In this document: positions 1 to 64,000 of the stretch, in pieces
Layout: every line of letters starts with the position of its first letter
Position numbering within the stretch: the first letter of the stretch is position 1
Virus record (IMG/VR): IMGVR_UViG_3300031993_000032
DNA from: a virus
Lineage: Duplodnaviria > Heunggongvirae > Uroviricota > Caudoviricetes
Length of the DNA: 64,000 nt
Reading direction: 5' to 3' (one strand)
Notes under the pieces: generated by a model
Seen by the model: only the letters and a program-made list of their open reading frames with translations
Database searches by the model: none
Told to the model about the DNA's origin: nothing
Made by a program: the position numbers and the translations under genes

Positions 1-62
1 ACTGCCAGTCGTCCGGGAGGCTGCCAGCACGAAAAGGGCTGGTTGCCCAGCCCTGATTTAAT

Positions 63-779
63 TTATTTTTTCGATTTCTTTGTAGACTTCCGTTTCTTCT
101 TGAAGCCGTACTCTTTAGCCATTTCGATAAAGGCGTCGTCGTCCATATCAATGACTACTGGAGCTTCCGGAATTTCGCTCAGGTCGTCTTCTTCGATATA
201 CCAGTCGCAGAGATTCGACTGCATTTCGTCGAGGTCGCCAGAATCTGCGTTGAATCCCAGCTCGTTCAGCTTGTCAGTCAGAGCTTCGGCCACCTTGGAA
301 TCGGTGTCGATACTTTCTTGCTCGTGGCAGCCACTCCCTTCGATACCGTCGAAGCTCCACCATTCAGAGTTACCGCATTCCCAGCCGAACGCCGAGAAGG
401 TCAGCGTGGGGAACATCTCAGTAATTGCGTAGTAGAACTCGATCGGGGCGCACCACGCAGTGCTGAAGCTGTAGACGGCTTCCAGCGACTTGCCGTCGAA
501 GCACTCGCTGGTTTCGACAGACACATCGTCGTCGCCGACATCCCACTTACATCCCCAGTGGTCGCAGCACCAGCGATACCAGTTGAACACGGTTTCACAG
601 TGGTTCTCTCTGCCGTCCTGGTAGTTGGGGTCTTTCTCGTCCATAGGCACGAGCGAATTGAACGACAGTGGAGCAGATTCGCCCTTGTCGTTCGCAGGGC
701 CACGAGCCTTCTGCATAAAAAGTTCGACATCGGCCTTCGAGCCGGTAACGGTTAAAACATTTGAACACCAGTTTGGCAT
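63..779 (-). CDS. hypothetical acidic protein (MPNWCSN N-terminus, Trp/Cys-rich core, acidic lysine-tailed C-terminus)
   Basis: ORF 63..905 trimmed to ATG at 779. CCAAGGAG RBS 8 nt upstream. Cassette lies upstream. Confidence 0.6.
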   Translation of the reverse strand: MPNWCSNVLTVTGSKADVELFMQKARGPANDKGESAPLSFNSLVPMDEKDPNYQDGRENHCETVFNWYRWCCDHWGCKWDVGDDDVSVETSECFDGKSLEAVYSFSTAWCAPIEFYYAITEMFPTLTFSAFGWECGNSEWWSFDGIEGSGCHEQESIDTDSKVAEALTDKLNELGFNADSGDLDEMQSNLCDWYIEEDDLSEIPEAPVVIDMDDDAFIEMAKEYGFKKKRKSTKKSKK

Positions 780-817
780 AATCAACTCCTTGGTTTTGGT
801 TTGTGTAGAAAAAATAT

Positions 818-852
818 CCCGGCGAGGCAGTCCCGCCGGGTAAGCGTCAGTC
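818..852 (-). promoter_or_regulatory. cassette instance 1 (hairpin CCCGGCG-GGACTGCCT-CGCCGGG plus GACTGA)
   Basis: Read directly from the sequence. One of about 34 copies, listed in findings. Confidence 0.6.
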
Positions 853-1515
853 TTCGACGTGGTGAGTTTCCCAGTATTCTCTGGCGTAGTCGTCAGAAGC
901 GTCACGGTCGAACGGAGAACCGTCGATCGGCGTACCGGAGAAGCCTGTAGAACATTCAGAAATAAATTCTTCTACGTCCTTGGCGCACGTCGTCTGGTAG
1001 AACTCGGCTATCTTGGTTCGACCGACGTATTCGGCGATACGTTCGTTCTTGATAGTGATTTCGCTGTCCCAGATTTCGTCGACAAAATCATCCAGAAGTT
1101 CTGCGCCGTACCACTTGGCGACCATGGCGTCGCAGTCGTCCTGAGCCAGTTGCAGCTCACGCTTTTTCTTGCCGGTATAGAAGTATCCGTCCACCCAGCG
1201 TTCAGCGATAGCCTCGACGATGTCGCAGCGAGCTTCCATTCGTTCTGGATGGTCGTCACGATCGGTTTCGTCGTCGGTTTCCATCAGAGGGCCGAAGTCC
1301 AGATTCTCCTGAAGCATACGGATCATTACCGCTTCCTTCAGGTCGCGTTCCTTCTGGTTTTCTTGGCTGGGATAGACGGCAGTGTCGTCGTCTACAGCCA
1401 GTTCAGGATTGTCGTTCAGAACATCTTCTTCCGTCGCCTCGTAGCCTTGGGCACAGAGAAGGCTGGTCAGATGGTTTTCTTTACAGGACTTGATGAGTTG
1501 TTCTCTTGAAAGCAT
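847..1515 (-). CDS. hypothetical acidic protein
   Basis: ORF track. AAGGAG RBS. Cassette upstream. Confidence 0.6.
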   Translation of the reverse strand: MLSREQLIKSCKENHLTSLLCAQGYEATEEDVLNDNPELAVDDDTAVYPSQENQKERDLKEAVMIRMLQENLDFGPLMETDDETDRDDHPERMEARCDIVEAIAERWVDGYFYTGKKKRELQLAQDDCDAMVAKWYGAELLDDFVDEIWDSEITIKNERIAEYVGRTKIAEFYQTTCAKDVEEFISECSTGFSGTPIDGSPFDRDASDDYAREYWETHHVED

Positions 1516-1582
1516 TTTAAATCTCCTTGGGTTGTATAGGATAAATAACCCGGCGAGGCAGTCCCGCCGGGTAATGACCAGT

Positions 1583-2026
1583 CTATTTAATGGTCAACGT
1601 CTTGATACGGAGCCAGTACTCAGGACCGAATTCATCCATAGAGAAGTATTCCGCACCGTTGTTCAGAAGCTCCTTGGCTTCTTCACGGTCAGGCTCTTCT
1701 TCGTCGACGTGGATGACGTTAATCTCGGAAGCGTATTCGATAGCGGCAATAGCCTTCTTCGCCAGCTCTTCCTGAGCTTTCTTCTGGTCGAAGAACAGTT
1801 GGATAGTCGGGTCGTTGTCCTGATAGTCTTCAGGCTCCGGCGATTCGACGAGAGCGTACACGGCCTTGGGCAGTGCAGCGACGAACTTCTCGGCGAGTTC
1901 CTTGAGGTCGGTAAAGTAGTTCTCGACCTTGTAGGCGTCGTCGAGGTTATTGGTAGAATAGTCAATGGAGTCTTTGCCCTTCTTGACCAGTTCGTTGACC
2001 TGTTTGATGAATTCTTCCGGTTTCAT
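1583..2026 (-). CDS. hypothetical acidic protein
   Basis: ORF track. AAGGAG RBS. Cassette upstream. Confidence 0.6.
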   Translation of the reverse strand: MKPEEFIKQVNELVKKGKDSIDYSTNNLDDAYKVENYFTDLKELAEKFVAALPKAVYALVESPEPEDYQDNDPTIQLFFDQKKAQEELAKKAIAAIEYASEINVIHVDEEEPDREEAKELLNNGAEYFSMDEFGPEYWLRIKTLTIK

Positions 2027-2063
2027 ATTGAATCTCCTTGGGTTGTGTATAAAGAAAATAAAA

Positions 2064-2096
2064 CACGGTGGCAGTCCCGCAGGGCTGCCGCCAGTG
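2064..2096 (-). promoter_or_regulatory. cassette instance 3 (hairpin GGCAG-T-CCC-GCA-GGG-CTGCC)
   Basis: Read directly from the sequence. Confidence 0.6.
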
Positions 2097-2606
2097 CTAC
2101 ACTTCGTCGATGTCTTCGATAACAGCGTCTACGCCGTCCACATCAGCAGTCTGATATGTTTCGTAGGCTTGTTCTTCGAGCTTTTCACGAGCTTCGTCTT
2201 CGTCGTAAGCTTCGCACTCGACGTAAATGCAGTAGTTGATGCTAGCAGTTGCACTGTACTTCTTGGGCAGCCAGTATTCCTTGAACCACTTCTTGGGGTT
2301 CTTCAGGATGTCGGCAGCCGGTTCATCACATTCAAGGCATTCAGAACCTTTGTCAATGTTAATGCAGTCCACTTTACCTTTCAGAATAGTAATGCACAGG
2401 TCACGACCAGACTTTTTGTGATCGAACAACACATTTTCATAAGTCATATTGTCGATCTTGCGGACTTCGGTTTCCGTGTATGTAAATTCCGTGTCCACGT
2501 CAAATGTTTTCAGCTTGGCTTTAGTAACACACTTGACCAGAAAGTCGTGTGCGGCCTTGAAAGCTGCGTTCTGATTGTCAGTGTATTTGGAAACGAGTGT
2601 ATTCAT
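2097..2606 (-). CDS. hypothetical protein
   Basis: ORF track. CAGGAG RBS. Cassette upstream. Confidence 0.6.
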   Translation of the reverse strand: MNTLVSKYTDNQNAAFKAAHDFLVKCVTKAKLKTFDVDTEFTYTETEVRKIDNMTYENVLFDHKKSGRDLCITILKGKVDCINIDKGSECLECDEPAADILKNPKKWFKEYWLPKKYSATASINYCIYVECEAYDEDEAREKLEEQAYETYQTADVDGVDAVIEDIDEV

Positions 2607-2673
2607 GATTAACTCCTGGGTTTGTATAGGGAAAATAACCCGGCGAGGCAGTCCCGCCGGGCCTGATCCAGTC

Positions 2674-3090
2674 TTACTTCTTCTGGCGCAGCTTCAGCAT
2701 ATCGCCGTCGAACGTGTGGCACGTCCTCGGAATGTCGTACATGACGACGTTGCTCACCTTGTCGCCGTGGATACAGCTGCGAATCATCCACCACTTGCCA
2801 CAGTCAGCGCAGCTGCCCTCGCTGACGATGTACGGATTGAGGCCGATGTGCAGCTCTCCGTTATAGCCACCGTACTCGACCTTGTCGTTCCAGTCGATCG
2901 AGTTGGGCTTGCCGCCGCAGAACGGACATACCAGACCGTCATCGTGCTGCTTCACGGCGATCTGGCAGATCCAGACATCCTCGCCGCAGCTGATCGCCTG
3001 TTCAGTAATCATCTTGCGCTTGCCGTAGAACTTGTTGCGGTAGGTTCCCCAACTCTTGTTGATTTCTTGCGATGTCTTGATAATTCCCAT
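2674..3090 (-). CDS. Cys-rich putative zinc-ribbon protein (CPFCGG...CADCG)
   Basis: ORF 2674..3348 trimmed to Met87, which follows a CCAAGGAG RBS. The cassette lies inside the discarded 5' extension. Confidence 0.55.
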   Translation of the reverse strand: MGIIKTSQEINKSWGTYRNKFYGKRKMITEQAISCGEDVWICQIAVKQHDDGLVCPFCGGKPNSIDWNDKVEYGGYNGELHIGLNPYIVSEGSCADCGKWWMIRSCIHGDKVSNVVMYDIPRTCHTFDGDMLKLRQKK

Positions 3091-3156
3091 ATGAACTCCT
3101 TGGTTTATTGTGTGTAACGGAAATAACCCGGCAGGGCAGTCCCGTGCCGGGTCGAT

Positions 3157-3335
3157 CAGTCCCACGAGATAACCTTTCCGTCGTAGCGAAAGCCGTTGCC
3201 TTGGGAGGCAATGTCCTTCGCCGCTTCGGAATACTTCTCCGGAACCGTAAAAGATTTGATGTGCTTGTAGAACGCCTTTGACACCCACGTGTAGAGGATG
3301 ACCTTCTGGCGTTCGATTTCGTCTTGCTTGCTCAT
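3157..3335 (-). CDS. small 59-aa ORF (MSKQDEIERQK...)
   Basis: Below the ORF-track size cut-off. ATG sits 3 nt after the stop of the upstream gene. Ends in the GACTGA element of the next cassette. Confidence 0.35.
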
Positions 3336-3338
3336 AGG

Positions 3339-3686
3339 CTACCACCATGCCCAGAACGCCGCAGTGTCCCCTTCATGCATCGTGCCCAGAACCTCGCTGG
3401 CATCGTCATAGACTTGCTGCACGTCTCTGAAATACCACTCGTCATAGTCAGTACTGCCAAAGAAGAACCCACTCTGGGTAGGCAGCAGTTCTTCTGCCTT
3501 GTCGTGGTTCTCCAGGACAGTCTTGCAGCGTTCGACGAGGTCGGTCATGTCTTCGACGGACAGATCCACGGACTCGCAGTCTTCGAGTTCGCGATCCAGC
3601 TTCGATTCGACAAACGGAATCAGGAAGTTGACCTTGCGGAAATACTTTTCGCAAGTTTTAGATTTGATAGTGATATCCAGACCCAT
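3339..3686 (-). CDS. hypothetical protein
   Basis: ORF track. AAGGAG RBS. Cassette upstream. Confidence 0.6.
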   Translation of the reverse strand: MGLDITIKSKTCEKYFRKVNFLIPFVESKLDRELEDCESVDLSVEDMTDLVERCKTVLENHDKAEELLPTQSGFFFGSTDYDEWYFRDVQQVYDDASEVLGTMHEGDTAAFWAWW

Positions 3687-3767
3687 GATGATTCTCCTTG
3701 GTTAAGGATTGTATAAAGAAAATAAAATAATGCAGCAGTCCCGCAGGGCTGCCGCCAGTTTTACGAC

Positions 3768-4238
3768 CTAGCCGAACTTGACTACTTGCGACCAGTTGGC
3801 TTCGGATTTGTACTTCTTGACAAACTCCTTGTACTTTGGCGTCCGCTGGTACAGACTGCCGAAGTCGATCGCCCACGCAAAGCCGTCGATACTGTCGTAG
3901 TGGTCTTCTGGGTCGTTGTAGACCAGATAGAGCGACAAGCCGGTGGCTTTCTTGAACTCCTTGTGAATCTTGTTACGCTGCTTGCAGAGCTTCTTGAACA
4001 TCGCTTCGGCTTCTTCGCCGTAGGAGTCGTCGTCGAACAGCCCTTGACCGTTACCGTCACGTGACCAGTCAAGCTCGTCGTTGACAAATTCTTCACGACC
4101 ACAGTCGTCGAGAACGCCGTCGATCTTGAAGAATTCCTTGATAGTGTCGATGTGTTCCTTGGCCAGATCGCCGAGAACCTTGTTTACTGCGTCGTCCGAA
4201 ATTACATAGTGAACTGTTACACATGCGCCCATTGACAT
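3768..4238 (-). CDS. hypothetical acidic protein
   Basis: ORF 3768..4487 trimmed to Met84, which follows an AAGGAG RBS. Confidence 0.55.
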   Translation of the reverse strand: MSMGACVTVHYVISDDAVNKVLGDLAKEHIDTIKEFFKIDGVLDDCGREEFVNDELDWSRDGNGQGLFDDDSYGEEAEAMFKKLCKQRNKIHKEFKKATGLSLYLVYNDPEDHYDSIDGFAWAIDFGSLYQRTPKYKEFVKKYKSEANWSQVVKFG

Positions 4239-4321
4239 AGTTGATCTCCTTGGTTGATTGTTGATGGGTTTGTATGGGTTAAATAAAGGGAAGCAGCAGT
4301 CCCGCAGGGCTGCCGCCAGTA

Positions 4322-4372
4322 TTAGCCGGATACACGCTTCTTGGAAGGCTTCTTGATAATTTTCTTGGGCAT
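4322..4372 (-). CDS. 16-aa basic micropeptide MPKKIIKKPSKKRVSG (paralog family member a)
   Basis: GGAGG RBS. ATG overlaps the upstream stop (TGATG). Two paralogs at 13056 and 19321. Confidence 0.3.
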   Translation of the reverse strand: MPKKIIKKPSKKRVSG

Positions 4373-4572
4373 CAGACGGCCTCCACGTCGGTGATTTCGA
4401 ATGTAGAATCCGGATATTCACAGTACAGATAGTCATGCTGGTCACGGAGAGCAGCGAACAGTGTATCAAAGTCGGCATCGTCAACATCAGACTGCACCGA
4501 AACGGTGCAGTATTCTGTGTCCAGATACTCGCCTTCCTTCGTGATATAGATAGTGAGTTCGAGTTCCTTCAC
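4372..4572 (-). CDS. hypothetical acidic protein (GTG start)
   Basis: ORF track. TAGGAGG RBS 6 nt before GTG. Confidence 0.45.
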   Translation of the reverse strand: MKELELTIYITKEGEYLDTEYCTVSVQSDVDDADFDTLFAALRDQHDYLYCEYPDSTFEITDVEAV

Positions 4573-4581
4573 GGCAGCCTC

Positions 4582-4920
4582 CTACGGAACGATGAACCAA
4601 GTCAGCTGGACTGCCGATTCTTGGACGTAAATTTCTGCAACTGGTTCCGTGCTGTTCGGCTCGGTGGCTGTCTTGATGTAGTAGAAGTCGGTATCGTCTT
4701 CGCAAACATTGTCGAGTACATCATTATTGTCAACACTGCGATACTCGCCGTCGGCAATCGGGTCAAATTCGACATCCAGTTCCTTGAGATTCTTCGACAC
4801 GAGCAGCTTAATTGCCTTGTTCGCTTCGTCGATGTAGTCTACGGTAATGACTTTTACGTTCTGGGGAACCACGCTAACGAAGCCGTTGTTTTCGCCTTGC
4901 ATAATCTGAACTACGTTCAT
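4582..4920 (-). CDS. hypothetical protein
   Basis: ORF track. AAGGAG RBS. Cassette upstream. Confidence 0.6.
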   Translation of the reverse strand: MNVVQIMQGENNGFVSVVPQNVKVITVDYIDEANKAIKLLVSKNLKELDVEFDPIADGEYRSVDNNDVLDNVCEDDTDFYYIKTATEPNSTEPVAEIYVQESAVQLTWFIVP

Positions 4921-4992
4921 ATGAACTCCTTGGTTGTTGGTTGTATAAAGAAAATAAAATGGATAGGCAGTCCCGGAGGAGCTGCCCCAGTC

Positions 4993-5562
4993 CTAAACGA
5001 CCATCAGCGGATAGTCCTCGTGACGGCGAGGCGCAAATATCCAGCTGGACAAGCGCATGTACGGCCAGCTTACCCCTTGCGGCGTGCAGTAGACCTTGCC
5101 ACGCTTTACAGACTTCACGTCGAACGTGTCGCCAGCTTTGAACTTGGTTCCGTTGTTCAGCTCGAAATCACGCTTGGCTGCGATAACCGACCCTGGCTGG
5201 ATGGCCTTCAGCTCCTTGGACGCACGCTCTGCCCGCTCGCAGCTCAACAGCCAGTCGGCCTCGTACTTCTCGGCGATGATACCACGCTTGTCGAGCTCAC
5301 GGCGAAGCCAGCGAGCCGCAGCGAGGTTGATATCATAGGGACCCGACGACACTTCGATGTCCTTGTAGCCGTACTCACGCTTGCCGAACTTGTGTACCAT
5401 CACGTCCACGAGGAACGGACGGTCATTGGCAACGTCCAGACACTTAAGGAAGCTGCCGCACCAGCCGAACGTCTTAACTCGACCAGAACGAGCCATGTCT
5501 TCTTCATATTCACGGCGAAGCACCGTAGGCGTAGTCCATTTCCAGCAACTTGTCCATCCCAT
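4993..5562 (-). CDS. hypothetical protein
   Basis: ORF track. AAGGAG RBS. Cassette upstream. Confidence 0.6.
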   Translation of the reverse strand: MGWTSCWKWTTPTVLRREYEEDMARSGRVKTFGWCGSFLKCLDVANDRPFLVDVMVHKFGKREYGYKDIEVSSGPYDINLAAARWLRRELDKRGIIAEKYEADWLLSCERAERASKELKAIQPGSVIAAKRDFELNNGTKFKAGDTFDVKSVKRGKVYCTPQGVSWPYMRLSSWIFAPRRHEDYPLMVV

Positions 5563-5600
5563 ATCAAACTCCTTGGTTGAGGTTCACTAATAAAATATAA

Positions 5601-5634
5601 CTTTCTGGCAGTCCCGTGTCAATACCACCAGTCA
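5601..5634 (-). promoter_or_regulatory. cassette instance 9 (loop variant TCCCGTGTCAATAC)
   Basis: Read directly from the sequence. The same loop variant recurs at 8569, 10909 and 14213 with compensating stems. Confidence 0.55.
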
Positions 5635-5649
5635 ACTAGTTATATTTTA

Positions 5650-5677
5650 AACGAAAAAAGGGTCTTACAACCCTTTG
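5650..5677 (-). terminator. intrinsic terminator (AAAGGGTCTTACAACCCTTT + T-run on the minus strand)
   Basis: Read directly from the sequence. Confidence 0.6.
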
Positions 5678-6411
5678 ATATACACTCCACGGATACCGTA
5701 GTCAACCCAGTACGGAGCTGACTCCTTCTGGTCTGCAAAAAATTTTTCAATGGCGTCATACTGCGACTTGCGACCAGTGATAAAGAACGACACCACTGCG
5801 TAATCGTCGTTGTCGGAGTCCGTAGTACAAGAAATTTCCTTGTCCTTGCCCCATTCGTTAAACGACTTTTTGAGCTTGGCAGCGTAGTCCCACAATTCAG
5901 TTTCACGCGACAGTGACGACCAGACACTGTAGCCGAACGTCACCTTGTAGTCAAGGTAGTTCGGATAGTTCTTCACGAGAAGAATCGGCAGCGCGGTACC
6001 CTTGTCCTGATCATACTTCGACGTCGACATATAGGTGGTGCCGACGTCCACCTTGAACGCCTTGCCAATGCCGTTCGCACACCAGTAGTTCTGGTGATCC
6101 CCCATCGTGACCAATTCCCACGGGCCTCTGTAACCGTGGTTAGTATATTCACGAGTGCCCTTCGGTGCCACGGCGAGGAACTGGTTGACGACGTCCTTGT
6201 CGTCGTTCAGACGCTTCACTTCGACTGGCATCATGATATGCCAGTTAGTGTCCTTGAGCTTTTCGGTCACAGTAGCCACGGCGTTCTGAGAATACAGCGT
6301 GTGCGTACTGAAACGAGTGTCAGCACCAGCGAGGCTCTTGTCGTTGACCCAGCGCACGGTGAGCGAACCGAGCTTAAATTCCTTGTCACAATTGATAGTC
6401 AGTCTTTTCAT
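5665..6411 (-). CDS. hypothetical protein (248 aa)
   Basis: ORF 5665..6534 trimmed to Met42 after an AAGGAG RBS. Intrinsic terminator downstream at about 5650-5677. Confidence 0.6.
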   Translation of the reverse strand: MKRLTINCDKEFKLGSLTVRWVNDKSLAGADTRFSTHTLYSQNAVATVTEKLKDTNWHIMMPVEVKRLNDDKDVVNQFLAVAPKGTREYTNHGYRGPWELVTMGDHQNYWCANGIGKAFKVDVGTTYMSTSKYDQDKGTALPILLVKNYPNYLDYKVTFGYSVWSSLSRETELWDYAAKLKKSFNEWGKDKEISCTTDSDNDDYAVVSFFITGRKSQYDAIEKFFADQKESAPYWVDYGIRGVYIKGL

Positions 6412-6574
6412 AAATAACTCCTTGGTTGTATAAGGGCAATAACCCGGCGAGACAGTCCCGCCAGGTATCTGCCAGTCGTCCGATCCGGACAGCAAGCAGA
6501 AAAAGGCGGCCAGGGTCTCCCCCAGCCGCCTCACCTCAACAACAAATTTTAATCGTCCCAGTCAAGCTGTGCAA

Positions 6575-6901
6575 TTATTCGGCCTCCTTTACGGTTACGG
6601 TGTAGCTGTTGCCATCGAAGTCGACCAATTCCCAGTCGCCCAGGAATTCGTCTTCCACATCCGTGTGGCTGACTTCTGAGTACAGACCGTCGGCGTTGCG
6701 CTTGAACAGAACTGCTTCAGTCCATGCTGGTTCTTCGTCGCCGCATCCGACGCACTTTACATCAACGATGTACATACCGTCAAGGAACGATACCGATTCG
6801 GTGTGGACTTCTTCGTCGTCCATGTGTCCAGGTTCAGCGAGCGCCTTCTTGATAAATGCGCTGCGTTCCTTGGAAATCTCGATAGTTGCTGTGTAATCCA
6901 T
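6575..6901 (-). CDS. hypothetical protein
   Basis: ORF track. AAGGAG RBS. The tRNA-like element lies directly upstream. Confidence 0.6.
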   Translation of the reverse strand: MDYTATIEISKERSAFIKKALAEPGHMDDEEVHTESVSFLDGMYIVDVKCVGCGDEEPAWTEAVLFKRNADGLYSEVSHTDVEDEFLGDWELVDFDGNSYTVTVKEAE

Positions 6902-6928
6902 GATGAACTCCTTGGTTGTTAAAAATAG

Positions 6929-7054
6929 CGGTCTGGGTAGGACTCGAACCTACATCCTGCGCCCGTATGGAGCCGTTGTCGCTGCTCTTTACTAGTGTAC
7001 AGCTAGTCTATTTTCCCGCCGAAGCCGTCGCCTCGACTTTTAAGCTACCAGACC
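6929..7054 (-). ncRNA. tRNA-like element, 126 nt: canonical T-arm (GTAGG-TTCGAGT-CCTAC), 7-bp acceptor stem (GGTCTGG/CCAGACC), plausible D-arm, no encoded CCA; anticodon region atypical and over-long
   Basis: Read by eye on the minus strand. Perfect 7-bp acceptor complement 126 nt apart. T-loop matches T-Psi-C-R-A. Confidence 0.4.
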
Positions 7055-7102
7055 AATGGTGTAATGATCCGGCGGAGCAGTCCCGCCGGACCGGGTTCAG
7101 TG

Positions 7103-7333
7103 TTACTTCTTGAACTTCTCGTTGTTCTTGGCTCTGATGTCCTTCACACGAGCGATTACCTTCTTGCCGGCCTTCTCGGTCTGGTCAAGTGCGGCTTCCG
7201 TCGCATTGTCTGCGGCGTCACGCACGAGCTCCGTTCCGGCCTTTTTGACAGAAGCCTTCGAAGAATCCGAAGCGAACATATAGAGGCCAGCAAGAACGCC
7301 AGCGAGAAAAATGGCAGCAAGAAATTTAAACAT
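7103..7333 (-). CDS. small membrane protein (76 aa)
   Basis: ORF 7103..7507 trimmed to Met59 after an AAGGAG RBS. Hydrophobic N-terminus. Confidence 0.5.
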   Translation of the reverse strand: MFKFLAAIFLAGVLAGLYMFASDSSKASVKKAGTELVRDAADNATEAALDQTEKAGKKVIARVKDIRAKNNEKFKK

Positions 7334-7419
7334 GGTTGTTTCTCCTTGTGGTTGATTGTTTGCATAAATGGAATAGGAAGAAGGGGCAGTCCCGTAGGAC
7401 TGCCCCCAGTCCACCTCAA

Positions 7420-7794
7420 CTAGACTTCTGTAGGCTTGAAGCTGGCTTCGTCGTGTACCTTGATACCGATGAACAGATAGCCGCCGCCCGCACCGTTGGA
7501 ACGCCATTCCGTGTCGTCGTCAGACTCGCCCACACGGCAGTACTCCATGCCTTGGTCTACTGGCGGCGTGTCCCTCGCGTAGACGTACTTGTCCACGACT
7601 TCCATGACCGCCTTCACGTCTGGATAGCCATCATCGTCTTCGTACCACTTCGCCCAGTCAGCGACGAACAGCGTTTCGCCCTTGGCGTTGGTTCCGATTT
7701 CTTCGAGACTCGAATCGTGCTGGGCGAGAATCGTTCTGATTTCGTCGGCAGCCTTGCGGCCAGCAACAATTTTAACTTCACTGTAGTATCCCAT
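7420..7794 (-). CDS. hypothetical acidic protein
   Basis: ORF track. AAGGAG RBS. Confidence 0.6.
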   Translation of the reverse strand: MGYYSEVKIVAGRKAADEIRTILAQHDSSLEEIGTNAKGETLFVADWAKWYEDDDGYPDVKAVMEVVDKYVYARDTPPVDQGMEYCRVGESDDDTEWRSNGAGGGYLFIGIKVHDEASFKPTEV

Positions 7795-7934
7795 TGTTTA
7801 ACTCCTTGGTTGAGGTTTGTATAAATGTAATAGGACGGTCCGGCAGCCCCGCGGCCGCTAGGCCAGTGTCTCAAGGAACTCGTCCATGTACTCCAGGTCA
7901 GTCTCGTTAGTGCAGCCGAAGCACAAATTATTTT

Positions 7935-8519
7935 TCAGTTTGCGAGCCACGCAAAGTCATACTTCTTTGGGGTAAGTCGACGACGGCGGTTCATCGTATG
8001 CGGTTCCCAGTTCCAGTTCTTGTGGTCGGTAAAGCAAGTGATGACCCTAGTGTCAAGGTTGTAGAACCATACATACTCGCAGAAGTCAAACTCACGGTGT
8101 CCATTCAGCGCCTCTTTGACAGATGTAGGCGCAGTCCTGTCCGTGTCATACGAGCCGATCTCCGTGGGGTCAAGGGCAATCGGCTTGTCGCCCTTCTTGA
8201 CCTGGGGGATGACTGGGAGATAGGCGGTCGGCTGCGGACGCATATAGATGTCCTCAAAGTCCGTGGGCCTGTTAGGGAACCGCTTGAGCCAGTTAGCCTT
8301 CAGGGCTTCGATGTATCCGTCCCAGTAGGACTGCGAGTAAAGGTGTTCGAGATAGAGATAATTGCCTTCGTCAATCGGAGCCATGGCGTTGTAAAGCTCT
8401 TCGATTTCAGAGTCGAGCATATCCTTGAGGGTCTGGCCGTGGTTGTCGCCGTCCCAGTGGAGGAAGCAGTAGCGGACTCGGCGGCCTTTTTGTAATGCGA
8501 GAATAGAACGTGTAGACAT
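7935..8519 (-). CDS. hypothetical protein (194 aa)
   Basis: ORF 7935..8582 trimmed to Met22 after a CAAGGAG RBS. Confidence 0.55.
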   Translation of the reverse strand: MSTRSILALQKGRRVRYCFLHWDGDNHGQTLKDMLDSEIEELYNAMAPIDEGNYLYLEHLYSQSYWDGYIEALKANWLKRFPNRPTDFEDIYMRPQPTAYLPVIPQVKKGDKPIALDPTEIGSYDTDRTAPTSVKEALNGHREFDFCEYVWFYNLDTRVITCFTDHKNWNWEPHTMNRRRRLTPKKYDFAWLAN

Positions 8520-8674
8520 TGTTGAACTCCTTGATTGAGGTTTGTATAAATATAATATAACTAAATGACAGTCCCGTGTCAATACTGTCAGTCAAAAAGT
8601 TATATTTTTGGATCGACCGCCGGTTCGGTAGATCCGAGAACAAATAAAAAAGTGCCCCATCTGGGGCACCGTTT

Positions 8675-9136
8675 TTACTGTTCCTCACACGAGGACATCT
8701 CGACGAATCTGGACGTGCCGTTCATTTCATCGTCGTCCATACTCTCAAACTTTGCCTTGGCTTCGTCTTCGCTGTTGGCCTTGATGTAGAGTTCCTTGCG
8801 GAATGTGATACGGAAGGTCTTGGCACCAGTGTCCTTGGAGCCGTCGCGAGTCACTTTGCCGCCCAGCAAATCGGCGAGCTCGTCGGCTGCGTCGCGGTTC
8901 GGCAGCGGAACGGTGTAGCGGTTCTCCTCGTAGTAGTCGCACCGTTCGTCGCCGCTCTCTACGGTGATGGTAAATTCTGGGTGGCCGTTGGCCATGCTGG
9001 AATCTACATCACCGTCATCGCCAGCGTAGTACTGGAGGAAGAAATTGGTGATATCTTCCGCTTCGAATTCTGCCTCGAAGTGTTCCAGCACTTCGTCGAT
9101 ACCGTAATATTCATGTACATGGGTGGTTGCGCTCAT
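8675..9136 (-). CDS. hypothetical acidic protein
   Basis: ORF track. AAGGAG RBS. Terminator downstream at 8646-8672. Confidence 0.6.
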   Translation of the reverse strand: MSATTHVHEYYGIDEVLEHFEAEFEAEDITNFFLQYYAGDDGDVDSSMANGHPEFTITVESGDERCDYYEENRYTVPLPNRDAADELADLLGGKVTRDGSKDTGAKTFRITFRKELYIKANSEDEAKAKFESMDDDEMNGTSRFVEMSSCEEQ

Positions 9137-9198
9137 AAGTAATCTCCTTGGCTGAGGTTTGTATAAAGGTAATAGTTCGGCGAGGCAGTCCCGCCGAG

Positions 9199-9558
9199 CT
9201 ACGACCAGTAGTGGAACATGCTGGTGTTTCCGTCTAGGATAGCCACGAAATGGTCTGCGGAACTGGCCGACGGCGATTCGGCGAGCTTGCCAGCGGCAAA
9301 GTCCTTCAATACATCATAGGCAAGCTCCTCGTCTGCGCTCTTGCCGTCATCGAGCAAGGCGATAGAGTTCCGTGTTCGGTCGAAAGCGATAGTAAAGTCC
9401 ACGACACGACCATCGGCTGTCGTTACCTTGACAAAGTCTTGAGAACCTTCCATTCCGTCGAGCACATCATCGACAGACAGCCCCTCGAACATCTCGCCGA
9501 GCTCATCGTAGTCAGTGCCGAACACCTTAAATACAAGTTGATTGTTTGGCGTCATCAT
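9199..9558 (-). CDS. hypothetical protein (119 aa)
   Basis: ORF 9199..9660 trimmed to the ATGATG that follows an AAGGAG RBS. Confidence 0.5.
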   Translation of the reverse strand: MMTPNNQLVFKVFGTDYDELGEMFEGLSVDDVLDGMEGSQDFVKVTTADGRVVDFTIAFDRTRNSIALLDDGKSADEELAYDVLKDFAAGKLAESPSASSADHFVAILDGNTSMFHYWS

Positions 9559-9631
9559 AAGAAACTCCTTGGTTGAGGTTTGTATAAAGGGAATAAGACG
9601 GCGAGGCAGTCCCGCCGACCGTTCGCCAGTC

Positions 9632-9970
9632 CTAGAAGGTGTACCGATATCCAAGTACACGGTTTCCGTGAACTACCAGCTGGAAAATGCAATTCTTGAG
9701 CTGACGAGGCAAGGTTACGTGTACGGCCTCGGCAAGTATGCTATTAGACTTTGAACGGCCTACAAATATTTCTCGGAGCTCGTCCCAGCAACGTTTCTTT
9801 TTGTTCCACTTGTAGAGAATAGTTTTTACCCAAGCGGCATCATTGTTTGTTTCCCATAATTTTTCATCAATACGGTCTCTGACGGCACACAGCTTGTTAG
9901 CTATCGTGTGAACGGCGGCGGCTCGTTTCGGCGGGAGCGTAGTAGTTTCGTTTTTGTAATAATCCTTCAT
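9632..9970 (-). CDS. hypothetical basic protein
   Basis: ORF track. AAGGAG RBS. Confidence 0.55.
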   Translation of the reverse strand: MKDYYKNETTTLPPKRAAAVHTIANKLCAVRDRIDEKLWETNNDAAWVKTILYKWNKKKRCWDELREIFVGRSKSNSILAEAVHVTLPRQLKNCIFQLVVHGNRVLGYRYTF

Positions 9971-10037
9971 AAGTAATCTCCTTGGTTGTATAAAGGGAAT
10001 AAGACGGCGAGGCAGTCCCGCCGTCGATGTTTCAGCC

Positions 10038-10442
10038 CTACACCCTCATCGTGTAGGAATCTTCGCACCAGCCCTCGATGTAAGCTGGATAGCCCTCGTG
10101 GGTTCCGTAAAAGAACTTGATGCCTCGCTCGTCTTGGTTGTCGGCGATAATCTCACGGCGGTGGGCCATAAGATACGCTCTGTCTTCCGCAGTAGCCAAA
10201 AGCCACTTGGAATCCTTCTCGCCCTCGTTCGCCGTCCACAGTGCGTGACCGTACTGTTCCTCGCCAGCGATTCGGACGGCCTGGATAGCGTCGGCTCGCT
10301 TCGTGAGGTCGAGCTTGTAAGTTTCGGCAGCCTTGCGGACTCTCTGTTCAAGTTCCTCGCCGTCGCCCATGCCCCAGTTCTGATACAGATACGCCAGCGT
10401 TTCGCCGTCGTGCTTCAGTCGGAAAATAAGTCTATCGCTCAT
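10038..10442 (-). CDS. hypothetical protein (135 aa)
   Basis: ORF 10038..10640 trimmed to Met67 after an AAGGAG RBS. Confidence 0.55.
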   Translation of the reverse strand: MSDRLIFRLKHDGETLAYLYQNWGMGDGEELEQRVRKAAETYKLDLTKRADAIQAVRIAGEEQYGHALWTANEGEKDSKWLLATAEDRAYLMAHRREIIADNQDERGIKFFYGTHEGYPAYIEGWCEDSYTMRV

Positions 10443-10473
10443 ATTGAATCTCCTTGGTTGTATAGAGTAGATA

Positions 10474-10866
10474 CTACTTCGAGGCAGTCCCGTGGGCTGC
10501 CTTCCAGTCGGTGATTGTAATCGTGAAGCACACACAAGTGGTCTTGGCTTCAGCTTCGGTGTCGGCGAGCATGAACAGGACGGAAGGGTCATGACCGCAC
10601 GCCACGATTGCGTTGGGGTAGGCGTTCGCGATGTTCTCACGCATGGACTTCAGACAAGCGATGATGTTCTCTGCGAGCACGGAATCAGAGCCGCACTTGC
10701 TAGGGTCTTCTGCGTTCACTGCGTCGGCAATGTCCTGGGCACGCTTGTGCGTTTTGTCGTTGTTCAAAAGAAATTCAGCGGTGTGCGACTGCATATAGTC
10801 ACGCACCCTATTGTATGCGGTTTGGTTAAGTTCCTTGACGAGCTTGCTATCAAAAGGCCAGTTCAT
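10474..10866 (-). CDS. hypothetical protein whose 3' end reads through the cassette hairpin
   Basis: ORF track. AAGGAG RBS. Confidence 0.55.
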   Translation of the reverse strand: MNWPFDSKLVKELNQTAYNRVRDYMQSHTAEFLLNNDKTHKRAQDIADAVNAEDPSKCGSDSVLAENIIACLKSMRENIANAYPNAIVACGHDPSVLFMLADTEAEAKTTCVCFTITITDWKAAHGTASK

Positions 10867-10977
10867 AATAACTCCTTGGTTAAGTCAGAAATAAAATATA
10901 ACATAAAGGCAGTCTCGTGTCAATACTGCCAGTCCGAGCACTATATTTTAAACAAAAAAGGGGCTTTCGCCCCTGGA

Positions 10978-11370
10978 TTAGTATTCTTTTACGGTTTCCC
11001 AAATGTCAGCTGTAATCCGCTGGCCGTCATCGGTTTCTACCGTCATCGTAGTGTAGTCGCCGTCATCATCGCCGTCGTCATCGCCGTCGTCTTCGCCGTT
11101 AGGCAAGTAGTCAATCTGATAGATAGTTTCGTAGTCGATTTCGTCGTGCAGCTTACCGTCATCGCTTGCATTCCAGCCACCGAACTGGTCAATGTAATTT
11201 TCGATGTCGTCGCACATCGCCTTGCGAGCCTTTTTCAGAGTGTTAAATACTTTCGGCTCATTGACATCGCTTTCACCGTGGCGGTCGTGCCAGTCGCAGA
11301 CCAGTACATAGACGGTTTTGCCGAGAACAGCTTCGGCTTCGATTAACTTGACATTTTTCTTCTGTGCCAT
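10978..11370 (-). CDS. hypothetical acidic protein with (D/G)D repeats
   Basis: ORF track. GGAG RBS. Terminator downstream at 10945-10975. Confidence 0.55.
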   Translation of the reverse strand: MAQKKNVKLIEAEAVLGKTVYVLVCDWHDRHGESDVNEPKVFNTLKKARKAMCDDIENYIDQFGGWNASDDGKLHDEIDYETIYQIDYLPNGEDDGDDDGDDDGDYTTMTVETDDGQRITADIWETVKEY

Positions 11371-11437
11371 ATCGGTACTCCGTGTTGAGGTTTGTATAAA
11401 GGGAATAGGACGACGGTGCAGTCCCGTCGACTGGTTA

Positions 11438-11740
11438 TCAGTCGATAATCCGTACTCGGTTCTCTACACGCCAAGTAATCGTATTCGGCTTGTCTGCTGT
11501 TTCCCAAAAGGTAAACGACGCAGTCGGATTATCGTTCAGTTCAAAGCTCATTTTGCATGTTTGCTTGCTGTCTACATGACGTTGAGTAAGGTCTTTAATG
11601 TCGTCCCAAATCTGCTGGATAATAGCATTTTTATCCTCACTGTAATAAGTCGGCCCCCATTGGGCGGCTGATACATTACCATACTGAATCTGACGGACAA
11701 GTTCAAATGCTGGTACGAGTGTATGATCTTTGTTTGCCAT
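11438..11740 (-). CDS. hypothetical protein
   Basis: ORF track. AAGGAG RBS. Confidence 0.55.
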   Translation of the reverse strand: MANKDHTLVPAFELVRQIQYGNVSAAQWGPTYYSEDKNAIIQQIWDDIKDLTQRHVDSKQTCKMSFELNDNPTASFTFWETADKPNTITWRVENRVRIID

Positions 11741-11862
11741 AATGAATCTCCTTGGTTGAGGTTTGTATAATCATAATGCACCGTCGAGGCAGTCCCGCAG
11801 AGAGACTGCCAGTATCCGGATCGCTGCATAAAGGAAACAGTCCCCATAAGGGGACCTGGTTC

Positions 11863-12192
11863 CTACTTGTTGCGAGCTTTCTTTGCATTGGGGATAGGGT
11901 CTTTGCCAGTATACTTCCACTGGCTAGACGAATACGACCAGTACAGACGACCTTCCGCGTCTTCATGCAGCGTACACGACGCAATAATTTCGTAGGTCTT
12001 CGGCACACGATAGTACAGATTCACGTCCCACTTCTTAAGGTCGCAAATGTCTACATTGCGTTCCTTGGCGAGGGCGACGACTTCTGCATAGGTCGCACCA
12101 GCGAAGCTCAAAGAAATTCTGTTACCCCATTCGTCTGGAGAACCAGCGGAATAAATAGAAAGGTTGTAATAGTTTTTTGTCTTCTTTGCCAT
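11863..12192 (-). CDS. hypothetical protein (109 aa)
   Basis: ORF 11863..12231 trimmed to Met14 after an AAGGAG RBS. Confidence 0.55.
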   Translation of the reverse strand: MAKKTKNYYNLSIYSAGSPDEWGNRISLSFAGATYAEVVALAKERNVDICDLKKWDVNLYYRVPKTYEIIASCTLHEDAEGRLYWSYSSSQWKYTGKDPIPNAKKARNK

Positions 12193-12358
12193 AGTAGGCT
12201 CCTTGTTAGTGGTTGAGGTTTGTATAGTCATAATACACCGTCGAGGCAGTCCCGCACAGTTACTGCCAGTCTTCCGGATCGAATCCGCTGGAAAAAGTGA
12301 CGCCGCCAGTCACCCAGCGGCGTCGCCCAACACGCCAGCCCACCACGGCTGGCACCAC

Positions 12359-12700
12359 CTACATCCACTCTTCGCCGTGAACCTTGCGGAGCTCGCCCAG
12401 CGTGCTCTTGAGAGGCTTCACGCTGATGTCACGCTCGATGGTCAACCCCAGTGGCAGCTTGAGGCTCTCCAGCTCGTCGATGCTGATAGAGCCCAGTTCC
12501 AGACCGTAGCCCAACGTGGCTGCACCGAACACGATGCGACCGTCGTCGTAGCTGTCATCTTCCAGCACGTACCACGTACCAGCACCAGTAGGGTTAAAGA
12601 AGCGTGCGATAACCTTCTTGTCGTCCAGTTCCACGTTCTCGGTAGAGCCATACGGCGTATTCTTGATTGCTTCTTCGATTTCCTTGGTAATCAGCTTCAT
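12359..12700 (-). CDS. hypothetical protein
   Basis: ORF track. AAGGAG RBS. Double-hairpin terminator downstream at 12285-12350. Confidence 0.6.
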   Translation of the reverse strand: MKLITKEIEEAIKNTPYGSTENVELDDKKVIARFFNPTGAGTWYVLEDDSYDDGRIVFGAATLGYGLELGSISIDELESLKLPLGLTIERDISVKPLKSTLGELRKVHGEEWM

Positions 12701-12784
12701 AAGAGCTCCTTGGTTGAGGTTTGTATAGTCAGAATACTCCGGCGAGGCAGTCCCGTCGGAGTCCAGCCAGTCGCTGTCGGCAGA

Positions 12785-13054
12785 CTAGCCCAGCCTCATG
12801 TAGATATCAAGGAATGCGTTTGCTGCGCACACGAGCTCGCTGATGGTCGTCACCTTTCCGGATGCCAGCAGCTTTCGACGGTTCGCCGTCAGATCGACGA
12901 GGTGGATGCGGTACTTGGTCTTGTCCTTGGTGAGCGTCGTACGGATCTCACGGTTATCGAGGGCACGCTTCGACGGTATCGCCTTGTGACAGACGTATTT
13001 GTCCTTCTCCTCATGGAAGTAGATGTTAAATGGTCCGATGTCCGATTCTTGCAT
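12785..13054 (-). CDS. hypothetical basic protein
   Basis: ORF track. Its RBS (GTAGGAGG) is formed by the last codons of the micropeptide immediately upstream. Confidence 0.55.
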   Translation of the reverse strand: MQESDIGPFNIYFHEEKDKYVCHKAIPSKRALDNREIRTTLTKDKTKYRIHLVDLTANRRKLLASGKVTTISELVCAANAFLDIYMRLG

Positions 13055-13055
13055 A

Positions 13056-13112
13056 TTAGCCTCCTACGCGCTTCTTGGACGGTTTGACGATTCTGCTCTG
13101 ATTCTTGGCCAT
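13056..13112 (-). CDS. 18-aa basic micropeptide MAKNQSRIVKPSKKRVGG (paralog b)
   Basis: ORF 13056..13250 trimmed to Met47. TAAGGAGA RBS. Terminator and a candidate promoter lie upstream. Confidence 0.35.
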   Translation of the reverse strand: MAKNQSRIVKPSKKRVGG

Positions 13113-13198
13113 TTGTGTCTCCTTATTATATATTGGTTGATTTGATTGCTTTGTAAAATATAAAAAGATGGGCGGCGACACCGTCGCCCATTTCTGTA

Positions 13199-13840
13199 TT
13201 AGTCGCAGTGGTCGAAGGACTTGCTTCTGCCGTCCCACGGATAGCACCACATGAAATTTCTATAGCGGAGCACTGCGGAGCCGTTGCCATCTGGGTCGAC
13301 CTTGATGGTGCGCTGTCCGTAAACAAAGCCGTCTGTGTCTACGAACCGTTCGCCGTCATATAAATTGCTATGATTCTCGAACTCGTCCAGCGGCACCGTA
13401 GTTCCAGAGAACATGTCGTCGTGCTTTTCCATCTGTTCCAGTATGCGGAGCGTCACGAACTGCTTAGTACGCTTGATGACCTTGAAGAAGGTCACCATAG
13501 CCATCGTAGCGCCCCAGCAGCTGTAGTAGATGTCGCCGACTTGGATGTCGCTCGCACTCGTGGGCGTGTGTGTGACGACGGCGTAGCCTGGATTCTCCTT
13601 GATGTAGGTGGCGACTGCTTCCTTTGTCGCTCTGATGTTCTTCGACCACGTGCCGAGAATGAACTCGTCGTCACTGTAGTACAAGTGCATCTTGTTGAGC
13701 TCTGCGTCGGTAGGGTCCTGGTCGTTGAGCTTCATAACGGCCTTTTTGATGCGCTTTTCTGCGACAGCCATCGACTGACGCATAATCATCATCTGTTCGA
13801 ACGTGGGCTTGGTTTCAATGAACTGGTCAACGGTCATCAT
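13199..13840 (-). CDS. hypothetical protein (213 aa)
   Basis: ORF track. AAGGAG RBS. Confidence 0.6.
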   Translation of the reverse strand: MMTVDQFIETKPTFEQMMIMRQSMAVAEKRIKKAVMKLNDQDPTDAELNKMHLYYSDDEFILGTWSKNIRATKEAVATYIKENPGYAVVTHTPTSASDIQVGDIYYSCWGATMAMVTFFKVIKRTKQFVTLRILEQMEKHDDMFSGTTVPLDEFENHSNLYDGERFVDTDGFVYGQRTIKVDPDGNGSAVLRYRNFMWCYPWDGRSKSFDHCD

Positions 13841-13911
13841 AGGTAACTCCTTGTTGCGGTTTGTATAATGGGAATAGATCGGCGAGGCAGTCCCGCCGAT
13901 CGATATCCAGT

Positions 13912-14166
13912 CTATACCAAGATTTCTATGTCGTCGGCGTCAGACTCTTTGTAAGCGTCCTTTACCGTCTGTGGGATATTGTCGTCGTCGGTGAGCCAGC
14001 AGCCAGGCAAATAAGAGTCGCCGCCACCTAACGCAATATCGCCACGGTTTATCTTGGTCTTTATCGGCGAGCTGTCGCCGTTGACGACCATCAAAAGTTC
14101 CTTTTCCGTGAGTTCCACGGTGGCGCTCAATCTGAACGTGATTGCATATTTTTTCTTGCGAGCCAT
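13912..14166 (-). CDS. hypothetical protein
   Basis: ORF track. AAGGAG RBS. Confidence 0.55.
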   Translation of the reverse strand: MARKKKYAITFRLSATVELTEKELLMVVNGDSSPIKTKINRGDIALGGGDSYLPGCWLTDDDNIPQTVKDAYKESDADDIEILV

Positions 14167-14283
14167 AAGTAATTCTCCTTGGTTTGTTCAAAGATAAAAT
14201 ATAACTAAATAACAGTCCCGTGTCAATACTGTCAGTCGATTTAGTTAATTTATAAACACGAAAAGGGGTTTGCGCCCCTAATT

Positions 14284-14730
14284 CTAGTGTTCCAGCGGGT
14301 CGTAGTCACGACCGTCATAGCAAATCACATACTCACCGATGGCGTAGATAACCGATTCCTTCAGCCCCTTGGTAGGCTTGGTCTTGTAGGTACGGCACTC
14401 GGTGACTTCCTTGATATGGTGGTCTACCACCTTACGCACACGGCGTTCGGAACGCCAACCGACAATGCCCACGAGCACGGCGTTGCAGCAGTAGCTATCA
14501 GGGTAGCTCAGGAAGTCGCCGTACTTCTTGTCTACCGTCTTGTAGAACCGGTCACGGCGGAGCTTGGTCAGGTTGTCCGTAGAGTCCACCTTGACCGTGA
14601 TGCCGTCACTACCGCTATGGTCACGTGTGTACGGAATCTGACGCATCCACCAATTCTTGAAGTCCGTTTCGGCATATCCAGGACGGAACTTAATCTTGTA
14701 CACTTCTTTTGCACTAACGTAATGACCCAT
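14284..14730 (-). CDS. hypothetical protein
   Basis: ORF track. AAGGAG RBS. Terminator downstream at 14250-14280. Confidence 0.6.
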   Translation of the reverse strand: MGHYVSAKEVYKIKFRPGYAETDFKNWWMRQIPYTRDHSGSDGITVKVDSTDNLTKLRRDRFYKTVDKKYGDFLSYPDSYCCNAVLVGIVGWRSERRVRKVVDHHIKEVTECRTYKTKPTKGLKESVIYAIGEYVICYDGRDYDPLEH

Positions 14731-14800
14731 ATTAACTCCTTAGTTGATTGTTGTTGGGGTTTGTATAGAAGGAATAGGACTGCTGGGCAGTCCCGTCCCT

Positions 14801-15244
14801 TTATTCCCAGTCGCCCAGCTTCTTTGCGAGCTGTCTGACCTTACCAATATCTCGGTCAATTTCAAAGGGGAACATCTGCGTATCTCTGTGCTCCCAGTCC
14901 CTCGGATAGCGTCGCAAGAATTCCCACATTTGTGCCACGTACTTGCCATACGGCTGTTCAATGCCCTTGATGCATTCTTCCATCGTGACTTTAAACGAAT
15001 CCAGCGGAAGCCTCTTGAGCGTGCGGAGCATAGCACCGCACTCCACAAAGAAGTCCAGCACCTTGTTCGCCTTGACCTTGTCGGCTTTGCCGTATGTACA
15101 ACAGTAATTATCTCGCATGCGGTTGCGTGTTGCGTTCACGTTCCATTCGTTTTGAAAAATCTTGTGCTCACGCTTGAAAATCTCATTCGAGTGGAATTCT
15201 TCACGGTGCTGCGGTATGTTGATGGTTTGTGTTACGAAAAACAT
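14801..15244 (-). CDS. hypothetical protein
   Basis: ORF track. AAGGAG RBS. Confidence 0.6.
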   Translation of the reverse strand: MFFVTQTINIPQHREEFHSNEIFKREHKIFQNEWNVNATRNRMRDNYCCTYGKADKVKANKVLDFFVECGAMLRTLKRLPLDSFKVTMEECIKGIEQPYGKYVAQMWEFLRRYPRDWEHRDTQMFPFEIDRDIGKVRQLAKKLGDWE

Positions 15245-15370
15245 GGTTAACTCCTTGTTGAGGTTACATAAAAATAATAAGACGCCGGAGCAGTCCCGCT
15301 GTCCAGTAGCCAGTCCGGCATGTCTGTGTAAAAGGAAATAGGGGACGGACGGGCGTCCGCCCCCAAGGAG

Positions 15371-15616
15371 CTAGATAGTAAAGCCCAATTCAAGCACCTT
15401 GCTCGTGGAGTTGTCTGAGTTGACTGCCAGCACACGCACAACAGAGTGCGGTGGAAGCCCCACATACTCGGCCACGGCCTTGTCAATGACCTTGCCAGTA
15501 ATTAAATCGTCAAGCTCGGCAAGCGGATAGTCAAATACAGTGCCGCCGGCAAGCCCACTGCCTTCAATGAAATTGTATGCGGCTTTGGAAAGGTTGATAA
15601 AGGTCTTCTGTAACAT
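15371..15616 (-). CDS. hypothetical protein
   Basis: ORF track. AAGGAG RBS. Confidence 0.55.
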   Translation of the reverse strand: MLQKTFINLSKAAYNFIEGSGLAGGTVFDYPLAELDDLITGKVIDKAVAEYVGLPPHSVVRVLAVNSDNSTSKVLELGFTI

Positions 15617-15683
15617 ATTCTAGCTCCTTGTTTGTATAGAATAAATATAACATACTGGCAGTCCCGTGAGGGAACAGCCAGTC

Positions 15684-15770
15684 TGTGGATAAAGTGTGAA
15701 TAATGTGGAATAAATTGTTTAGATCTTGTGGATAACTTGTTAATAAATATGTTGATATACTGTTAATAAA
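15684..15770. promoter_or_regulatory. DnaA-box cluster: 2 perfect TGTGGATAA (15684-15692, 15727-15735) plus 2 near-perfect boxes and a TGTTAATAAA direct repeat, in AT-rich DNA
   Basis: Read directly from the sequence. The consensus TTATCCACA/TGTGGATAA is established knowledge. Confidence 0.55.
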
Positions 15771-15798
15771 ACGTCAAAAGGGGATTTCGCCCCTTAAG

Positions 15799-16395
15799 TT
15801 ATCCTTTCTTTTGTGATTCTTCCCAGCGATTGAGAGCCGCACGACAAGCATCAGTTCCGTCGCCGCACCACTCTTCCAGATAGTCCCAGCCAGTAGAACC
15901 GATTCTGTTCTGGTATCTATCCAGATAGAATCCGCACATACCACCGAAGCAAGACAGCGTCGCCACAGCGGAATGAACCTTATGCTTGACCGTCTCCGTT
16001 TCCAGAGGGTCGTCGCCCTCAATGTCTTCAAGCGACTCACGACCCATCAGCACTCGGCAGCCGTAGTCGAAGAGGTCTTGTTCGTCGGTCGGACGACCGT
16101 CGCCGTCGCCAACCTTCTTAAGCGTCGCCTCGTTGCAGCACTTCGCCAGAGGCACGAGGAACAGTTCCACTTCGACCTTACCCTTGCAGCTCTTGTAGCC
16201 ACACAGACCGTAGAGGTCATCTGCATCCACCACGAGCTTGAACTCGACTGGCTTCTCGTCATCACCCAGATAGCACTTGTATGTAGACTTCGACCACAGC
16301 AACCAGCGAGAGCCGTCATTATAAGTGTTCTCCACGTGGTCATCGAGCTTGAAGTCGTCAATTACGGTGGACACATTTCCAAATTCGTATTTCAT
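15799..16395 (-). CDS. hypothetical Cys-rich acidic protein
   Basis: ORF track. AAGGAG RBS. Terminator downstream at 15775-15800. Confidence 0.6.
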   Translation of the reverse strand: MKYEFGNVSTVIDDFKLDDHVENTYNDGSRWLLWSKSTYKCYLGDDEKPVEFKLVVDADDLYGLCGYKSCKGKVEVELFLVPLAKCCNEATLKKVGDGDGRPTDEQDLFDYGCRVLMGRESLEDIEGDDPLETETVKHKVHSAVATLSCFGGMCGFYLDRYQNRIGSTGWDYLEEWCGDGTDACRAALNRWEESQKKG

Positions 16396-16520
16396 AGTAG
16401 CTCCTTGTTAGGTTTGTTTCTGTTACATAATCATAATACTCTGGATAGGCAGTCCCGTCACGATGCTGCCAGTCGCTACATATATGATCGATCGATACAG
16501 CCGGTTTGTAAAACGACAAA

Positions 16521-16551
16521 TAAAAAAGGGGCTTTCGCCCCTTTAAATTTC
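16521..16551. terminator. bidirectional intrinsic terminator AAAAAAGGGGCTTTCGCCCCTTTAAA
   Basis: Read directly from the sequence. Near-identical GGGGCTTTCGCCCC hairpins at 10945, 17265 and 21150. Confidence 0.6.
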
Positions 16552-17139
16552 CTCGCCGTCAAGCTTTATTATGTCATTGCAGAGCCAAGGAATTTCTTGA
16601 ATGACTCTTGCATAGACGGACACATTTATATTGCCCTCGTATTCTACGCCCTCAAGATACTTCTCCAGCATATATTCAATGCTTTGAGGTTGTTCCCTAT
16701 TATACTTCTCGTTGGCGTTGTTATTCGCCTCAAATACTTCGATGACAGCGTTCTCCAGCGTCGCCTTGATGGCCTCATAGATACCGTCAGCGGACACGAG
16801 GTCAGCCGTCGCCGTCGAATCGCCGTCGCCTGGGTCGGAGCAGCTTGGGTCAGACCAGCAGATAGTCGGCGCTTCATACCAGCCGTTGACCTCGACCGTG
16901 CCGATTTCAGCACACTCACACTCGCCCAGCAGAGAGGACAAGTCAGTGAGGACAGCCTTAAGCTCCTCTTCCGTGCCGTAGGGCTTGTAGCGTTCCAACA
17001 GCTCGTCATTGAACTGGACATTGACATAACCGTCGCCACCGTCACACTCTGCGCTTACCAGAGAGGCTTTGGCGTCGAACCCTTCGACAAATTTCAGATA
17101 CAGCGTGTTCTCTTCGTGGGTGTATTCTCTTCTTGACAT
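16543..17139 (-). CDS. hypothetical acidic protein
   Basis: ORF track. AAGGAG RBS. Bidirectional terminator at 16521-16551. Confidence 0.6.
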   Translation of the reverse strand: MSRREYTHEENTLYLKFVEGFDAKASLVSAECDGGDGYVNVQFNDELLERYKPYGTEEELKAVLTDLSSLLGECECAEIGTVEVNGWYEAPTICWSDPSCSDPGDGDSTATADLVSADGIYEAIKATLENAVIEVFEANNNANEKYNREQPQSIEYMLEKYLEGVEYEGNINVSVYARVIQEIPWLCNDIIKLDGEEI

Positions 17140-17288
17140 AGGTCATTCTCCTTGTGAGTGGTGGTGTTACATAGATACAATACCTGTCGAGGACAGTCCC
17201 GTCATGAGGCTGCCAGTCTTGGATATATTATCGCATAATCCTGGGAATTTGTCAATAGGAACATAAAAAAAGGGGCTTTCGCCCCAGT

Positions 17289-17438
17289 TTAACGGTGCCT
17301 GACACTATCAAGGAGCGCAAGCATATTGAACATCTGATGACCACGGAGAAAACCAAGTCTCGTGTCATTGTCCAGTGCTTGATATTCACTGATGGTCATG
17401 CCGTGCTGTTCTTTCAGATACTGTTCAAAGTTAGTCAT
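17289..17438 (-). CDS. small 49-aa ORF
   Basis: Below the ORF-track cut-off. AAGGGGA RBS. Tightly packed with two neighbouring small ORFs. Confidence 0.3.
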   Translation of the reverse strand: MTNFEQYLKEQHGMTISEYQALDNDTRLGFLRGHQMFNMLALLDSVRHR

Positions 17439-17450
17439 AGTATTATCCCC

Positions 17451-17594
17451 TTACCAGCCGTAAACCAAAGTTGCTTTGCCGAAGTGGGGCTGCAACGGTT
17501 TCTTTTGAACTTCTTTCTTTACGGTGTCGCTCACGGTTACGGTGACCGTGACGCGCTTACCGTCTACATTCATTTTGGTCGTCTGCGTAGCCAT
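17451..17594 (-). CDS. small 47-aa ORF
   Basis: AGGAGA RBS. Confidence 0.3.
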   Translation of the reverse strand: MATQTTKMNVDGKRVTVTVTVSDTVKKEVQKKPLQPHFGKATLVYGW

Positions 17595-17603
17595 AATTTT
17601 CTC

Positions 17604-17780
17604 CTAGCAGTCATAGCTCTTGTCTAACCCATAGATACTGGTCAGAACTCTGTTAGCGATTTCACGAGGCGTCTTGCCAGCATTGAACAGTCGCTTTGCA
17701 AAGGCGAAGTCGTCTCTCCCAAGATACTTGAAGCCAGCCAGCGAGCAGACCATCTTGACTTCTTTCCAAACCTTTAACAT
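17604..17780 (-). CDS. small 58-aa ORF
   Basis: CCAAGGAG RBS. Confidence 0.3.
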   Translation of the reverse strand: MLKVWKEVKMVCSLAGFKYLGRDDFAFAKRLFNAGKTPREIANRVLTSIYGLDKSYDC

Positions 17781-17819
17781 GTCATCTCCTTGGTTATGGG
17801 TGAAGGGAAAAGAAGAGCG

Positions 17820-18107
17820 TTACACGCTCTTCTTGAAGTCGGCGGCGATAGCGTCGCACATTGCGTCAAATTCAGCCTTGACTTCGTCGGCGTTCATCTC
17901 GTTCTTGGGAGCGAAGCCTGGAGTCGGCGAGCGGCTGTCAATGTTCAGCGTGTGTTCGCCAGCGACGAGCGACTTGAACTGTCCGTTGACGGAACTCACG
18001 GTAGTGTCAACGCCTACCATAAATTTGCACTGCTTGTTGGTGTCGCTGTTGAGCACGCAGATAGCGTACATATTGGCACGGAACGGCATGACTTGAATCT
18101 GGTACAT
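17820..18107 (-). CDS. hypothetical protein
   Basis: ORF track. AAGGAG RBS. Confidence 0.5.
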   Translation of the reverse strand: MYQIQVMPFRANMYAICVLNSDTNKQCKFMVGVDTTVSSVNGQFKSLVAGEHTLNIDSRSPTPGFAPKNEMNADEVKAEFDAMCDAIAADFKKSV

Positions 18108-18189
18108 TGGATAACTCCTTTTTTAATTTTGTTTGTTTGTATAGGATAAATAGGGGAACGGTGCAGTCCCGTTCCCCTTGGGTCAGTCG

Positions 18190-18525
18190 TTAGGCAATTG
18201 CCGCCTGGTATTTTTCCAACACGACATTTTCAATGTGTTCACGGAGCGCTCTCGTCGTAGGGTTCACGACGGTTCTGAACTCTTCGCCCTTATAGAAGGG
18301 GTCTACTGGGTAGCCGACAAATAATCCGTTCTCTCCGTCCATGATACGGAGCCCACGGATTACAAGCGAGTCATTCAGAACAACTTGTGCGACACCCTTG
18401 ATGTGTCCTAGGGTTGCCCCATCGCTGAACGGAAAAACTTGTACCGCAGTTACCACCATATCATAATGGGGCTTTTCAGATTCTTTTACTTCGTCCATAG
18501 TAGGAACTTTCTTTTTCGTAACCAT
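18190..18525 (-). CDS. spoVG: SpoVG-family protein
   Basis: Recognised the SpoVG signature by eye (VQVFPFSDGATLGHIKGVAQVVLNDSLVIRGLRIMDGENGLFVGYP). AGGAGA RBS. Confidence 0.65.
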   Translation of the reverse strand: MVTKKKVPTMDEVKESEKPHYDMVVTAVQVFPFSDGATLGHIKGVAQVVLNDSLVIRGLRIMDGENGLFVGYPVDPFYKGEEFRTVVNPTTRALREHIENVVLEKYQAAIA

Positions 18526-18658
18526 ATCGCTATCTCCTGGTTGATTGTTTCATATATAATAAATATCCTGGCAAGGCACGCCCGTCCGCACACTGTCAGT
18601 CCCTGGTGCCTGGAAAAGAAAATAAAAAGGTCTAGGGAATAATCCCTAGACCTTGCTC

Positions 18659-19147
18659 TTAAAAGAACCGCAATACGATTTCTCCGTTCGGCTTTCTGAC
18701 GATTTCGCCTATGACCTTTTCCTTCGGCTCGGTCTTGGGTGGAACCTTGACCGCAGTCGGCTTGACAGTCTGCACCGCTACGATGGGTGGGTCGCTCTCC
18801 GGTACGTGGTGCGGTGCGGAGCCACCACCGAAGCCCAACCCAGCCACGTAGACCATACCGCTGTGGGTCTGTCTGCGGTCATCGTCTGCGAGGACGATGG
18901 GCTTGGGGCGTCCGTTGGAGCCCCTCACGATGACCACGTCCGTGGGGTTCGGATGAGCCGTAGCCTGGATGAACTCGCCCATATCGGCATCGTCCATCTG
19001 CACGAGCACCTTGATGAGTGCTTCGTCAGTCGGATTCAGTGCCGTTGTCGGCTTGGGGAAGGTTGGCTTGTTGTACTTGCGGTTGCGTGTGTATCGCTTC
19101 TTGCCCTTGCTATAAGAGCCTTTAGGTGTTCCGAATCCCATAGTCAT
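18659..19147 (-). CDS. hypothetical protein, basic N-terminus, Pro-rich
   Basis: ORF track. AAGGAG RBS. The start is probably Met3. Confidence 0.5.
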   Translation of the reverse strand: MTMGFGTPKGSYSKGKKRYTRNRKYNKPTFPKPTTALNPTDEALIKVLVQMDDADMGEFIQATAHPNPTDVVIVRGSNGRPKPIVLADDDRRQTHSGMVYVAGLGFGGGSAPHHVPESDPPIVAVQTVKPTAVKVPPKTEPKEKVIGEIVRKPNGEIVLRFF

Positions 19148-19320
19148 CTCCTTGGTAATGGTTCAACTTCGTTACATAGACAGAATACACCTGGAGTGCA
19201 GTCCCGTAGCAATCATGCCAGTCGACCGCCCTGGTTCCGGATCACCGCTTCCTGGCGAGCCTTCGCCACCATGTCCCAGTAACTGGGGACAGTTTCAGAA
19301 AAACTATTTGCACTCTCATG

Positions 19321-19377
19321 TTACTTGCTCACTCTTTTGGTCGTTCGTGTGGTTACGATTCGATTTGATTTAGCCAT
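19321..19377 (-). CDS. 18-aa basic micropeptide MAKSNRIVTTRTTKRVSK (paralog c)
   Basis: AAGGAA RBS. Terminator hairpin upstream. Confidence 0.3.
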   Translation of the reverse strand: MAKSNRIVTTRTTKRVSK

Positions 19378-19509
19378 GGATGAATTCCTTTTTATAAAAT
19401 TGTGGGCTACTCGACGGCGTAGCCCATGCCGTTTTTATTTATTGTAGTGTGGCACTACACGCCACAACTACGGCGAATACGAGCGCCATAGCTATGATGT
19501 TGTGCCACT

Positions 19510-19791
19510 TCATTCTTTTAATTCCTTCGCCACGGCTTCAGCTGCTTCGACGGCTTTTTCTTTTGCCTTCTGTGTCACTGCTGCGGCGGCGTCAGAAGCT
19601 TTTTCTTTGGCGGCGTCAGCGGCTTCGGTAGCCTTCGCCTTCGCCGTGTCCGCTGCATTATCCAGCGCCGACTTTACGAAGTCTTTTGTAGCCGTCTTCA
19701 TAGCTTCGCCACTCTGCTTTACTTTTTCGTCGCATGCGGTGACCATAAAGGTGACCAGCACGATACCAGCGATAGATGCAATCTTTTTCAT
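19510..19791 (-). CDS. small lipoprotein (signal peptide + lipobox VTAC), Ala/Lys-rich
   Basis: ORF track. AAGGAAAA RBS. Confidence 0.6.
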   Translation of the reverse strand: MKKIASIAGIVLVTFMVTACDEKVKQSGEAMKTATKDFVKSALDNAADTAKAKATEAADAAKEKASDAAAAVTQKAKEKAVEAAEAVAKELKE

Positions 19792-19858
19792 TTTTATTTT
19801 CCTTTTTGGTTGAGAGTGAAAGGGGAGCGACCACCCAGCCGCTCCCCTAGGTTGATGG

Positions 19859-20023
19859 TTAGTGAATTTTTGACAGCAACGTGTTCACTATCAAAAGATA
19901 TATTACAAACACGCCACAGAAACCGACCACCGTCGGCAACGGCTTCGCACCGCTGAAAACCTTTACCGTGGTCAAGAGTGCCGCTATGGCAATAAGAATA
20001 AGTTTAATGCTGATTCCTTCCAT
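19859..20023 (-). CDS. small 54-aa hydrophobic (TM) peptide
   Basis: AAGAGGA RBS. Not in the ORF track. Confidence 0.35.
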   Translation of the reverse strand: MEGISIKLILIAIAALLTTVKVFSGAKPLPTVVGFCGVFVIYLLIVNTLLSKIH

Positions 20024-20073
20024 AATGTCCTCTTTAGTTAAGGTGAAAAAGTAAAGGGCTTACGCCCTTTACT

Positions 20074-21030
20074 TTATTTTTTGCTAGTGTAGATATAGTT
20101 TGCAGCCTTAATTGCAGCTCGACAAGCTTTTTCTACCATATTCTTATCGCTTCTGAGTGCCCTAGCCCATTCCTTCACGTAGGCTGCGCTCTGTTCGTCG
20201 CACTGTGGAGTATCAAATCCGTTATCGTGCATAATCGCACAAGAGCAAATTTCTGCTATCAATTCCTCGAAAGAATAAGAATTTTTGTCCATACGGTTCG
20301 CCAATTCCCTATTCAGTCGCTTGGAATGTCCAGTGCTATGTGCCAATTCGTGGAATACGTCAGAATAGTAGGCATTAGAATTTTTATAGCTATTCATAGG
20401 CGGTACGTGAATCTTATCCAAACTCGGAGAATATGCTGGAGTAGTATTCACGTGGTCAATGACCATACTCTCACGAGCTTGATAGTCCACAATAATCTTT
20501 TCTGCATCCGCAATCGGATTATTATGGTGTTCCTCGGCCTTTTTCGCAAACTTTAAAGGACAGTCTACCTCTCGGCCTACCTGCCATACAGTAGACGCTT
20601 TCAAGATAGGGAAATGCCCCTTAATAGGTTCACCATTTTCGTCGAGGCGAGGCTTTCCGTCCTCATCCTTCTTTGTGTACTCTACCATACTGTAGAAGTA
20701 CACTCGATGACCCTTGACCACTTTGCCGTTCTCGTCACGCTTGAAAGCTCCCCACACGGAACCATCCTTCACGTTCGTATGGTTGCGTTCGGCTACGCCG
20801 TTCACTGTGACGAACTCGCCTTCGGTGCATCCACCTAAAGCCAGCATCAGCGTGTTAAGGAACGAATATGACTTACCGTCGCTCTTGAGGAATCCGCTTT
20901 CGGTACGGTTCCACTGTTCACGCCACGGAACGCATCCCTTATCCAAACAAGCCAAAAACTTGTCCGTAATGTCCGCCATAATCTCGGCGGATACCTCGCT
21001 TGAGGTCTTTTTTGTTTTCGTGTATGCCAT
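20074..21030 (-). CDS. ardC: ArdC-like antirestriction protein (N-terminal ssDNA-binding domain + C-terminal HExxH zincin)
   Basis: CVPWREQW...SYSFLNTLML in the N-terminal domain. HELAHSTGH...NYI in the C-terminal domain. ACGGAGA RBS. The ORF-track TTG start trimmed to ATG. Confidence 0.7.
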   Translation of the reverse strand: MAYTKTKKTSSEVSAEIMADITDKFLACLDKGCVPWREQWNRTESGFLKSDGKSYSFLNTLMLALGGCTEGEFVTVNGVAERNHTNVKDGSVWGAFKRDENGKVVKGHRVYFYSMVEYTKKDEDGKPRLDENGEPIKGHFPILKASTVWQVGREVDCPLKFAKKAEEHHNNPIADAEKIIVDYQARESMVIDHVNTTPAYSPSLDKIHVPPMNSYKNSNAYYSDVFHELAHSTGHSKRLNRELANRMDKNSYSFEELIAEICSCAIMHDNGFDTPQCDEQSAAYVKEWARALRSDKNMVEKACRAAIKAANYIYTSKK

Positions 21031-21167
21031 AATCAATTCTCCGTTGAGTGGTGTTCCGTAAGCCCCATCGGCTTACATAATCTTAATAATCCCACGAGGC
21101 AGTCCCGTAGGCAGTGTGCCAGTCTGTCGCCGTATACGGCACACAATTGGGGCTTTCGCCCCTTTGT

Positions 21168-21494
21168 CTAAAAGTCTAAGCTCTCTATGAGTCCAAAAAA
21201 TAGCTCATCAATATAGGCCGTCTTATTTTCATTTGGTATATGGTCTAAGTCAAGTGTACGCCGTCCATCGGACGCATATACGTAATTTTCGCCATATTCC
21301 AAGTATATTTTGCGGTTATCCTTGAAATATTCATATGTGCGTGAGCCGTCTTTATGGTACGATATAATGACGGCGTGACGTTCACCAGCTACACAAGAGA
21401 TATTTTCCTCGCCAGCGTATTCTTCGCAAATTGGCAAATCATTTGCCAAAGACATAGCTCCGAGAGTCAAAATTGTTAAAATTTGTTTACGCAT
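21168..21494 (-). CDS. secreted protein (signal peptide)
   Basis: ORF 21168..21506 trimmed to Met5. Confidence 0.5.
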   Translation of the reverse strand: MRKQILTILTLGAMSLANDLPICEEYAGEENISCVAGERHAVIISYHKDGSRTYEYFKDNRKIYLEYGENYVYASDGRRTLDLDHIPNENKTAYIDELFFGLIESLDF

Positions 21495-21702
21495 TGCTTG
21501 CTCCAAGGTTTAAGGTTTAACATAGATTTTTAAAAACATTTGATGCAGTCCCGTATCAACTGTATCAGTCACAGACACACTAAATCAAATAAAAAGGCGG
21601 AGCACCTGGGGTAAGGTGCTCCGCCGTCCCGTCCACCACTACGGAGCATAACTGTTTACCACCTAAGTGATAAAAGGTTATGCCCCCTATTGGGGGCGAA
21701 TT

Positions 21703-22530
21703 TTAATTATTTTCGGCTTCTTGGGCTTCAGCGAGCTTGGCAAGCTTTTCGTAATAATTATCACGAATCTTTGCAAGTTCAGCCAAATCCCAATCTTCGT
21801 CGGTTGTGAACTTAATCGGTTCGCCCTTGATGGTGACCACCGCATTTTCAATTTTTATATTCTGATACGGAGCCGAAGCCATCGTCAGCGTCTTGCCGTC
21901 TGGGCCAAGCTTGTCAGAACCATCTTCGTTTTTCTGAATAATTTCATAGCCGTCTTTGTCGGTTATGGTATAGTCAGTGTTCAGACCGCAAAGCTTGTTA
22001 AAAACTTTTGTGTCCTTGATGACTTGACAAATTTCTTCTTTCTTGACATTCTTGCCGTCAGCCGTCCAAATCGTCTTCGGCGTGCCAGCTCGATATGCCA
22101 CGAAATACATTGTGCTGAGGTCATCTTTCACATAGATAAGTTCGGAGTAGACTGGGAACATACCACGATTCTTGATAGCCTTGGTATACGTCCCTTCTAC
22201 TCCGCCACGCTTCATAATGGCTTCGTTCTTGCGGACATAGTTGAGCTTGGCTCCCAAAGTCACCACATAGTCGCTTGTCTTATGGACGACCTTGAAGGGG
22301 TTAGGCGTGCCCTTGGCGAGCGGAGCGACACCAGCCTTCGCCAAATTGGCGTTGAAAGTGTCAATACGCTTCTGAAGGTCAGAGTCGGTCAACCCTTGTT
22401 CCTTGTCAGCCTTGGAAAGCGACGGCATACGAGCCTTCTGCACACATTCCACATCAGCGTCATAGTGGAAGGACGCAAACGAGTTAGAGAGCTTCTTGAG
22501 AAGCTCAAGGTTCAGTTTCTTGATAGCCAT
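21703..22530 (-). CDS. hypothetical protein (275 aa)
   Basis: ORF 21703..22542 trimmed to Met5 after a TGGAG RBS. Last gene of the cassette-driven array. Confidence 0.55.
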   Translation of the reverse strand: MAIKKLNLELLKKLSNSFASFHYDADVECVQKARMPSLSKADKEQGLTDSDLQKRIDTFNANLAKAGVAPLAKGTPNPFKVVHKTSDYVVTLGAKLNYVRKNEAIMKRGGVEGTYTKAIKNRGMFPVYSELIYVKDDLSTMYFVAYRAGTPKTIWTADGKNVKKEEICQVIKDTKVFNKLCGLNTDYTITDKDGYEIIQKNEDGSDKLGPDGKTLTMASAPYQNIKIENAVVTIKGEPIKFTTDEDWDLAELAKIRDNYYEKLAKLAEAQEAENN

Positions 22531-22700
22531 AATAGACTCCATTGGATAGTGGTGGTGGTGGTGCGGTTATGCCCTAACCGCTAGGTTGTAAGCCCCATTG
22601 GCTTACATAGCTATCATAGGACGGCGAGTCAGTCCCGTGCAAGTTCTGCCAGTCCGAAACGCCGTAAGGGGTTCTGTAGGGGAATAGGTTGCCGAGTGTT

Positions 22701-22745
22701 AGCCTAGGCTACCTAGGTTACCCTAGGCTAAGTTAGCCCAGGCTA
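22701..22745. repeat. tandem CCTAGG(C/T)TA repeats
   Basis: Read directly from the sequence. Confidence 0.6.
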
Positions 22746-22843
22746 AAACGCCGTAGGGCACAATTGGGCACTCTAATTTGGTTCTTGTTTACCAGGGGGC
22801 CCTGCGGGCCCACTCGTGACTCCGCACACTCGCTCCCAACCAG

Positions 22844-22892
22844 TCCAGACGAGTCCCAACCATCCCAACCATCCCAACCAGTCCAGACGAGT
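22844..22892. repeat. two 21-bp direct repeats TCCCAACCAGTCCAGACGAGT flanking CCCAACCAT x2 (iteron-like)
   Basis: Read directly from the sequence. Confidence 0.6.
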
Positions 22893-23027
22893 GCGATCCA
22901 GTACAGACCATTCCTATCCATAGCTAGGGGTCTAGGATAAAGTCTGTCCATTTAATGATTATTTTCCAAGGTACGAAAAGTAAATTTTTCTTTACAAATG
23001 GCGGGTGGTATCCTATTTCGAACCGAT

Positions 23028-23064
23028 ATGGGGTACCTGGGTGGTAGGGGGTATGGGGTACCTG
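23028..23064. repeat. direct repeat ATGGGGTACCTGG x2
   Basis: Read directly from the sequence. Confidence 0.55.
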
Positions 23065-23118
23065 GGGGACTATTTTATACATGGTTCCCTTCTACCCTAC
23101 CCGTCATTTCCTATATGT

Positions 23119-23195
23119 GCCCATGTCCCGATTTTGAAAAATTTTGCCTGGGGCAAACTGGTTCCTATATAGGGAAATTTTTGCTATATTTTTAG
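23119..23195. repeat. about 75-bp direct repeat, copy A (copy B at 23783-23876); copy B has an inserted -35 region
   Basis: Read directly from the sequence. Confidence 0.6.
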
Positions 23196-23256
23196 ATACG
23201 ATAAAGAGAAATAGCATCCACCTTGTCCCCTATGATCGAATAGATGACAGCCTGAT

Positions 23257-23745
23257 ATGAATGTGAGATCGTCGATATATATTCTATCGTTTCTGCTAGC
23301 AGCAACCAGCATAATTCGCGGGATACGAGAACGGTTTCGGTTTGCCGTACGGAACAGTTCTGGTGCCGGACAAATAGACGTACGCCATTACATAGAAATT
23401 AGTCGTTTGGACCGGATGTATTTTATAATACGGAACTGTACTGGAGAATGCTACATACATCCGACGTCGCTATACATTCCGTTCGTTCCGGGGATAGACC
23501 GCGCTCTAGGCAAGATCGGTAGCCAGCTTCGGTTTATCTACAGTGAAGAGATGGACGGATTTCATATATACTTGACGACGTTGAGAGTTAACGGATGCCC
23601 CGAAGACCGTTCGAACATAACTGAGTTCTGTAAGAGACACGGTATACGCAGACGTCGAGTCGAAGAAATAATGGTCAGCATGCAGCGCAGATATGTACAA
23701 TGCTTGGTTGAGCGTGGATTCATCCCTAGCGACGCTACTTTTTGA
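23257..23745 (+). CDS. membrane-anchored protein, paralog family member 1 (N-terminal TM + basic patch)
   Basis: ORF track. GC-rich. No clear RBS. Confidence 0.45.
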   Translation: MNVRSSIYILSFLLAATSIIRGIRERFRFAVRNSSGAGQIDVRHYIEISRLDRMYFIIRNCTGECYIHPTSLYIPFVPGIDRALGKIGSQLRFIYSEEMDGFHIYLTTLRVNGCPEDRSNITEFCKRHGIRRRRVEEIMVSMQRRYVQCLVERGFIPSDATF

Positions 23746-23782
23746 TAGAGACCGATACTCGGTCGGCCTTTTCCCATGGAAG

Positions 23783-23876
23783 CCCATGCCCCGATTTTGA
23801 AAAATTTTGCCTGGGGTGCAAAATGGTTCATATATAGGGGAAATTTGCTGTTATTTGGTCATTTTGCTATATTTGG
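23783..23876. repeat. about 75-bp direct repeat copy B, carrying the promoter TTGCTG-N17-TATATT-N9-ATG for gene 23883
   Basis: Read directly from the sequence. Confidence 0.6.
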
Positions 23877-23882
23877 GGCACA

Positions 23883-24308
23883 ATGGACAGAATTACTGGG
23901 TACATATATCCTTTATTGGCTTTTGGGATAGCCGGTATAGGTGCATGGCGATCCATAGGGGATCGGATGCGTAATTCTCGCCGTACTGACATAAAGGGGA
24001 TATTCGACAAGGGGAATCTCCGTCGTGGTGATCTGGTGCCCTTACGGTTCGAGATGTGGCGGGTAGGGATGAAGTTCCGTCACGGGAAGTGGCGGATGAG
24101 GACTGAGGACTACTATACGGAGACTCGGCTTTACTTGCCGTATGCGGTATACAGGGCTATTGGTAGAGTGAATATGCAGTCCATATTCCTATCGACTTGC
24201 GTACTGTACGTGAGCGACTACTGGATATCGATAACGGACTCGTTGCCTACGAAGGCTATCGACATGGTGAGCGGCGGCATAGTGGCGGAGCTAGTATCTA
24301 GTCCTTAA
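23883..24308 (+). CDS. membrane-anchored protein, paralog family member 2
   Basis: ORF track. Promoter 23845-23873 with ATG 9 nt after the -10. Confidence 0.5.
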   Translation: MDRITGYIYPLLAFGIAGIGAWRSIGDRMRNSRRTDIKGIFDKGNLRRGDLVPLRFEMWRVGMKFRHGKWRMRTEDYYTETRLYLPYAVYRAIGRVNMQSIFLSTCVLYVSDYWISITDSLPTKAIDMVSGGIVAELVSSP

Positions 24309-24356
24309 ATCCATGTATAAATGTATAGGAACATATAAATAAAATAAATTTGAAAC

Positions 24357-25837
24357 TATATAAACTTACTTATGAATTGAAGTTAGTAGGATTTCTTCAG
24401 TTCTAAGAAAGAGTTTAGATGCCCTGAAGACGCTAAATCCTACACTAAGTGTCTTCGGGGCATTTCCTATTATATGATTACGACCGCCCAGAAAATAATG
24501 CTTATCGTAGACAAGAAGACTGCAAGTACGTTGAATCGTGCATGCGGTTGTGCTCGCTACGCATACAACTGGGCTAGGGACACCTGGTTTGCCAAGAAGG
24601 CTGCTGGCCATAAATCGGTGACGTGCGCGGAACTACGCAAAGAGTTCAACGAACAAAAGACTGATTGGATGTACGAGAGTCCCAAAGGCTCTATGGACCA
24701 AGCTATTAAGAACTTCGTTCTCGCCAAGAAACGGCATTACGAGAATCTTGAACTGTTCGGATTTCCCAAGCGTAAGAAATACAAGTCTAAGCGGTCATTC
24801 TACATAGAGAACGACAAGGCGAGGATAGTCGATCCTACTCGTGTCAAGTTGCCGTTAATCAAGCTTCCAGTCAGACTGGCGGAGCCAGTGCGGCTAGAAT
24901 GCCTATCTGGTAAGATAAACAACTTCGTTGTATCTAAGGGAAGCAACGACCGTTGGTACATCTCGATTTCCTATACTTACGATGACACTAATAGTTTGTA
25001 TGGAACTGGTGAGAATGGCCTTGTCGGTATAGACATAGGAGTTAAGACGCTGATGCAGTTATCGACAGGGGAATGCGTCGCCAATGAGCATATCAACAAG
25101 ACGCATTGCAAGCGACTTAGACGATATCAGAGGATGATGTCCCGCCGTAAGTATAATTCTACGCATTACAAGGACATCAAGAAGACTTTCAACAAGCAGA
25201 ATGCTTATATCAAGAACTTCAGAAAGGACTTGATACACAAGGCGACGACAGAGATTGTCAAGCACAATATGGTTGTCGCCATAGAGGACTTGAACGTCAA
25301 GGGAATGATGTCCAATCATAAGTTGGCGTCGGCGATTTCGGACTGCGGATTCGGCATGATCCGTAGGTTCCTTGAATACAAAAGTGCCAAGTACGGAACA
25401 TTACTTTTGAAGGTGAACCGATGGTTCCCATCCAGCAAAACTTGTTCCGGGTGTGGACATACGAAAGAAAAACTTTCATTGTCCGAACGAGAGTTCATCT
25501 GTGAGGAATGCGGACTGGTTATCGACCGAGATACTAACGCCGCAATCAATATCCTTGCAGAAGCCTTGTTCAATGAACTATATAAGAGATTCAATACCGA
25601 CATTGCCCGTCGGAAATTCACGCCAGCGGACTTGGTAGCTCTGGCCTCATCCCTTTCGGGATCTGGTGAACCTACCGAGGTCGATGCTCATTGCTTACTT
25701 ACCAGAGATGGTAGGGCGGCTATGGTGGACGATTTCTTCAATCGTCTATGGAATCAAGTTGCTATCGCAACCGTAAATCGCTATATTTAAGTCATAGACA
25801 ATTCCGTCTATACTTTTATATACATTTTATGAGGCAG
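24357..25837 (+). mobile_element. IS200/IS605-family element carrying only tnpB (copy 1); the left-end hairpin co-varies with copy 3
   Basis: Ends mapped by aligning this copy to the one at 56125-57591. About 90 percent protein identity between the two tnpB genes. Confidence 0.65.
24474..25790 (+). CDS. tnpB: TnpB (OrfB_IS605) RNA-guided nuclease-like protein, 438 aa
   Basis: RuvC motifs and a C-terminal CxxC...CxxC zinc finger (CSGCGH...CEECG...DRDTNAAINI). Confidence 0.85.
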   Translation: MITTAQKIMLIVDKKTASTLNRACGCARYAYNWARDTWFAKKAAGHKSVTCAELRKEFNEQKTDWMYESPKGSMDQAIKNFVLAKKRHYENLELFGFPKRKKYKSKRSFYIENDKARIVDPTRVKLPLIKLPVRLAEPVRLECLSGKINNFVVSKGSNDRWYISISYTYDDTNSLYGTGENGLVGIDIGVKTLMQLSTGECVANEHINKTHCKRLRRYQRMMSRRKYNSTHYKDIKKTFNKQNAYIKNFRKDLIHKATTEIVKHNMVVAIEDLNVKGMMSNHKLASAISDCGFGMIRRFLEYKSAKYGTLLLKVNRWFPSSKTCSGCGHTKEKLSLSEREFICEECGLVIDRDTNAAINILAEALFNELYKRFNTDIARRKFTPADLVALASSLSGSGEPTEVDAHCLLTRDGRAAMVDDFFNRLWNQVAIATVNRYI

Positions 25838-25845
25838 TACGTCCG

Positions 25846-26343
25846 GTGAGGCTGTTGATACCGATAATAGCGTTCTTGCTGTCCGGCATAGGGATATTCC
25901 GTTCCATACGTAGACGTGTGAGGTTCGTCATGAATCCGGGCTACAGGGGCTGGATCGACACCGACAGCATACCGCCACATAGGCTTGACGCCATGTACTT
26001 CTGCGTGGAGTACCTCGGAGTGAAGCACTACACGTTCACGAGGATGTACATGCCGAGGTGGATAGGGGACGTGTACATGGACAAGGTACGGTTCCGCATA
26101 AGGGACAACTACCGTACGGAGCTGAAGGGAGGCCGGATGTACGTGGAGTACGACGTTCCGAGGTGCGTGACGGTAGAGTGCAACGGCTACACGATGATCC
26201 GCGAGGAGCACCAGCTCGACACGTTCCTGAGGAAGAGCGGGGTACGGCAGCAGACCTTGATAGCGGTGATGAACGACTACAGGCGTACCATGTACCGTGA
26301 GCTGGTGAAGGACGGCATGATGAAGGAGAGCGACCTCAAGTGA
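25846..26343 (+). CDS. membrane-anchored protein, paralog 3 (GTG start immediately after the IS right end)
   Basis: ORF track. The GAGG in the IS terminal sequence lies 10 nt upstream of the GTG. Confidence 0.5.
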   Translation: MRLLIPIIAFLLSGIGIFRSIRRRVRFVMNPGYRGWIDTDSIPPHRLDAMYFCVEYLGVKHYTFTRMYMPRWIGDVYMDKVRFRIRDNYRTELKGGRMYVEYDVPRCVTVECNGYTMIREEHQLDTFLRKSGVRQQTLIAVMNDYRRTMYRELVKDGMMKESDLK

Positions 26344-26798
26344 AAAGATTTCTTTACATAGTGTACGGGCTGTTTGCTGCGGGTGCTGTACGGAAGTTCT
26401 GGAAGGACGTCGGTAAGCACCGGGAGTTCAAGGTGATGTGCAACCGGTACGACATGCGGAGCAGCTGGTTCAATGTGAAGCTGGTGTACGTGAGGGACAC
26501 TCTGATAGGGAGCAGCCGGATCGACGGCGGCAACGTGAAGCTTCGGCACTACATCGTGAGCGGGTACTTCCGTCGGTTCCGCTGCCGTGGTGCGAGCAGC
26601 AACGTCGACGTGATGTGCGAGCTAAGGAAGGCGATGGACATATATATCAAGAGGCACGGCGGACTTGCGAAGGGGATCGACTACAGTCTGGCACCGATGC
26701 CCGCCTACGTGGGCGGCGTGGAGTACCGTGGGAACAAGGGTCTTGAGGACTTCGACCTGGTCAAGGAAGCCTTCTACGGCATACCGAGGGAACTATGA
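26340..26798 (+). CDS. membrane-anchored protein, paralog 4
   Basis: ORF track. Start overlaps the upstream stop. Confidence 0.5.
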   Translation: MKRFLYIVYGLFAAGAVRKFWKDVGKHREFKVMCNRYDMRSSWFNVKLVYVRDTLIGSSRIDGGNVKLRHYIVSGYFRRFRCRGASSNVDVMCELRKAMDIYIKRHGGLAKGIDYSLAPMPAYVGGVEYRGNKGLEDFDLVKEAFYGIPREL

Positions 26799-27262
26799 GG
26801 TCGTTGCCGTGGCTGTTCTACATACTGGCCGGGGTTCTGGCGATAAGGGACTTCCTTGGGAAGGTGACCTCGCACATGAAGTTCCACACGCTTCTGAGGT
26901 CGTTCGGCAACGGCTACAGCAGCGTGGTGGCCGAGATCCATTACTGCGTGACTTACGACTACGTTGACGGATCGGGTCTGACCAAGCACTGCATAGAGAC
27001 CGTGAGGAGCGATCGTCAAAGGCTGTTCCGCATAAAGGGAGACTGGAGTCCGGAGACCGTGCTGCAGCTGGTCGAGTGCGAGCTTGTCCGACGGATCAAG
27101 CCCCGGTTCGACCTAGTCCATTCCGTGAGGGTACAACAGGCGACAAACATATCGGAATGGCATACACCGGTTTCCAAGGTGAAGTACGTGTCCGATGCGG
27201 TGAGGGACGAGATGCTGCGTATCGAGTTCGTGTTCATGGGGCTGCCGAGGAATGTCGGATGA
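26795..27262 (+). CDS. membrane-anchored protein, paralog 5
   Basis: ORF track. Start overlaps the upstream stop. Confidence 0.5.
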   Translation: MRSLPWLFYILAGVLAIRDFLGKVTSHMKFHTLLRSFGNGYSSVVAEIHYCVTYDYVDGSGLTKHCIETVRSDRQRLFRIKGDWSPETVLQLVECELVRRIKPRFDLVHSVRVQQATNISEWHTPVSKVKYVSDAVRDEMLRIEFVFMGLPRNVG

Positions 27263-27738
27263 GGTACTGGAAGGAGATAGCTTACTGTATCGCCGGGATA
27301 CTTGCGGTATGGCGGATGTCGAAGCTGAGCACGATCGACTTCATGCGCACGTACCACTGGAGAGGCGGAGTATGGTGGTTCCGGGTTGCGCTGATGTTCC
27401 GCAGTGGGGACGGAGGATTCCTGTACCGAATAAGGAAGTTCCGTGTGGCTCACATAATGTCTGCTGTCGGCGCATCCAACCACATCAAGGCGATGCTGCC
27501 CAAGGAACTGATCGAGGGTATCGACCGCAGCAGCGTATGGATCTGTATGGCCGATACCAACCAGGATCTGACCATGGACGACCTATACGACTTCTACGGT
27601 CTCGGCGACAAGGAAGCGTTCATGGCGAGTCTTGACTCACACGAAAGGTGGCTAGTCAACGAGGTCGGCAAGGCGTTCGACGAGCTTCCGGAGAAAATCG
27701 AGGTCAAGCAGCCGATACACCTTTTCCACAGGAACTAG
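27259..27738 (+). CDS. membrane-anchored protein, paralog 6
   Basis: ORF 27076..27738 trimmed to Met62 (ATGA overlap with the upstream gene). Confidence 0.5.
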   Translation: MRYWKEIAYCIAGILAVWRMSKLSTIDFMRTYHWRGGVWWFRVALMFRSGDGGFLYRIRKFRVAHIMSAVGASNHIKAMLPKELIEGIDRSSVWICMADTNQDLTMDDLYDFYGLGDKEAFMASLDSHERWLVNEVGKAFDELPEKIEVKQPIHLFHRN

Positions 27739-27740
27739 AA

Positions 27741-28268
27741 ATGATTAGGGCGATAGGTTTCGTATTTTATTCCGTATTTGCCGTGCTTGCCTTCAAGCGA
27801 ATGGTTAGGAACATCCGACAGTTCCGCAGCAACTACATATCCAAGCGTACATGCAGTCCGCACGTGGTCAAGGTACACGTCCGTCTTCTGGTGACCGTGG
27901 CAAGGACTGCGTACATACTTAGCGAGCGAACGATCCTCATACAGGCGTTCCCCAAGATCGCAAACTTCAATATCGTGATCGACGATGAGTTCCGCAAGAA
28001 GACGTCGAGGTTCGTTCTGGAGAAGCTCTGCCGGATATACAACGTTCGGTTCGGAGACCACTACGAGTTCCGTTGCTACATTTCCGCATATACAAGGAAG
28101 TGCGAGGACGACACTGCCGTGATTGCGACCGCACTTAAGGCCATGCACCACACGAAGGAGGCTTTCTTGCTCAAGTACCCTAAGTACCGTGCGGATATCG
28201 AGAGGATCGTGGACTGGTTCGAACACGAGTCGCTTTCCGACCCGGTGACGATGGAGAAGATGCCATGA
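27741..28268 (+). CDS. membrane-anchored protein, paralog 7
   Basis: ORF 27648..28268 trimmed to Met32. Confidence 0.5.
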   Translation: MIRAIGFVFYSVFAVLAFKRMVRNIRQFRSNYISKRTCSPHVVKVHVRLLVTVARTAYILSERTILIQAFPKIANFNIVIDDEFRKKTSRFVLEKLCRIYNVRFGDHYEFRCYISAYTRKCEDDTAVIATALKAMHHTKEAFLLKYPKYRADIERIVDWFEHESLSDPVTMEKMP

Positions 28269-28789
28269 AGCTCTTGAACCTATTCTATGCAGTGTGTGCG
28301 CTCCGTGCGGCATGCCGTGTAATTTCCCACATCAAGGGGAACCATGCACGCATGGTCAAGGCGTCGCACAAGGCAGTCCATATGAATGCGCACATGTTCG
28401 TGTACGCAGAGTACTACGGATACCATATCCTTGGGCACAAGGACATTTCCATAACGAGCTATCTTACACGGCATGCGTATCATTTCGGCAAGGACGAACT
28501 CATCAAGTTCAACATGGACTGGCTATGGCAGCAGATCAACTTGACAAAGCCGTGCTATAATTCGTCACGCTACACGACAGCCGTATATATCGACGGCGAT
28601 CCGGAAGGCGTACGGTGCGAAAAGCAGTTTTACAATGCCGTCAGGCGTAGGTGGCCGTACCAGTCAGCCGATGCGATGGTTCGCCATTATCCGGAACTGA
28701 AGACGGAGATTAATCAGATCATGTACTGGTTCAACCGTTTCGACCCGGTATCCAAATCGCTACGGATGTGCGATCTTGATAGGCTATAA
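28265..28789 (+). CDS. membrane-anchored protein, paralog 8
   Basis: ORF track. Bidirectional terminator at 28793-28822. Confidence 0.5.
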   Translation: MKLLNLFYAVCALRAACRVISHIKGNHARMVKASHKAVHMNAHMFVYAEYYGYHILGHKDISITSYLTRHAYHFGKDELIKFNMDWLWQQINLTKPCYNSSRYTTAVYIDGDPEGVRCEKQFYNAVRRRWPYQSADAMVRHYPELKTEINQIMYWFNRFDPVSKSLRMCDLDRL

Positions 28790-28843
28790 GAAAAAGGCGA
28801 CCGATTTCTCGGTCGTCTTTTGGTATGTCGGCAAAGAAACCTC

Positions 28844-29680
28844 TTAGACCTGGACGAAGGTAGGGATCTCGTCGAAGGTATCCTTGAACTTCGGAATCCT
28901 GGTCTGCTTTACCATTGCGTTCCATGCGAGCACCACGTTGCAGTACTTGATGCTTTCACGGATGTTGGTCTTGGCGTTGCGGAAGAGCCACTTGCGGAGA
29001 GCGTTGACGTATTCGTCCGGATGGGTGTCCTCGCTGATTGCGCCGGTGATGAAGCTTTCGACGCTGTCCCAGTCGTAGCCGAGGTCGTTGATGAGGTAGT
29101 ACATGACGGAACCGGCGGTTCTTGGAGTCAGCATGCGGTTGGCATGTGTCAGAGGATAGACAGTGGAAATGATGCGCTGGTACATTTCGGAGTGTGCATG
29201 GTATTCCTCGGTCACCTCGGTGTTGGTCATGGGGATGAGCTCGACGTTCTTGAAGGTGTTGTTGCGGATCAAATGGACGCCGTGGATGATGCTGGCGATC
29301 TGGGTATTGTACTTCACGCCTTCGATCTGCAGAGCCTGAGCTGCGTTACGAGAGTGGCCGCAGTTGATGGTGGTGAAGGTCTTGCGGTCGATGTTCTTGA
29401 TCACGCTGGTGGCGAACGGGGTATTGGCCTTGATGCAAGCGTGGAGACGGTGCTGACCGTCGATGACGCCGCCGTCCTTGTCGAGGACGATGGTCTCGCC
29501 GTTGAGCATCCAGCCACGGTTCGCCATAATCTTGGCGAAGCGTGTCACCCATTTCTGGTTGATGCGGCGGTTCGTGATACCGAGCATTTCGGTCTTCTTG
29601 AGCATGGCGGAGGCCATTGCCGGGGTAATGTTCATCAAGCAGTGCTTGGGCTTTTCGTGAGTTTCGATTTCTCTTGTCAT
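28844..29680 (-). CDS. ParB-like nuclease-domain (ParB/Srx fold, DGQHRL motif) protein
   Basis: IVLDKDGGVIDGQHRL motif. RBS AAAAGGAA. Promoter TTGACA-N17-TATATT at 29717-29745. Confidence 0.65.
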   Translation of the reverse strand: MTREIETHEKPKHCLMNITPAMASAMLKKTEMLGITNRRINQKWVTRFAKIMANRGWMLNGETIVLDKDGGVIDGQHRLHACIKANTPFATSVIKNIDRKTFTTINCGHSRNAAQALQIEGVKYNTQIASIIHGVHLIRNNTFKNVELIPMTNTEVTEEYHAHSEMYQRIISTVYPLTHANRMLTPRTAGSVMYYLINDLGYDWDSVESFITGAISEDTHPDEYVNALRKWLFRNAKTNIRESIKYCNVVLAWNAMVKQTRIPKFKDTFDEIPTFVQV

Positions 29681-29716
29681 GGTAAATTCCTTTTAGGATA
29701 AGATGTTTGTATTCAG

Positions 29717-29745
29717 AATATAGTAAATAAAACAAACCGTGTCAA
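29717..29745 (-). promoter_or_regulatory. sigma-70-type promoter TTGACA-N17-TATATT
   Basis: Read directly from the sequence. Confidence 0.6.
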
Positions 29746-29784
29746 CGAATGTCGGCACGGTTTAATTTTATTTTTCCTCACGTA

Positions 29785-29976
29785 TTAGCGGTTGTACCAA
29801 TGGACAAATTTGTAGTCACGGTTGATAATGCCCTCGGTGATTTGCGATGGATAGACACGAAGCGCATCAAGGTCTTCGTGTGTTGTTCTGGAGTTGCTGT
29901 AGTAGCCATACCCATCGTAATCAATGAGGCATCCGCTCTGGCAATCCTCGATAAATTCGTCCAGCTCTAACACCAT
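29785..29976 (-). CDS. hypothetical 63-aa protein
   Basis: ORF 29785..30069 trimmed to the ATG 1 nt after the upstream stop. Confidence 0.4.
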   Translation of the reverse strand: MVLELDEFIEDCQSGCLIDYDGYGYYSNSRTTHEDLDALRVYPSQITEGIINRDYKFVHWYNR

Positions 29977-29977
29977 A

Positions 29978-30265
29978 TTACACGTCTTTATATTCCCATT
30001 TACCATCGATTTCGACAGCTCGTAGGAACTGCAAGTCCATAATAGCACCTTTAGACAGAACGGTATCAAGCGTTGTTTCTATGATTGCGTAATCCCGATG
30101 ATTCTCGGTGTCTTCAAGGTGGTTGATTACCGTCGACTGCGAATCGCCTGTATATCTGTTAACCAGTGCGTTCCACTCGTTGATGGACAGACGGTCGCAC
30201 AAGTACTTACCCTCGATGTAAAGTCTAATTCTCTGGTTTGGTACGGTCACCTTCTGATTAGTCAT
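29978..30265 (-). CDS. hypothetical 95-aa protein
   Basis: ORF 29978..30322 trimmed to Met20 after a CGAGGAG RBS. Confidence 0.5.
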   Translation of the reverse strand: MTNQKVTVPNQRIRLYIEGKYLCDRLSINEWNALVNRYTGDSQSTVINHLEDTENHRDYAIIETTLDTVLSKGAIMDLQFLRAVEIDGKWEYKDV

Positions 30266-30401
30266 TTTGTTTAAACTCCTCGTTATGGAAGGTTTCCCAG
30301 ATGTCCCACCGCTTGCCTCCAAGCATGTCGCACTCCTGGTAAACCAGCTCGACTGGACGTAGGCTCAACAGAAAGTCGATAATGCGATCAACTATCTTCA
30401 C
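30258..30401 (-). CDS. small 47-aa ORF (GTG start)
   Basis: AGAAGG RBS. Translationally coupled to its neighbours. Not in the ORF track. Confidence 0.3.
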   Translation of the reverse strand: MKIVDRIIDFLLSLRPVELVYQECDMLGGKRWDIWETFHNEEFKQND

Positions 30402-30413
30402 GGTAAACCTTCT

Positions 30414-30551
30414 TTACGTTCTGTGTCGAGGTTTCTTTTTCTCAAATACCGCGTCGTAGGCTTCGTCGATAGCCTTTTCCACCTCAAGTGATACATTAAG
30501 GCGGCAGCCCAGCTTTTCAGCGCACGTTCTCAACTTTTGCATCACTGGCAT
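30414..30551 (-). CDS. small 45-aa ORF
   Basis: ATG 4 nt after the stop of the upstream gene. Confidence 0.3.
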   Translation of the reverse strand: MPVMQKLRTCAEKLGCRLNVSLEVEKAIDEAYDAVFEKKKPRHRT

Positions 30552-30555
30552 AGCA

Positions 30556-31653
30556 TCACCGAGTATGTTCAGGGAACTGGTTCAGTACGTAATTGTGCCC
30601 TAACGCACTAGACTCCGCCATTACCTTGCTGAGAAATTCCTTGATAGCCTTCTCGTCCTTCTCGGCGGTATCGTCCATGTGGGTGTCGATACGGTCGCAA
30701 CGCTTGCAGAATTCCTCGTAGCTCCATACCTTAATGATCGGACCGTACTTGCCGATGAATTCTTGCTTTCCGCCGTTGGAGGCGAAGCAAGACTCGCTGA
30801 TATTGGGATTGTACATCGGAGTTACGTAATTGCATTCGTGTCTGTACATGACGTTCAGACCGTTTGCGAATGCGTAACGTACGTACCGCTTGTACAAGGT
30901 CATTCTTGGCATGTCACCAAGGATTCTCGTATAAATGATGAACTCGGTTGGATTCACGGAGATTTTTTCCGGGAACGTGGAGAGTTCGGAACATTCCATG
31001 AAGTTGGACGAAATTACCGGATTCTTTGCCTGGTAATATCCATTGAAATACTGGCCGAACCGTCCCGAGTATGTCTGAATAACGGCACCAGAATGCATCG
31101 ACCCAAGTCCACGCTGGATACAGATATGAATGTTGCTAATCGCACATTCTACTTTGTCACGCAGTTTCTCGACCTTATGACGCCACGGCATCTGACCGTC
31201 CAGCTGTACGAAAATGACTGTATTTAACCAGCCTAGATTTGAAGTCTTGTTACGCAGCGATTCGAAAACAGATGACGGCGAGAATAGCAACTTGTCACCG
31301 ATTTCATTGGAGTCTCCCCAGTTGGAACGTACCGGCTCGTTCAGCTCGTCATAATGCAACGTAGCGGACGAAATCTGTGCGGCGAGAAACAGCTTCTTGT
31401 CATAATCTTCAATGATACATGCCCCGTCAAGCCGTGCAGTGTACTGCGTAGACTCGATGTAGAACCGTTTGTACGGTCGGATACGGAACAAGCGCTTCAC
31501 GCCTCGAATGATATTACGTGCGATCAAATCTTGCTGGATATGCAAGAATTCCTTGGAGTCAACGTCCCACGAATAGAACATCAATTCGTCCAATTCTCTT
31601 GGAGTCTGGTGTGTTGGCGGAGGCGGTGAAGGTAATGCTGATCTTCTGATCAT
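30556..31653 (-). CDS. hypothetical protein (365 aa), possibly enzymatic
   Basis: ORF track. AAGGAAAA RBS. No family recognised. Confidence 0.55.
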   Translation of the reverse strand: MIRRSALPSPPPPTHQTPRELDELMFYSWDVDSKEFLHIQQDLIARNIIRGVKRLFRIRPYKRFYIESTQYTARLDGACIIEDYDKKLFLAAQISSATLHYDELNEPVRSNWGDSNEIGDKLLFSPSSVFESLRNKTSNLGWLNTVIFVQLDGQMPWRHKVEKLRDKVECAISNIHICIQRGLGSMHSGAVIQTYSGRFGQYFNGYYQAKNPVISSNFMECSELSTFPEKISVNPTEFIIYTRILGDMPRMTLYKRYVRYAFANGLNVMYRHECNYVTPMYNPNISESCFASNGGKQEFIGKYGPIIKVWSYEEFCKRCDRIDTHMDDTAEKDEKAIKEFLSKVMAESSALGHNYVLNQFPEHTR

Positions 31654-31664
31654 GATATTTTCCT

Positions 31665-32753
31665 TTATACAAGTTGTGCAGCGAGGTCTCCGAAGGCGTC
31701 AAAGAAACCGTTCGGATAGAATTCGAATTCGCCGTTCTGGTCGATGTTGATTTTCTGGTTACCATACATCATGTAGTAGCCACGGACACCAAGTGTCCGG
31801 ATCTGCAGCTTCACGTCATACAGCGCAGTGATATTCTTGATACAGCCGACATATCGTCCTTGAGGGTCGAACAGATCGACTTGCGGATCGAGGTCGTTGT
31901 GGATGACTATCGGAGAGAACCGATATTCTTCTCGCTTCTTGGGAGTAACTGTATGCTTGCTACGGCGAATGTCATAGATGACCTTCTGGATAGCGATAGG
32001 TGCGGTCGTATATCCATCAAGCAACGTGTGTGACTGTAGATATTCTTGCACCGGCGTAATTGAGTAAGCCAAGCGTTCGTTCATTTCTTCGATAGTCTTG
32101 TCGCTATAGTCGCGTTTCAGACAGTCATGAATCAAGTACCACTCGTCATTGGCATTAGCTCTCCAGAGACAGTCCCTATGGTAGTCCCACAGTGCGTCAT
32201 GGATGTCGCTTCGGATATCTTCCTGGTGTTCTACAAAGCCTACAAAGCAGTCTGAATGCACTTCCGGAAATTCCACGCCGTTTGCGGATCCGGTTCCGTA
32301 CGCAAGACGGTAGTAGACAGTGTCGAATACTCCGTCGGTAATCACTTTCATGATGTCGGAATAAGCCGCATGGAGCATAACACGGAAATAGCACTTGCCA
32401 CCGACATGACGGGTGCATTCAATGTTGTATGCAAAGAAATAAGGCTGGTATTGATCCTTGTCTGTCGGATGGAAATCATGGGAACAGTGGTTTGCCACTG
32501 TAACCTTGATGTCCTTGCATTTCCAGTGTTTCAGCTCGGCGATGATTCTCGGCATGAGCTTCTTGTACGGCTTGACATGCGTATTGACGAGTCGCCATAC
32601 TTCAGCCAGTGCGGGGCCTTCTATACGGGCACCTTGAGCAAGTTCAGTAGCCTTAGCTTCTACTTCGTCAAGTAGTTCCGTCTTGATGCATTCCGGTCGC
32701 TCTGAGGCGATCTGACGCAACTGTCGGAAAAGGTGGGCTACGGTCGTATTCAT
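31665..32753 (-). CDS. hypothetical protein (362 aa) sharing a C-terminal domain of about 90 aa with the 33246..34124 product
   Basis: ORF 31665..32900 (TTG) trimmed to Met50. ATGA overlap with the upstream gene. The paralogous C-terminal stretch is GYY.M..Q.I.ID..G..E.YP..FFD. Confidence 0.5.
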   Translation of the reverse strand: MNTTVAHLFRQLRQIASERPECIKTELLDEVEAKATELAQGARIEGPALAEVWRLVNTHVKPYKKLMPRIIAELKHWKCKDIKVTVANHCSHDFHPTDKDQYQPYFFAYNIECTRHVGGKCYFRVMLHAAYSDIMKVITDGVFDTVYYRLAYGTGSANGVEFPEVHSDCFVGFVEHQEDIRSDIHDALWDYHRDCLWRANANDEWYLIHDCLKRDYSDKTIEEMNERLAYSITPVQEYLQSHTLLDGYTTAPIAIQKVIYDIRRSKHTVTPKKREEYRFSPIVIHNDLDPQVDLFDPQGRYVGCIKNITALYDVKLQIRTLGVRGYYMMYGNQKINIDQNGEFEFYPNGFFDAFGDLAAQLV

Positions 32754-33268
32754 TTGTGCATTTCCTTGTCGGCGTAGTCCTTGAGGGCTTCGTTCTGAAC
32801 GTTCCTCAATCGGCGAGTGATTGAACTCACAGCGCTCTCGATCATGGAGCTCGCCTTCCTTGCGGTAATCACCTTGGCACGCATGATGTCGCCAACGCAA
32901 TGATTATCCATGTCCTTCTTGCTTGTGAAGCGGATTGTTTGAACGGTATCGTTATAATCATCGCCTTTCTTGGCATGACCCATATAGACGAGTCGAGAGA
33001 ACTGCAGAAAGTACCTATTATTGCCGTCCCATTTTTTTGCACCGACGACTTTTCCGAGACGGAAATAGTTATCTCCGTCGATTTCGTCGCAAGGATCCCA
33101 GCCAGGGATAACGACCCACTTGTCCATGATACGGCGGAGCTTTCCGTTGATGTCGGCCAGCATCACTCGGTCACGGATTTTATTTTGTTCGTCATACAAC
33201 TTGTCGATGGTCGTCTCGATTTCTTCGAGCCTATTCAAATCTTCTTCATGCGTTGTATTCGTCATCAT
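32750..33268 (-). CDS. hypothetical protein (172 aa)
   Basis: ORF track. AGAGG RBS. Confidence 0.55.
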   Translation of the reverse strand: MMTNTTHEEDLNRLEEIETTIDKLYDEQNKIRDRVMLADINGKLRRIMDKWVVIPGWDPCDEIDGDNYFRLGKVVGAKKWDGNNRYFLQFSRLVYMGHAKKGDDYNDTVQTIRFTSKKDMDNHCVGDIMRAKVITARKASSMIESAVSSITRRLRNVQNEALKDYADKEMHK

Positions 33269-34124
33269 TTACCTCTGGGTTGATTGGTTGCGGATAGATT
33301 TCTGCGAGTTTCGATTGGAATAGTGACTGGACTTCGGTATCGGTGGACAGCAAGTCGCCAGCTGCAGTGATAACGGTATCAAAGAAATTTATCGGATATT
33401 CTTCGATATTTCCGTAGCGGTCGATATCGATGCGCTGCCCGTCGAACATGAAGTAGTAGCCAGCCAAACGCTGCAGACCGATCTGCCTACGGACATCCTC
33501 GAATGCCGTGTCGTTCTTGACTTCGCCTACCTTGAATCCGTCCGGATTGTACAAGGTTGTTGGCTTGTCGAGGTCATTACGCACAATGACCTTCATCCTT
33601 GCCGGATTGATGAACTTGATACGGTCAAGGTCGATCTCGTGCTCTACGGTGTCGTCGATCAGTACGTTAAACTTGTTGGTATCGTCGACACCCCACTTCC
33701 ATACAGTAGGCTTGTTCAGCCCATACGAACCGAATCCGCCTGGTTGCAGCAACGTATCTCGGTCGAACGCAAAATCAGAACACTGGCCGATCAACGTGTC
33801 GACCGCATCTTCCTTGACGAAGATAGTGCCACGGTGCTCCTTGTCGACCCCAATCCTCTTGTACAAGTTATCTACAAGCCCAAGCTCGATTTCGGAACGG
33901 TGTACCCATCCCCAAGTATAGATATTCACCTTGTAATGGTGTCCGTCGTGCTTGTGGATATATTCCTTGATATTATCACATTGGTGGTTCAGAAAATTCG
34001 CATTGAACAAGTCGTCAATAAGCGTTCCCTCGATATCTACATAGATCTCGATATCGGCTTCCTTCTTGCGTTTCATTGGAGTCGTATTGATTACTGGTTC
34101 TTCGTGATGTACAGGATAAGTCAT
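33246..34124 (-). CDS. hypothetical protein with a weak HAD-like N-terminal motif (VDIEGTL) and the C-terminal domain shared with 31665..32753
   Basis: ORF trimmed to Met26, which sits 6 nt after the TATATT of promoter 34131-34159. Confidence 0.5.
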   Translation of the reverse strand: MTYPVHHEEPVINTTPMKRKKEADIEIYVDIEGTLIDDLFNANFLNHQCDNIKEYIHKHDGHHYKVNIYTWGWVHRSEIELGLVDNLYKRIGVDKEHRGTIFVKEDAVDTLIGQCSDFAFDRDTLLQPGGFGSYGLNKPTVWKWGVDDTNKFNVLIDDTVEHEIDLDRIKFINPARMKVIVRNDLDKPTTLYNPDGFKVGEVKNDTAFEDVRRQIGLQRLAGYYFMFDGQRIDIDRYGNIEEYPINFFDTVITAAGDLLSTDTEVQSLFQSKLAEIYPQPINPEVNDDEYNA

Positions 34125-34130
34125 GTACAA

Positions 34131-34159
34131 AATATAGTAAATACTCTGATGAGTGTCAA
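34131..34159 (-). promoter_or_regulatory. sigma-70-type promoter TTGACA-N17-TATATT with the ATG 6 nt downstream (leaderless)
   Basis: Read directly from the sequence. Confidence 0.6.
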
Positions 34160-34222
34160 CGCAGAAAGGCCAGCCTTGCGGCTGGCCTTGTTGTATCAAC
34201 AGAGGTAAATTTTAACGAACTA

Positions 34223-35848
34223 TTATTCCCAAGGGAGCTTGCGGTCAGACTTCGGCTGAGCCTTCTTGACGTTGTTTACAACGGTCTTGAGCTGTTCAGC
34301 GGTCATCTTGGGTGCAGCCTTCGGTTCTTCGGCCTTGGGAGCTTCGGCAGCCTTCGGTGCTTCGTTCACGACAGTACACTGGCACGGTTCTGCCTTGTTG
34401 GAACCTACTCCAGCAAGCTTGGCACCGAACATGGAGCTGAGCACGTTCGGAAGATTGATGCCAAGGGATTCGGTGAGACCGTTGGACATCTTGGTAAGAG
34501 TGCTGATAAGGTTGCCAGTGAGATTTTCTGGGCCGTGTTCGCCATACATGACGAGGCTTCCGATCTTTTCCCACGGCTTGGCGAGAGATTCTGCCATGTG
34601 CGGCAACTGTTCGAAGTACTTTTCGAGAGCCTTGAGCTGCATTTCTTGACGAGCAGCTTCGCCGTACTTCTGCATTGCTTCTGCCTTCTGGTCGAGGGCA
34701 GCGGCTTCTGCAAGACCCTTTGCCTTGATGGCATCAGCCTCAGCTTCACCACGAGCACGGATAGCTTCAGCGTCGTTGAATGCACGAGTCTTTTCGGCTT
34801 CGGAAATCTGCTTGATGGCTTCTGCTTCTTGAGTCTTTGCGAAGAGCTTTGCTTCGGCATCCTTGTTCTGGCGGTAGAGGTCAGCTTCAGAGTTCTGGAT
34901 CTGGGCTTGACGGTTAGCTTCGGCCTTCTTCTGGATTTCAGCTTCGAGTTCTTTCTGCTTCACAGTGACCATGCGTTCACGGATTTCGGCTTCCTTTTCT
35001 TGGCGAGCGCATTCCGCTTCTGCAGCCTTGATATTAATGGTCTTCTGCTGTTCTTGCTTCTGGATTTCGTATGCGGCGTCTGCTTCGGCCTTTTTGGTGT
35101 CGGCTTGACGCTTAAGGTCAGCCTTCTTCACTTCGAGGTCATTCTGCTTCTGGGCGATTTCGAGGTCAGCAGCGACCTTAGCATCGTTGGCTTCCTTTGC
35201 AGCCTTGGATTCGGCGATGCTAATATCACGGTCGGAATTAGCTTTAGAGATCGCCGCAGCCTTACGAATAGCGGATGTCTTGTCTACACCGAGGTCTTTG
35301 ATGACGCCCTTGTCGTCAACAAAGTTCTGGATGTTGAAAGTCTGGATTTCCAAGCCGAGTTTCTTGAGGTCTGGGTCAGCATTTTCACGAACGAGATCAG
35401 ACACACCCTTACGGTCATTGACAAGCTTGACGAGTTCCATCTGGCCGACAATTTCACGCATGTTGCCTTCCAGGATGTCCTTGATGTTGCTTGCAATGTT
35501 TTCTGTAGAGTTATTCAAGAAGTTCTGGGCAGATGCTTCCAAAAGTTTTTCATCATCAGACACCTTCACTGTCACGACGGCATCGACGTCAACGTTGATG
35601 TAGTCGCTTGTCGGAATTGCCTTGGTCTTCACGTCGATGGGGAAGAGCTTCAAGCTAAGCTTGTCGGCTCGTTCCAAGAACGGAATCTTGAATCCGGCAT
35701 GGCCGATGACGGTGCGGCGCTTGCGGAAACCGGAAATGATGATGACTTCGTCGGGTGCGGCCTTGATATAGGACACGCAGAAGAGGATAATGAGGAAGAG
35801 CACGACGACTGCAATTCCACCATAGAGCAGAATACTGGAAAGATCCAT
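34223..35848 (-). CDS. flotillin-like SPFH/band-7 protein (N-terminal TM, SPFH domain, long EA/KA-rich coiled-coil)
   Basis: Domain architecture recognised by eye. AAGGAAA RBS. Confidence 0.75.
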   Translation of the reverse strand: MDLSSILLYGGIAVVVLFLIILFCVSYIKAAPDEVIIISGFRKRRTVIGHAGFKIPFLERADKLSLKLFPIDVKTKAIPTSDYINVDVDAVVTVKVSDDEKLLEASAQNFLNNSTENIASNIKDILEGNMREIVGQMELVKLVNDRKGVSDLVRENADPDLKKLGLEIQTFNIQNFVDDKGVIKDLGVDKTSAIRKAAAISKANSDRDISIAESKAAKEANDAKVAADLEIAQKQNDLEVKKADLKRQADTKKAEADAAYEIQKQEQQKTINIKAAEAECARQEKEAEIRERMVTVKQKELEAEIQKKAEANRQAQIQNSEADLYRQNKDAEAKLFAKTQEAEAIKQISEAEKTRAFNDAEAIRARGEAEADAIKAKGLAEAAALDQKAEAMQKYGEAARQEMQLKALEKYFEQLPHMAESLAKPWEKIGSLVMYGEHGPENLTGNLISTLTKMSNGLTESLGINLPNVLSSMFGAKLAGVGSNKAEPCQCTVVNEAPKAAEAPKAEEPKAAPKMTAEQLKTVVNNVKKAQPKSDRKLPWE

Positions 35849-35863
35849 GTTACTGTTTCCTTG

Positions 35864-36274
35864 TTATTGTTGATTGTTTCTGATGTCTACATCGCCAGAC
35901 ACGGTACTCACCGATCCAGCGACGCTACCTCTGACATCGACATCCCCAGAGACTGCGGATACCGAGCCACTTACATCGCCGTGGATTTCGATGTCGCCAG
36001 ACGTCGTACTGACGTTGCCGACATTTCCGTTCACGACAATGTTCGGAAGATTTTGTACGGACTTGAGATTGCCAACGATGTTGATCCCAGCGATACGGCT
36101 ACCGCATTCGATGCGCTGACCGCCGATGATCACCACATTGTCCGATTCTAATGTGATATCACCTTGTACGTGGAAATCTTCGGAATCGTTCACGGAGACC
36201 ATTACGTTTCCGTTGGCGTCCTTGAGCGTGACGGAACTTTTACCGTCAAGTCCTTTTGCAATTTGTACATTCAT
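35864..36274 (-). CDS. bactofilin-like (DUF583-type beta-helical GxV repeat) protein
   Basis: Repeats GDVSGSVSAVSGDVDVRGSVAGSV. TAATG overlap with the upstream gene. Confidence 0.55.
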   Translation of the reverse strand: MNVQIAKGLDGKSSVTLKDANGNVMVSVNDSEDFHVQGDITLESDNVVIIGGQRIECGSRIAGINIVGNLKSVQNLPNIVVNGNVGNVSTTSGDIEIHGDVSGSVSAVSGDVDVRGSVAGSVSTVSGDVDIRNNQQ

Positions 36275-37065
36275 TACCAGTCCCTCACTGAACCGTTAAG
36301 CCATTCATTTGGCGCAACTACGAAGAATACTACTGCGATGATAATAATTAACGAGAAGCATATCCAGAAATACAGTACGCCATGTTCTCTGATGTAGTAA
36401 TCGATCGCACCGTCAAGTGGAACTCCGTCCGCCCACATCGAATCGTTGATTCGGTGGTTGACCGCATTCGTGTACATCGTTCCGGTGTAAGTCAAGTTAC
36501 GACCGTAGTACACGTAGCGTTGGCGATTCGACATCAATGCGTCCCATAGCCCAGTCTTCTTGATGGGAATCGTTTCGATATAATGTTCCCTAGGCAACGC
36601 AGGGAATTCCGAATAATAGAACCGCTTGCCAAGGAAGTCCACATGGTTGACACTGAAATGGTCAGTCTTCATGACGTCCCACGTCCAGTATGTCTCCGTA
36701 TGGCAATGACGGTTCTTTCCCTCGCCAGAGCAGACAGTACGATGGTGCTTTCTGTATTCCTCCAAGTCACGAGTAAGTGTCATGTAGTGTCCGATACCGT
36801 CGTCGGTAACGAACTCGACTGCGCTTACAGTTCCATATGCCAGCATGTGGCCAGCATCTGTTTTGAAGGCATAGTTAAATTGCGTTGAGTCGGAGACATG
36901 TACTGCGTGATAGAACTTCACGTTGTACTCGTCCTGGGCTTGTGCGATTTTGTTGGCAATGATGCAGCCCAAGATAATGGCCAGCAACACGCCGACAAGC
37001 GACACGAAAAACTCACGGACGGTCAGATCCCAGCTACCGCCATCAAATAGCGTACGAGAACTCAT
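36274..37065 (-). CDS. membrane protein (N- and C-terminal TM, Cys-containing extracytoplasmic domain), LemA partner
   Basis: ORF track. TAATG coupling to lemA. Confidence 0.55.
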   Translation of the reverse strand: MSSRTLFDGGSWDLTVREFFVSLVGVLLAIILGCIIANKIAQAQDEYNVKFYHAVHVSDSTQFNYAFKTDAGHMLAYGTVSAVEFVTDDGIGHYMTLTRDLEEYRKHHRTVCSGEGKNRHCHTETYWTWDVMKTDHFSVNHVDFLGKRFYYSEFPALPREHYIETIPIKKTGLWDALMSNRQRYVYYGRNLTYTGTMYTNAVNHRINDSMWADGVPLDGAIDYYIREHGVLYFWICFSLIIIIAVVFFVVAPNEWLNGSVRDW

Positions 37066-37640
37066 TAGTCTTTCTGATCCTTTTTCTTCTTCAAGAGACC
37101 AGTAGGCGCATCAACCGGAGCATTTGCAAACTCCAAGAAGTCGTATTTCTGTGCAACGTAGCCAAGGATAGACAAGCAGAAACGAGCCGGGAATCCACGC
37201 ACGTAAGCATTGTAGTTGCCTACCATGGTGTTGTAGTCGTTTCTGTGCGAAGCGATACGATTTTCGGTCATGGCGAGTTCCGTCATGTACCGGTCGTAAT
37301 TCTCGATAGAACGGAGCTGCGGATAGCGTTCGACCACGCCCTGGATGTATGCGGACGCATTCACGTTGCCCTTGCCGCCTTCCGGTGTACGAGCCTTGGA
37401 GAGTTCGACGATCACTTGCGCTTCGTGCTCGTCATAGCTCATGACAGCTTCGGCCAAGTTGACCAAGAGTCCGGCACGGCGGTTGTATTCCGCATTGAGG
37501 TTGGAATTAGCACGTTCGACGAGCTGTTCCATCTGGATAGCACGGTTCTGGTAGTTCTGCACCATGAAGATGGATGCGACGATAGTGAGTGCAATGACGA
37601 CGACAAATCCGATTGCGCCGAGGATGATTGCTTTTGCCAT
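37065..37640 (-). CDS. lemA: LemA-family protein
   Basis: N-terminal TM, then YN..A..L.......VIVELSKARTPEGG.....TENRIA..R.DYN....YN...R.FP. AAAGGAAAA RBS. Confidence 0.75.
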   Translation of the reverse strand: MAKAIILGAIGFVVVIALTIVASIFMVQNYQNRAIQMEQLVERANSNLNAEYNRRAGLLVNLAEAVMSYDEHEAQVIVELSKARTPEGGKGNVNASAYIQGVVERYPQLRSIENYDRYMTELAMTENRIASHRNDYNTMVGNYNAYVRGFPARFCLSILGYVAQKYDFLEFANAPVDAPTGLLKKKKDQKD

Positions 37641-37658
37641 TTTGTTTTCCTTTGTTGA

Positions 37659-38915
37659 TTATTTGACAGTTTCAATTTTGTAAATAAGTGTGCTGTTACC
37701 CATCTTGATTTCAAGATGGTTAGGGAATGCCGCAGCAATCTTTGCGTATTCAGCTTCCAAGAGTTCGCTGGCCTTGATGCCGAATTCCTTGCCTTGAGCA
37801 ATCCCCATTGACTGCACGGTATCATTGATAGCCTTGCGGTCTGGTTCATTATCCTTCAGATAGCAAGCAGCCGGAAGCTGTTCCAGCCAAGCCCTTTCGC
37901 AATAATAGTCTCTCATGAGAGCAAGCAACAGCTCATACTCACCAGAAACGAAGTTCACCAGAGACGTCCAGTACTTGCCATCGTCCGGATTCCACGCATA
38001 CACGTTACCGTATGAACGGAGCCAGTTCCACAGCTTTCGTTCATCACGTGTAGGAACAAACGCTTCCAGATTGATTTCACTGGCAGCAGTGAAGCAGATT
38101 GCCGGGAACAAGTTATCCTTGGTCAGCAATTCGTCGCATTCGATCAGCTGACACTTGACTTCGTACGGATCCAGACCGTCAAATCCTTCGATATGCCGAA
38201 GCAAGCCGTTCCAAATCAACCTATCAATGAAGTCCGGAGTATCGGCATAGTCCTTCAGTTTCAAGAATTCGGCACGGATACGTTCATTTGACACGTTTTC
38301 CAGTCGTTCTGCATTTGCACTCATGGCGCATGCAGTCTTGTTTTCAATGCTATATTCGAAGTTCACGGCGAAACGAGCGCCACGGATCATGCGGAGCGCA
38401 TCTTCTTCGAATCGCTTGTCAGGATCGCCGACAGCACGGATAATCTTGTTCTTGATATCTTCGACACCGCCATGGTAGTCGATAATTTCGCCGTCCCACG
38501 CAAGGCCGAGCGCATTGATGGTAAAGTCACGTCGAGCTGTATCTTCTTCGAAAGACTCGGTAAGCGTAATAGAGTCTGGATGACGACCGTCGCTGTATTC
38601 ACCGTCAGTACGGAAATGGGTAACCTCGAAATAGATGCCATCCCACCAGACAAGAATGGTGCCGTGTTTTTCGCCGTTGTTGTCGCATGTCTTGAAGTAT
38701 GTCTTCAAGTTATCAAGCGGCATTGACGTGGCGATATCGATGTCATGGATATCCAGCTCGTCGGTCTGGCCGAGCTGGTAACGAACAATGTCACGGACAC
38801 AGCCGCCCACGAGATAAGCCTCAGACTTGTAGGGGCCCAACTCGGTAATCTTCTTGGCTAATGCCAGACCAGCCTTCAACTGATCGTTGTTAATGTCATC
38901 CAAATTGATTTTCAT
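37659..38915 (-). CDS. cca: tRNA nucleotidyltransferase (CCA-adding enzyme / poly(A) polymerase family, head+neck only, no HD domain)
   Basis: GGCVRD, DIHDIDIAT, TARRDFTINAL and FEEDALRMIRGARFA motifs. Leaderless promoter 38923-38951. Confidence 0.8.
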   Translation of the reverse strand: MKINLDDINNDQLKAGLALAKKITELGPYKSEAYLVGGCVRDIVRYQLGQTDELDIHDIDIATSMPLDNLKTYFKTCDNNGEKHGTILVWWDGIYFEVTHFRTDGEYSDGRHPDSITLTESFEEDTARRDFTINALGLAWDGEIIDYHGGVEDIKNKIIRAVGDPDKRFEEDALRMIRGARFAVNFEYSIENKTACAMSANAERLENVSNERIRAEFLKLKDYADTPDFIDRLIWNGLLRHIEGFDGLDPYEVKCQLIECDELLTKDNLFPAICFTAASEINLEAFVPTRDERKLWNWLRSYGNVYAWNPDDGKYWTSLVNFVSGEYELLLALMRDYYCERAWLEQLPAACYLKDNEPDRKAINDTVQSMGIAQGKEFGIKASELLEAEYAKIAAAFPNHLEIKMGNSTLIYKIETVK

Positions 38916-38922
38916 GTTTTAG

Positions 38923-38951
38923 AATATAGTAATAACACTCATATCCGTCAA
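38923..38951 (-). promoter_or_regulatory. sigma-70-type promoter TTGACG-N17-TATATT with the ATG 7 nt downstream
   Basis: Read directly from the sequence. Confidence 0.6.
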
Positions 38952-38986
38952 GCGACTTTTGATATAATTTATTAAATATGCGAGAA

Positions 38987-39163
38987 AAAATCTACATGGC
39001 AATCTACATAGCGTTCGTCGTAGGCGCTTGCCATCACGTGTACGCAATAATGAAGATCCGCTGGAAGGCGGCACTCACTCGCATGCAAAGGGGAATTACT
39101 CCCGCAGTTGGATACATCCTTGAAGCGATACACAAGTGGTTGAATTCAAAATAATGGAAAAGG
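38987..39163 (+). CDS. small 58-aa hydrophobic ORF from a divergent extended -10 promoter (TGATATAAT)
   Basis: Not in the ORF track. No SD. Near-leaderless. Confidence 0.25.
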
Positions 39164-39180
39164 CTGGTCAATGACCAGCC
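39150..39180. terminator. bidirectional terminator GGCTGGTCAATGACCAGCC
   Basis: Read directly from the sequence. Confidence 0.55.
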
Positions 39181-39185
39181 TTTCG

Positions 39186-39794
39186 TTAACCGTTGCGTTC
39201 CGTCGGATCAACACCGGGAACCGGACACAGCGAACCAGGGATAGTGTGCCAAGTTCCGTGCTGGATGCCGTCGGCGACAACGGTAAACTTTTCAGTCGGC
39301 TTGTTCTCGTTCGATACGAGGAACTCCAACTTACCGTCAACGTTCTTGACGTCGAAGATACGGTAATGAGCGTTGCCACGGATAGTACGGTTCAGCGGCG
39401 ACGCCTTGATGATAAAGGTCTTCTTGTTACGGTAACGGATGAACAGCGACGAACCGTGATGTAGTCCGATGAGGTAGTCTTCATCTTCGGATTCGCTTGC
39501 CTTTGCGTCGTCCTTTTCGATTTCCTTGATACCGTTAGCCAGAGATACATGAAGCTGGTTATCGTTCGGATCCACATAGCCAAAAGTAATCTTGTGCGGA
39601 TTTTCCGTAGACACATAGATACCGACTACGGTCACTTCGGTAGGTTCCGGATATGAATAGAACGTACCGTACAAGCGATACTTGAGTTCCTTCGAGCCCT
39701 TCGTTGCAGCTATGTCAAGAGTGTACTTATGGGCAACACCATGCACCGGGCATTCGATGTGCGGCAAGTCGATAGTTTGTGCTAAATTAATCAT
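39186..39794 (-). CDS. hypothetical protein (202 aa)
   Basis: ORF 39186..39884 trimmed to Met31 (ATGA overlap with the HD gene). Terminator at 39150-39180. Confidence 0.5.
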   Translation of the reverse strand: MINLAQTIDLPHIECPVHGVAHKYTLDIAATKGSKELKYRLYGTFYSYPEPTEVTVVGIYVSTENPHKITFGYVDPNDNQLHVSLANGIKEIEKDDAKASESEDEDYLIGLHHGSSLFIRYRNKKTFIIKASPLNRTIRGNAHYRIFDVKNVDGKLEFLVSNENKPTEKFTVVADGIQHGTWHTIPGSLCPVPGVDPTERNG

Positions 39795-40573
39795 ATGGAA
39801 CCTTTGTCCTTCATGCACCTCAGTGCAGCTTTTAGAATTGAGTCTTTCTTGAGACAGCCGCCGTTGATCTGAATCTTGTGGCAAGTCTCATACAGTTCAA
39901 ACTTCTTGTTGGCGTCAGCGATTTTCTCGACTTCCGGATTAGCAATCATGTCGTTCCATGTCACCAGATGGCTAGGCATCGGATGCGACATGCAGTAGAC
40001 CACGATAGGGTTAGAATTAATCTCTTCCATGTAGTCCATCGCCGGATTGCCTTCGGCATCGATGGTGCTGTTGGAATCAGCGACGGCAAGCTTGAACACA
40101 CGGTTGATCCACGGGTGCGACACGAATGACCAGCAAGCGAACTTCTGTTTCGCTTTCGGCAAGGCGTTCGCTTGCGTATGGTTCTCTACCATCCACAGCA
40201 CGATATCCTTTTCGTGCTTCTTGAATCCGAAACTGTCAAGTACAGCTTCGGCAAGCGGCAATCCGAGCTTTTCGTGACCGGCCATGTTCTTGCCGTTGTT
40301 CTTCGCTAGCGCATCCTTCTTGCCGATATCGTGCAGCAGAGCCGCAGTGACATCCAAGTAGTCGTGCTTGTCCTTGAGGATATTCTCGATGACCATCTTG
40401 GTATGAACCCACACGTCACCTTCATGGTGATAATTAACGTGTTCGCATCCGGCCATGTACTGATCGATGAAACCGAACAGAGGATTATACTTCCGTTCAC
40501 ATTCCAGCCGATCCACCACATCTGGTGCGGTCAATATGCTATGCACATTATTGTAGGTTTCCTCGATCGTCAT
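39791..40573 (-). CDS. HD-domain phosphohydrolase
   Basis: H..HHEGDVWVHT...LLHDIGK motif. AAGAGGA RBS. Confidence 0.7.
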   Translation of the reverse strand: MTIEETYNNVHSILTAPDVVDRLECERKYNPLFGFIDQYMAGCEHVNYHHEGDVWVHTKMVIENILKDKHDYLDVTAALLHDIGKKDALAKNNGKNMAGHEKLGLPLAEAVLDSFGFKKHEKDIVLWMVENHTQANALPKAKQKFACWSFVSHPWINRVFKLAVADSNSTIDAEGNPAMDYMEEINSNPIVVYCMSHPMPSHLVTWNDMIANPEVEKIADANKKFELYETCHKIQINGGCLKKDSILKAALRCMKDKGSI

Positions 40574-40742
40574 TGTTCCTCTTTAATATCTCACGCAATT
40601 TATGCGGCCACTGACTGATTGTTTTTTCAATCCGTTTGAGCCTTCTTTCGTTTCTAATATAGCAAATGATCTTAAATATGGCAAATCCATACACCGATAC
40701 AATAGCCAAAATCACCAGAATTAATAGAATGTTCCACACCAT
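40548..40742 (-). CDS. small 64-aa TM protein
   Basis: ORF track. ATG 7 nt after a TATATT -10 (40750-40755). Overlaps the second promoter 40656-40684. Confidence 0.35.
   Translation of the reverse strand: MVWNILLILVILAIVSVYGFAIFKIICYIRNERRLKRIEKTISQWPHKLREILKRNNDDRGNLQ
40656..40684 (-). promoter_or_regulatory. sigma-70-type promoter TTGCCA-N17-TATATT upstream of the HD gene
   Basis: Read directly from the sequence. Confidence 0.5.
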
Positions 40743-40868
40743 GGCGCGAAATATAGTAAAGATTTATAACAAACTAACTTATATTTTGTTTATTTTTGCC
40801 ACGGGTTGCCAAACATACACTCATTTGCTATATTACATGGAAACTTAATCTTTAACAAGGACTATTCA

Positions 40869-42215
40869 ATGGCAGTCAAAGTCTCCGAAAAAACGATTGC
40901 GAGGGCAAAGCAGCCTTGTCGCACCGTTTGCAAGCGTCGTGCTGTCGGCGTAACGGCAAACAAGCAGTATCAGCGCAAGAACAAAGACCAGTGGTTCGTC
41001 ACGCATCTCACCAAGACCGATACTTACAAGTTCGGCATGTGTCAAGCGGTCTTCCACAAGCATCCGAACGAACGTGCCTACTGGGAATTCAAGCTCCGTT
41101 CTGATGGCGTCGACCTGACTCCGTACTACGACGAAATCAACAAGGAACTCGATCACCTTTGCACACTCAAGTTTACTGAATGGGAACTCGAAGGCATTCG
41201 CCGTGTTATGCCTTGGCTGTCCGACGACTTCATCGAATGGCTTGCCGACTTCCAGCTCAAGCGCAAGTACATCCACGTCGACTATGATGCTACTCGCAAC
41301 GGCGGTCTCCACATCTGGGCTGAAGGCCCCGCAATCCAAGTTACCTGGTTTGAAATCTATGTTCTGAAGATTATCCAGAACCTCTTCTTCGACGATCTCG
41401 AAATCGACTGGGAAGAATCCAAGAAGACACTCAACGAATCTATCGCAAAGTGGAACGCAGCTCTCCGCCGTGGCGTCAAGTTCACGATCTCTGACTTCGG
41501 TGTCCGCCGTTCCGTGTCCGACGAATGGAACGAATACATGGTTCAGACCATGATCGACTTCTGCCCCGCTTTTGTGGGCACTTCCAACGTGTACCTTGCC
41601 ATCAAGCTAGGCTGCAAGGCTATTGGTACTTTTGCCCATGAAATGTACGCACTGTATCAAGGCATTGACGACATTCCGCTTCACCTTGTGCAGAAGAAAG
41701 TTCTCGAAGACTGGTCTGACGAATTCCGTGGCGACCTCGGTATTGCGCTTTCCGACAACTTTGGCTTCAATGCATTCTTGCGTGATTTCGATAAGTATTA
41801 CGCCAAGCTGTTCGACGGTTGCCGTCACGACTCTGGCGACCCGTATGTCTGGGGCGAAATGCTTATCGCTCACTACACCAAGAACGGCATCAATTCCAAG
41901 AGCAAGGTAGGCTGCTGGTCTGACAGCCTCAACTGCGACCAGTCCATCGCTATCGCCGAACGCTTCCACACTCGTATCAACGTGGCATTCGGTATCGGCG
42001 GCTTCCTCGCTTGCAAGGTGCTCCGCTTCAAGGGTGGCATCAAGCGTGACGCTCTCCGCATGATCATGAAGCTTGTCATGTCCAACGGCAAGTACGCCGT
42101 GAAGCTCTCCGACTCTCCGGGCAAGGTCAACTGTCCTGACCCGAAGGTGATTGAACGTGCGAAGGACGCATACCATTACGAACCAATTGCAGAAAACAAG
42201 GACGCTTTGGATTAA
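40869..42215 (+). CDS. pncB: nicotinate phosphoribosyltransferase
   Basis: Collinear matches to PncB: DTYKFGMCQAVFH, FGVRRSVS...FVGTSNVYLA, GIALSDNFGFNAFLRDF, CRHDSGDPYVWGE, VKLSDSPGKVNCPD. Trimmed to Met22 after AAGGA. Confidence 0.85.
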   Translation: MAVKVSEKTIARAKQPCRTVCKRRAVGVTANKQYQRKNKDQWFVTHLTKTDTYKFGMCQAVFHKHPNERAYWEFKLRSDGVDLTPYYDEINKELDHLCTLKFTEWELEGIRRVMPWLSDDFIEWLADFQLKRKYIHVDYDATRNGGLHIWAEGPAIQVTWFEIYVLKIIQNLFFDDLEIDWEESKKTLNESIAKWNAALRRGVKFTISDFGVRRSVSDEWNEYMVQTMIDFCPAFVGTSNVYLAIKLGCKAIGTFAHEMYALYQGIDDIPLHLVQKKVLEDWSDEFRGDLGIALSDNFGFNAFLRDFDKYYAKLFDGCRHDSGDPYVWGEMLIAHYTKNGINSKSKVGCWSDSLNCDQSIAIAERFHTRINVAFGIGGFLACKVLRFKGGIKRDALRMIMKLVMSNGKYAVKLSDSPGKVNCPDPKVIERAKDAYHYEPIAENKDALD

Positions 42216-42217
42216 AG

Positions 42218-42862
42218 ATGAAAGTACTCGAACTATTTGCTGGCGAACGTTGCATTGGCAAGGCATTTGAACGTGCTGGCCATGAGGTATATTCAGTAGA
42301 CTGGGACAAAATCCATCCAAATATCGACTGGTATACAGATATTTCTAAAGTGACTGCTCAAGATATCCTTGAACGGTTTGGGCATCCGGACGTTATTTGG
42401 ATGAGTCCGGATTGCACAACGTATTCAGTCGCCGCAATTTCTTATCATCGAACCAATGTAAATGGCGAATTGCAGCCAAAAACTGAATATGCAAAATTTT
42501 GTGATGCACTTAATGTGCATTGTAATGAACTGATTAAAGAGTTAAGTCCATCGTTATGGTTTAGGGAAAATCCACGAGGTGGCATGCGCAAAATGTCATT
42601 TGTTGCTGGATTGCCTAGATATACCGTAACATACTGTCAATACGGCGATACGAGGCAAAAGCCAACAGACATTTGGACCAACCATCCGAATCCTAATTTT
42701 TTGCCACCATGTAAACCGGGTTCACCTTGCCATGAAGCGGCCCCTCGTGGCAGCCGTACCGGTACTCAAGGACGTGCTGGCCATGTTATGCGGTCATTAA
42801 TTCCAGATAATCTATGCGATCATATCGTCAAAATTTGTGAAGAATATATGGGTGTCAAATGA
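42218..42862 (+). CDS. minimal C5-cytosine-methyltransferase-like protein (214 aa; motifs I LELFAG, IV SPDC, VI FRENP; no obvious TRD)
   Basis: Motif order read by eye. Sits between pncB and nadD. Confidence 0.4.
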   Translation: MKVLELFAGERCIGKAFERAGHEVYSVDWDKIHPNIDWYTDISKVTAQDILERFGHPDVIWMSPDCTTYSVAAISYHRTNVNGELQPKTEYAKFCDALNVHCNELIKELSPSLWFRENPRGGMRKMSFVAGLPRYTVTYCQYGDTRQKPTDIWTNHPNPNFLPPCKPGSPCHEAAPRGSRTGTQGRAGHVMRSLIPDNLCDHIVKICEEYMGVK

Positions 42863-43284
42863 AGAAGGTGTACATCTACGGCGGAGCATTCGACCCGGTA
42901 ACGACTGCGCACACCGCCATTATTACCGAACTGCTCAGCCGACTCAAGAAGGAACCTGATTCCCTCTTGTACATCTTGGTTAGTGACAACGATACGAAGA
43001 ATTACAAGGTCGAATGCGAAGACCGCATGGCGATGATCGTCCATACGGTCAATTCGCTCCACAGCTTGTATTCTGACACGTCCGATTCTCCGGCTGCATA
43101 CAATCAAGGCGAACCGTCCGAAATCTTCCACCGTGTGAAGATTGTCGACGAAGTGAGCCGTACAGCTGAAGCCCTGCAGAATCTCCGCAAGGATACCAGC
43201 TTGACTGATGCTACATTCACGCTGGTTCTCGGCACTGACGAATGGCAGTCGCTGTTGACCAAACAATGGGCTGTTAACAGCTAA
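42859..43284 (+). CDS. nadD: NadD-like nicotinate/nicotinamide mononucleotide adenylyltransferase, short (141 aa; lacks the C-terminal third of canonical NadD)
   Basis: GGAFDPVTTAH nucleotidyltransferase motif. LVLGTDEWQSL block. ATGA overlap with the upstream gene. Confidence 0.55.
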   Translation: MKKVYIYGGAFDPVTTAHTAIITELLSRLKKEPDSLLYILVSDNDTKNYKVECEDRMAMIVHTVNSLHSLYSDTSDSPAAYNQGEPSEIFHRVKIVDEVSRTAEALQNLRKDTSLTDATFTLVLGTDEWQSLLTKQWAVNS

Positions 43285-43439
43285 CCTAAATTCTACCGAA
43301 TTCTACTCAAATCTACTTAGAATTATAATCAATTTGATAAGATTTTATGTTGACAATCGGCATAAAATTTTGTACATGGTTATAAACTTGTGATATAAAG
43401 GTTCGATGAATTAGTGCAATTCTTCATTGAATCCAAGTA

Positions 43440-45260
43440 AGAAAACATTTATGATGGCTCGTTTGGAGTTGAATTGCACAATAAATTCCGAACGAGCCAT
43501 GTCTGTATTGTATGAGTAAGCACTGTTGGACATTGAAGGATAGGTACGAGTCGCATTTCTCCGCTGCGTTCTATCCTATGTATTTGTCCGACACCAAGCG
43601 TGCCGAAATCATCCATCGTGCCGAGGAAATCCGTTCTGTACGGAACGATATATCCGACGTGTTCTTCTCTGATATGCTCGGCTTCCAAGACATGAGCAAG
43701 TTTGATGCATACAAGTATTTCATTCCCATATTTAATACAAGACTATGTAGTCATTACTTGAAGACGGCAATCGAGGATGTGTGGAAGGCATACCAGTTAA
43801 GATTTGGTGCCATCCGAAAGAAGATTGAGTTCGTCAAGGTAGAAGAGCTTGTGCCGTCCTTCTACAAGATCAATTCTTATGGGCATAAAAAGGGCGAACT
43901 AAAATCCATAGAACGGCATACCAAGAAGACTGAACTATCGAAAGTACTGACCTGGCTTTCCAGATATGGAAAGGACGAATCCGTTTACTGGCTAGAATCC
44001 GTTATTCCTAATGCAGAAGAAACCAAGCAAAAGTTTTACCGCACTATACTGGATAAGATAAGGAAGTTCGGATTCGACCGCCTCATGCGGTTGGCCTTAT
44101 TCCGTAGGAAAGCTGTATATGCGAAGTATATCGCACGAGGGAAGATTACCTTTGAATCTCTCACATTCTCTGGCCGCAGTCGTATTAAGCGTCCTATCGT
44201 GGATGCCAGAAGGAACGATACCGGCAAGTTCGACTACTTCATCGAGATTTCTTGGGACTGGTTCAACCGGGCATACCATGGGCCTAGTGATCATACGCTG
44301 TGCATCCCGATCAAGTACAACAAGGCATATCACAAATCATTACAAAGATACTGCAATGGACCGGATACGTCCTATACAATCGTAATTCGCGGCAAAGACA
44401 TCCACGTAGTTCTTGCCCGTGACGGCTACCGTTACAAGAGCGATGAAAAAATTACCGAGGAGAATACGGTTGGTATAGACGTCAATTCCAAGCACAATAT
44501 GTTCGCCTTGAGTAACGGGGAGTTCATTCCGCATGACGAGGAAATGATTGCTGAACTAGAAGACGAACTGCTGAAAATTGATACCAAGCAGAAGAACTAC
44601 GATGCTAGGTTCAATGACGCTGAGGAGCATGACGCATTCAAGATTTCACGTAAGGACAAGAAACGAATAGAAGCAATCACAGTGAAGCTGAACGCATCCA
44701 ACAAGCGTAGAATAGCTGCAATGTGCAAGGATCTTGCTGAACGTGGATTCAAGCACATCGTGATGGAGAACCTTACCGGGTTTCAAGGAAGCAAACTCAA
44801 TGCCGATGACAAGAAAGGATTTAACCTCGGTAGGTTGCATCTACGTATAGGATTGTCCTCGTTAAAAGACGATGTAGAACATATATCGGCACATTATGGA
44901 CTGGGATTTTCACTCGTCCAGCCAGAATATACCTCGAAGATGTGCCCGGAATGCGGTGGAATAGATGACCGTAACCGTCAGACTCAGGAAGATTTCAAGT
45001 GTGTGTACTGCTTGCATACAGACAATGCAGACCACAACAGTGCGATTAACATCAAGTTCCGCCTTACCTCGACCGTGTTAAGAGGGAACTTGCTCGAAAG
45101 GGTAGGGGATAGCGGATATAGGTACTTTCAGCCAAAGAGCTTGTTCAGGTGGCAAGTAAGGAAGTGCCTAGAAAAATGTCGTTGCAATGGTCTGTTCAAA
45201 CGGACTATAGGAAATCACGAAAGACTTACCATAAGTAAGTTTGAGTAGATTTCAGTCAAC
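43440..45260 (+). mobile_element. second, distinct IS605-family tnpB element (approximate ends); left-end inverted repeat ATGGCTCGTT/AACGAGCCAT at 43452-43500
   Basis: TnpB ORF plus the left-end hairpin. The right end must lie within a few nt of the tnpB stop, because pncA homology resumes at about 45265. Confidence 0.45.
43512..45248 (+). CDS. tnpB: large TnpB-like protein (578 aa; RuvC-I VGIDVN, RuvC-II MENL, RuvC-III NADHNSAINI, zinc finger CPECGG...CVYC)
   Basis: Motifs read by eye. Confidence 0.8.
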   Translation: MSKHCWTLKDRYESHFSAAFYPMYLSDTKRAEIIHRAEEIRSVRNDISDVFFSDMLGFQDMSKFDAYKYFIPIFNTRLCSHYLKTAIEDVWKAYQLRFGAIRKKIEFVKVEELVPSFYKINSYGHKKGELKSIERHTKKTELSKVLTWLSRYGKDESVYWLESVIPNAEETKQKFYRTILDKIRKFGFDRLMRLALFRRKAVYAKYIARGKITFESLTFSGRSRIKRPIVDARRNDTGKFDYFIEISWDWFNRAYHGPSDHTLCIPIKYNKAYHKSLQRYCNGPDTSYTIVIRGKDIHVVLARDGYRYKSDEKITEENTVGIDVNSKHNMFALSNGEFIPHDEEMIAELEDELLKIDTKQKNYDARFNDAEEHDAFKISRKDKKRIEAITVKLNASNKRRIAAMCKDLAERGFKHIVMENLTGFQGSKLNADDKKGFNLGRLHLRIGLSSLKDDVEHISAHYGLGFSLVQPEYTSKMCPECGGIDDRNRQTQEDFKCVYCLHTDNADHNSAINIKFRLTSTVLRGNLLERVGDSGYRYFQPKSLFRWQVRKCLEKCRCNGLFKRTIGNHERLTISKFE

Positions 45261-45264
45261 GGCG

Positions 45265-45543
45265 AAGTACTTCCTCAGCGACGACGCTTTCAACGCCGAT
45301 GGTTCTCTCAAGAGCCAGGAAGAGCTCGCAAAGCTCGGCAAGGAACGCATTGGCCGTATCCGCCTCGTTGGTACTTGCACCGACATCTGCGTCATTTCCA
45401 ACGCAATGATCCTCCGTGCGATGTTCAAGGATACTCCTATCGAAATCGTGGAATACGCTTGTGCCGCTACTCCTGGAGCACAGGATGCAGCAATCCTCGT
45501 CATGGAACGTTGCGGATTCACGATTATCCGTGAAGCTGCCTAA
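45265..45543 (+). pseudogene. pncA: C-terminal fragment (about 90 aa) of a nicotinamidase/isochorismatase (PncA-like), 5'-truncated at the tnpB element
   Basis: RIRLVGTCTDICVISNA...VEYACAA matches the PncA catalytic-Cys region. The ORF begins inside the tnpB 3' end. No N-terminal half was found anywhere upstream. Confidence 0.5.
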
Positions 45544-45596
45544 TATTTGATTGGGATGGAAAGAAGGCTGGCCGATTGGCCAGCCTTTCTGCGTAT

Positions 45597-45944
45597 TTAA
45601 ACAAGCGATTTCTTCTTGTACAAGTTATATGCTTCAAGAACGGCTCGCCGCAGCGTCTTGTTCTGGATTGAAGTCGCTACGGCTTCTTGAAAGCTACCCG
45701 GTTCAACTTCAGTAAACTCGAACTGGTTGTTGAGGTCGTCCAATATGGCATGCTTGACAGTGATTTCGTCACCAGATGCCGTATCGCCGTCGGCTGACGT
45801 ATACATGAGCTGTCCGATTTCGCTAAGCGACAAAGTCCCCATCGGGACATCGTAGATCTTGATGTCGACGGCGTCGCCATTTGGCTCGGCAACTAGGCCA
45901 GTTTTGTCAATCATTCGGTTCGCTGTATCTAGCAATTTGTCCAT
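45597..45944 (-). CDS. hypothetical acidic protein
   Basis: ORF track. GAGGGGG RBS. Terminator at 45555-45590. Confidence 0.55.
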   Translation of the reverse strand: MDKLLDTANRMIDKTGLVAEPNGDAVDIKIYDVPMGTLSLSEIGQLMYTSADGDTASGDEITVKHAILDDLNNQFEFTEVEPGSFQEAVATSIQNKTLRRAVLEAYNLYKKKSLV

Positions 45945-45956
45945 ATGGCCCCCTCA

Positions 45957-47246
45957 TTAGTCCTCATCAAGGATTTTGTCAGTGTCCTGGTGTCGGTTAG
46001 ATTCGCTGGTTCCCTTTTTCTTTCGTCTGCGATCGAGCCAATCCTTTGCATCTTTAATAAAGTGAGACGATTCTATGTTCTTTTTCGGGTTCGCCGTCTG
46101 GTTCAATACACCTTCTTGGTTCCAGTTATTGATTGTATTGTTCAACCAGTTAAAATATCCCTTATCTTCTGGTTTATCGTTTGGCTTACTATTAGACGTA
46201 TTATCATTTGATTGATTATCGTCTGGTTTCTTTTTTGGACCCCAGTTCATATCGTCATCGTCTGGATCGTTCGACTCCTTAGACTTCTTCTCATCAGTCT
46301 TTGTATACAGGTCTACATAAGACGCCACCAAGTCTTGCACCTTTTCCTGGACATCATTGTCATAGACATCCGGAAAGTCTTCCATTGCCTTGTCGTAGTA
46401 CTCATCTACGAGTGCATCCTTACCTTCGTCGTCAAGTTCATCGGCATTTCTCTGGCAGTACAGCTGCAAGTCGTCCTTGTAGTTATCCTGGAAGTTCTTG
46501 CGGATCTTCCGGTACAGTGCCTTCGGGTCATCCTCGTCGGACGGAGTGTCTGGATTGTTCTTCTGGTCCTGCGGATTCTGCTGCTGCTGGTCCTGCGGAT
46601 TGTTCTCGTCCGGATTGCCCTGCTTATTCTGTTCTTCCTGGGCGTTCTGCTTCTCTTCCTTTGCCTTCTGTCTTGCTTCTTTTTGCTGCTGTTTCTTCAG
46701 TTGTTTCTCTTCATAATCCGGATCTAATACAGAATCCAGCAATTTACTAAGTTGCTTGTCAATGATATCAGATCGTGCCGTACTATAGGGCGAGTTTTTC
46801 TGTGCGGCAAAAGATCTTAAATCTTGTATCCCCACTAGTTTTTTAGCCATATTACCACTAGTTTTATGGTTAATGATAGACGATAAGTTAATAGAAATAT
46901 GCTTGTCATCCGTCATTTTAGCTGGCGGTTCCGTATCCAATAAAGGATCATTCATTACAATATAATTACCAGACTTGCCTAGCAGGAATTTGTGAGAATA
47001 CGTTTCTGGCCAATACGTAGCGCAGAATAACTTATAATTTAGTTTTTCTGACTTCTCCAAGTTTTCTCTGATCTTATCTGTAATCGTGCTAGACTTGAAC
47101 TTATCATTGGTTGCATCTGTCTGCGTAGCACCGGACGTGCCAGCAGCCGCCTTATCGGCTCCAGTATCCTCCGGGGTCGCCTTCTTATTTGCTTCCATCA
47201 GGGAATTGAAGGTTCTCAGGTCTTCGTCATAGTCAAAAAACTGCAT
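45957..47246 (-). CDS. low-complexity Q/N/D/K-rich protein (429 aa), possibly a virion or ejected protein
   Basis: ORF track. Candidate promoter TTGACA-N17-ATATGA overlaps the glf stop. Confidence 0.5.
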   Translation of the reverse strand: MQFFDYDEDLRTFNSLMEANKKATPEDTGADKAAAGTSGATQTDATNDKFKSSTITDKIRENLEKSEKLNYKLFCATYWPETYSHKFLLGKSGNYIVMNDPLLDTEPPAKMTDDKHISINLSSIINHKTSGNMAKKLVGIQDLRSFAAQKNSPYSTARSDIIDKQLSKLLDSVLDPDYEEKQLKKQQQKEARQKAKEEKQNAQEEQNKQGNPDENNPQDQQQQNPQDQKNNPDTPSDEDDPKALYRKIRKNFQDNYKDDLQLYCQRNADELDDEGKDALVDEYYDKAMEDFPDVYDNDVQEKVQDLVASYVDLYTKTDEKKSKESNDPDDDDMNWGPKKKPDDNQSNDNTSNSKPNDKPEDKGYFNWLNNTINNWNQEGVLNQTANPKKNIESSHFIKDAKDWLDRRRKKKGTSESNRHQDTDKILDED

Positions 47247-47280
47247 ACGATCTCGCTTTTGGTCATATGCAGTTTATACG

Positions 47281-48456
47281 TTATTTGTCAATGTAACGCC
47301 GTCCGATCTGCCTTGCGGCCAGGATACAATCATCCATGTCCATGTAGCTGTATGTGCCAAGTCGACCGACAAACTGAACATTAGTCGGCTGAGATTCATG
47401 GTGCTGTACGTATTTGGCATACAGCGCCTGATTAGCCTCGTCGTTGACCGGATAGTACGGTTCCATGCCCTTCTTCCATTCAGAGGAATACTCGTAGCTC
47501 ACGATAGAGCCCTTAGTACCGTCATGCGGGCAGAACCACTTGTGCTCAATAGAGCGAGTATATGGTACATCGGTCGACGTGTAATTGCATACCGGGCAGC
47601 CTTGTACATTATCCGACTTGAATTCCTTTTCCTTGAACTTGACCGAACGGTACTTGAGCGCACCGAACTTGTATCCATAAAACTCATCGATACCGCCAGA
47701 ATAAAAGACCCTTTTACCCTTGATACCAAGTTCAGCAAGCTTCTGATATGGCGTGTCCAGCATAATATCCAAGCGGATGTCATCATATTTGTTTACTTCA
47801 TTGAACATATTCTCAATGACGCTTGTATAACCGTCGTCTGGCATCAGCTGGTACGTATCATTGAAATAATTATTGTCGAACGTAAAACGCACGGGGAGAC
47901 GCTTGATGATGCTAGCCGGAAGGTCTTCGCACTTCCGACCCCACTGCTTCTCTGTGTAGCCCTTGACGAGTGTATTGAAGATGGTCGTGCCGACCATTGA
48001 GATGGCTTGTTCGGCAAGGTTCTTCGGTTCCTTGATACCAGCTGCGTCGATTTCCTTCTGGATAGCAGCCTTGATTTCATCCGGTGTCGTAAGTCCTGGG
48101 AACAACTGCACGAACGTATTCATGTTGAATGGCATGTTGTACATTCGTTTCGTTCCGTCTGGCTGTGTAAACACGGCGATCGGCTGGTTGATGAACGGAC
48201 TCCATTCTCCGAACTGCTGGATATAGGACGCAGCAAAGTCATTGGACGTATGGAAAATATGGGCACCGTACTTATGTACGTCAATTCCGTTCTTCTTTTC
48301 GGTGTAGCAGTTACCGCCTATATGGTTACGACGGTCGATGACGAGCATCTTGATATTAGCATCCCAGCGGCTATTGCTTGCGATGGTTTCTGCGATGGTA
48401 GCGTTGGTTAGACCAGCGCCGACAAATATAAAGTCGTAGTTCTTTATGTATTTCAT
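47281..48456 (-). CDS. glf: UDP-galactopyranose mutase
   Basis: FIFVGAGLTNATIAE..LVIDRRNHIGGNCYTE..GIDVHKYGAHIFHT matches Glf. ORF trimmed to Met112. TATATT 6 nt upstream of the ATG. Confidence 0.85.
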   Translation of the reverse strand: MKYIKNYDFIFVGAGLTNATIAETIASNSRWDANIKMLVIDRRNHIGGNCYTEKKNGIDVHKYGAHIFHTSNDFAASYIQQFGEWSPFINQPIAVFTQPDGTKRMYNMPFNMNTFVQLFPGLTTPDEIKAAIQKEIDAAGIKEPKNLAEQAISMVGTTIFNTLVKGYTEKQWGRKCEDLPASIIKRLPVRFTFDNNYFNDTYQLMPDDGYTSVIENMFNEVNKYDDIRLDIMLDTPYQKLAELGIKGKRVFYSGGIDEFYGYKFGALKYRSVKFKEKEFKSDNVQGCPVCNYTSTDVPYTRSIEHKWFCPHDGTKGSIVSYEYSSEWKKGMEPYYPVNDEANQALYAKYVQHHESQPTNVQFVGRLGTYSYMDMDDCILAARQIGRRYIDK

Positions 48457-48507
48457 GCAGTTAATATAGCAAAAAGAACTATAAACGGCTATAAAAGGAG
48501 GTTCGAC

Positions 48508-49482
48508 ATGACTCCAGAAACAATCGCTAGCCGTGAGGCCAAGTTTGCCAATACCTTGACGGATTCGTCCGGCAAGAAGTTCACCGCTGGAAACCCGATC
48601 GATATCGGTGACGGCTTCAGCATCATTCCCATCAATCCTGGGTTCAAGACCTATTTCTACCAGACACGTACGGTAAAGACGCAGATATGCCTCCATTTCA
48701 CCGTAGGCGTGATTACAGGCGACGTTGCGTCCTTGACAAAGGAGAACAACCACATGTCGGTTCCGTACGTCGTAGACCGCTGTGGACACATCTACAGGCT
48801 TTTCGATGACGCCTTCTGGTCATACCACCTCGGATCCACCGCTATTGGCGGAAATGCAGTAATGTCAAAGCAGTCCATCGGTATCGAGATATCGAACTAC
48901 GGGCCCCTTAAGGACAAGGAACAGAACGGAAACTATCTCGACGCATACGGAAACCTATACACCAAGGATCCGGTAAACGTCGACTTCGTTTCGTATCGTG
49001 GATATAACTGCTATGCAAAGATGACGTCGGTGCAGAAACAAGCTATTGCTCACTTGCTTAAGTATCTGTCGGAGAAGCACGATATTCCGCTTACCTTCAA
49101 GGAACTGATCGGAGACGTGTTTGAATCTGCAGAACAAGCAGTCGCCTACAAAGGCATCTTCTGTCACTCGAACGTGAGGAAGGACAAGTACGACATGCCT
49201 CCGGAATTCACCTTGCAAATCAAGGACGCTCTTGATGAAATGAACAAGGTTGAGGAACCAGTTGCTGTAGAACCAGAACCTACCGAGGAGCAGGAACCAG
49301 TCGTGGAAGATCCTCAACCGGAGACCGATTTCGTCAAGCGTGATTTCGTCGTCAAGGAAACCGAAGACGGCGACCCTTACGTCGCCGAAGTGGAATCAAG
49401 TGAACCAGCCGAGGAGCAAGTCCATTTGACATGGTTCGACAATTTTGTGAACTGGATCAAGTCACTGTTTAAGTCTCGGTAG
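48508..49482 (+). CDS. N-acetylmuramoyl-L-alanine amidase (Amidase_2/PGRP, T7-lysozyme-like) with acidic C-terminal extension; probable lysin
   Basis: ICLHFTVG, SIGIEISNYG and CHSNV...DMPPEF motifs. AAAGGAGG RBS. Confidence 0.75.
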   Translation: MTPETIASREAKFANTLTDSSGKKFTAGNPIDIGDGFSIIPINPGFKTYFYQTRTVKTQICLHFTVGVITGDVASLTKENNHMSVPYVVDRCGHIYRLFDDAFWSYHLGSTAIGGNAVMSKQSIGIEISNYGPLKDKEQNGNYLDAYGNLYTKDPVNVDFVSYRGYNCYAKMTSVQKQAIAHLLKYLSEKHDIPLTFKELIGDVFESAEQAVAYKGIFCHSNVRKDKYDMPPEFTLQIKDALDEMNKVEEPVAVEPEPTEEQEPVVEDPQPETDFVKRDFVVKETEDGDPYVAEVESSEPAEEQVHLTWFDNFVNWIKSLFKSR

Positions 49483-50359
49483 GCTCTTTTTCGTTCGCAT
49501 ACAGCACAGCATCTTCGCCACGGAAAATAACGTCCGTGGCGTTCTTGATATCGTCGATACCAGCGGCTGGACTGTTTAACGGCATGTAAATAGGATCCAG
49601 CTGATATGGAAGACTATTGCTCCACGAGGTGGCCAGTTTCACGTAGTATTCCTGGATTTCCGTACGGATACATGTATCAGGAATCTTCGCCGCCACTTCT
49701 GGTTTCAGCTTGCTGCGGTCGATGTCTACCGGCTTTTCCACGTTGACACGGTGATAGAACGTACCGTAGCGAGCTTCCATAGGATAGCCCTTCCAGTCGC
49801 TACCGATGATTTTGAGCTTTTCGTCCGTGTTCAGACCGTCGCATTTCTTGTGGCCGACCTTGTATCGAGCTGCAGAGCTTACGGCATTACGGACAGCATC
49901 ACGGTAACGGAAACGCAGCGCATTGACTGCTTCCCATTCATCCGGCACGTTGAATACACGGCAGTCGAACAGCGGTAAGCCAACCGTTGGAGTGTCTGGA
50001 TCGATGAACTTACTGAACCAATAGGTAGCGGTCGACGCAATGACGCTGTTCATCTTGGACAACTTACCACTCAAGAAAGCTTCCGTAGTCGGCTTGAACA
50101 GCAGAGTGATTTCATCGGACTGCACATAGGTCAAGATAGGGTCAAACGTCTCTGTCAGCTTCTTGGCGGTCTCTTGCATAGCCTTGACGAAACGATTGTC
50201 GAACGGCTTGTGTATCCGCTTGGTATAGGTATGGAACGCCTTGCCGTCCACACGAGCGATGAACGGCAGCGATGGGTCAATTTTGTGTTCGGTAAACTGG
50301 TGTTCGTATGCCTTGATACGGTCGCCAAGCTTCATAGTATCTGATTGTATTCTTTCCAT
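49469..50359 (-). CDS. thg1: Thg1-like tRNA-His guanylyltransferase (3'-5' nucleotidyltransferase) with about 90-aa C-terminal extension
   Basis: KLGDRIKAYE...FIARVDGKAFHTYTKRIHKPFDNRF...YVQSDEITLLF matches the Thg1 core. ATG 7 nt after promoter 50367-50395. Confidence 0.7.
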   Translation of the reverse strand: MERIQSDTMKLGDRIKAYEHQFTEHKIDPSLPFIARVDGKAFHTYTKRIHKPFDNRFVKAMQETAKKLTETFDPILTYVQSDEITLLFKPTTEAFLSGKLSKMNSVIASTATYWFSKFIDPDTPTVGLPLFDCRVFNVPDEWEAVNALRFRYRDAVRNAVSSAARYKVGHKKCDGLNTDEKLKIIGSDWKGYPMEARYGTFYHRVNVEKPVDIDRSKLKPEVAAKIPDTCIRTEIQEYYVKLATSWSNSLPYQLDPIYMPLNSPAAGIDDIKNATDVIFRGEDAVLYANEKEPTET

Positions 50360-50570
50360 ACTTGACAATATAGCAATTAAGAGTAAAATTGTCTACGATA
50401 AAAGCGAAATCCATCGCATTTGCGATGGATTGTCCTTTATGCTTGATTTTCCGTGAGTATTTCTTCTTGTCAAGAACCAGCCGAGTGCGAAGTGTCGCAC
50501 CGTTGCCAGTCCCGGCAATCCTTGCGGCCCGTTGGGTTCTCGTTTCCTTGATGTGTTCTATATTGCTCAT
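50277..50570 (-). CDS. small basic protein (97 aa) whose reading frame runs through the thg1 promoter and the first 90 nt of thg1
   Basis: ORF track. Promoter TTGACA-N16-TATATT at 50580-50607 with the ATG 9 nt downstream. Confidence 0.4.
   Translation of the reverse strand: MSNIEHIKETRTQRAARIAGTGNGATLRTRLVLDKKKYSRKIKHKGQSIANAMDFAFIVDNFTLNCYIVKYGKNTIRYYEAWRPYQGIRTPVYRTQN
50367..50395 (-). promoter_or_regulatory. sigma-70-type promoter TAGACA-N17-TATATT, leaderless
   Basis: Read directly from the sequence. Confidence 0.55.
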
Positions 50571-50609
50571 AATGTACCAAATATAGGAATTTAACTCTAT
50601 GTGTCAAGA

Positions 50610-53129
50610 CTATTTTTCATCGGTGTCTTTCTTGCCTTTCCATTTATCGAACCGATGCGATACCTCGTCGGAATAATGATACGGAGATTCTTCATCATCG
50701 TTATCCTCATCATCTTCCGACATACGTCCGCTAGCATCCAACTGCCTCATTTGATTATCATACGCAGCTAACGCCCTTTCGTCTTCTGGAAGGTCAGAAT
50801 AATTGCGGAGCTGGTTATTATCATCTACATACTGGCCATTGAACTCCTGGTTCACATCGATGTCCGGTGCGAGATACATGCGGCTTGTCTTGGTTCCCTT
50901 CGGAAGATTCGACAGCGGTTCTTGTGGCGCACTGGAATCATCATACAAAGACTTGACAATCTTGATAACAAGCGGGTCGATCTTATAAATGATGTTTCCT
51001 TCCTTATCAAGCTTCTCGGTAGCATTGTTTCGAATAGCTCTATGGATCGTCGAAGTGACCTGGTTTCCGGATGCGCCAAGATACCATTCTAGGAATTCTG
51101 GCGACAGTCGATCACCGTCCAATTCAATTTCAACCCAGTGATTATTAAACGAACATTCTGCGTGAACTTTATGGTCGTCCTTATACTTTGTAGTAATCCT
51201 ACCGCCACCAGTCGCAAGATATCCGTCGCCATAGATACTACATTCAGCTTCGATAGGCACTTGCTTGCCATCTTTCAGCGTAGTGATATTGTAGTAGAAG
51301 TCGCCGAAGTTCATCTTGGAATTGAAATTACTCTTATGGTCAGGACCATAACCAAATACACCAGGTCCAAACGTATTTACAAACGCATCACGTACGTCTA
51401 GCAAGAGCGATCCCACCGGAGAAGAACTCTGGAAGCGGAGCACCTTGGCTGTCTTTGCCAATGTGTTTTCTTTGTGCTGGATCACATTTTTCTTTAAGTT
51501 ATGCGGCAACGGGTTATCTACAGACCCAGTGCATACATGTACAATTTCCGCAGCCAACAGCTGGCCTAGATTACGGACTTCAGTTCCGTCATAAGAAAGA
51601 CTCTGCTTAAAGATCGAATTGTTGGACATTCGATATGCCTTTTTATTTGTAATCTGGCATAAAATTTTGACTTCTGATCCAGAACGCTCAATAAAGCATG
51701 CAACCGGAATAGTCATACTTGTCGTCTGCGAAATGATGTTGACATGCAATTCGCTTTCATATTCCGGCAATACGGTAAAGTAATACGAGGTCGAGGTATA
51801 GATATTGTCCAGAGGAAGCTTTGCACTCTTGTAGATGTCGTTGGTAAAGTATTTAACCGACTGTTCGATGTCGCAAGCAACCGCTGACAGTGAGATAAGT
51901 TCACGAACAATTTCCAAGGCACGCTCGATGTTGATTCGGTCGATTGTTTCAGTACCACCTCGACCAGAGTTATAGCTAAGGATTGCCGTTCTGGTATCAT
52001 CGCCAGACAGCACAATCAAGTCGTTCGCTGTCACCTTATTCTGGTCAGAAATATAGTTGACGTCGCCGTCCACGTATATCGCAGCAATCGTTCCCATCAT
52101 CGGGCATGAATAGGATATACAGAAACGTCTCTTGGTAGAACGAGTTACAGCGACCCTAACCTTCAGCGAATCCAGCGGATATATGTCATAGAAATCATCG
52201 ATACCATAGCCGATAACCGGTTCAGATTGCAATAGCTTTGAATCGCTGGCAATTTTGCTGTCCGCCGATTTGATCGGCATGTCACGCTGTTGCAAAGTAC
52301 CGACATATCCTAGTGCGATTCGGTGTTTTTCGGTGACTTGCTTATCGGTGGTTTCACGATCAACTATCGTACGGTCGTTTTCGACAATTGACCATCCTTC
52401 GACAATATCATTTATTTTGGAATAGACTGATTTTTCGTCGGTATCGTCAGCAGTCAGTGAATCCTTGGTTGATACATGGTCGGCATGCGTACTTAAACGA
52501 TGTTCGGTGCCAGTATTCAAATATCTGGCGATTGCAATTGCGTCATTTTCGAATATGATATGGTATAGCGGAACCATTTCGCCGGTTTCATAGGATACCA
52601 GGTCAACGGTCAAACGGTTAACCTTGGACAGCGGTTGGTTCAACGTAGCATTTTCATCAGACTGGTCAAGCTTTACTCGTTCTTTACCGTCGATAATACA
52701 CATGATATCCAACGGAGATGAAGTCGATGGATAGATCCGGTGGTATTCGTCACTACGTGCGCTATCATATACACAACCGACGTTCACGATTTGGTACAAT
52801 ATATGGCTTACCAAGTATTGGTAGGTCAGTAAAAGATTAGTCAACATTGATACACTACTGTCGTCCAACTGCATCGTTGCCATGTTCACTGTCAATCGGA
52901 TCTTACGTATGCCATTCGACAATATAATGAACATCTTGTCAGTCGATGCAGATTGCATCGTCTTAAGAATCCATTGATTCTTGTAACCAGCACCCACGGT
53001 AATTTTCGCTATATATTCAGTATGTGCCGCATTTTGCTGCAATTGATTCAACTTGACACCAATTGTCCTACATATAGGCAGCATGAATATATTGTTAAGC
53101 AACGTGCGGATTTGGAGATTGGTCAACAT
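50610..53129 (-). CDS. large hypothetical protein (839 aa), acidic C-terminus
   Basis: ORF track. Start uncertain: M1 has an AAGG RBS. Candidate promoter TTGACC-N17-TTAAAT at about 53190. Confidence 0.5.
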   Translation of the reverse strand: MLTNLQIRTLLNNIFMLPICRTIGVKLNQLQQNAAHTEYIAKITVGAGYKNQWILKTMQSASTDKMFIILSNGIRKIRLTVNMATMQLDDSSVSMLTNLLLTYQYLVSHILYQIVNVGCVYDSARSDEYHRIYPSTSSPLDIMCIIDGKERVKLDQSDENATLNQPLSKVNRLTVDLVSYETGEMVPLYHIIFENDAIAIARYLNTGTEHRLSTHADHVSTKDSLTADDTDEKSVYSKINDIVEGWSIVENDRTIVDRETTDKQVTEKHRIALGYVGTLQQRDMPIKSADSKIASDSKLLQSEPVIGYGIDDFYDIYPLDSLKVRVAVTRSTKRRFCISYSCPMMGTIAAIYVDGDVNYISDQNKVTANDLIVLSGDDTRTAILSYNSGRGGTETIDRINIERALEIVRELISLSAVACDIEQSVKYFTNDIYKSAKLPLDNIYTSTSYYFTVLPEYESELHVNIISQTTSMTIPVACFIERSGSEVKILCQITNKKAYRMSNNSIFKQSLSYDGTEVRNLGQLLAAEIVHVCTGSVDNPLPHNLKKNVIQHKENTLAKTAKVLRFQSSSPVGSLLLDVRDAFVNTFGPGVFGYGPDHKSNFNSKMNFGDFYYNITTLKDGKQVPIEAECSIYGDGYLATGGGRITTKYKDDHKVHAECSFNNHWVEIELDGDRLSPEFLEWYLGASGNQVTSTIHRAIRNNATEKLDKEGNIIYKIDPLVIKIVKSLYDDSSAPQEPLSNLPKGTKTSRMYLAPDIDVNQEFNGQYVDDNNQLRNYSDLPEDERALAAYDNQMRQLDASGRMSEDDEDNDDEESPYHYSDEVSHRFDKWKGKKDTDEK

Positions 53130-53226
53130 AGTATACCTTGTTTACTATATGCGCAGTTTATCATTTCATAACGGCATCGCATTTAAAAATTATATAAACT
53201 TAAGGTCAAATCGATGGAGCAATCCA

Positions 53227-55095
53227 ATGAATCTTTTTGACGAAAAACTTGCGGAATTCACTACGCCAGATAATGCGGTCTACTTGGAAGCCGTATCCCA
53301 CATGTACAAGGTCTTGTTCGAGGAACAGATCGACAACGCTCAAGAACAATCCACCGAGGAACCAGCTGCAGAAGATACCAAACAGCAGCCGGATGCCGAG
53401 GTTCGTCAACATTTGCTGGATATTGCCCAGAAGGTGTATGATGCTGGCGAACGACTCAAGAACGAAAAGGACATGAGGGACAACAGCAAGCCGTCCCTAA
53501 TCTCGTATTTCGTTAAGCCGGCAACGGAAGACCCGATCTATGACTCCGCCGACCAAACTAAGCAGAATCAATATGACACTTGGTCATTATTCAAGCACTG
53601 TCTTGAAACCCCAACCATGTCAAATTATGATCTGTTCAAGAACCTTTACAACATTGCTGCTCGTTTGATCCAGAATACAAAGATCGTAAACGACAAGACT
53701 TGGCAGCAGAATTTGAGAATCGGTAAAGTTCCCAATGCTCAAATTCAATCTGCTCTGAATTTCCGTGATAATTTGCTGAGCGAGTTTACACAGTATCTTG
53801 TTTCTCTGGCCAATGACCATAGCAGGGCTCCGTCGATGTTCAAGCGTCCGGCCAAGGACAAGAATGTCTATCTGGGTAACGACTTCTTCAATACGACGAC
53901 CAATACAACTGACGCCGCCGATACAGCTGCAGCTACACCTAACGGCAAGGCTCCGAAGACTGGCAAGAAAACCACTAAGGAAGAAAAGTCAGCCGCTCAA
54001 GAAGACGAAGTTCCGACCAACTTTATCGATGGTAGTTCCGTCAGCGCAGACGCCAATCACTTGATTATCTCCGCAGAAAACATGCCCCCACAAGATGCGA
54101 ATCGCATTATCAATTACCTGAATAATTCATTGAACGAATTGCTGCAGTCTAAGGGTAAAGCTCTTAGCCTTCGTCGTGAATCATTTGTCTTTGAGTATCA
54201 GCAAGGCACTGGTACTGGCGCTGGGTCAGACGCCGTGTCCGAAGATGATCTGCTCAATGACACCGGTTCAAGCAATGGTACGCTCAAGCTCTACATTGAC
54301 CAAAAATATACCGATGATCAGACCAACATGAATCTGTACAACATTTCCGAAGTTGCATTGTACTGCCTTTACATGGATGCTCGAATCAAGGATATCATCG
54401 CTGCCCCGATGAAGGTTGATGGTGCAAGCATTATTGTTCAAGACAACTACAATGGACGTGGCTTTATCAATAAGCTCGCAAAGCATTACGAAATTTCCGT
54501 ATATGACAAGGTGAACCTACCGGGTGTAAGCGAAATTGCTGGAATGTTGAACATGCCAGCCACCTCTGGTCTCGCACAGCAAATTGCCGCAGCTATCTAT
54601 AGCTATATTAGCGATACCTTCAATCCAAAACTCATTGCACAGTTTAATGGCGCTAATGAAGAAGAACTTCGCCAGTATAAGACAATTTTCAACAAGGCAA
54701 TTGCGAACGTTGTTGATATCATGAACCACAAGGGTTCTAATACCGAAGATAAGCTCCGTGGAAAGGTATCCAATGCTGGCGGCATTGACAAGGGCAAGGT
54801 TCTTGGAATTGTCGGCAACTCCGATGTCTTTACAAAGCTCTTGGCTGATATCCAAGCCAATTCGGCAAAGGATAGCGATCCGTCCGCAAACGCTATTCAA
54901 GATTACAATACCTTGGCAGCGAATGTGATCACGTATTGCCGTAATGATAACCAGAACAAGCGCATGGAAAATCACAACGAATACCGTGCATTCGTGAACG
55001 ATGACTTCACTCGTGACGAAGACGATATTGCTAATGAAGAGTTCCAGCAGTCTGACAACCAATCCAAGTTGGCTGGGTTTGCATCGGCTCGATAA
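53227..55095 (+). CDS. large N/Q/D/K-rich hypothetical protein (623 aa)
   Basis: ORF 53053..55095 trimmed to Met59 after an ATGGAG RBS. Terminator at 55108-55140. Confidence 0.55.
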   Translation: MNLFDEKLAEFTTPDNAVYLEAVSHMYKVLFEEQIDNAQEQSTEEPAAEDTKQQPDAEVRQHLLDIAQKVYDAGERLKNEKDMRDNSKPSLISYFVKPATEDPIYDSADQTKQNQYDTWSLFKHCLETPTMSNYDLFKNLYNIAARLIQNTKIVNDKTWQQNLRIGKVPNAQIQSALNFRDNLLSEFTQYLVSLANDHSRAPSMFKRPAKDKNVYLGNDFFNTTTNTTDAADTAAATPNGKAPKTGKKTTKEEKSAAQEDEVPTNFIDGSSVSADANHLIISAENMPPQDANRIINYLNNSLNELLQSKGKALSLRRESFVFEYQQGTGTGAGSDAVSEDDLLNDTGSSNGTLKLYIDQKYTDDQTNMNLYNISEVALYCLYMDARIKDIIAAPMKVDGASIIVQDNYNGRGFINKLAKHYEISVYDKVNLPGVSEIAGMLNMPATSGLAQQIAAAIYSYISDTFNPKLIAQFNGANEEELRQYKTIFNKAIANVVDIMNHKGSNTEDKLRGKVSNAGGIDKGKVLGIVGNSDVFTKLLADIQANSAKDSDPSANAIQDYNTLAANVITYCRNDNQNKRMENHNEYRAFVNDDFTRDEDDIANEEFQQSDNQSKLAGFASAR

Positions 55096-55107
55096 TTGAA
55101 ACATCCA

Positions 55108-55140
55108 TGAAACGAAACAAGCTCGATTCTGTCGAGCTTG
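55108..55140. terminator. terminator AACAAGCTCGATTCTGTCGAGCTTGTTTTTTATTT
   Basis: Read directly from the sequence. Confidence 0.6.
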
Positions 55141-55149
55141 TTTTTTATT

Positions 55150-55500
55150 TCACTTGTCATTGCTTACGATTACCGGATTGTGCCCAATAACTCGTACTTG
55201 CCGTAATTCCTTCAGACTGACATCTATCGATAAGTCAGACGTGGCATGCTTGTCGCCGCAGTAACCCTTGATATACCGATATGGCGTGGCCGTAAACGAT
55301 ATGATGTCTCCTGGAGACATACGAGCGAACGCATTGCACCATTTCACCCAGATATGATCGCATAGTACATGGTCTTGCTCGTCACGCAGCATAATGAGCA
55401 ACGCATTCCTATCCTTGCCGGATCGACCAGCACGGATGTAGGTCGCATTATACTTGTGAGGCGTCAGCGTAGCACCAAGATTCCTAATTCCATTCGTCAT
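55150..55500 (-). CDS. hypothetical protein
   Basis: ORF 55150..55608, start uncertain (Met37 chosen). Confidence 0.4.
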   Translation of the reverse strand: MTNGIRNLGATLTPHKYNATYIRAGRSGKDRNALLIMLRDEQDHVLCDHIWVKWCNAFARMSPGDIISFTATPYRYIKGYCGDKHATSDLSIDVSLKELRQVRVIGHNPVIVSNDK

Positions 55501-55669
55501 TGTCGGCGAGTTCACTGAGTCGACTGTAGGACTCGTCGCCGAATGACAGTTCTTGGGTTTCTTCGACATCTTCGGGCTCCTCAATAATAGATTCATCTTG
55601 CTCTTCAATGAGCTCGTTCTCGTTTTCAGCTTCCAGTTCGTTATACTCGATCGGTTTCTTCTTTGCCAT
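55484..55669 (-). CDS. small highly acidic protein (61 aa)
   Basis: ORF track. GAGGT RBS. Confidence 0.5.
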   Translation of the reverse strand: MAKKKPIEYNELEAENENELIEEQDESIIEEPEDVEETQELSFGDESYSRLSELADNDEWN

Positions 55670-56117
55670 TTTGCTTACCTCGTGCGTCGTCTCGCATAGC
55701 CGTCAGAATTGACGTTACGGTTTCATTCTTGTTTATCACTAGCAAAGAAACTAAGTATTCCAGATCGAAGACAAACAAGTACTTTCCGTTTTCTTCATAG
55801 GCAAATTCGTCTGTATCGGTAACATACTGCATACCGAAATCGGTCATTTCCTTCGACAAGGTAGCCATGAACTCCTTGTCATCGATCTTCGCCTTGACCG
55901 CCAGCGTATGGGCAACATTCTTCATCATTTCACCCATAATTGCCCGTACCTTGGCCAAGTCATACGTCTTGCTGACATCGTTGGTCAACCAAGGAACGCT
56001 GAACTCGATGTTCGGTTCGCACTCACGGTAGACCATCAAGTTACGGTCTTCGTCATAGTCGAACAAGTTATTCTCGAACAGCCGTATCACGCTGCTGCTA
56101 TTTATCATCGTCGCCAT
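55641..56117 (-). CDS. hypothetical protein (158 aa); its RBS is supplied by the IS right-end terminal sequence
   Basis: ORF track. GAGGCAGGA lies 11 nt upstream of the ATG. Confidence 0.5.
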   Translation of the reverse strand: MATMINSSSVIRLFENNLFDYDEDRNLMVYRECEPNIEFSVPWLTNDVSKTYDLAKVRAIMGEMMKNVAHTLAVKAKIDDKEFMATLSKEMTDFGMQYVTDTDEFAYEENGKYLFVFDLEYLVSLLVINKNETVTSILTAMRDDARGKQNGKEETDRV

Positions 56118-56124
56118 TTATATC

Positions 56125-57591
56125 CTGCCTCATAAAATGTATATAAAGGTATAGATGACCTAAATATAGCAATTTACGGTTGCGTTAGCAACTTGGTTCC
56201 ATAGACGATTAAAGAAATCGTCCACCATAGCCATCCTACCATCTCTGGTAAGTAGGCGATGAGCATCAACCTCGGTAGTTTCACCAGTTCCCGAAAGGGA
56301 AGAGGCCAGAGCTACCAAGTCCGCTGGTGTGAATTTCCGACGGGCAATGTCGGTATTAAAACGATTATTTAGTTCAATGAACAAGGCTTCGGCAAGGATA
56401 TTGATGGCGGCATTGGTATCCCTATCGATAACCAGACCACATTTCTCGCAGACATACTCTCGTTCGGACAATGAAAGTTTTTCTTTCACATGCCCACAAC
56501 CGGAACATTTCTTTGACGACGGGAAGAACCGTCCGACTTTTAAGAGCAATGTTCCGTACTTGGCACTCTTGTATTCTAGGAACCTACGAATCATGCCGAA
56601 TCCGCAGTCAGAAATGACCGACGCCAACTTGTGGTTGGTCATCATTCCCTTTACATTCAAGTCCTCTATGGCGACAACCATGTTATGCTTAACGATTTCT
56701 GTCGTCGCCTTGTGTATCAAGTCCTTTCTGAAGTTCTTGATATAGGTATTCGTCTTATTAAACGTCTTCTTGATATCCTTGTAATGTACTGAATTGTACT
56801 TCCGGCGGGACATCATCCTCTGATATCTCTTTAGTCGCTTATAATGCCTCTTGTTGATATGCTCGTTAGCGACACATTCGCCGGTAGACAGCTGCATCAG
56901 CGTCTTAACGCCCATATCTATGCCGACAAGACCGTTAACATCTGTTCCGTACAAACGTTGGGTGTCATCGTAAGTATAGGATATCGAGATGTACCAACGG
57001 TCGTTGCTTCCTTTGGATATAACGAAGTTGTTTATCTTACCGGATAGGCATTCGTACCGTACTGGCTCCGCCAGTCTGACTGGAAGCTTGATTAACGGCA
57101 ACTTGATATGAATAGGATCGACAATCCTAGCATGGTCGTTCTCTATGTAGAACGAACGCTTAGACTTGTATTTCTTTCGCTTGGGAAAGCCGAACAGATC
57201 TGGATTCTCGTAATGCCGTTTCTTGGCTAGAACGAAGTTCTTGATGGCTTGATTCATAGAGCCTTTGGGACTCTCGTACATCCAGTCAGTCTTTTGTTCG
57301 TTGAATTCCTTGCGGAGTTCCGCACACGTCACCGATTTCTGGCCAGCAGCTTTCTTGGCAAACCAGGTATCCCTAGCCCAGTTATATGCGTAGCGAGCAC
57401 AACCGCATGCTCGGTTCAATGCGCTTGCTGTCTTGCTATCGACTATCAACATTATTTTCTGGGCTGTACTTATCATACACACAAGAAATGCCCCGGTAAC
57501 GCCTATTGTGGTATTTAACGTTACCGGAGCACCGAAAACTCTTCAATTAGAACAAGAAATACCACTAACTTATTCTATAACGAAGTTTATA
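56125..57591 (-). mobile_element. IS200/IS605-family tnpB-only element, copy 3 (inverted relative to copy 1, about 10 percent diverged)
   Basis: Ends mapped by aligning this copy to 24357-25837. Compensatory left-end hairpin GCTCCGGTAACG/CGTTACCGGGGC versus GCCCTGAAGAC/GTCTTCGGGGC. Confidence 0.65.
56160..57476 (-). CDS. tnpB: TnpB (OrfB_IS605), 438 aa
   Basis: About 90 percent identical to the 24474..25790 product. Trimmed to the ATG matching the copy-1 start. Confidence 0.85.
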   Translation of the reverse strand: MISTAQKIMLIVDSKTASALNRACGCARYAYNWARDTWFAKKAAGQKSVTCAELRKEFNEQKTDWMYESPKGSMNQAIKNFVLAKKRHYENPDLFGFPKRKKYKSKRSFYIENDHARIVDPIHIKLPLIKLPVRLAEPVRYECLSGKINNFVISKGSNDRWYISISYTYDDTQRLYGTDVNGLVGIDMGVKTLMQLSTGECVANEHINKRHYKRLKRYQRMMSRRKYNSVHYKDIKKTFNKTNTYIKNFRKDLIHKATTEIVKHNMVVAIEDLNVKGMMTNHKLASVISDCGFGMIRRFLEYKSAKYGTLLLKVGRFFPSSKKCSGCGHVKEKLSLSEREYVCEKCGLVIDRDTNAAINILAEALFIELNNRFNTDIARRKFTPADLVALASSLSGTGETTEVDAHRLLTRDGRMAMVDDFFNRLWNQVANATVNCYI

Positions 57592-57672
57592 GCATTCGCA
57601 TCTTGAATTCATGCGGTGTTCATGAAAAGGCTGTTATTTTTTATTTACAATTCAATACATTCATATATTGTT

Positions 57673-58155
57673 TCAGCTACTAGATACAATCTCCAAATTG
57701 CTAAGTTCGTTCTCGATACGCTTTCCATCAAATATACATTCATCACGATTTTCACGCAAGGCAAGTTCCTTCGCCAGCGTACGGATATTCACCATCTGCG
57801 CCTTCATGTCGAACAAGTCCGGAACCTTCTTATTATATGCGTTTTCGTAATCGGTGCACAGCTTGCCCATAAGGGGCCCGTAGATACATTCGATTGACCG
57901 CGTGTACTGCCGGTGAAGCTCGTCGATCTTCTTCTCGAATGCACGCAGCTGGGCAGCAATCTTGATATAGCCAACAACAGAATTTTCATCCATTGTGTAG
58001 TGAACTCTTGGAAGATCAATTTTCACATCGGACTGAATCTCGTTGTCCGGCGTATCGTCGTTATCAAACTTCATGTCAAGCGAAATCGACAACGGCGTAA
58101 TCTTCTTCCGCTTTGCAGCACGGATCAGCTGCAGCAAGTCATTGTCATTTCTCAT
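57673..58155 (-). CDS. hypothetical protein (160 aa)
   Basis: ORF track. AAAGGAAG RBS. ATGA coupling to the sigma gene. Confidence 0.55.
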   Translation of the reverse strand: MRNDNDLLQLIRAAKRKKITPLSISLDMKFDNDDTPDNEIQSDVKIDLPRVHYTMDENSVVGYIKIAAQLRAFEKKIDELHRQYTRSIECIYGPLMGKLCTDYENAYNKKVPDLFDMKAQMVNIRTLAKELALRENRDECIFDGKRIENELSNLEIVSSS

Positions 58156-58892
58156 ACAGCTTCCTTTCGCAGATATTTAGCCTCTGCGACCATATTTTCG
58201 TATTGAGGGCTCTTGCGGATGCGGTTTAATGCTGCGTTACGAATCTGGCGAACTCGTTCGTGGGAGACATTCATGTCAGAACCAACGCTACGCAATGTTA
58301 CCGAATCGTCGCCATATACGAACAGACGGTTAAGCACTTCACGCTCATTGTCGCTGACCATCGACAAGAAACGTTCAGTCAACTTAGCATTCTCGTCATT
58401 TGCGGTTCCTTCTTCGGTATCTTCTCCGCTACGCAGCAGATCGCCGATGGAACGCTTTCCATCCAGCTTCATGTCAGTGGACAGCATCGCTACCGAAGCC
58501 TTGGTCGTGTCCTTGGATTTCAAGATATTTTCCGGTCGATGAATCAGAAGGCTTGCGAATGACGCCTTCTTCATTTCATTCAGTGCCTTTGCGGAGAAGT
58601 ATGTATAAAATGCCGTGCCACGGCTCGGATCGAATTCCTTGACTGCCTTGGGCAATCCGAACACTGCGGAATTCACCAATTCGTCAATCGTCAGGTTGTA
58701 TGCACTCGTAGACAGCTGTTTTGCCATCTTGTACAAGAACGGAATGTACTTGTAGATCAGCCGGGTGGTGGCAGCACGGTCACCTTCCTTGGCACGTTGG
58801 ATGTAGATCATTTCCACATCACGGTTTGGTATAGCTTGAATTGAACGACGATATTCGTCTCTGAACCTGTTACGAAGAACGGTTGATGTCAT
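58152..58892 (-). CDS. phage-encoded sigma-70-family RNA polymerase sigma factor (regions 2 and 4 present)
   Basis: Region 2: RLIYKYIPFLYKMAK...NSAVFGLPKAVKEFDPSRGTAFYTYFSAKALNEM. Region 4.2: SHERVRQIRNAALNRIRK. AACAGGA RBS. Confidence 0.8.
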   Translation of the reverse strand: MTSTVLRNRFRDEYRRSIQAIPNRDVEMIYIQRAKEGDRAATTRLIYKYIPFLYKMAKQLSTSAYNLTIDELVNSAVFGLPKAVKEFDPSRGTAFYTYFSAKALNEMKKASFASLLIHRPENILKSKDTTKASVAMLSTDMKLDGKRSIGDLLRSGEDTEEGTANDENAKLTERFLSMVSDNEREVLNRLFVYGDDSVTLRSVGSDMNVSHERVRQIRNAALNRIRKSPQYENMVAEAKYLRKEAV

Positions 58893-58917
58893 GTGTGTCC
58901 TGTTTATGGTGTGTTGG

Positions 58918-59193
58918 TTAATAAGAAAACGTATGTTCCCGATAGCTGGCGGTGTGCTTTTTCTTCGCTCGGATACGGTCGATCAAGATCGATGCGGCGC
59001 ATGCAACCGAGTCGTCCGCTTCCTTTGGTTCGGCTGTCAGCATCAGCTGCGCTTGCAAGTTCTGCAATGCATGGAAGACGGCCTCGTCGATGGTCTCGTC
59101 ATTATTCTCATAATACTTGCCCAAGTCCAGCTCTGCGTAAACCGTGTCGCCGTCCTTTACCGTCAATTTTTCTTCCGAGTGAGTAATAACCAT
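58918..59193 (-). CDS. hypothetical protein adjacent to the sigma gene (anti-sigma or modulator candidate)
   Basis: ORF track. TAATG coupling. Confidence 0.5.
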   Translation of the reverse strand: MVITHSEEKLTVKDGDTVYAELDLGKYYENNDETIDEAVFHALQNLQAQLMLTAEPKEADDSVACAASILIDRIRAKKKHTASYREHTFSY

Positions 59194-59456
59194 TAGAACA
59201 TCGCCTTGTAGAATTCCGGATCGCTGAGTGAACTCTGTACATTGCCTTCAATACGACCAGTCAGAACAACCTTGTTCATCATGTCGTCGACGTACTTGGT
59301 TTCTTCTGCGGACAGATGGATAACGTCGCACTTGTATGCGACAAACATCACCAGCAGCTTGTCATTAGGGTACTCGGCAACGATTCCGATATTCGTAGCT
59401 ACGCCAAGCAGCTCCTCGGTAAACCGTTCCCAGATGTCATCAACCATTCCGTACAT
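59193..59456 (-). CDS. hypothetical protein (87 aa)
   Basis: ORF 59193..59504 trimmed to Met17 after an AAGGAAG RBS. Confidence 0.45.
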   Translation of the reverse strand: MYGMVDDIWERFTEELLGVATNIGIVAEYPNDKLLVMFVAYKCDVIHLSAEETKYVDDMMNKVVLTGRIEGNVQSSLSDPEFYKAMF

Positions 59457-59727
59457 TCGCTTCTTCCTTAGGATCGAGATTAGTATATTCGATGTCGGTA
59501 ACATATCCCGGTGACGAGATTCCGAACTTGTCCGGATCCAGCCAGAGATGCCATACCGATATTTTCAAGTGTTCGTTCCGTGTATGCAGCCGGTATATTA
59601 CCTTGTTCATCTTGTGAGTGCGGTCTCGCTGTCCACGACTCGGAACAAATCCTTTCGATATTAAGAACTTGTTTAGTAAGCTGAACGGCTTGTCCATGAA
59701 CATCATAACGGATTCTCGATTCGTCAT
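59440..59727 (-). CDS. hypothetical basic protein
   Basis: ORF track. AGAGGGA RBS. ATGA coupling. Confidence 0.5.
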   Translation of the reverse strand: MTNRESVMMFMDKPFSLLNKFLISKGFVPSRGQRDRTHKMNKVIYRLHTRNEHLKISVWHLWLDPDKFGISSPGYVTDIEYTNLDPKEEANVRNG

Positions 59728-59960
59728 AGTCCCTCTACTAGTAGGTATTGTTTGAGTGCTTTAAGAGTGTCGACGGCAGCCTTCTTCTCGTACTGCAGCG
59801 CATCGGTGACCTGAGCCTCCACGATTGTCTCGTAGTTCTCGTAGCCATCGTCAAGAGCAACCCGTTCGTCCCTCAAGTGGAGCGCACGACCGTCTTGTAT
59901 GCTTTTCGTAAGAATTTCGACTTGATTATCTATGGTTTTAATTAGACTTTCGTCAGACAT
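59724..59960 (-). CDS. hypothetical acidic protein, first gene of the sigma operon
   Basis: ATG 6 nt after the TATATT of promoter 59967-59995. The TTG start given by the ORF track is discarded. Confidence 0.5.
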   Translation of the reverse strand: MSDESLIKTIDNQVEILTKSIQDGRALHLRDERVALDDGYENYETIVEAQVTDALQYEKKAAVDTLKALKQYLLVEGL

Positions 59961-59966
59961 ATTCAA

Positions 59967-59995
59967 AATATAGCAATTAATTTACTTGTTTGTAA
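59967..59995 (-). promoter_or_regulatory. sigma-70-type promoter TTACAA-N17-TATATT, leaderless, driving the sigma-factor operon
   Basis: Read directly from the sequence. Confidence 0.55.
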
Positions 59996-60075
59996 CAGGT
60001 TTATTAAATTTTACATGCAAAAAGACGGCGGTCTTTCGACCACCGTCCCAGGACACAAACCAACAAAAAACTCGA

Positions 60076-60231
60076 TTATTCTTCTGGTTCCATTTCGACA
60101 CCAAACTTTTGTTCAGCGGATGCACGCTTGGCAGTAACAAGGCGCACGATGGTAAGTCCGATGGACAGAATACCGACAATCGCCAAGGCGATCACAGACT
60201 TTTCTTTAATATCGATAAGTTTTTCTTTCAT
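60076..60231 (-). CDS. small TM peptide (51 aa)
   Basis: ORF trimmed to Met20 after an AGAGGAA RBS. Promoter TTGCCA-N17-TATATT at 60250-60278. Terminator at 60030-60060. Confidence 0.45.
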   Translation of the reverse strand: MKEKLIDIKEKSVIALAIVGILSIGLTIVRLVTAKRASAEQKFGVEMEPEE

Positions 60232-60290
60232 GATGAATTCCTCTATGTTTGATATTGAGAATATAGCAATATATCCACCGCTTGGCAAGA

Positions 60291-60530
60291 CTATTTTTTC
60301 TCGTCTTCCAAGGCTGCCTTCATGAACTCTTCCGCAGTAGCGTCAAGGGCTGGATTCCTCAATGTCATTACAATGTCCTCGACCACACGTCCAATAATAG
60401 CCTCCATCTGCGTAGCCAAGAACACTTCTACTGGGTCGTTACTGTTATTCGCAATAATTCCCATACGATTCAAGGTGGCATTAACTTCATCAAATACAAT
60501 AGATTTCCTAAGTTCTTCTTTCTGAGCCAT
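60291..60530 (-). CDS. hypothetical protein
   Basis: ORF track. Confidence 0.45.
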   Translation of the reverse strand: MAQKEELRKSIVFDEVNATLNRMGIIANNSNDPVEVFLATQMEAIIGRVVEDIVMTLRNPALDATAEEFMKAALEDEKK

Positions 60531-60535
60531 AATTA

Positions 60536-60862
60536 CTACTTGCTCCTGTCATTCCAGCCAACCACGATCTTGCCAGTATCCCCTTCACGAGTGGCAAATG
60601 CGTTGTGATTGTGCATGGCCGACATAATCAGTTCATCATTATCCGTATACGACTGGATAATTTCAAGTGCGGAAAACTTGTCCATCAAGGTAAGCTCGGT
60701 ATCCATCGGAATATCAACCGTCTCGAACTTCCTTATACGGATAGATCCGTCCGGATGATATTCCGTATACGTGGCGGTGGACATGTCGAATTCATCTCGC
60801 CATGTGCTGGACACGCACATCTGGTACAGCATGTTGTCGACGGTAAATTTCGGCTTATCCAT
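60536..60862 (-). CDS. hypothetical protein
   Basis: ORF track. TAATG coupling. Confidence 0.5.
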   Translation of the reverse strand: MDKPKFTVDNMLYQMCVSSTWRDEFDMSTATYTEYHPDGSIRIRKFETVDIPMDTELTLMDKFSALEIIQSYTDNDELIMSAMHNHNAFATREGDTGKIVVGWNDRSK

Positions 60863-61200
60863 TATCCAACCATCGCCTTGTAAAGTTCAAACATCGCCAC
60901 CACGGTTCCGTCATCTGATTCGAATCTCACGAAATCGTCGTGACTAGTCAGTACAGCCCCAGTTACTTCTTTGTACTGGTCGGACATTCTGGAGACTGCG
61001 GCTTTCTTCGTCGGATGGTAAGTCGTAATGGACTTTACGACGGTCTGTCCGTCCTCTATCGTCCTAACTTTCGATTCAAGAACATACGTAGCCTTGCAAG
61101 CCTTGACGTGCGCCATTGTCTGGGCAATCTTATCTACAGACTTGCTGGCTTCCGCTAATTCTCGCTTGACTGAATCTTTATTTTTTGACATCGCTAACAT
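60862..61200 (-). CDS. hypothetical protein (start may be Met4 at 61191)
   Basis: ORF track. Confidence 0.45.
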   Translation of the reverse strand: MLAMSKNKDSVKRELAEASKSVDKIAQTMAHVKACKATYVLESKVRTIEDGQTVVKSITTYHPTKKAAVSRMSDQYKEVTGAVLTSHDDFVRFESDDGTVVAMFELYKAMVG

Positions 61201-61480
61201 CCGTTGGTTTAGGTGAAATCAGACCAATATCGGTCAACCACTTGACGTAATTGCCTTGGAACGGGGTCAATTCGCCGTCCTTCATAGCCTTTCTTACACA
61301 TTGACACAAAGTACACAACGATCGTTCAAGTTCAATTCCCCTGGCAAAATCCGGATCATAGTTCAATCCGTCCTCGACCGATGCCTTGGCGTCCATTGCG
61401 TCCTCAAAGGTAGCTGACATGATGGCACGCATGAGACCATGCATCGTAATCGAGTCTAATCTGTCTAATGGCATACTCAT
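61178..61480 (-). CDS. hypothetical protein
   Basis: ATG 7 nt after the TATATT of promoter 61488-61516 (TTGCCG-N17-TATATT). Confidence 0.5.
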   Translation of the reverse strand: MSMPLDRLDSITMHGLMRAIMSATFEDAMDAKASVEDGLNYDPDFARGIELERSLCTLCQCVRKAMKDGELTPFQGNYVKWLTDIGLISPKPTDVSDVKK

Positions 61481-61487
61481 GGCTCAA

Positions 61488-61516
61488 AATATAGTAAACA
61501 ATGCTTTAAACGGCAA
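61488..61516 (-). promoter_or_regulatory. sigma-70-type promoter TTGCCG-N17-TATATT, leaderless
   Basis: Read directly from the sequence. Confidence 0.55.
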
Positions 61517-61566
61517 CAATCAAGGAAAAAGTTATAAACTCCGTGTAAATCAGTCTGGTTGTTAAT

Positions 61567-63597
61567 ATGACTAATCAAGAGCGTTTTCACTGGTTCGATG
61601 TATACCTAGAATCAATCGAAGGACTAAGTCCGTCCATCAAGAAACCCATTTCTCAGCTCGCTCGCTGCGTGTTCGAGGCTGAAACCGGAATCGACGTAAG
61701 TAATGCCCCAGTCGACGTTGCTGACATTCTGGGAATTCAAAATGTAATTGATACTATCAGCGATAGCATCGACAACAAGAAACCGCTTCCAAAAGATATC
61801 GTACAGCAGATCAACGACCTTACGTACGCCATCGACAAGCTCCAAAACTCCAACGACTTGAAGAACTTGGATACGTCTGCGGCTAAGGCTGCCATCAACA
61901 CATTCGCAAATACGAAGCCGATGATCGATAACCTCAATCGAGAACTGGCTGACCTCAAGCGTCAATATAGTGGACTAAACCGCAACATGGATCCGCAGAA
62001 GCTCCGGGAATTGAGCGAACAAGTAGCTACCATCAACAATACGAAACGTATGCTTGATGCCATCGGCAAGCCGTATGACCAGCTCAAGTCACACTTGGAT
62101 ATGCTTGATCAAGCAATCAACAATGCCAAGCATGATGAACGCAATCTCAACTATCGTCAGCATGAGTTCGACCAGTTTGTAAAGAACAAGGAGATCGACG
62201 ATCAGCGTATGGCAAGTAAACGCCAAGCTGCGCGTGATAACGCCAGCCAGGAAAAGGCGGCATCGGCTAATGCAGAAAAGGATATCAATACTTCTGCAAC
62301 ACCAAAAGCCGATATTTCAAAATTGTTCACCAAGCCGGAAGAAAAACTGTCTCCACAAGAACAAGCTCTAGTAGACATGAAGACCGCCATTACCGATGCC
62401 GTTAGCGCAAATGGCACTGCAAGCATAACTGAATTCCTTCCTTCTATCGACGAGTTCTTGACCAACGTAAAGAATTGTAGCGCCGGTAATTACGCTGATA
62501 TGGATAATCTTGATCAGCAAGGTCAAGCAATCAAGACACAGCTGGCTACCTTTATTGATACATGTAAGAAATACTTAGGCGACCAAGACTTCCAAGATGT
62601 ACTGCATAACGTAACTACAGAACAGCTTCGTAACAGCATTACAGAACACGGAATCGATATTAACGAGGCCGAGGATATTAATGAAGAGCTCGGCGAGATA
62701 AATGGACAAATTGATGTTATCAATCAGTCCATAGCTGGTCACATGGGTCAACTCAATGCAATGAAACGTGCAGCTCACATCAATGAATTTAAAGATGGCG
62801 TCAATGCCGATGAATTCGCTACAGAAAATGAGGATCTACTGAATGCTCTACAAGTAGATAAAGATACTCTGCGCCAGTATCAAGTAGAGACTAATAACTT
62901 GAACAATATCTTGCATGCATTCGACACTATCAAGGTGATCATGTCTGGTTGTGACTGGCTTGACAATGTTGCCCACCCTACAATCAAGAAGTTCCAAGCC
63001 AAGCGTGAGGCTGACCGCAACAACTATCTGTCCTCTCTCAAGACGACGCCAGAAACATTTGTAACCGATCTCCAAGATCGCCTCAATGCAATCATCACGG
63101 CAACCGCAGCTCAATCGGACAATATCCGTAATATGTACAAGGCGATTATCGGACAGAACCGTGATGCAAATCTCGGCACAAAGATGACCGTCAAGCGCAA
63201 GATCCACGACTGGGGTCTTAAAGTTGATACTTCGTTGTTCGTAACCGACAAGAATACCGGTAATTTCTTGTTCCGTGGCGAAGGCGTGAACATTCCGATC
63301 CGTATCGCTTACGAAATGGCTACCAATGGAGTCACTTTGTCTGGTAACGGCAATACCGTCGATCTGAATGAGCATGCCTCCATCAAGAACGGCGAAGCAT
63401 TCTCGGAACACTGGAAAATCCAGTTTACCCAAACAGAAGCTACCAAGTCTAGCGCAGACGGTGTGTCGATTACTGCTTCGTTTGACTCAGCAATCAACCA
63501 AGAAACCGTTCTCATGACTCGTGCAAGCATTGACGACATTATTCAGAACGCTTTCTATCAAGTGCTCAAGCTGCTGCCGAACGTCAAGCAGATCTAA
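61567..63597 (+). CDS. large coiled-coil-rich hypothetical protein (676 aa); candidate virion, scaffold or tape-measure-like protein
   Basis: ORF track. No SD. Strong terminator at 63620-63650. Confidence 0.55.
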   Translation: MTNQERFHWFDVYLESIEGLSPSIKKPISQLARCVFEAETGIDVSNAPVDVADILGIQNVIDTISDSIDNKKPLPKDIVQQINDLTYAIDKLQNSNDLKNLDTSAAKAAINTFANTKPMIDNLNRELADLKRQYSGLNRNMDPQKLRELSEQVATINNTKRMLDAIGKPYDQLKSHLDMLDQAINNAKHDERNLNYRQHEFDQFVKNKEIDDQRMASKRQAARDNASQEKAASANAEKDINTSATPKADISKLFTKPEEKLSPQEQALVDMKTAITDAVSANGTASITEFLPSIDEFLTNVKNCSAGNYADMDNLDQQGQAIKTQLATFIDTCKKYLGDQDFQDVLHNVTTEQLRNSITEHGIDINEAEDINEELGEINGQIDVINQSIAGHMGQLNAMKRAAHINEFKDGVNADEFATENEDLLNALQVDKDTLRQYQVETNNLNNILHAFDTIKVIMSGCDWLDNVAHPTIKKFQAKREADRNNYLSSLKTTPETFVTDLQDRLNAIITATAAQSDNIRNMYKAIIGQNRDANLGTKMTVKRKIHDWGLKVDTSLFVTDKNTGNFLFRGEGVNIPIRIAYEMATNGVTLSGNGNTVDLNEHASIKNGEAFSEHWKIQFTQTEATKSSADGVSITASFDSAINQETVLMTRASIDDIIQNAFYQVLKLLPNVKQI

Positions 63598-63619
63598 TTG
63601 GGCATCTAATACGAAATTA

Positions 63620-63650
63620 AGCTCACTCATGCCAAATGAGTGAGTTTTCT
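63620..63650. terminator. terminator GCTCACTCATGCCAAATGAGTGAG + T-run (also the 3' end of the fourth tnpB element)
   Basis: Read directly from the sequence. Confidence 0.6.
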
Positions 63651-63671
63651 TTTTGGTGAACTACGCACCGC

Positions 63672-64000
63672 CTAAAGGCGGTGAGCTTCGCGTTGTGTAT
63701 CATTGTTTCCCGCGCCTTTAACCGCAGTCCCTGCGGCGATTAATCTTTTCCCTTCAGAAAGGATGTTGATGGCGGCATTGACGTCACGGTCGTGAGACGT
63801 GCCGCACTGCGGGCACGTCCACGACCTTATTTTCAAGTCCTTGGTCAACGAATTCTTGAACCCACAGCAGTGACATAGCTGAGACGAGGGGAACCATCGT
63901 CCGACGCGGACGATGGTTCTGCCGTACCATTCAGCCTTGTACTGTAGTTTGTTCAGGAACATCCTCCAGGCTGTGTCATGCTCGGACTTCGCGTGGTCGC
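63672..64000 (-). CDS. tnpB: TnpB C-terminal part (fourth tnpB; gene continues beyond the window)
   Basis: VRVGRWFPSSQLCHCCG...CPQCG...DRDVNAAINI motifs. Reading frame stays open to the window edge. Terminal hairpin CACCGCC-TAAAG-GCGGTG spans the stop. Confidence 0.7.
   Translation of the reverse strand, partial: DHAKSEHDTAWRMFLNKLQYKAEWYGRTIVRVGRWFPSSQLCHCCGFKNSLTKDLKIRSWTCPQCGTSHDRDVNAAINILSEGKRLIAAGTAVKGAGNNDTQREAHRL

Follow-up and report, generated by a model that had tools for sequence, protein, structure and literature searches.

Our study concerns a window of 64,000 nt from an uncultured giant phage, in which the same module of ~85 bp precedes nearly all genes in a stretch of 30 kb that holds small orphan 'early' genes. 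The array continues at least 10 kb past the left edge of the window, with 13 further cassettes in that 10 kb, and Pfam gave no match for 30 of the 33 array proteins scanned. A tandem repeat at the head of the array is also kept in a related lineage, L035.

1-22660 (-): gene array, ~44 small ORFs, mostly ORFans, and one tRNA-like gene
63-779 (-): DUF1281_C protein gene (weak Pfam match)
12359-12700 (-): DUF2958 protein gene (Pfam scan)
18190-18525 (-): SpoVG-like gene (Pfam scan), degenerate cassette in front
20074-21030 (-): ArdC-like protein gene (Pfam scan)
22834-22908 (-): tandem repeat, ~3.8 units of 20 bp (CTCGTCTGGACTGGTTGGGA in gene sense), containing GGACTGG

Exact plus-strand matches to CAGTCCCG numbered 34 in the whole window, compared to 1.72 ± 1.46 in shuffled sequences, none of which (0/100) reached this count. 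Of these matches, 33 fall within 828-22637, confirming the repeated array described in an earlier note from the letters alone; the remaining one, at 50507, lacks every other cassette block. The start positions listed in that note were correct except for two, which lie at 10485 (not 10483) and 15291 (not 15290), and its degenerate copies were also recovered at 10909 (CGAGACTG), ~7842 (GCGGGGCTGCC) and ~18568. A cassette before every gene was an overstatement, as ~36 of the 44 ORFs and the tRNA-like gene are preceded by one, and the small ORFs that lack it rely on translational coupling or on other signals. The module occupies the entire spacer from the stop codon of one gene to the ATG of the next. 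The copies are given below from upstream box to start-site block, with C0 as the core reference position and hairpin energies in kcal/mol.

801-852 (-): cassette, C0 835, predicted TSS 804, GACTGA / TATTTT / TACACAA, hairpin -18.6
1532-1583 (-): cassette, C0 1566, predicted TSS 1535, GACTGG / TATTTA / TATACAA, hairpin -19.7
2045-2096 (-): cassette, C0 2079, predicted TSS 2048, CACTGG / TATTTT / TATACAC, hairpin -17.1
2622-2673 (-): cassette, C0 2656, predicted TSS 2625, hairpin -20.3
3110-3161 (-): cassette, C0 3144, predicted TSS 3113, hairpin -21.7
3709-3760 (-): cassette, C0 3743, predicted TSS 3712, hairpin -16.7
4270-4321 (-): cassette, C0 4304, predicted TSS 4273, hairpin -17.4
4941-4992 (-): cassette, C0 4975, predicted TSS 4944, hairpin -15.0
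5582-5633 (-): cassette frame with host-type promoter, TTGACA at -6..-1, N17, TATATT at +17..22; start-site block gone, canonical terminator 5676-5657 upstream, hairpin only -9.7
6426-6477 (-): cassette, C0 6460, predicted TSS 6429, strong canonical terminator 6532-6503 before it
6929-7054 (-): tRNA-like RNA gene, 126 nt, with 48 nt inserted in the D-loop region (Rfam RF00005)
7051-7102 (-): cassette without start-site block, C0 7085, +31 = 7054, predicted to drive the tRNA-like RNA
7360-7411 (-): cassette, C0 7394, predicted TSS 7363, 10-bp GGGGCAGTCC/GGACTGCCCC hairpin, -24.7
7808-7860 (-): degenerate cassette, core GCGGGGCTGCC, with TATT and TATACAA preserved, before gene 7794-7420
8542-8593 (-): cassette frame with host-type promoter TTGACA-N17-TATATT, terminator 8670-8651 upstream
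9159-9210 (-): cassette, C0 9193, predicted TSS 9162
9580-9631 (-): cassette, C0 9614, predicted TSS 9583, downstream gene 9558-9199
9986-10037 (-): cassette, C0 10020, predicted TSS 9989
10458-10509 (-): cassette, C0 10492, predicted TSS 10461
10882-10935 (-): degenerate core CGAGACTG within host-type promoter TTGACA-N17-TATATT, terminator 10974-10959 upstream
11392-11443 (-): cassette, C0 11426, predicted TSS 11395
11763-11814 (-): cassette, C0 11797, predicted TSS 11766
12220-12271 (-): cassette, C0 12254, predicted TSS 12223, canonical terminator 12324-12299 upstream
12721-12772 (-): cassette, C0 12755, predicted TSS 12724
13861-13912 (-): cassette, C0 13895, predicted TSS 13864
14186-14237 (-): cassette frame with host-type promoter, terminator 14279-14264 upstream
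14761-14812 (-): cassette, C0 14795, predicted TSS 14764
15264-15315 (-): cassette, C0 15298, predicted TSS 15267, terminator 15364-15341 upstream
15632-15683 (-): cassette, C0 15666, predicted TSS 15635
16423-16474 (-): cassette without -35, right behind strong canonical terminator 16544-16525, before a 198-aa gene
17167-17218 (-): cassette, C0 17201; separate host-type promoter TTGACA-17-GATAAT (17255-17227) and terminator 17285-17272 upstream
18137-18188 (-): cassette, C0 18171, predicted TSS 18140
18545-18600 (-): degenerate cassette before the SpoVG-like gene 18525-18190
19172-19223 (-): cassette, C0 19206, predicted TSS 19175
21073-21124 (-): cassette, C0 21107, 5' hairpin GTAAGCC/GGCTTAC from +31 (21076), before the ArdC-like gene
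21519-21570 (-): atypical copy with boxes but no TATT; TTGATA and a terminator lie upstream
22603-22654 (-): first cassette in the array, with no gene upstream of it; hairpin weak (-6.6), 5' hairpin from +31

The fixed spacing reported earlier held when computed on all 33 copies. An ACTG box, whose letters are kept in 32-33 of 33, lies exactly 20 bp 5' of the octamer CGGGACTG, with NACTG at exactly -17 from the C of the octamer in 29/33; TAT(A/G)(C/T)AA lies exactly 20 nt past the octamer, with YAYRYA at +20 in 28/33. A fourth block, TATT at +19..22, was overlooked in the earlier note and is kept in 30-33 of 33. Numbered from the inferred start in gene sense, the ACTG(G/A) box occupies -48..-43 and the octamer, always part of the hairpin region, -31..-24. 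The GC-rich hairpin is centred near -25 and its lower stem varies with compensation. A T-rich stretch then holds the predicted -10 element TATTnn (-12..-7), followed by the conserved start-site block TAT-A/G(+1)-CAA, in which +1 is cassette offset +31, and by a CA-rich leader carrying CCAAGGAG and then the ATG.

Covariation of the hairpin exceeded permuted controls, as had been proposed. Swapping arms between copies weakened the hairpin from -12.5 to -9.2 kcal/mol (0/5000 permutations), and a fixed-structure count over 60 copies found 82 double-sided changes compared to 53 ± 6 (0/500), which was best at slide 0. The statement that GACTG is always buried in the hairpin is only roughly true, as 12 copies have it in the loop, 14 in the 3' arm, 3 in the 5' arm and 2 in a mixed position, and the other 2 of the 33 form no stable hairpin. 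The tract behind the hairpin is T-rich (T fraction 0.53 vs 0.22 background; tail 42-55 % T). Hairpins are weaker when the cassette follows a canonical terminator (-9.3 kcal/mol, n=44, vs -14.75 kcal/mol, n=82; p=5.8e-9), a difference whose sign is shared by all five lineages, and therefore the hairpin probably acts as the terminator of the upstream gene; the first cassette, with no gene upstream, has one of only -6.6. No arm covariation was found in L035, which has many canonical terminators, or in L037, where 3360/5000 permutations reached the observed value.

Cassettes without a -35 also stand directly behind strong canonical terminators and before genes (for example 16457, 6460 and 12254), as do 13 of the 21 L035 copies, which argues that a promoter is needed at these positions. 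Together with the covariation, the T-rich tail and the weaker hairpins behind canonical terminators, this supports the terminator-promoter fusion put forward in the earlier note, but not its promoter register, in which TATACAA was the -10. In at least six copies the Shine-Dalgarno (SD) sequence begins 8-9 nt past +31, and it is never nearer to +31 than 6-8 nt; a start 7 nt past TATACA would thus land within AAGGAG. All six lineages have TAT at -12..-10; at +19..24, L035 carries TATAAT or TATTAT (mean 4.5/6 matches to TATAAT), and L037 has GATAAT 7 nt 5' of the A in CATACAA. A purine occupies +31 in 32/33, 28/28, 20/21 and 20/20 copies of four lineages, and in the array extension, where TAT at +28..30 decays, TATAAT or TATACT appears and A31 is retained. 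The tRNA-like RNA (37.9 bits vs a gathering score of 29; ARAGORN called no tRNA at 6929-7054) has its 5' end at exactly +31, in the 7085 copy that lacks TATACAA. Instead of a start site, this coincidence could reflect RNase P processing and a shared boundary of the cargo; 5' hairpins also begin at +31, at 21076 and in the first cassette. Host-type promoters set in the cassette frame have their -10 at +17..22. From the relatives' hexamers, the +31 purine, the RNA and hairpin starts and the SD distance, we infer that TATT is the -10 and TATACAA the start site. TATTnn would be a weak -10 by sigma-70 standards, and the conserved T at -7 is missing from about half of the window copies. With TATACAA no longer the -10, GGGACTGCC falls at -31..-22 and not at a canonical -35 position, while the proposed likeness of TATACAA to sigE/sigK elements would be coincidental.

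Five or six TTGACA-N17-TATATT host-type promoters are overlaid on cassettes, about every 3 kb, and the boxes are retained in host-type copies without a strong hairpin. Elsewhere in the window, promoters follow the pattern TTGACA-N14-TRC-TATATT (16 vs 2.3 expected); none of these lies within the array, and the cassette promoter appears to be a class distinct from these and not of the host's standard type. Similar per-gene terminator-promoter modules are the PeSL cassettes of T4-like phages, although the promoter here differs in this last respect; PeSLs and the MotA-box middle promoters of T4 are the nearest known kinds.

The core is lineage-specific within a kept architecture. CGGGACTG is common to the window, L034 and L035, whereas L036 has CGGGGCTGACC, L039 has CCGGGyTTCCCC and L037 has GGGGGATGCTCC. 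L037 also differs in geometry (core at -40..-29) and in covariation, and so the clade does not share one uniform architecture. For gene 9558-9199, the window and L036 show 89 % identity, each copy lying behind the core of its own lineage, which suggests a co-evolving reader. The 5' side CGGG is kept in 33/33 and its pairing partners in only 17-24/33. The earlier note had offered a nut-like site, made up of a linear box plus a hairpin, as an alternative; this is disfavoured, as the structural context of the core varies while the linear spacing is invariant, and the boxes are more probably read at the DNA level. Two phage proteins are candidates.

58152-58892 (-): phage sigma-70-family factor, 246 aa, regions 2 and 4, candidate cassette reader
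57673-58155 (-): 160-aa protein, translationally coupled to sigma, candidate co-factor

A sigma factor gene had been correctly recognized at 58152-58892, and a host-type promoter at ~59975, one of the TTGACA-N14-TRC-TATATT set, is predicted to drive its operon. Its role as the reader of the cassette is tentative. Both the region 4.2 helix (SHER(V/I)RQ) and region 2 are unchanged in lineages that have different cores, and thus sigma, if the reader, cannot account for the lineage-specific part; the 160-aa protein diverges faster (30 % vs 56 % identity in the L036 lineage).

Taken together, we favour, with moderate confidence, a composite module. At the RNA level, the hairpin and U-rich tail would halt or attenuate transcription coming from the upstream gene; at the DNA level, the same stretch would be a -35-less promoter. 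Its two GACTG boxes, facing one side of the helix at a distance of 20 bp, would confer specificity through a co-evolving factor encoded by the phage. This factor may be a MotA-like activator with a sigma recognising a TATAAT-like -10, or the phage's own sigma, possibly with the 160-aa partner. The five or six host-type copies behind canonical terminators would allow immediate-early expression by host RNA polymerase, and the other ~30 would fire later, upon synthesis of the phage factor. In a comparison of the window with L034, ~20 of the 36 homology-block ends lie inside cassettes, with insertion or replacement of whole genes between them. Breakpoints can hardly avoid intergenic DNA, which here is all cassette, so this enrichment is weak evidence for a role in recombination. 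Nevertheless, the comparison with relatives supports the suggestion that their shared flanks may let cassettes act as points of homologous recombination, shuffling single genes.

The octamer that marks each cassette (CAGTCCCG on the plus strand) was found 34 times in the window against 1.7 expected, and 33 of these copies fell within 828-22637, in the minus-strand block of small genes referred to here as the array; the stray copy at 50507 was without any accompanying cassette feature. The copies claimed in an earlier note are thus real, and its list of starts held except that two coordinates were off by 1-2 nt. Three degenerate copies, as it had also proposed, are present, giving 33 exact and 3 degenerate copies in the window, and 13 further copies lie beyond its edge. 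An information profile per position was calculated over all 33 exact copies in gene sense, numbered from the C of CGGGACTG as 0, and revealed four sharp-edged blocks with variable sequence between them.

Conserved blocks of the cassette (offsets in gene sense; copies are named by the coordinate of position 0)
Upstream box: GACTGG, -17..-12, ACTG in 32-33/33
Core block: (A/G)CGGGACTGCC, -1..9, octamer in 33/33
TATT block: +19..22, 30-33/33, absent from the earlier note
Start-site block: (T)TAT(A/G)(C/T)AA, +27..34

The rigid spacing previously claimed was confirmed: 29/33 copies have the upstream box at exactly -17, and in 28/33 YAYRYA follows the octamer at exactly +20. The further claim of one cassette before every gene stood for ~36 of ~44 ORFs; those that do not carry one are small and either coupled to the preceding gene or provided with other signals. 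The modal stop-to-ATG distance of the array's intergenic spacers is 67 nt, so that the cassette constitutes the entire spacer.

From these blocks and their counterparts in related arrays (loci L034-L039) we infer a -10 element at +19..24 and a transcription start at +31, and not the positions first proposed, in which the octamer was a -35-like and TATACAA a -10-like element. The hexamer at +19..24 in L035 is TATTAT, TATAAT or TATACT and averages 4.5/6 matches to TATAAT, the highest of all offsets, while in L037 GATAAT or TATAAT lies exactly 7 nt ahead of the A of CATACAA. Where the array extends past the window, copies with a decayed TAT at +28..30 have TATAAT or TATACT at +19..24 and keep the A at +31, and a purine occupies +31 in 32/33, 28/28, 20/21 and 20/20 copies of four lineages. 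Aligning the lineages on this start puts TAT at -12..-10 in each of them, the octamer at -31..-24 and the upstream box at -48..-43; a conserved -35 is absent. Host-type promoters (TTGACA-N17-TATATT) that are superimposed on the cassette have their -10 at +17..22 of the same frame. Copy 7085 is the only cassette without an ORF behind it and has no TATACAA; it is followed by a tRNA-like RNA whose first base, at window position 7054, is exactly +31 (Rfam tRNA model, above the gathering score). No cassette-driven RNA gene was found with Rfam in L034-L039, which leaves the tRNA-like RNA as the single instance. A hairpin GTAAGCC...GGCTTAC starts at +31 in copies 22637 and 21107 as well as in several relatives; a stem that stabilises the 5' terminus would be expected at this position.

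The register of the earlier note, in which a phage-sigma holoenzyme would use GGGACTGCC as -35 and TATACAA as a sigE/sigK-like -10 to start 7-10 nt after TATACAA, accounts for the rigid 20-nt gap between octamer and TATACAA, allows a 17-19-bp spacer to CTGCCT/ACTGCC/GACTGC, and draws on the resemblance of TATACA to CATACA and on the sigma-70-family protein encoded in the window. We consider it improbable, above all from the placement of the Shine-Dalgarno (SD) sequence: GGAG may start just 8 nt past +31 (TATACAACCAAGGAG) and does so at 8-9 nt in at least six window copies, so that a start 7 nt past TATACA would fall inside AAGGAG and cost at least six genes their SD. It also conflicts with copy 7085, which precedes an RNA gene with its 5' end at +31 despite having no TATACAA; the 5' hairpins would overlap its supposed -10; and it leaves unexplained the invariant TATT and the TATAAT/GATAAT of relatives, including the GATAAT of L037 upstream of CATACAA with an A 7 nt past the hexamer. 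SD placement, copy 7085 and the TATT/TATAAT of relatives thus place the -10 at +19..24 and not at TATACAA. The sporulation-sigma (sigE/sigK) reading falls with this register, and the spacing misfits a sigma-54 geometry (-24/-12). HRRASWW is the consensus of NAD-capping start sites, and position -1 is the strongest determinant of capping (bioRxiv 10.1101/239426). An NAD-capping start is unsupported, as TATA(+1)CAA matches 6/7 HRRASWW positions but has an anti-consensus pyrimidine at -1.

The long leaders of each array's first cassettes carry GTAAGCC-N5-GGCTTAC at the 5' end, followed by CA-rich repeats (CACCACCACCACC); they could serve the first genes, among them the ArdC-like one, as a stabiliser or as a regulatory leader.

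5'-hairpin leaders
21076-21055 (-), window
22606-22585 (-), window
6611, L035
5799, L036

The tRNA-like RNA at 6929-7054 (-) is 126 nt long and scored 37.9 bits with the Rfam tRNA model against a gathering score of 29. It has an acceptor stem GGTCTGG/CCAGACC and a canonical T-arm; the D-loop region is extended by a 48-nt insertion and the anticodon region by an insert of 18 nt. It received no ARAGORN call, and two small ORFs occupy its slot in L034.

Compensating changes in the hairpin stem, which had been proposed by eye, were substantiated by an arm-swap test in which the folding of each copy with its own 3' arm was compared with that using arms from other copies (5000 permutations). Own versus swapped arms gave -12.5 versus -9.2 kcal/mol in the window, -10.1 versus -7.8 in L034, -13.3 versus -10.7 in L036 and -14.0 versus -12.3 in L039, and 0/5000 permutations reached the own-arm value in each case; no arm covariation was shown in L035 and L037. 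A fixed 10-bp structure across 60 copies yielded 82 double-sided changes versus 53 +/- 6 when shuffled, with slide 0 the best. The statement that GACTG is always buried in the hairpin holds only roughly, and its position varies: of 33 window copies, 12 have it in the loop, 14 in the 3' arm and 3 in the 5' arm. CGGG on the 5' side never changes, whereas its pairing partners are conserved in only 17-24/33 copies. This variable register, together with an invariant CGGG whose partners are poorly conserved, shows that there are two separate constraints: one keeps the linear octamer invariant, and the other requires that some stable hairpin surround it.

The stretch after the hairpin is 42-55% T compared with a background of 22%. 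Where a canonical terminator (GC-hairpin plus T-run) precedes the cassette the internal hairpin averages -9.3 kcal/mol (n = 44), and where none does, -14.8 kcal/mol (n = 82); this difference (Mann-Whitney p = 5.8e-9) has the same direction in all five lineages. L035, in which canonical terminators are numerous, is without arm covariation. The array's first cassette, which has no gene upstream, likewise has a weak hairpin. Such complementarity is what a terminator function would predict, and together with the T-rich tail and the covariation it favours the earlier suggestion that the hairpin acts as a putative terminator for the upstream gene. As the hairpin is weak where a terminator precedes, it appears dispensable for whatever the boxes do.

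Several -35-less cassettes lie directly behind strong canonical terminators and before genes, and likewise 13/21 copies in L035.

-35-less copies behind canonical terminators
Copy 16457, behind terminator 16544-16525 (-)
Copy 6460, behind terminator 6532-6503 (-)
Copy 12254, behind terminator 12324-12299 (-)

With a strong terminator just upstream, those genes need their own promoter. All functional statements on the cassette made here are inferred from sequence and comparison, and the reading that we consider probable is that of a terminator hairpin fused to a -35-less promoter, with TATT as its -10 and +31 as its start, read by a phage factor. The array also holds five near-perfect host-type promoters, at 5616, 8576, 10909, 14220 and 17255, spaced by ~3 kb. 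A canonical terminator precedes each, and four of the five are built into the cassette frame with both boxes kept. Only these five sites reach 11/12 consensus matches; the other ~30 copies have no -35 and TATTnn as -10. The rest of the window has a host-like class, TTGACA-N14-T(G/A)C-TATATT, with 16 occurrences versus 2.3 expected and none in the array; T(G/A)C-TATAT(T/G) often has TTGACA exactly 17 bp upstream.

Sites of the second promoter class
23182, 23865, 29725, 34139, 38931, 40664, 40758, 40826
48471, 50375, 53143, 56171, 59975, 60268, 61496

Several of these are only 6-7 nt from an ATG, implying leaderless mRNAs, and one T(G/A)C-TATATT promoter, at 59975, drives the operon that contains the sigma gene. 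The simplest programme would have three steps: host polymerase would first fire the host-type array promoters and the sigma operon, a phage factor would then turn on the ~30 box-dependent cassettes, and the hairpin of each cassette would insulate it from its neighbour.

Relatives' arrays were fetched with the DUF2958 gene as anchor. The architecture is kept across them and the core is lineage-specific (series CGGGACTG, CGGGGCTGACC, CCGGGYTTCCCC, GGGGGATGCTCC).

Related arrays, DUF2958 identity and core
Window and L034: 89% (L034), core CGGGACTG
L035: 77%, core CGGGACTG
L036: 71%, core CGGGGCTGACC
L037 (430-kb contig): 60%, core GGGGGATGCTCC, geometry different
L038: 56%, no cassette, ordinary TTGACA-N17-TATATT promoters
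L039 (486-kb contig): 50%, core CCGGGyTTCCCC

The window gene 9558-9199 is 89% identical in L036, compared with 67-70% for its neighbours, yet each phage has its own core before it. A core that is constant within a genome and different between genomes is the signature of a cis element matched to a putative trans-acting reader. The L037 cassette has a different geometry but the same role; it is very GC-rich, with CCGGG(G) boxes every ~10-13 bp (CCACCGGGT / GCCGGGGGATGCTCCCGG / ACCGGGGGGATAAT) and a canonical -35-position element, and the leaders of some copies are long and structured (GTAGGGCGGGTGTCCGTCCG). When the window is compared with L034, ~20/36 homology-block ends fall inside cassettes, and entire genes have been inserted or removed between the blocks; one gene has been exchanged between the window and the L036 lineage. 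Homologous recombination is the probable mechanism of this shuffling.

Against a promoter in every cassette it may be argued that the element acts in RNA only, the array being transcribed from just the 5-6 host-type promoters as polycistronic RNAs with no internal promoter, and the cassette serving as a nut-like antitermination site, an endonuclease processing site or a stabiliser with a standard translation-initiation region. The spacing of host-type promoters at about every 3 kb with a terminator ahead, the covarying hairpin, the highly conserved leader and the order of linear box then hairpin, which resembles a boxA/boxB layout, are all compatible with this. We nevertheless regard it as unlikely, since the genes behind the many non-host-type cassettes that follow strong terminators (13/21 in L035) would be silent without a promoter, and since a -10-like hexamer with a purine exactly 7 nt on is kept across lineages. 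The core also shifts between loop and stem at fixed linear spacing, the wrong pattern for a loop-recognising protein, and no gene lies upstream of the first cassette on its strand. The nut-like site raised in the earlier note fares no better, with GACTG in the loop in 12/33 copies only and ~36 sites in ~6 host-promoter units, where a processive antiterminator needs one site per operon rather than one per gene.

N4 virion RNA polymerase recognises an extruded DNA hairpin, and a phage RNA polymerase or factor could similarly recognise a hairpin with a conserved apex, rather than duplex DNA, in the cassette. A covarying stem, an invariant apex, a stem base fixed 13 nt from the inferred start, the early-type genes and several large unannotated proteins in the window would suit such a promoter, but we think it very unlikely. 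GACTG is in the loop in just 12/33 copies, precisely those cassettes that have a separate terminator look intact apart from a weak or missing hairpin, L035 and L037 are without arm covariation, and the canonical -10-like hexamer with a discriminator-length gap to the start points to a sigma-70-type holoenzyme. No RNA-polymerase-like protein was seen in the window (64 kb of a >400-kb genome); a search of the 839-, 622- and 676-aa orphans for RNA polymerase subunits gave no Pfam, NCBIfam or PDB sequence matches and was uninformative. Least probable of all, and very improbable, is that the cassette is primarily an attC- or PeSL-minicircle-like recombination or mobility site, in which the boxes are recombinase sites and the expression signals are secondary. 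The one-directional array of small ORFans bounded by repeats, the gene-sized insertions, deletions and replacements that end inside cassettes and the gene moved between lineages would agree with it; however, no integrase or recombinase was seen adjoining the array, the repeats are without attC-type R/L box symmetry, the blocks are placed relative to SD and ATG as expression signals are, and the breakpoint pattern is that of ordinary homologous recombination between repeats. Integron attC sites have imperfect inverted repeats (R''-L''/L'-R'), a GTTRRRY core and an adjacent integrase; an attC-type array was rejected, as the consensus has no such core and no integrase was among the scanned proteins.

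If, as we favour, the cassettes are promoters read by a phage factor, its binding sites would be the boxes. A second, identical box lies 20 bp upstream of the core box on the same helix face, and ~3.8 tandem 20-bp units (CTCGTCTGGACTGGTTGGGA, gene sense) with nested 9-bp TGGTTGGGA repeats were found at 22834-22908. There they occupy non-coding DNA at the array's head, 200-270 bp upstream of its first cassette. These carry the GGACTGG box at ~20-bp phasing, have a counterpart at L035 4842-5020, and could be a cluster of binding sites for the box-reading factor. The upstream box was also considered as a multi-frame stop signal (TGAnTGA in L036), a reading rejected because the window box is mostly ACTGG.

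The sigma gene reported earlier at 58152-58892 (-) does encode a sigma-70-family protein with regions 2 and 4 (PF04542, PF04545), a divergent group-1/3-like protein with partial matches to RpoS, RpoH and RpoD. Region 2 and the region 4.2 helix (SHER(V/I)RQ) do not vary among ten homologues of 51-88% identity, one of which shares a contig with the L036 array and its different core. The invariance of region 2 and that of the -10 TAT are mutually consistent, whereas region 4.2 is inconsistent with the variable part of the core, since it stays unchanged although the L036 lineage and the window have different cores. Sigma could thus read the invariant TAT, and perhaps CGGG, but probably not the lineage-specific part. 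Its translationally coupled 160-aa partner diverges much faster (30% versus 56% identity for sigma). This helical protein, at 57673-58155 (-), has a start that overlaps the sigma stop (ATGA), is kept beside sigma in relatives with ~2x faster evolution, and has an invariant C-terminal motif, RE(N/D)R(D/E)E.IFDGKRIE.EL; as a candidate co-factor it is speculation. No Pfam, PHROG or NCBIfam match to MotA or AsiA was found among ~60 window proteins scanned (64 kb of a >400-kb genome).

We tentatively put forward, as a possibility well short of probable, a new phage transcription system in which a lineage-specific factor reads two direct GACTG-type boxes and recruits RNA polymerase to -35-less promoters. 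The boxes would lie at -46 and -26, two helical turns apart, with a fixed TATA(+1)CAA start, and the factor could be the fast-evolving 160-aa sigma-coupled protein or another early protein. Its binding site would be embedded in the upstream gene's terminator, so that one 50-bp sequence would mean 'stop' in RNA and 'start' in DNA. If true, >45 insulated, individually swappable single-gene expression units would stand under one master switch, and box sequence and factor would co-evolve between lineages, leaving the lineages mutually orthogonal.

The closest known kind of element is the PeSL (promoter-early stem-loop) of T4-like phages, a composite promoter-terminator module that extends from the upstream stop to the SD/ATG, occurs in tens of copies before ORFans in hyperplastic regions and mediates gene shuffling (Arbiol et al. 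2010, PMC2839356; Comeau et al. 2014, PMC4122927). The PeSL promoter has a host sigma-70 consensus -35 and -10 and is AT-rich upstream; five subclasses differ in where the stem-loop lies (PMC2839356, PMC4122927). Our cassettes are likewise short repeated modules from upstream stop to downstream SD/ATG, present in tens of copies before ORFans in a hyperplastic, variable region, with a stem-loop between or overlapping promoter elements that is a terminator or attenuator in PeSLs and a putative one here. As in PeSLs, single genes are shuffled, probably by recombination between copies, with gene indels and replacements between related phages occurring at cassettes. However, a host-type promoter is present in 5-6 copies only, so that ~30/36 are without the host sigma-70 consensus that defines PeSLs; in place of a -35 they have two invariant, rigidly spaced GACTG boxes, an octamer in the hairpin and a conserved start heptamer, and the boxes change between phage lineages. 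Hosts and phage groups are also unrelated, ours being uncultured phages of >400 kb. The four-block layout, paired boxes, conserved start site and lineage-specific core have no counterpart in PeSLs, and a search of the huge-phage literature found no description of such cassettes.

T4 middle promoters combine a MotA box with a sigma-70 -10 through sigma appropriation by AsiA and MotA (Hinton 2010, PMC2988021), the box being 9-10 bp long, replacing the -35 and lying 12 +/- 1 bp upstream of a TAnnnT-type -10 (PMC2988021). Similarly, and given the inferred start, CGGGACTG at -31..-24 ends 11 bp upstream of TATT (9 bp for the 10-mer), which is the position of a MotA box, in tens of copies and with a factor that would be made from early host-type promoters. 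The -10 is weaker here, where T4 middle promoters need an excellent one; T at -7 is present in 16/33 window copies only, although L035 matches TAnnnT better. Further differences are the second box 20 bp upstream, the box inside a terminator hairpin, the conserved start, and the lack of a MotA/AsiA homologue among the ~60 window proteins scanned. Phage-sigma promoters, such as those of SPO1 gp28 and gp33/34 and phiEco32/7-11 gp36, have -35 and -10 at canonical spacing (PMC4331800). A sigma-70-family protein of the phage's own and a repeated non-host intergenic promoter motif are shared with these systems, but the conserved box lies nearer to the -10 by 4-9 bp and the region 4.2 helix does not vary with the box, sigma being a candidate reader. 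Like the lambda nut site (boxA plus boxB hairpin) and the N4 early hairpin promoters, the cassette has a linear conserved box and then a hairpin whose conserved apex keeps a fixed distance from a functional point; unlike them, it occurs once per gene rather than per operon, its core is inconsistently in the loop, a -10-like hexamer and start follow, and the hairpin is dispensable where another terminator exists.

Among the scanned array proteins, 30/33 were without a Pfam match, the exceptions being an ArdC-like anti-restriction protein, a DUF2958 protein and a SpoVG-like protein; a DUF1281_C match at 63-779 was weak and sub-threshold. The rest of the window encodes three TnpB proteins, a CCA-adding enzyme, Thg1, NAPRTase, Glf, a flotillin-like protein, a PHROG 'virion structural protein' (6e-31) and the sigma-70-family protein. 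Homologues of the sigma and DUF2958 genes lie on metagenomic contigs of up to 430-486 kb, megablast of 24-40 kb gave no match to cultured and GenBank phages, and sigma is at most 27% identical to anything in them; a huge uncultured phage is therefore the most likely replicon. No capsid or terminase gene was seen in the 64-kb window. The array genes look like plasmid leading-region genes, but the virion-protein PHROG (6e-31) and the tRNA-repair and NAD-salvage genes indicate a phage; an Frpo-like single-strand promoter of the plasmid leading region was rejected, as the palindrome covers neither -10 nor start. The pattern GACTG-N15-CGGGACTG-N11-TATT had 0 matches in IMG/VR, and its 27 single matches in GTDB genomes are noise, ~70 being expected by chance (17 fixed bases, 596 Gb).

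Sets of tRNA-repair and NAD-salvage genes are typical of very large phages, and L036 (813-2622) has an NMN transporter and a NadR-like gene too. In the window the set and the TnpB genes (IS605 OrfB, Cas12f-like) are placed as follows.

tRNA-repair and NAD-salvage set, and TnpB genes
37659-38915, 39791-40573, 40869-42215, 49469-50359: CCA-adding enzyme, HD-domain protein, NAPRTase, Thg1
24474-25790 (+), TnpB
43512-45248 (+), TnpB
56160-57482 (-), TnpB

The upstream regions of the first and third TnpB genes are nearly identical, suggesting recent copies; one TnpB adjoins the sigma operon, and in L038 a TnpB interrupts the array region.

To our knowledge, almost everything known of huge phages comes from metagenomes, and next to nothing is known of how they programme transcription. 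Our analysis provides a concrete promoter, terminator and start-site definition for the apparent early/anti-defence block of a whole clade, which includes 430-486-kb contigs from several studies. The PeSL idea, an insulated promoter-terminator for each orphan gene that doubles as a recombination point, evolved independently outside the T4-like phages and is here combined with a promoter specificity that is not the host's. The cores, being lineage-specific, form a natural series in which the cognate factor could be sought by co-variation and, if factor-box pairs are orthogonal, the cassettes could supply compact, insulated expression parts. Finally, ~45 ORFans beside ArdC-, DUF2958- and SpoVG-like genes are candidate host-takeover or anti-defence genes.

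Follow-up and report, generated by a model that had tools for sequence, protein, structure and literature searches.

What kind of RNA does the 126-nt element at positions 6929–7054 of this phage DNA encode, a tRNA that decodes or one that keeps only part of the tRNA fold? The window, meaning the whole stretch of 64,000 nt analyzed here, carries the element on its minus strand from a 5′ end at 7054 to a 3′ end at 6929. These coordinates are exact, as the Rfam match has the same limits, and RNA position p below corresponds to window coordinate 7055 − p. The Rfam tRNA covariance model (RF00005) matches the element over model positions 1–71 with 37.9 bits against a gathering score of 29 (E = 2.2e-4 in the 64-kb window), bearing out the original prediction of a tRNA-like element. 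tRNA was the sole Rfam family above threshold in the window, none of the other Rfam families reached threshold on the element itself, and a scan of the window at E ≤ 10 returned no second tRNA-like match. The dedicated tRNA finder ARAGORN called no tRNA or tmRNA gene in the window, leaving the element uncalled, and found no further tRNA in ~73 kb of the element’s genome, where the element stands alone. Our own scan, which required a TTCRANN loop on a T-stem paired 5/5 together with an acceptor stem paired 7/7, covered both strands of ~320 kb of fetched phage DNA and recovered only the window element, its two homologues and one control tRNA, with no false positives. A relaxed version of this acceptor/T-arm scan returned noise only.

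The two ends of the RNA are those of a canonical tRNA. The 5′ acceptor strand GGUCUGG (RNA 1–7, window 7048–7054) forms seven of seven pairs with CCAGACC (6930–6936), which is followed by a discriminator G (6929), and U8-A9 can be read directly. The T-arm GUAGG-UUCGAGU-CCUAC (6937–6953), with its 5-bp stem and UUCRANY-type loop, follows a variable loop AGGAU (6954–6958), as judged from both the Rfam alignment and direct reading. The original prediction had described this 7-bp acceptor stem and this T-arm, and also the lack of an encoded CCA. The sequence agrees on each point, since the discriminator is followed by the trailer CUAUUUUUAAC and then by the ribosome-binding site AAGGAG of the next gene (6902–6928 on the minus strand, with the start codon at 6901). 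A CCA-tailed product would, as was argued from the absent CCA, require a CCA-adding enzyme.

The D-arm and the anticodon arm are not those of a canonical tRNA. Instead of a 3–4-bp stem with a 7–11-nt loop, the four bases after position 9 (GCUU, RNA 10–13, 7042–7045) pair with a strand ~55 nt downstream, which is GAGC in the window (RNA 68–71, 6984–6987) and ACGC in the homologue L032 introduced below. This D-stem, placed by the Rfam alignment and by covariation with L032, closes a 54-nt D-loop containing, in order, AAAA, a first inserted hairpin with an 8-bp stem and a GACG loop in the minimum free energy fold (RNA 18–37, pairing 18–25 with 30–37; 7018–7037), the linker GGGAAAAUAG (RNA 38–47, 7008–7017; identical to L032 at 10/10 positions), a second inserted hairpin ACUAG-CUGUACA-CUAGU (RNA 48–64, 6991–7007; stem identical in L032), and AAA. 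The linker possibly supplies the G18/G19-like residues needed for the elbow. In the supported fold the D-stem is followed by A26, a short irregular arm, the variable loop, and the T-arm. The arm at the anticodon-arm position, GCG-ACAA-CG[GCUCCAUA]CG-GG-CGC (RNA 73–96, 6959–6982; flanks identical in L032), has an 8-nt loop and is thermodynamically weak (−5.3 kcal/mol, z = 0.1). The original prediction had drawn the D-arm as GCTT-AAAAGTCG-AGGC (10–13/22–25) and had placed ~50 extra nucleotides at the anticodon arm. Neither assignment holds: two of the four pairs of that D-arm are lost in L032, and both the Rfam alignment and the covariation put the extra nucleotides inside the D-loop. The anticodon arm of a decoding tRNA, a 5-bp stem with a 7-nt loop, U33, a purine at 37, and a conserved anticodon, is lacking, and this places the element outside the decoding tRNAs. 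It is a tRNA-like non-coding RNA.

Two homologues were found in related phages. A single metagenome scan with a 21-mer covering the T-loop and acceptor retrieved a 192-nt version (L032), along with six soil contigs (L026–L031) that contain the 21-mer and are unrelated. A 128-nt version (L034), at the orthologous site with the same flanks, was reached through a homologue of the 76-aa neighboring protein. The window element, L032, and L034 were the only three sequence variants found, and the covariation described here rests on two to three sequences. The window and L032 differ by 10 substitutions over 74 alignable 5′ positions; stems hold nine of these, none of which breaks a pair, with three pairs changed on both sides and three on one side. 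The D-stem passes from GCUU/GAGC to GCGU/ACGC through one double and one single change, and hairpin 1 carries two double and two single changes with every pair kept. The T-loop, U8, and the 10-nt linker show no change. All of the 68 cells in the two-sequence alignment of window and L032 are paired, compared with at most 38% when the partners are slid. The shuffle control is weak, as 56 of 500 shuffles reach the observed value, which is near the lowest count that two sequences with three variable pairs can give in theory. In L034, acceptor pair 7:66 is U-A rather than the G-C of the window, and the T-stem (UUGGG/CCCGA) differs from that of the window by two compensatory changes and one single change. 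These compensatory changes suggest that the acceptor stem, D-stem, and T-arm are under structural selection, and the evidence from covariation is clear in direction and thin in depth.

The remainder of the molecule is exchanged between variants. L032 retains the stem of hairpin 2, with the CUGUACA loop replaced by a ~70-nt structured insertion; the resulting 85-nt arm folds into a three-way junction (−29.2 kcal/mol) and includes a second copy of a “hairpin plus GGGAA” module. A second loop of the window element, CUCCAUA, is AUUUA in L032 between the identical flanks GCGACAACG and ACGGGCGC. L034 has neither the CUGUACA nor the CUCCAUA loop. Its first 26 nt form a normal acceptor strand and a D-arm GUUC-AAGUGGUA-GAAU, a near-intact 5′ third of tRNA-Asp. 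The family has therefore kept the top half and core of a tRNA (7-bp acceptor stem, G73, U8, 4-bp D-stem, and canonical T-arm and T-loop) and has lost the anticodon stem-loop, in whose place stands a structured and variable “cargo”. In the window and L032 this cargo consists of the two hairpins in the D-loop plus the short irregular arm at the anticodon-arm position; in L034, where the D-arm is intact, a ~75-nt rod (−26.6 kcal/mol, z = −2.1) replaces the anticodon arm. Only the acceptor stem and T-arm, which are the parts read by RNase P and RNase Z, are common to all three. Neither L032 nor L034 obtains an Rfam tRNA score, L034 not even in a 156-nt search; ARAGORN misses all three variants and Rfam two of the three. 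A K-turn or box C/D reading of the UGAUGA in L034 was also considered and dropped; no partner GA lies opposite it and the Rfam sR32 model gave only 7.3 bits.

Another way to account for the extra nucleotides, raised in the original prediction, is as introns whose removal would leave a working decoding tRNA (Tyr-GUA, Trp-CCA, or Asp). Tyr was read there from the hairpin ACUAG-CUGUACA-CUAGU, and Lak megaphage tRNAs are a precedent, carrying inserts that vary in presence and absence (PMC6784885). Both 7-nt loops in the window element begin with CU and present a possible anticodon, GUA in one and CCA in the other, and BLAST reports a weak similarity to phage tRNA-Trp (E = 0.05). The hairpin is indeed present, but the Tyr reading fails because its loop is replaced in L032 and absent from L034, and the CCA loop is likewise conserved in neither. 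Position 37 is a pyrimidine in both loops. When inserts were excised by hand, none of the three variants regained an anticodon arm with a 5-bp stem and a 7-nt loop at the canonical position, and covariation stabilizes the inserts as parts of the mature fold. We consider an intron-bearing decoding tRNA very improbable. An origin from tRNA-Trp was dropped as well, since the homologues do not share the CUCCAUA loop and since G73 and the acceptor stem agree with tRNA-Asp.

The source of the tRNA framework was traced by scanning IMG/VR with the shared T-loop/acceptor pattern GGTTCGAGNCCNNNNCAGACCG, which yielded 41 loci. Forty were normal tRNAs of 72–76 nt, every one with the anticodon GTC of tRNA-Asp, and the remaining locus (L075) held only the 3′ fragment of such a gene. 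The anticodon loop was CTGTCAC or TTGTCAC in all 40 except one, which had TTGTCAG; the acceptor strand was GGTCTG, or GGTTTG in some, closed by CAGACC and followed by G73 in all. ARAGORN placed a tRNA-Asp(gtc) at the matching position in each of the six loci checked. The acceptor stem and G73 of the element family follow the pattern of these 40 phage tRNA-Asp genes. Shared with phage and bacterial tRNA-Asp(GUC) are the acceptor GGUCUG[G/U] with [C/A]CAGACC, G73, U8-A9, and the T-loop UUCGAG, and in the case of L034 the D-arm as well. In contrast to tRNA-Asp(GUC), the family lacks a canonical anticodon arm and has no GUC in loop context in any of the three variants, is 52–118 nt longer, and in the window copy has its D-loop expanded to 54 nt. 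From the agreement in acceptor stem, G73, and T-loop, together with the near-intact 5′ third of L034, the element family is, judging by sequence, a descendant of tRNA-Asp. The anticodon GUC is the main identity element for AspRS, and its loss makes aminoacylation of the element doubtful.

Such a loss could also mark a decaying tRNA-Asp pseudogene, a neutral relic without function. The missing anticodon, the negative ARAGORN result, the weak arm at the anticodon position, and a patchy presence among relatives would all fit decay. Against this, none of the nine substitutions that separate the stems of the window and L032 disrupts pairing, three pairs having changed on both sides, the acceptor and T-stems covary in L034, and the T-loop, U8, and 10-nt linker do not vary. 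The inserts are also structured rather than random. Neutral decay is therefore improbable as an explanation.

Small minus-strand genes follow one another through the first 21.5 kb of the window, the last of them an ArdC-like anti-restriction gene, and the element lies within this region. Each of these genes has a repeated upstream module consisting of gACTGg, ~12 nt, a hairpin containing GGGACTGC, tATT, 5–6 nt, TATACAA, AACCAAGGAG, and ATG. The GGGACTGC core occurs 29 times in the window against 1.5 expected, always on the minus strand. One of these 29 modules lies immediately upstream of the element (7055–7089, minus strand), with a hairpin CCGGC-GGGACUGC-..GCCGG (7069–7089) followed by AUCAUUACACCAUU. 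The TATACAA box is missing there and the element begins exactly at its place, a junction that is the same in the window, L032, and L034. On the 3′ side of the element, CUAUUUUUAA leads into the ribosome-binding site of the following gene, with no separate promoter module. Sigma-70 promoter and terminator scans around the locus gave nothing informative for the element itself. All three variants have CUA(A)UUUUUA directly 3′ of the element; as a conserved trailer, CUAUUUUU would suit either a CCA-less precursor or a weak terminator.

An exact look-up of the downstream 108-aa protein showed the same phage to be present in several metagenomes, with four such loci bearing an identical element; identical copies are found at L001, L002, L005, L006, L012, and L013. 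At L003 and L004, with flanks ~94% identical, the element is cleanly absent and GGATCATT is directly followed by TTCTTGATACAAACCAAGGAG; the presence/absence polymorphism spans ~137 nt and has clean edges. It is precisely absent from the close relatives L040–L042, and in more distant relatives, reached through homologues of the 108-aa and 76-aa neighbors, the site is empty or has no tRNA-like sequence. Altogether the syntenic loci of at least 10 relatives lack the element. One relative is on a contig of 430.9 kb, which points to a megaphage clade. Searches further afield added little. In GenBank phages, BLAST of the locus and of all three variants, in near and in distant settings, matched no more than short stretches of the T-arm. 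IMG/VR, scanned with four element-specific patterns and with two neighboring proteins, yielded nothing, which places this phage clade outside that collection. A degenerate pattern in the genome collection had one chance match in an Acidobacteria coding repeat. Short-word BLAST of the variable parts against ~300 kb of related phage DNA found no significant antisense targets. The element is a single-copy, patchily distributed cassette.

Clean gain or loss of this kind is also how a mobile element would behave, and a MITE or IS200/605-type miniature that merely resembles a tRNA would possess the 7-bp terminal inverted repeat seen here as the acceptor stem. There are also three TnpB-like genes in the window. 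However, the nearest of these is 17 kb away, the window contains the element once and, with 3 mismatches allowed, no further copy of any of its parts, and no clear target-site duplication is visible. It always occupies the same point of the same module, and covariation extends across the full tRNA core. A phage attachment site, or the attP-type tRNA 3′ fragment suggested in the original prediction, is contradicted by the presence of both tRNA halves, including both acceptor strands, and by a 25-mer across the T-arm and the 3′ acceptor strand, to which none of 185,579 species genomes has an exact match. No integrase was detected among the 30 ORFs scanned, a set excluding those adjoining the element. 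Mobility or attachment is the least credible of the explanations we considered.

A more serious alternative is that the element acts in cis as a processing or stability signal, comparable to a “t-element” or to tRNA punctuation. RNase P and RNase Z would then cut a tRNA-like fold in the leader, and these cuts would fix the 3′ terminus of the preceding message and the 5′ terminus of the following one, with the released RNA as a by-product. A tRNA-like fold does lie between ORFs in sense orientation here, inserted between a GGGACTGC module and the ribosome-binding site of a gene that has no module of its own, and only the parts recognized by RNase P and RNase Z are conserved in all three variants. 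Plant mitochondrial t-elements work in this manner (PMC1920247). A cis role would account just as well for the exact placement of the element, which has a promoter/terminator module on one side and a ribosome-binding site on the other. But the downstream partner is different in each variant: an 82-aa gene follows the L034 element, whereas ~445 nt with no real ORF follow that of L032, whose upstream gene is also different. Such variation in neighbors argues against a leader tied to one gene. A bare cleavage signal would need neither the compensated D-stem and hairpin 1 nor the three-way junction of L032, and most of the 29 modules in the window have no such element beside them. A cis-acting signal is a possible explanation, though an unlikely one.

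We hypothesize instead that the element is a non-decoding mimic derived from tRNA-Asp, with probable maturation through RNase P and RNase Z followed by the addition of CCA. We give this reading as a whole a probability of roughly 0.5, a value that weights identity and maturation most heavily; the function is a proposal. Its components differ in strength. That the element is a selected, structured, and non-decoding tRNA-like RNA is very probable; the missing anticodon and the variable structured inserts in its place argue for a mimic rather than a decoding tRNA. Maturation by the tRNA pathway is somewhat better than an even bet. That it works in trans by mimicry or as a decoy, stabilized by the tRNA chassis as a scaffold, is offered tentatively. 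This mode of action is favored over a gene-specific leader because the downstream partner varies, and is missing in L032, and because the interior is under structural selection. Among the alternatives in the original prediction, a “regulatory mimic” came closest, although it was named there as one possibility alongside those set aside above.

Under this hypothesis the element would be a stand-alone small-RNA gene, transcribed from the upstream GGGACTGC module or by read-through from it. RNase P would recognize the 5′ end, RNase Z or exonucleases would trim after G73, and a phage or host CCA-adding enzyme would add CCA to the trimmed RNA. The product would be a stable, tRNA-shaped RNA of ~129 nt, trans-acting through tRNA mimicry. 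Its conserved top half may confer stability and access to tRNA-binding proteins, akin to a natural “tRNA scaffold”, and its fast-changing lower half would be the functional or target-specific part, for instance a decoy or sponge for a tRNA-binding host factor or defense.

A CCA-adding enzyme is encoded in the element’s own genome. The window contains a CCA-adding-type nucleotidyltransferase (37659–38915; Pfam PolyA_pol 1e-29, PolyA_pol_RNAbd 5.6e-9), an HD-domain protein (39791–40573; HD 2.2e-5, 25.2 bits against a cut-off of 22), and a Thg1-like 3′-5′ polymerase (49469–50368; Thg1 3.4e-31), all on the minus strand. The original prediction had named these three genes correctly but called them close to the element, when they are in fact 30–43 kb away, and it had regarded the HD protein as a detached domain of the CCA-adding enzyme, a connection for which we found no evidence. 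The nucleotidyltransferase is a candidate for maturing the element RNA, and only presence in the same genome links the element functionally to the CCA, HD, and Thg1 genes. Such a gene set is already known from jumbo phages, where it is described as serving RNA repair (PMC7824862).

Several known RNAs resemble the element in part. Engineered “tRNA scaffolds” for recombinant RNA expression, reportedly introduced by Ponchon and Dardel in 2007, are matched exactly in design by L034, where foreign structured RNA replaces the anticodon arm; the element differs in being natural and, in the window and L032, in holding its cargo in the D-loop. tmRNA and YrlA, a bacterial Y RNA, similarly mimic the acceptor stem and T-arm without decoding. 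Unlike tmRNA, the element has U-A at 3:70 in place of G3:U70, has no tag reading frame, and matches no ARAGORN or Rfam tmRNA model; unlike YrlA, it has both RNA ends in the acceptor stem and not in a Ro-binding helix. No Y RNA was matched by Rfam at E ≤ 10 and no TROVE domain was present in the 30 ORFs scanned. Phage T4 has a comparable small stable RNA, species 1 RNA (rnaC), which like the element measures ~120–140 nt and is not a tRNA, although its T-arm (CCGGG-UUCGAAU-CCCGG) is canonical and its end acceptor-like. Its maturation proceeds together with that of the T4 tRNAs. It scores 17.5 bits with a tRNA-type model against 37.9 for the element, has no sequence similarity to it, and lies in the T4 tRNA cluster, whereas the element stands apart from any other tRNA.

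The tRNAs of Lak megaphages with their “enigmatic introns” (Devoto et al. 2019, PMC6784885) are similar in being oversized tRNA-like genes of very large phages with inserts present or absent between genomes. They reportedly keep an identifiable anticodon once the insert is removed, and the element keeps none; its inserts belong to a covarying fold. Plant mitochondrial t-elements and mascRNA-type signals are degenerate tRNA-like folds beside coding regions that retain the acceptor stem and T-arm (PMC1920247). The element departs from these in having extra structured modules that appear to be under selection and a downstream partner that is not constant, and cleavage of the element is a prediction only. 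The jumbo-phage RNA-repair set, the oversized Lak tRNAs, and T4 rnaC all lack homology to the element family.

The oversized or “intron-bearing” tRNA genes of very large phages have so far gone unexplained. The comparative data presented here indicate that one such gene, far from being a damaged or split tRNA, is a selected, anticodon-less mimic whose lower half has been swapped between related phages. In practical terms, a simple search for the acceptor and T-arm recovered variants that tRNA finders miss. As a more speculative proposal, and one we regard as rather doubtful, megaphages might use a tRNA-Asp chassis, stabilized by tRNA processing and CCA addition, as a natural scaffold for exchangeable cargo that serves as a decoy or aptamer against host tRNA-binding defenses or factors. 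If this scaffold reading were true, the element would be an RNA-based counter-defense gene among protein anti-defense cassettes. In a variant of the scaffold proposal, the Thg1-like enzyme would restore the 5′ end should transcription start within the acceptor strand. If expressed and CCA-tailed, the RNA would represent a new class of small RNAs in phages, one with a tRNA for its chassis, with possible roles in counter-defense, RNA processing, or the sequestration of tRNA-binding proteins.

The L032 metagenome locus, which carries a 192-nt homologue of the window's 126-nt anticodon-less tRNA-Asp-derived RNA gene, contains two copies (minus strand, ~521-558 and ~588-619) of a module consisting of a hairpin with a GNCG loop followed by GGGAA(A/G), whereas the window copy has one (7008-7037). 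This difference in copy number suggests that the L032 insert was enlarged through internal duplication. On the 3' side of the homologue, the ~445 nt spanning L032 positions 1-445 (minus strand) are AT-rich in their first part and hold no open reading frame longer than 26 aa. No Rfam match was found there at the gathering threshold, and the stretch could be a further non-coding region.

The 21-mer scan of the T-loop and acceptor that recovered L032 also returned six soil metagenome contigs (L026-L031). Around the matched 21-mer, these have in common a conserved ~200-nt region ending in GGTTCGAGTCCTACCCAGACC, nearly identical in five of them and more diverged in the sixth. It lacks a proper T-stem and is unrelated to the phage; ARAGORN called nothing in it, and no Rfam family reached its gathering threshold. 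On two IMG/VR phage contigs, ARAGORN called a tRNA-SeC(tca) at L083 587-658 and a tRNA with a two-base anticodon at L046 1099-1173. Both lie within tRNA clusters of other large phages and may be suppressor or otherwise odd tRNAs.

Three TnpB/Cas12f-like (OrfB_IS605) genes occur within this single 64-kb phage genome stretch, at 24474-25790 (+), 43512-45248 (+) and 56160-57482 (-). Pfam annotation further identified a flotillin/SPFH protein (34223-35848, -), a UDP-galactopyranose mutase (47281-48789, -), an ArdC-like anti-restriction/zincin protein (20074-21036, -) and a nicotinate phosphoribosyltransferase (40806-42215, +), the last two of which suggest what we infer to be a counter-defence gene set.

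An intergenic module is repeated upstream of nearly every small minus-strand gene in the window, at 28 sites within 827-21552 and again at 63724-63731, always on the minus strand. Its order is gACTGg, ~12 nt, a hairpin with GGGACTGC (29 occurrences in the window against 1.5 expected), tATT, 5-6 nt, TATACAA, AACCAAGGAG and ATG. The module resembles a cassette serving as both terminator and promoter and can be compared with the stem-loops of T4 early promoters; the phage sigma factor encoded at 58152-58892 may read it.

Follow-up and report, generated by a model that had tools for sequence, protein, structure and literature searches.

A lineage-restricted accessory operon of small, putatively membrane-tethered proteins in a clade of huge phages

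Superinfection-exclusion proteins such as T4 Imm and Sp, P22 SieA, and the lactococcal Sie2009 are small, membrane-anchored, nonessential, fast-evolving accessory proteins expressed apart from structural genes. In the phi29 protein p16.7, a transmembrane helix at the N terminus precedes a C-terminal domain in the cytoplasm, and the DNA-binding domain is all-helical. This integral membrane protein binds DNA and terminal protein, p16.7 and p1 are both early membrane proteins, and membrane-anchored early proteins of this kind organize replication (PMC4974454). Here, we analyzed a 64,000-nt stretch of a Caudoviricetes virus record (IMG/VR IMGVR_UViG_3300031993_000032), referred to as the window, which contains an array of eight plus-strand open reading frames (ORFs) encoding small (140 to 180 aa), mostly basic proteins. 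The ORFs A1 and A2 lie on one side and B1 to B6 on the other side of a 1.48-kb tnpB-only insertion sequence (IS), and the array region is the sole plus-strand gene block from position 1 to about 40 kb of the window; a preliminary description had stated this for the first half of the window. Like p16.7 and p1, these are small phage proteins with putative membrane attachment, and their basic domain, predicted to face the cytoplasm, would fit that comparison. Unlike p16.7 and p1, they are encoded not by single genes but by an array of eight or nine that falls into four sequence groups, show neither sequence nor fold similarity to the phi29 proteins, have a predicted alpha/beta domain, and are fast-evolving, individually dispensable, and limited to a sub-clade. 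They share small size, putative anchoring, and fast-evolving accessory character with T4 Imm and Sp, P22 SieA, and Sie2009, but those are single genes, and PHROG and Pfam gave no homology to them; Sp-type proteins are, moreover, periplasmic, whereas the charge bias of the array proteins predicts cytoplasmic domains. The features of the locus are as follows.

22580-22850, strand not assigned: conserved noncoding element; lies in a divergent intergenic region of 715 nt upstream of the array
23094-23191, plus: promoter/leader-like element copy 1, immediately before the first array gene
23257-23745, plus: A1, 162 aa, F1 group; mobile cassette between two promoter-like repeats
23764-23846, plus: promoter/leader-like element copy 2, upstream of A2; 87-91% identical to copy 1
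23883-24308, plus: A2, 141 aa, F1 group, C-terminally truncated; conserved C-terminal helices missing
24359-25837, plus: IS200/IS605-family element, tnpB only; ends set by the second copy
24474-25790, plus: tnpB ORF between A2 and B1, 438 aa
25838-25849, plus: ancestral A2 remnant, the last three codons and stop (TAC GTC CGG TGA); overlaps the B1 GTG start
25846-26343, plus: B1, 165 aa, F1 group, GTG start; orthologs P0001 and P0010
26340-26798, plus: B2, 152 aa, F2 group; orthologs P0007, P0014, P0017, and P0024
26795-27262, plus: B3, 155 aa, F3 group; orthologs P0005, P0008, and P0016
27259-27738, plus: B4, 159 aa, F4 group; starts at an internal ATG of a longer ORF, 27076-27738
27741-28268, plus: B5, 175 aa, F5 group; orthologs P0004 and P0009
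28265-28789, plus: B6, 174 aa, F6 group; ortholog P0006
28798-28815, strand not assigned: terminator-like GC-rich hairpin from a terminator scan (7 pairs, 5 GC, T-rich tail)

The eight array ORFs are genuine genes: in each, the annotated frame scored best for codon usage, and dN/dS relative to orthologs was 0.24 to 0.48 across A2 and B1 to B6 (B1 0.32, B2 0.48, B3 0.47, B4 0.39, B5 0.24, and B6 0.26), all below 1, which demonstrates purifying selection on these seven genes. A1 is too close to its ortholog for a dN/dS ratio; its codon score was negative, those of A2 and B1 to B6 being positive, and it was not called by a simple gene caller. The assigned B4 start at 27259 overlaps the B3 stop, and the B4 orthologs P0003 (76%), P0011, and P0013 are of equal length to B4. 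Consecutive B genes overlap by 4 nt at four of five junctions and are separated by a 2-nt gap at the remaining one, so the overlap originally described for all six genes after tnpB holds at every junction but one.

The eight genes had been described as divergent paralogs that share an N terminus and otherwise diverge completely. Complete divergence does not hold, since A1 and B1 are 29% identical over their full length (E 5e-11) and profile comparison with hhalign linked B2 with B3 (F2 and F3; 97-98% probability) and B5 with B6 (F5 and F6; 86-91%, and 89% without the N terminus). A2 matched B1 with an E value of about 1e-3. When the N-terminal 32 aa were removed, B2-B3 and B5-B6 were the only profile links that remained, and the alignment of F1 with the other groups was confined to the N-terminal 29 residues; a single family of eight is therefore unproven by sequence. 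These comparisons support four groups: F1 (A1, A2, and B1), F2/F3 (B2 and B3), F4 (B4), and F5/F6 (B5 and B6).

AlphaFold2 models of B1 and B3, both confident, agree in the sequence of their secondary-structure elements: helix, beta-hairpin, helix, strand(s), and helix. The B1 model (pLDDT 88.9, pTM 0.77) has an N-terminal helix at residues 4-29 followed by an alpha/beta domain, and the B3 model (pLDDT 81) has a helix at 4-37, a long beta-hairpin, a helix, a strand, and a helix; the N-terminal helix is single and unbroken, spans 26-34 residues, and extends into the basic segment. The globular domains have a pI of about 8.5-9.2, compared with a median of 5.4 for the window proteome. Within F1 the invariant or near-invariant residues are Pro, Gly, and Tyr only, and for this reason we see no catalytic-looking motif in that group. 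We did not detect a match to the array proteins in Pfam, PHROG, NCBIfam, PADLOC, or the PDB, either by sequence search of the PDB or by fold, and the earlier statement that no family could be recognized was borne out by every library tried. Homologs form only 28 clusters among 1.84 billion representative proteins, and none was found outside the phage-type contigs examined, bacterial genomes included. The proteins carry a compact alpha/beta domain without detectable relative, after a short helix and a K/R-rich stretch.

All eight array proteins and about 60 homologs begin with M-(K/R), an uncharged run, and a K/R-rich patch. This is the order given in the preliminary description, which had set the hydrophobic segment at about 18 residues; the uncharged run is in fact 11-19 aa in the window proteins, with a median of 16 aa across 68 nonredundant members, and falls short of textbook transmembrane helix length. 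A strict scan for this architecture, in six frames across the whole window, recovered six of the eight array genes and elsewhere only two shadow ORFs. Relatives that look truncated at the N terminus are artifacts arising because GTG starts misled the gene caller. The basic patch was confirmed. As for the transmembrane helix proposed with it, the classic threshold of 1.6 for the Kyte-Doolittle (KD) 19-residue mean is passed by B1 and B5 alone, the KD 15-residue mean of the hydrophobic stretch is 1.5-2.7, and all eight N termini have a positive value in a crude Hessa-scale sum. Membrane insertion of the array proteins is plausible, the KD 19-residue and Hessa-scale values speaking against it. 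A Tyr is invariant within the hydrophobic helices of F2 to F6, and in our own reading of the aligned helices small-residue spacings are also present. The 15 aa following the run contain on average 4.1 K+R and 0.84 D+E, compared with about 1.4 K/R on the N-terminal side (68 members). This charge asymmetry predicts an N-out/C-in orientation, which, by the positive-inside rule, would put the globular domain in the cytoplasm.

The array is found in the same slot and order, and with high GC content at third codon positions (GC3), in at least six related lineages (L006 to L009, L014/15, and L039, by synteny and order), one of them a 348-kb IMG/VR viral contig, consistent with the phage origin originally assigned. 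The typical order, two to four F1 genes followed by F2, F3, F4, F5, and F6, is largely kept in related phages, and F2 to F6 are mostly single-copy. Individual genes have been gained, lost, exchanged, or destroyed by ISs among lineages: F6 is absent from L006 and L039, F4 and F6 are absent from L014, the L006 array holds a YdjM-like insertion, and the genome analyzed here is without one F1 gene that close relatives have. Copy-number change and cassette exchange occur at the 5′ end of the array. The region around A1 (23160-23820) is about 99% identical to L007/L008, compared with 76-82% for the remaining array, and A1 is absent from L009; the A1 cassette has been exchanged recently. The preliminary description's diversifying family is supported insofar as the array evolves faster than its neighbors, with dN of 0.16-0.46 compared with 0.015-0.09 in six measurable flanking genes (mostly 3-10x) and dN/dS below 1 throughout, which gives no direct signal of positive selection; a nearby ardC-like antirestriction gene is comparably fast (63% aa identity). 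A cluster encoding flotillin, LemA, and phrog_3886 lies 5 kb from the array and is conserved across huge phages, but no array was found within 10 kb of the flotillin gene at 24 more distant huge-phage loci. The array is confined to a sub-clade of huge phages.

The block had been presented as a GC-rich island of 55-58% against a background of about 45%, possibly a moron. Only B1 to B4 have such a composition (0.55-0.57); GC is 0.50-0.52 in B5 and B6, 0.50 in A2, and 0.46 in both A1 and the IS, and elsewhere in the window the mean is about 0.485, 1-kb segments ranging from 0.43 to 0.54. GC3 is 0.75-0.84 in B1 to B4 and 0.48 in A1, with a genome mean of 0.60 and a value of 0.81 in the neighboring ParB-like gene. 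Lineages in which identity between array proteins is no more than 25-60% share both high GC3 and synteny, so the array is an old resident; this conservation and the lack of homologs outside the phage-type contigs examined do not support a recent foreign insertion.

The insertion resembles IS200/IS605 tnpB-only elements in its size, its domains, and its possession of a second copy with shared ends. The encoded protein matched PF01385 (1.5e-17), PF07282 (3.5e-24), PF12323 (2e-5), and PHROG 506 (2e-94), and its OrfB_IS605 (RuvC-like) and Cas12f1-like_TNB zinc ribbon domains place it in the TnpB family. A second copy on the minus strand (57591-56125) is 85% identical over 1,483 nt (90% aa), and both ends are defined because the similarity drops sharply at each. 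The same site is empty of the IS in L006 to L009, as expected of a discrete mobile unit. We did not detect TnpA (Y1 HUH transposase) in the element, whose only ORF is tnpB, and it is therefore nonautonomous; no Rfam family for an omega/reRNA was found in it at gathering score. No close bacterial relative was detected: the best was a partial match of 189 residues at 46% identity, and matches of near full length reached 39%. That tnpB splits the array was correct but incomplete, since A2 (141 aa) is without the C-terminal ~40 residues of its 177-aa ortholog (L007:8058-8591), to which it aligns to about residue 136 and diverges beyond. In L007/L008, the junction between the A2 and B1 orthologs reads ...TACGTGCGGTGAGG, which the 12-nt remnant after the IS matches, and A2 has lost its 3′ end through the IS plus a deletion. 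The TnpB elements that interrupt the arrays of the window and L014 are mutually unrelated.

Noncoding sequence upstream of the array is also conserved. The element at 22580-22850 is 70-88% identical in L009, L006, and L014, where the neighboring array proteins have diverged far more, and RNAalifold gave 60 pairs, 9 with compensatory changes; there was no match in Rfam at E<=1, and the element could be a structured RNA or act as a cis-regulatory region. Copy 1 of the promoter/leader-like element is likewise conserved, preceding the first F1 gene of L009 (86%), L014 (76%), and L039 (74%). The pattern TTTG-N17-23-TAnnTTTG has one match in the window (23844-23875, near copy 2), which is not significant alone at a chance expectation of 1.19; together with the position of the array, this match would hint at early expression. 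The terminator-like hairpin sits between the array end and the convergent ParB-like gene.

Together, these data define an accessory operon conserved in a clade of huge phages and encoding a lineage-restricted set of proteins. Our preferred, still tentative reading (probability about 0.4) is that these are membrane-tethered, cytoplasm-facing accessory proteins used in phage-host or phage-phage conflict. Each protein would be anchored to the host inner membrane by its hydrophobic helix, its globular domain lying in the cytoplasm, and the operon, with its own promoter/leader element, would be transcribed divergently from its neighbors and translationally coupled. At the inner face of the membrane, each protein may bind rather than catalyze, for example neutralizing membrane-associated host defense factors or blocking superinfection. 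A conflict role would explain fast evolution alongside individual dispensability; PADLOC, PHROG, and Pfam gave no link to defense or exclusion systems, and no homology to known superinfection-exclusion or antidefense families was found.

The short N-terminal run bears on whether the proteins reach the membrane at all. Uncharged runs of just 11-19 aa, a KD 19-residue mean below 1.6 in six of eight proteins, an Arg inside the B6 run, and a continuous modeled helix running into the basic segment would suit soluble cytoplasmic factors whose helix serves oligomerization or partner packing, yet the stretch is wholly apolar rather than amphipathic, has a KD 15-residue mean of 1.5-2.7, and is extremely N-terminal in all ~60 homologs, and 3-7 K/R come after it in every case, as is classic for an anchor; we regard solubility as unlikely. 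The opposite placement, with periplasmic domains (N-in/C-out anchors or secreted proteins) serving spanin- or antiholin-like lysis, receptor masking, or Sp-type exclusion, was raised by the preliminary description and has precedents in small, N-terminally anchored envelope proteins of phages such as T4 Sp and RI and the i-spanins; spanins and the T4 RI antiholin likewise carry about 100-150 aa behind an N-terminal anchor. Their topology is opposite to that predicted here from the 4.1 K/R after the helix and about 1.4 before it, and by eye no signal-peptidase or lipobox motif is conserved in the eight N termini and aligned orthologs, which makes a periplasmic location improbable. Spanins need an o-spanin lipoprotein, lysis-cassette neighbors, and a periplasmic coiled coil, and the array has none of these: surveys of flanking genes gave no endolysin, holin, or o-spanin, and the predicted domain is globular alpha/beta. 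A spanin role was rejected on these grounds, together with the cytoplasm-predicting charge bias.

The conserved order, mostly single copies of F2 to F6, 4-nt overlaps, and helix Tyr equally fit subunits of one complex. As a membrane-bound hetero-oligomer with a core infection role, possible though doubtful in our estimation, the paralogs could form a platform that anchors phage DNA replication, or else an infection compartment, to the membrane on the model of phi29 p16.7 and p1, possibly with flotillin/LemA. The fixed order F2-F3-F4-F5-F6 with one copy each in several lineages, the coupled translation suggested by start/stop overlaps, the invariant Tyr and (on our own reading) small-residue spacings of the F2 to F6 helices, the basic predicted cytoplasmic domains, the conserved flotillin/LemA/phrog_3886 cluster 5 kb away, and the phi29 precedent of membrane-anchored early proteins organizing replication (PMC4974454) favor such a complex. 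Lineages persist, however, without F4 and/or F6 or with IS-destroyed members, and huge phages that keep the flotillin module can be without the array. The dN of the array is also far above that of core genes, and its alpha/beta fold, with no sequence similarity, differs from the all-helical domain of p16.7. The most ambitious form of this proposal, a previously unseen fold family whose conserved hydrophobic helices assemble a hetero-oligomeric platform at the cytoplasmic side of the host membrane that, with flotillin/LemA, organizes a membrane-associated infection compartment, is a long shot. Very improbable, finally, is a recent GC-rich foreign import or a set of functionless, decaying duplicates: the GC3 of B1 to B4 relative to the genome mean, the poor codon scores of A1 and A2, and the truncation of A2 would agree with it, but A2 and B1 to B6 are under purifying selection, high GC3 and synteny are shared at 25-60% protein identity, bacterial genomes and other sources are without homologs, and the ParB-like neighbor has matching GC3.

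To our knowledge, most genes of huge phages are unnamed. Here, eight or nine unnamed genes can be assigned to a single conserved module whose members share an architecture and are probably co-transcribed, and it is clear that this module is old, resident, fast-evolving, and individually expendable in its members. The array also shows cleanly how tnpB elements erode an accessory operon of a phage. Should the proteins prove to be ordinary accessory ORFans, the gain is correct annotation, comprising four families not described before, a pseudogene, and an IS; if the platform exists, it would be a new kind of viral membrane-remodeling machinery built from diversified paralogs. On the preferred reading of membrane-tethered proteins used in conflict, the module may represent a new class of such effectors, one that is tractable and a defined structural and genetic target.

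The array consists of eight plus-strand ORFs (A1, A2, and B1 to B6) interrupted between A2 and B1 by an IS200/IS605-family element (24359-25837), an anatomy that the preliminary description had largely correct:

23257-23745, plus strand, A1, ORF
23883-24308, plus strand, A2, ORF
24474-25790, between A2 and B1, TnpB, 438 aa, supported by domain and PHROG matches
25846-26343, plus strand, B1, ORF with a GTG start
26340-26798, plus strand, B2, ORF
26795-27262, plus strand, B3, ORF
27259-27738, plus strand, B4, ORF, the ATG used being the one that overlaps the B3 stop
27741-28268, plus strand, B5, ORF
28265-28789, plus strand, B6, ORF

TnpB contains OrfB_IS605, Cas12f1-like TNB, and HTH_OrfB domains and matches PHROG 506 at 2e-94. 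Of the five junctions between B genes, four overlap by 4 nt and the remaining one has a gap of 2 nt. A simple codon-usage gene caller places on the minus strand every credible gene in two stretches, position 1 to ~22.5 kb and 28.8 to 40.6 kb, which leaves the array as the sole block of plus-strand genes in the first ~40 kb. When codon scores were compared across six frames, the annotated frame was the best in all eight array genes; the score was positive for A2 and B1 to B6, whereas A1 scored negative and was passed over by the gene caller. Same-size, full-length orthologues of A1 and of every B gene exist elsewhere. Against orthologues in the related loci L007/L008, dN/dS was 0.24 to 0.48 for A2 and B1 to B6, which are under purifying selection; A1 differs from its orthologue at four positions, none synonymous, so that the ratio is not computable.

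By sequence, the array falls into four groups, one of which, F1, comprises A1, A2, and B1. A1 and B1 are 29% identical over their full length (E 5e-11), and A2 matches B1 with an E value of about 1e-3. Using family profiles built from homologues, hhalign linked F2 (B2) to F3 (B3) with 97 to 98% probability and F5 (B5) to F6 (B6) with 86 to 91%; the weaker links of F2/3 to F5/6 (about 75%) and to F4, represented by B4 (31 to 52%), were lost when the first 32 residues were removed. Alignment of F1 with all other groups was confined to the N-terminal 29 residues. AlphaFold2 models were confident for B1 (pLDDT 88.9, pTM 0.77) and B3 (pLDDT 81, pTM 0.63). The proteins had been described as eight fully divergent paralogs: relatedness holds within groups, complete divergence does not, and a single superfamily of all eight is plausible rather than demonstrated.

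Similarity between A2 and its 177-aa orthologue extends to about residue 136, beyond which the sequence diverges and an AT-rich stretch leads up to the IS element. Directly to the right of the element, TAC GTC CGG TGA preserves the end of the ancestral A2, its final three codons with the stop, and overlaps the GTG start of B1. Insertion with deletion thus cost A2 its conserved C-terminal helices and its coupling to B1; A2 is a family member as first proposed, although not an intact one, its 3′ end having been replaced by the IS. The sequence TAAATTTG left of the IS was rejected as a native B1 promoter, since the orthologues reveal that a GTGA overlap once coupled B1 to A2. A second copy at 57591-56125 (85% nucleotide and 90% amino acid identity) fixes both ends of the element, in which no TnpA was found. 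In the related locus L014, an unrelated TnpB element (24% amino acid identity) is inserted five codons into another array gene; individual array genes can evidently be dispensed with. Three unrelated TnpB lineages are located in or near arrays, but an IS hotspot was rejected: TnpB elements are plentiful in these genomes (three in the window, two in 9 kb of L013), and chance suffices. The other window TnpB elements lie at 43512-45248 (plus strand) and 56160-57482 (minus strand); two of the three window proteins are 90% identical, and the third, 578 aa long, is divergent and extended at its N terminus by a long segment. Further unrelated TnpB lineages are carried by the relatives L012, L013, L014, and L036.

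The array occupies the same slot, with ArdC-side genes on one side and a ParB-like gene on the other, in L006, L007/8, L009, L014/15, and L039, and is partial in L011 and L012/13. Gene order in these lineages is two to four F1 genes followed by F2, F3, F4, F5, and F6, mostly without TnpB. Array GC3 (0.70 to 0.87, against about 0.45 to 0.72 in the flanks) is conserved across related lineages, indicating an old property of the operon rather than a mark of recent import. The view of the region as a foreign island is not supported in light of this conserved GC3 and slot, and its GC-rich character stands for B1 to B4, the only genes in the window reaching 55 to 57% GC, and not for the whole array. 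Array proteins are 51 to 75% identical to those of L008, whereas flanking genes are 81 to 97% identical. The nearby ArdC-like gene (20074-21036, minus strand; ArdcN and zincin-like metallopeptidase domains) is also fast-evolving, its product being 63% identical to the L007 orthologue with synonymous sites saturated, against 89 to 97% for its neighbors. Content is patchy: F6 is absent from L006 and L039, and both F4 and F6 from L014, while L006 has an F2 fragment and a YdjM-like multi-TM insertion (146 aa, at 12049-12489 of that locus, between the F4 and F5 genes). The protein cluster P0015 (260 aa) is a fusion of two tandem F1 domains behind one N-terminal helix.

A conserved promoter- or leader-like element of ~75 to 100 nt precedes the first F1 gene in four lineages and is present twice in the window, on either side of A1. 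The A1 cassette (23160-23820) is about 99% identical to L007/L008, compared with 76 to 82% for the rest of the array, with mismatches concentrated in the flanking repeats; A1 has atypical codon usage (GC3 0.48), L009 has no A1 cassette, and the window has no counterpart of the 167-aa F1 gene found next after A1 in L007/L008. The cassette looks to have been exchanged recently through recombination in the repeats. Upstream of the array, a non-coding element (22580-22850) is 70 to 88% identical in lineages whose neighboring proteins are highly diverged. RNAalifold predicted 60 pairs, nine with compensatory changes, and Rfam gave no match even at E≤1; the element may be a new structured RNA or a regulatory region. 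A 50-nt hairpin-containing piece of it (22588-22637) recurs elsewhere in related genomes. At 6929-7054 (minus strand), an Rfam tRNA call of 37.9 bits spans 126 nt, far above normal tRNA length, and may be an intron-containing or degenerate tRNA; ARAGORN found no tRNA in the window.

Several ENA, JGI, and Logan samples contain contigs of the same genome (99.98 to 100% identity), and its source is a huge phage. The window encodes NAPRTase, Thg1, CCA-adding enzymes, a sigma factor, an ArdC-like protein, SpoVG, flotillin, and LemA; its NAD-salvage and tRNA-repair genes are a set typical of very large phages. The CCA-adding enzyme, a second nucleotidyltransferase-like protein, NAPRTase, Thg1, and the sigma-70-type factor are encoded within 37659-42215, 49469-50368, and 58152-58892, and isochorismatase and cytidylyltransferase domains were matched elsewhere in the window. 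Viral contigs as long as 415 kb were retrieved from IMG/VR with the flotillin gene as query, and one, L039 (348 kb), has the array; no array was found near the flotillin gene of huge phages whose flotillin is 40 to 70% identical. The flotillin belongs to a membrane module 5 kb from the array (34223-37640, minus strand) comprising flotillin/SPFH (541 aa), a 136-aa protein, a phrog_3886 protein (263 aa), and LemA. The flotillin is conserved at 40 to 80% identity in these contigs (L039 to L063), some of which retain LemA and the phrog_3886 gene.

Megablast of the region against GenBank phages gave no matches, nor did IMG/VR scans with B1, the ParB-like protein, and a 279-aa protein. A word-indexed protein search with B1 returned only its own cluster, and one with the F1 profile only seven proteins, all of the same family; the F1 alignment is highly variable and unsuited to pattern scanning. 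An exhaustive HMMER search with a concatenated query of seven paralogs showed the family to be small. TnpB gave no indication of the host: its best bacterial relatives are 30 to 46% identical and taxonomically scattered. A Bacteroidota-type promoter pattern matched once, upstream of A2, against a chance expectation of 1.19, making it unusable for host or timing.

All eight array proteins and all 68 non-redundant relatives share one N-terminal layout: after M come one or two K/R and then an apolar stretch without charged residues (median 16 residues in the relatives), followed by a mean of 4.1 K/R against 0.84 D/E per 15 residues. The apparent absence of this segment from some gene calls in relatives is an artefact caused by GTG starts. 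A strict architecture scan of six frames of the window recovered six of the eight array genes and elsewhere only two shadow ORFs, and found no such ORF in 14 of the more distant phage loci; the pattern is far beyond chance. A TM helix of about 18 residues had been proposed: the shared hydrophobic N terminus is borne out, its length is not, the run being shorter than membrane spans usually are. The Kyte-Doolittle 19-residue mean exceeds 1.6 in B1 and B5 only, and a crude Hessa-scale sum is positive in all array proteins. A soluble helix spanning no membrane is unlikely in our estimation. Apolarity, position, and the positive-inside rule point to a putative N-terminal membrane anchor with a cytoplasmic domain, and a periplasmic orientation of the domains appears quite improbable.

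The only invariant F1 residues are Pro, Gly, and Tyr, with no conserved catalytic-type residues, and the array domains are basic. The spanin role raised in the preliminary description finds no counterpart in the proteins, which lack spanin-defining features. The main rival to a role in conflict is a single hetero-oligomeric membrane platform, for which phi29 p16.7/p1 provides a functional precedent (PMC4974454); conserved gene order, coupling of array genes, and conserved residues within the hydrophobic helix suggest it, and we regard it as possible but rather doubtful. The array's fast evolution, patchy content, cassette exchange, sub-clade restriction, and closeness to an anti-restriction gene that evolves as quickly are more in keeping with accessory genes used in conflict than with core machinery. 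Beyond the observed operon, common architecture, absence of conserved catalytic-type residues, basic domains, and evolutionary pattern, the mechanism we infer, with a probability of roughly 40%, is that the array encodes membrane-tethered binding proteins: tethered to the membrane with their domains facing the cytoplasm, they would bind partners in phage-host or phage-phage conflict. What is new to the databases is the family itself; multigene families of small, anchored accessory proteins in phages are a familiar kind.
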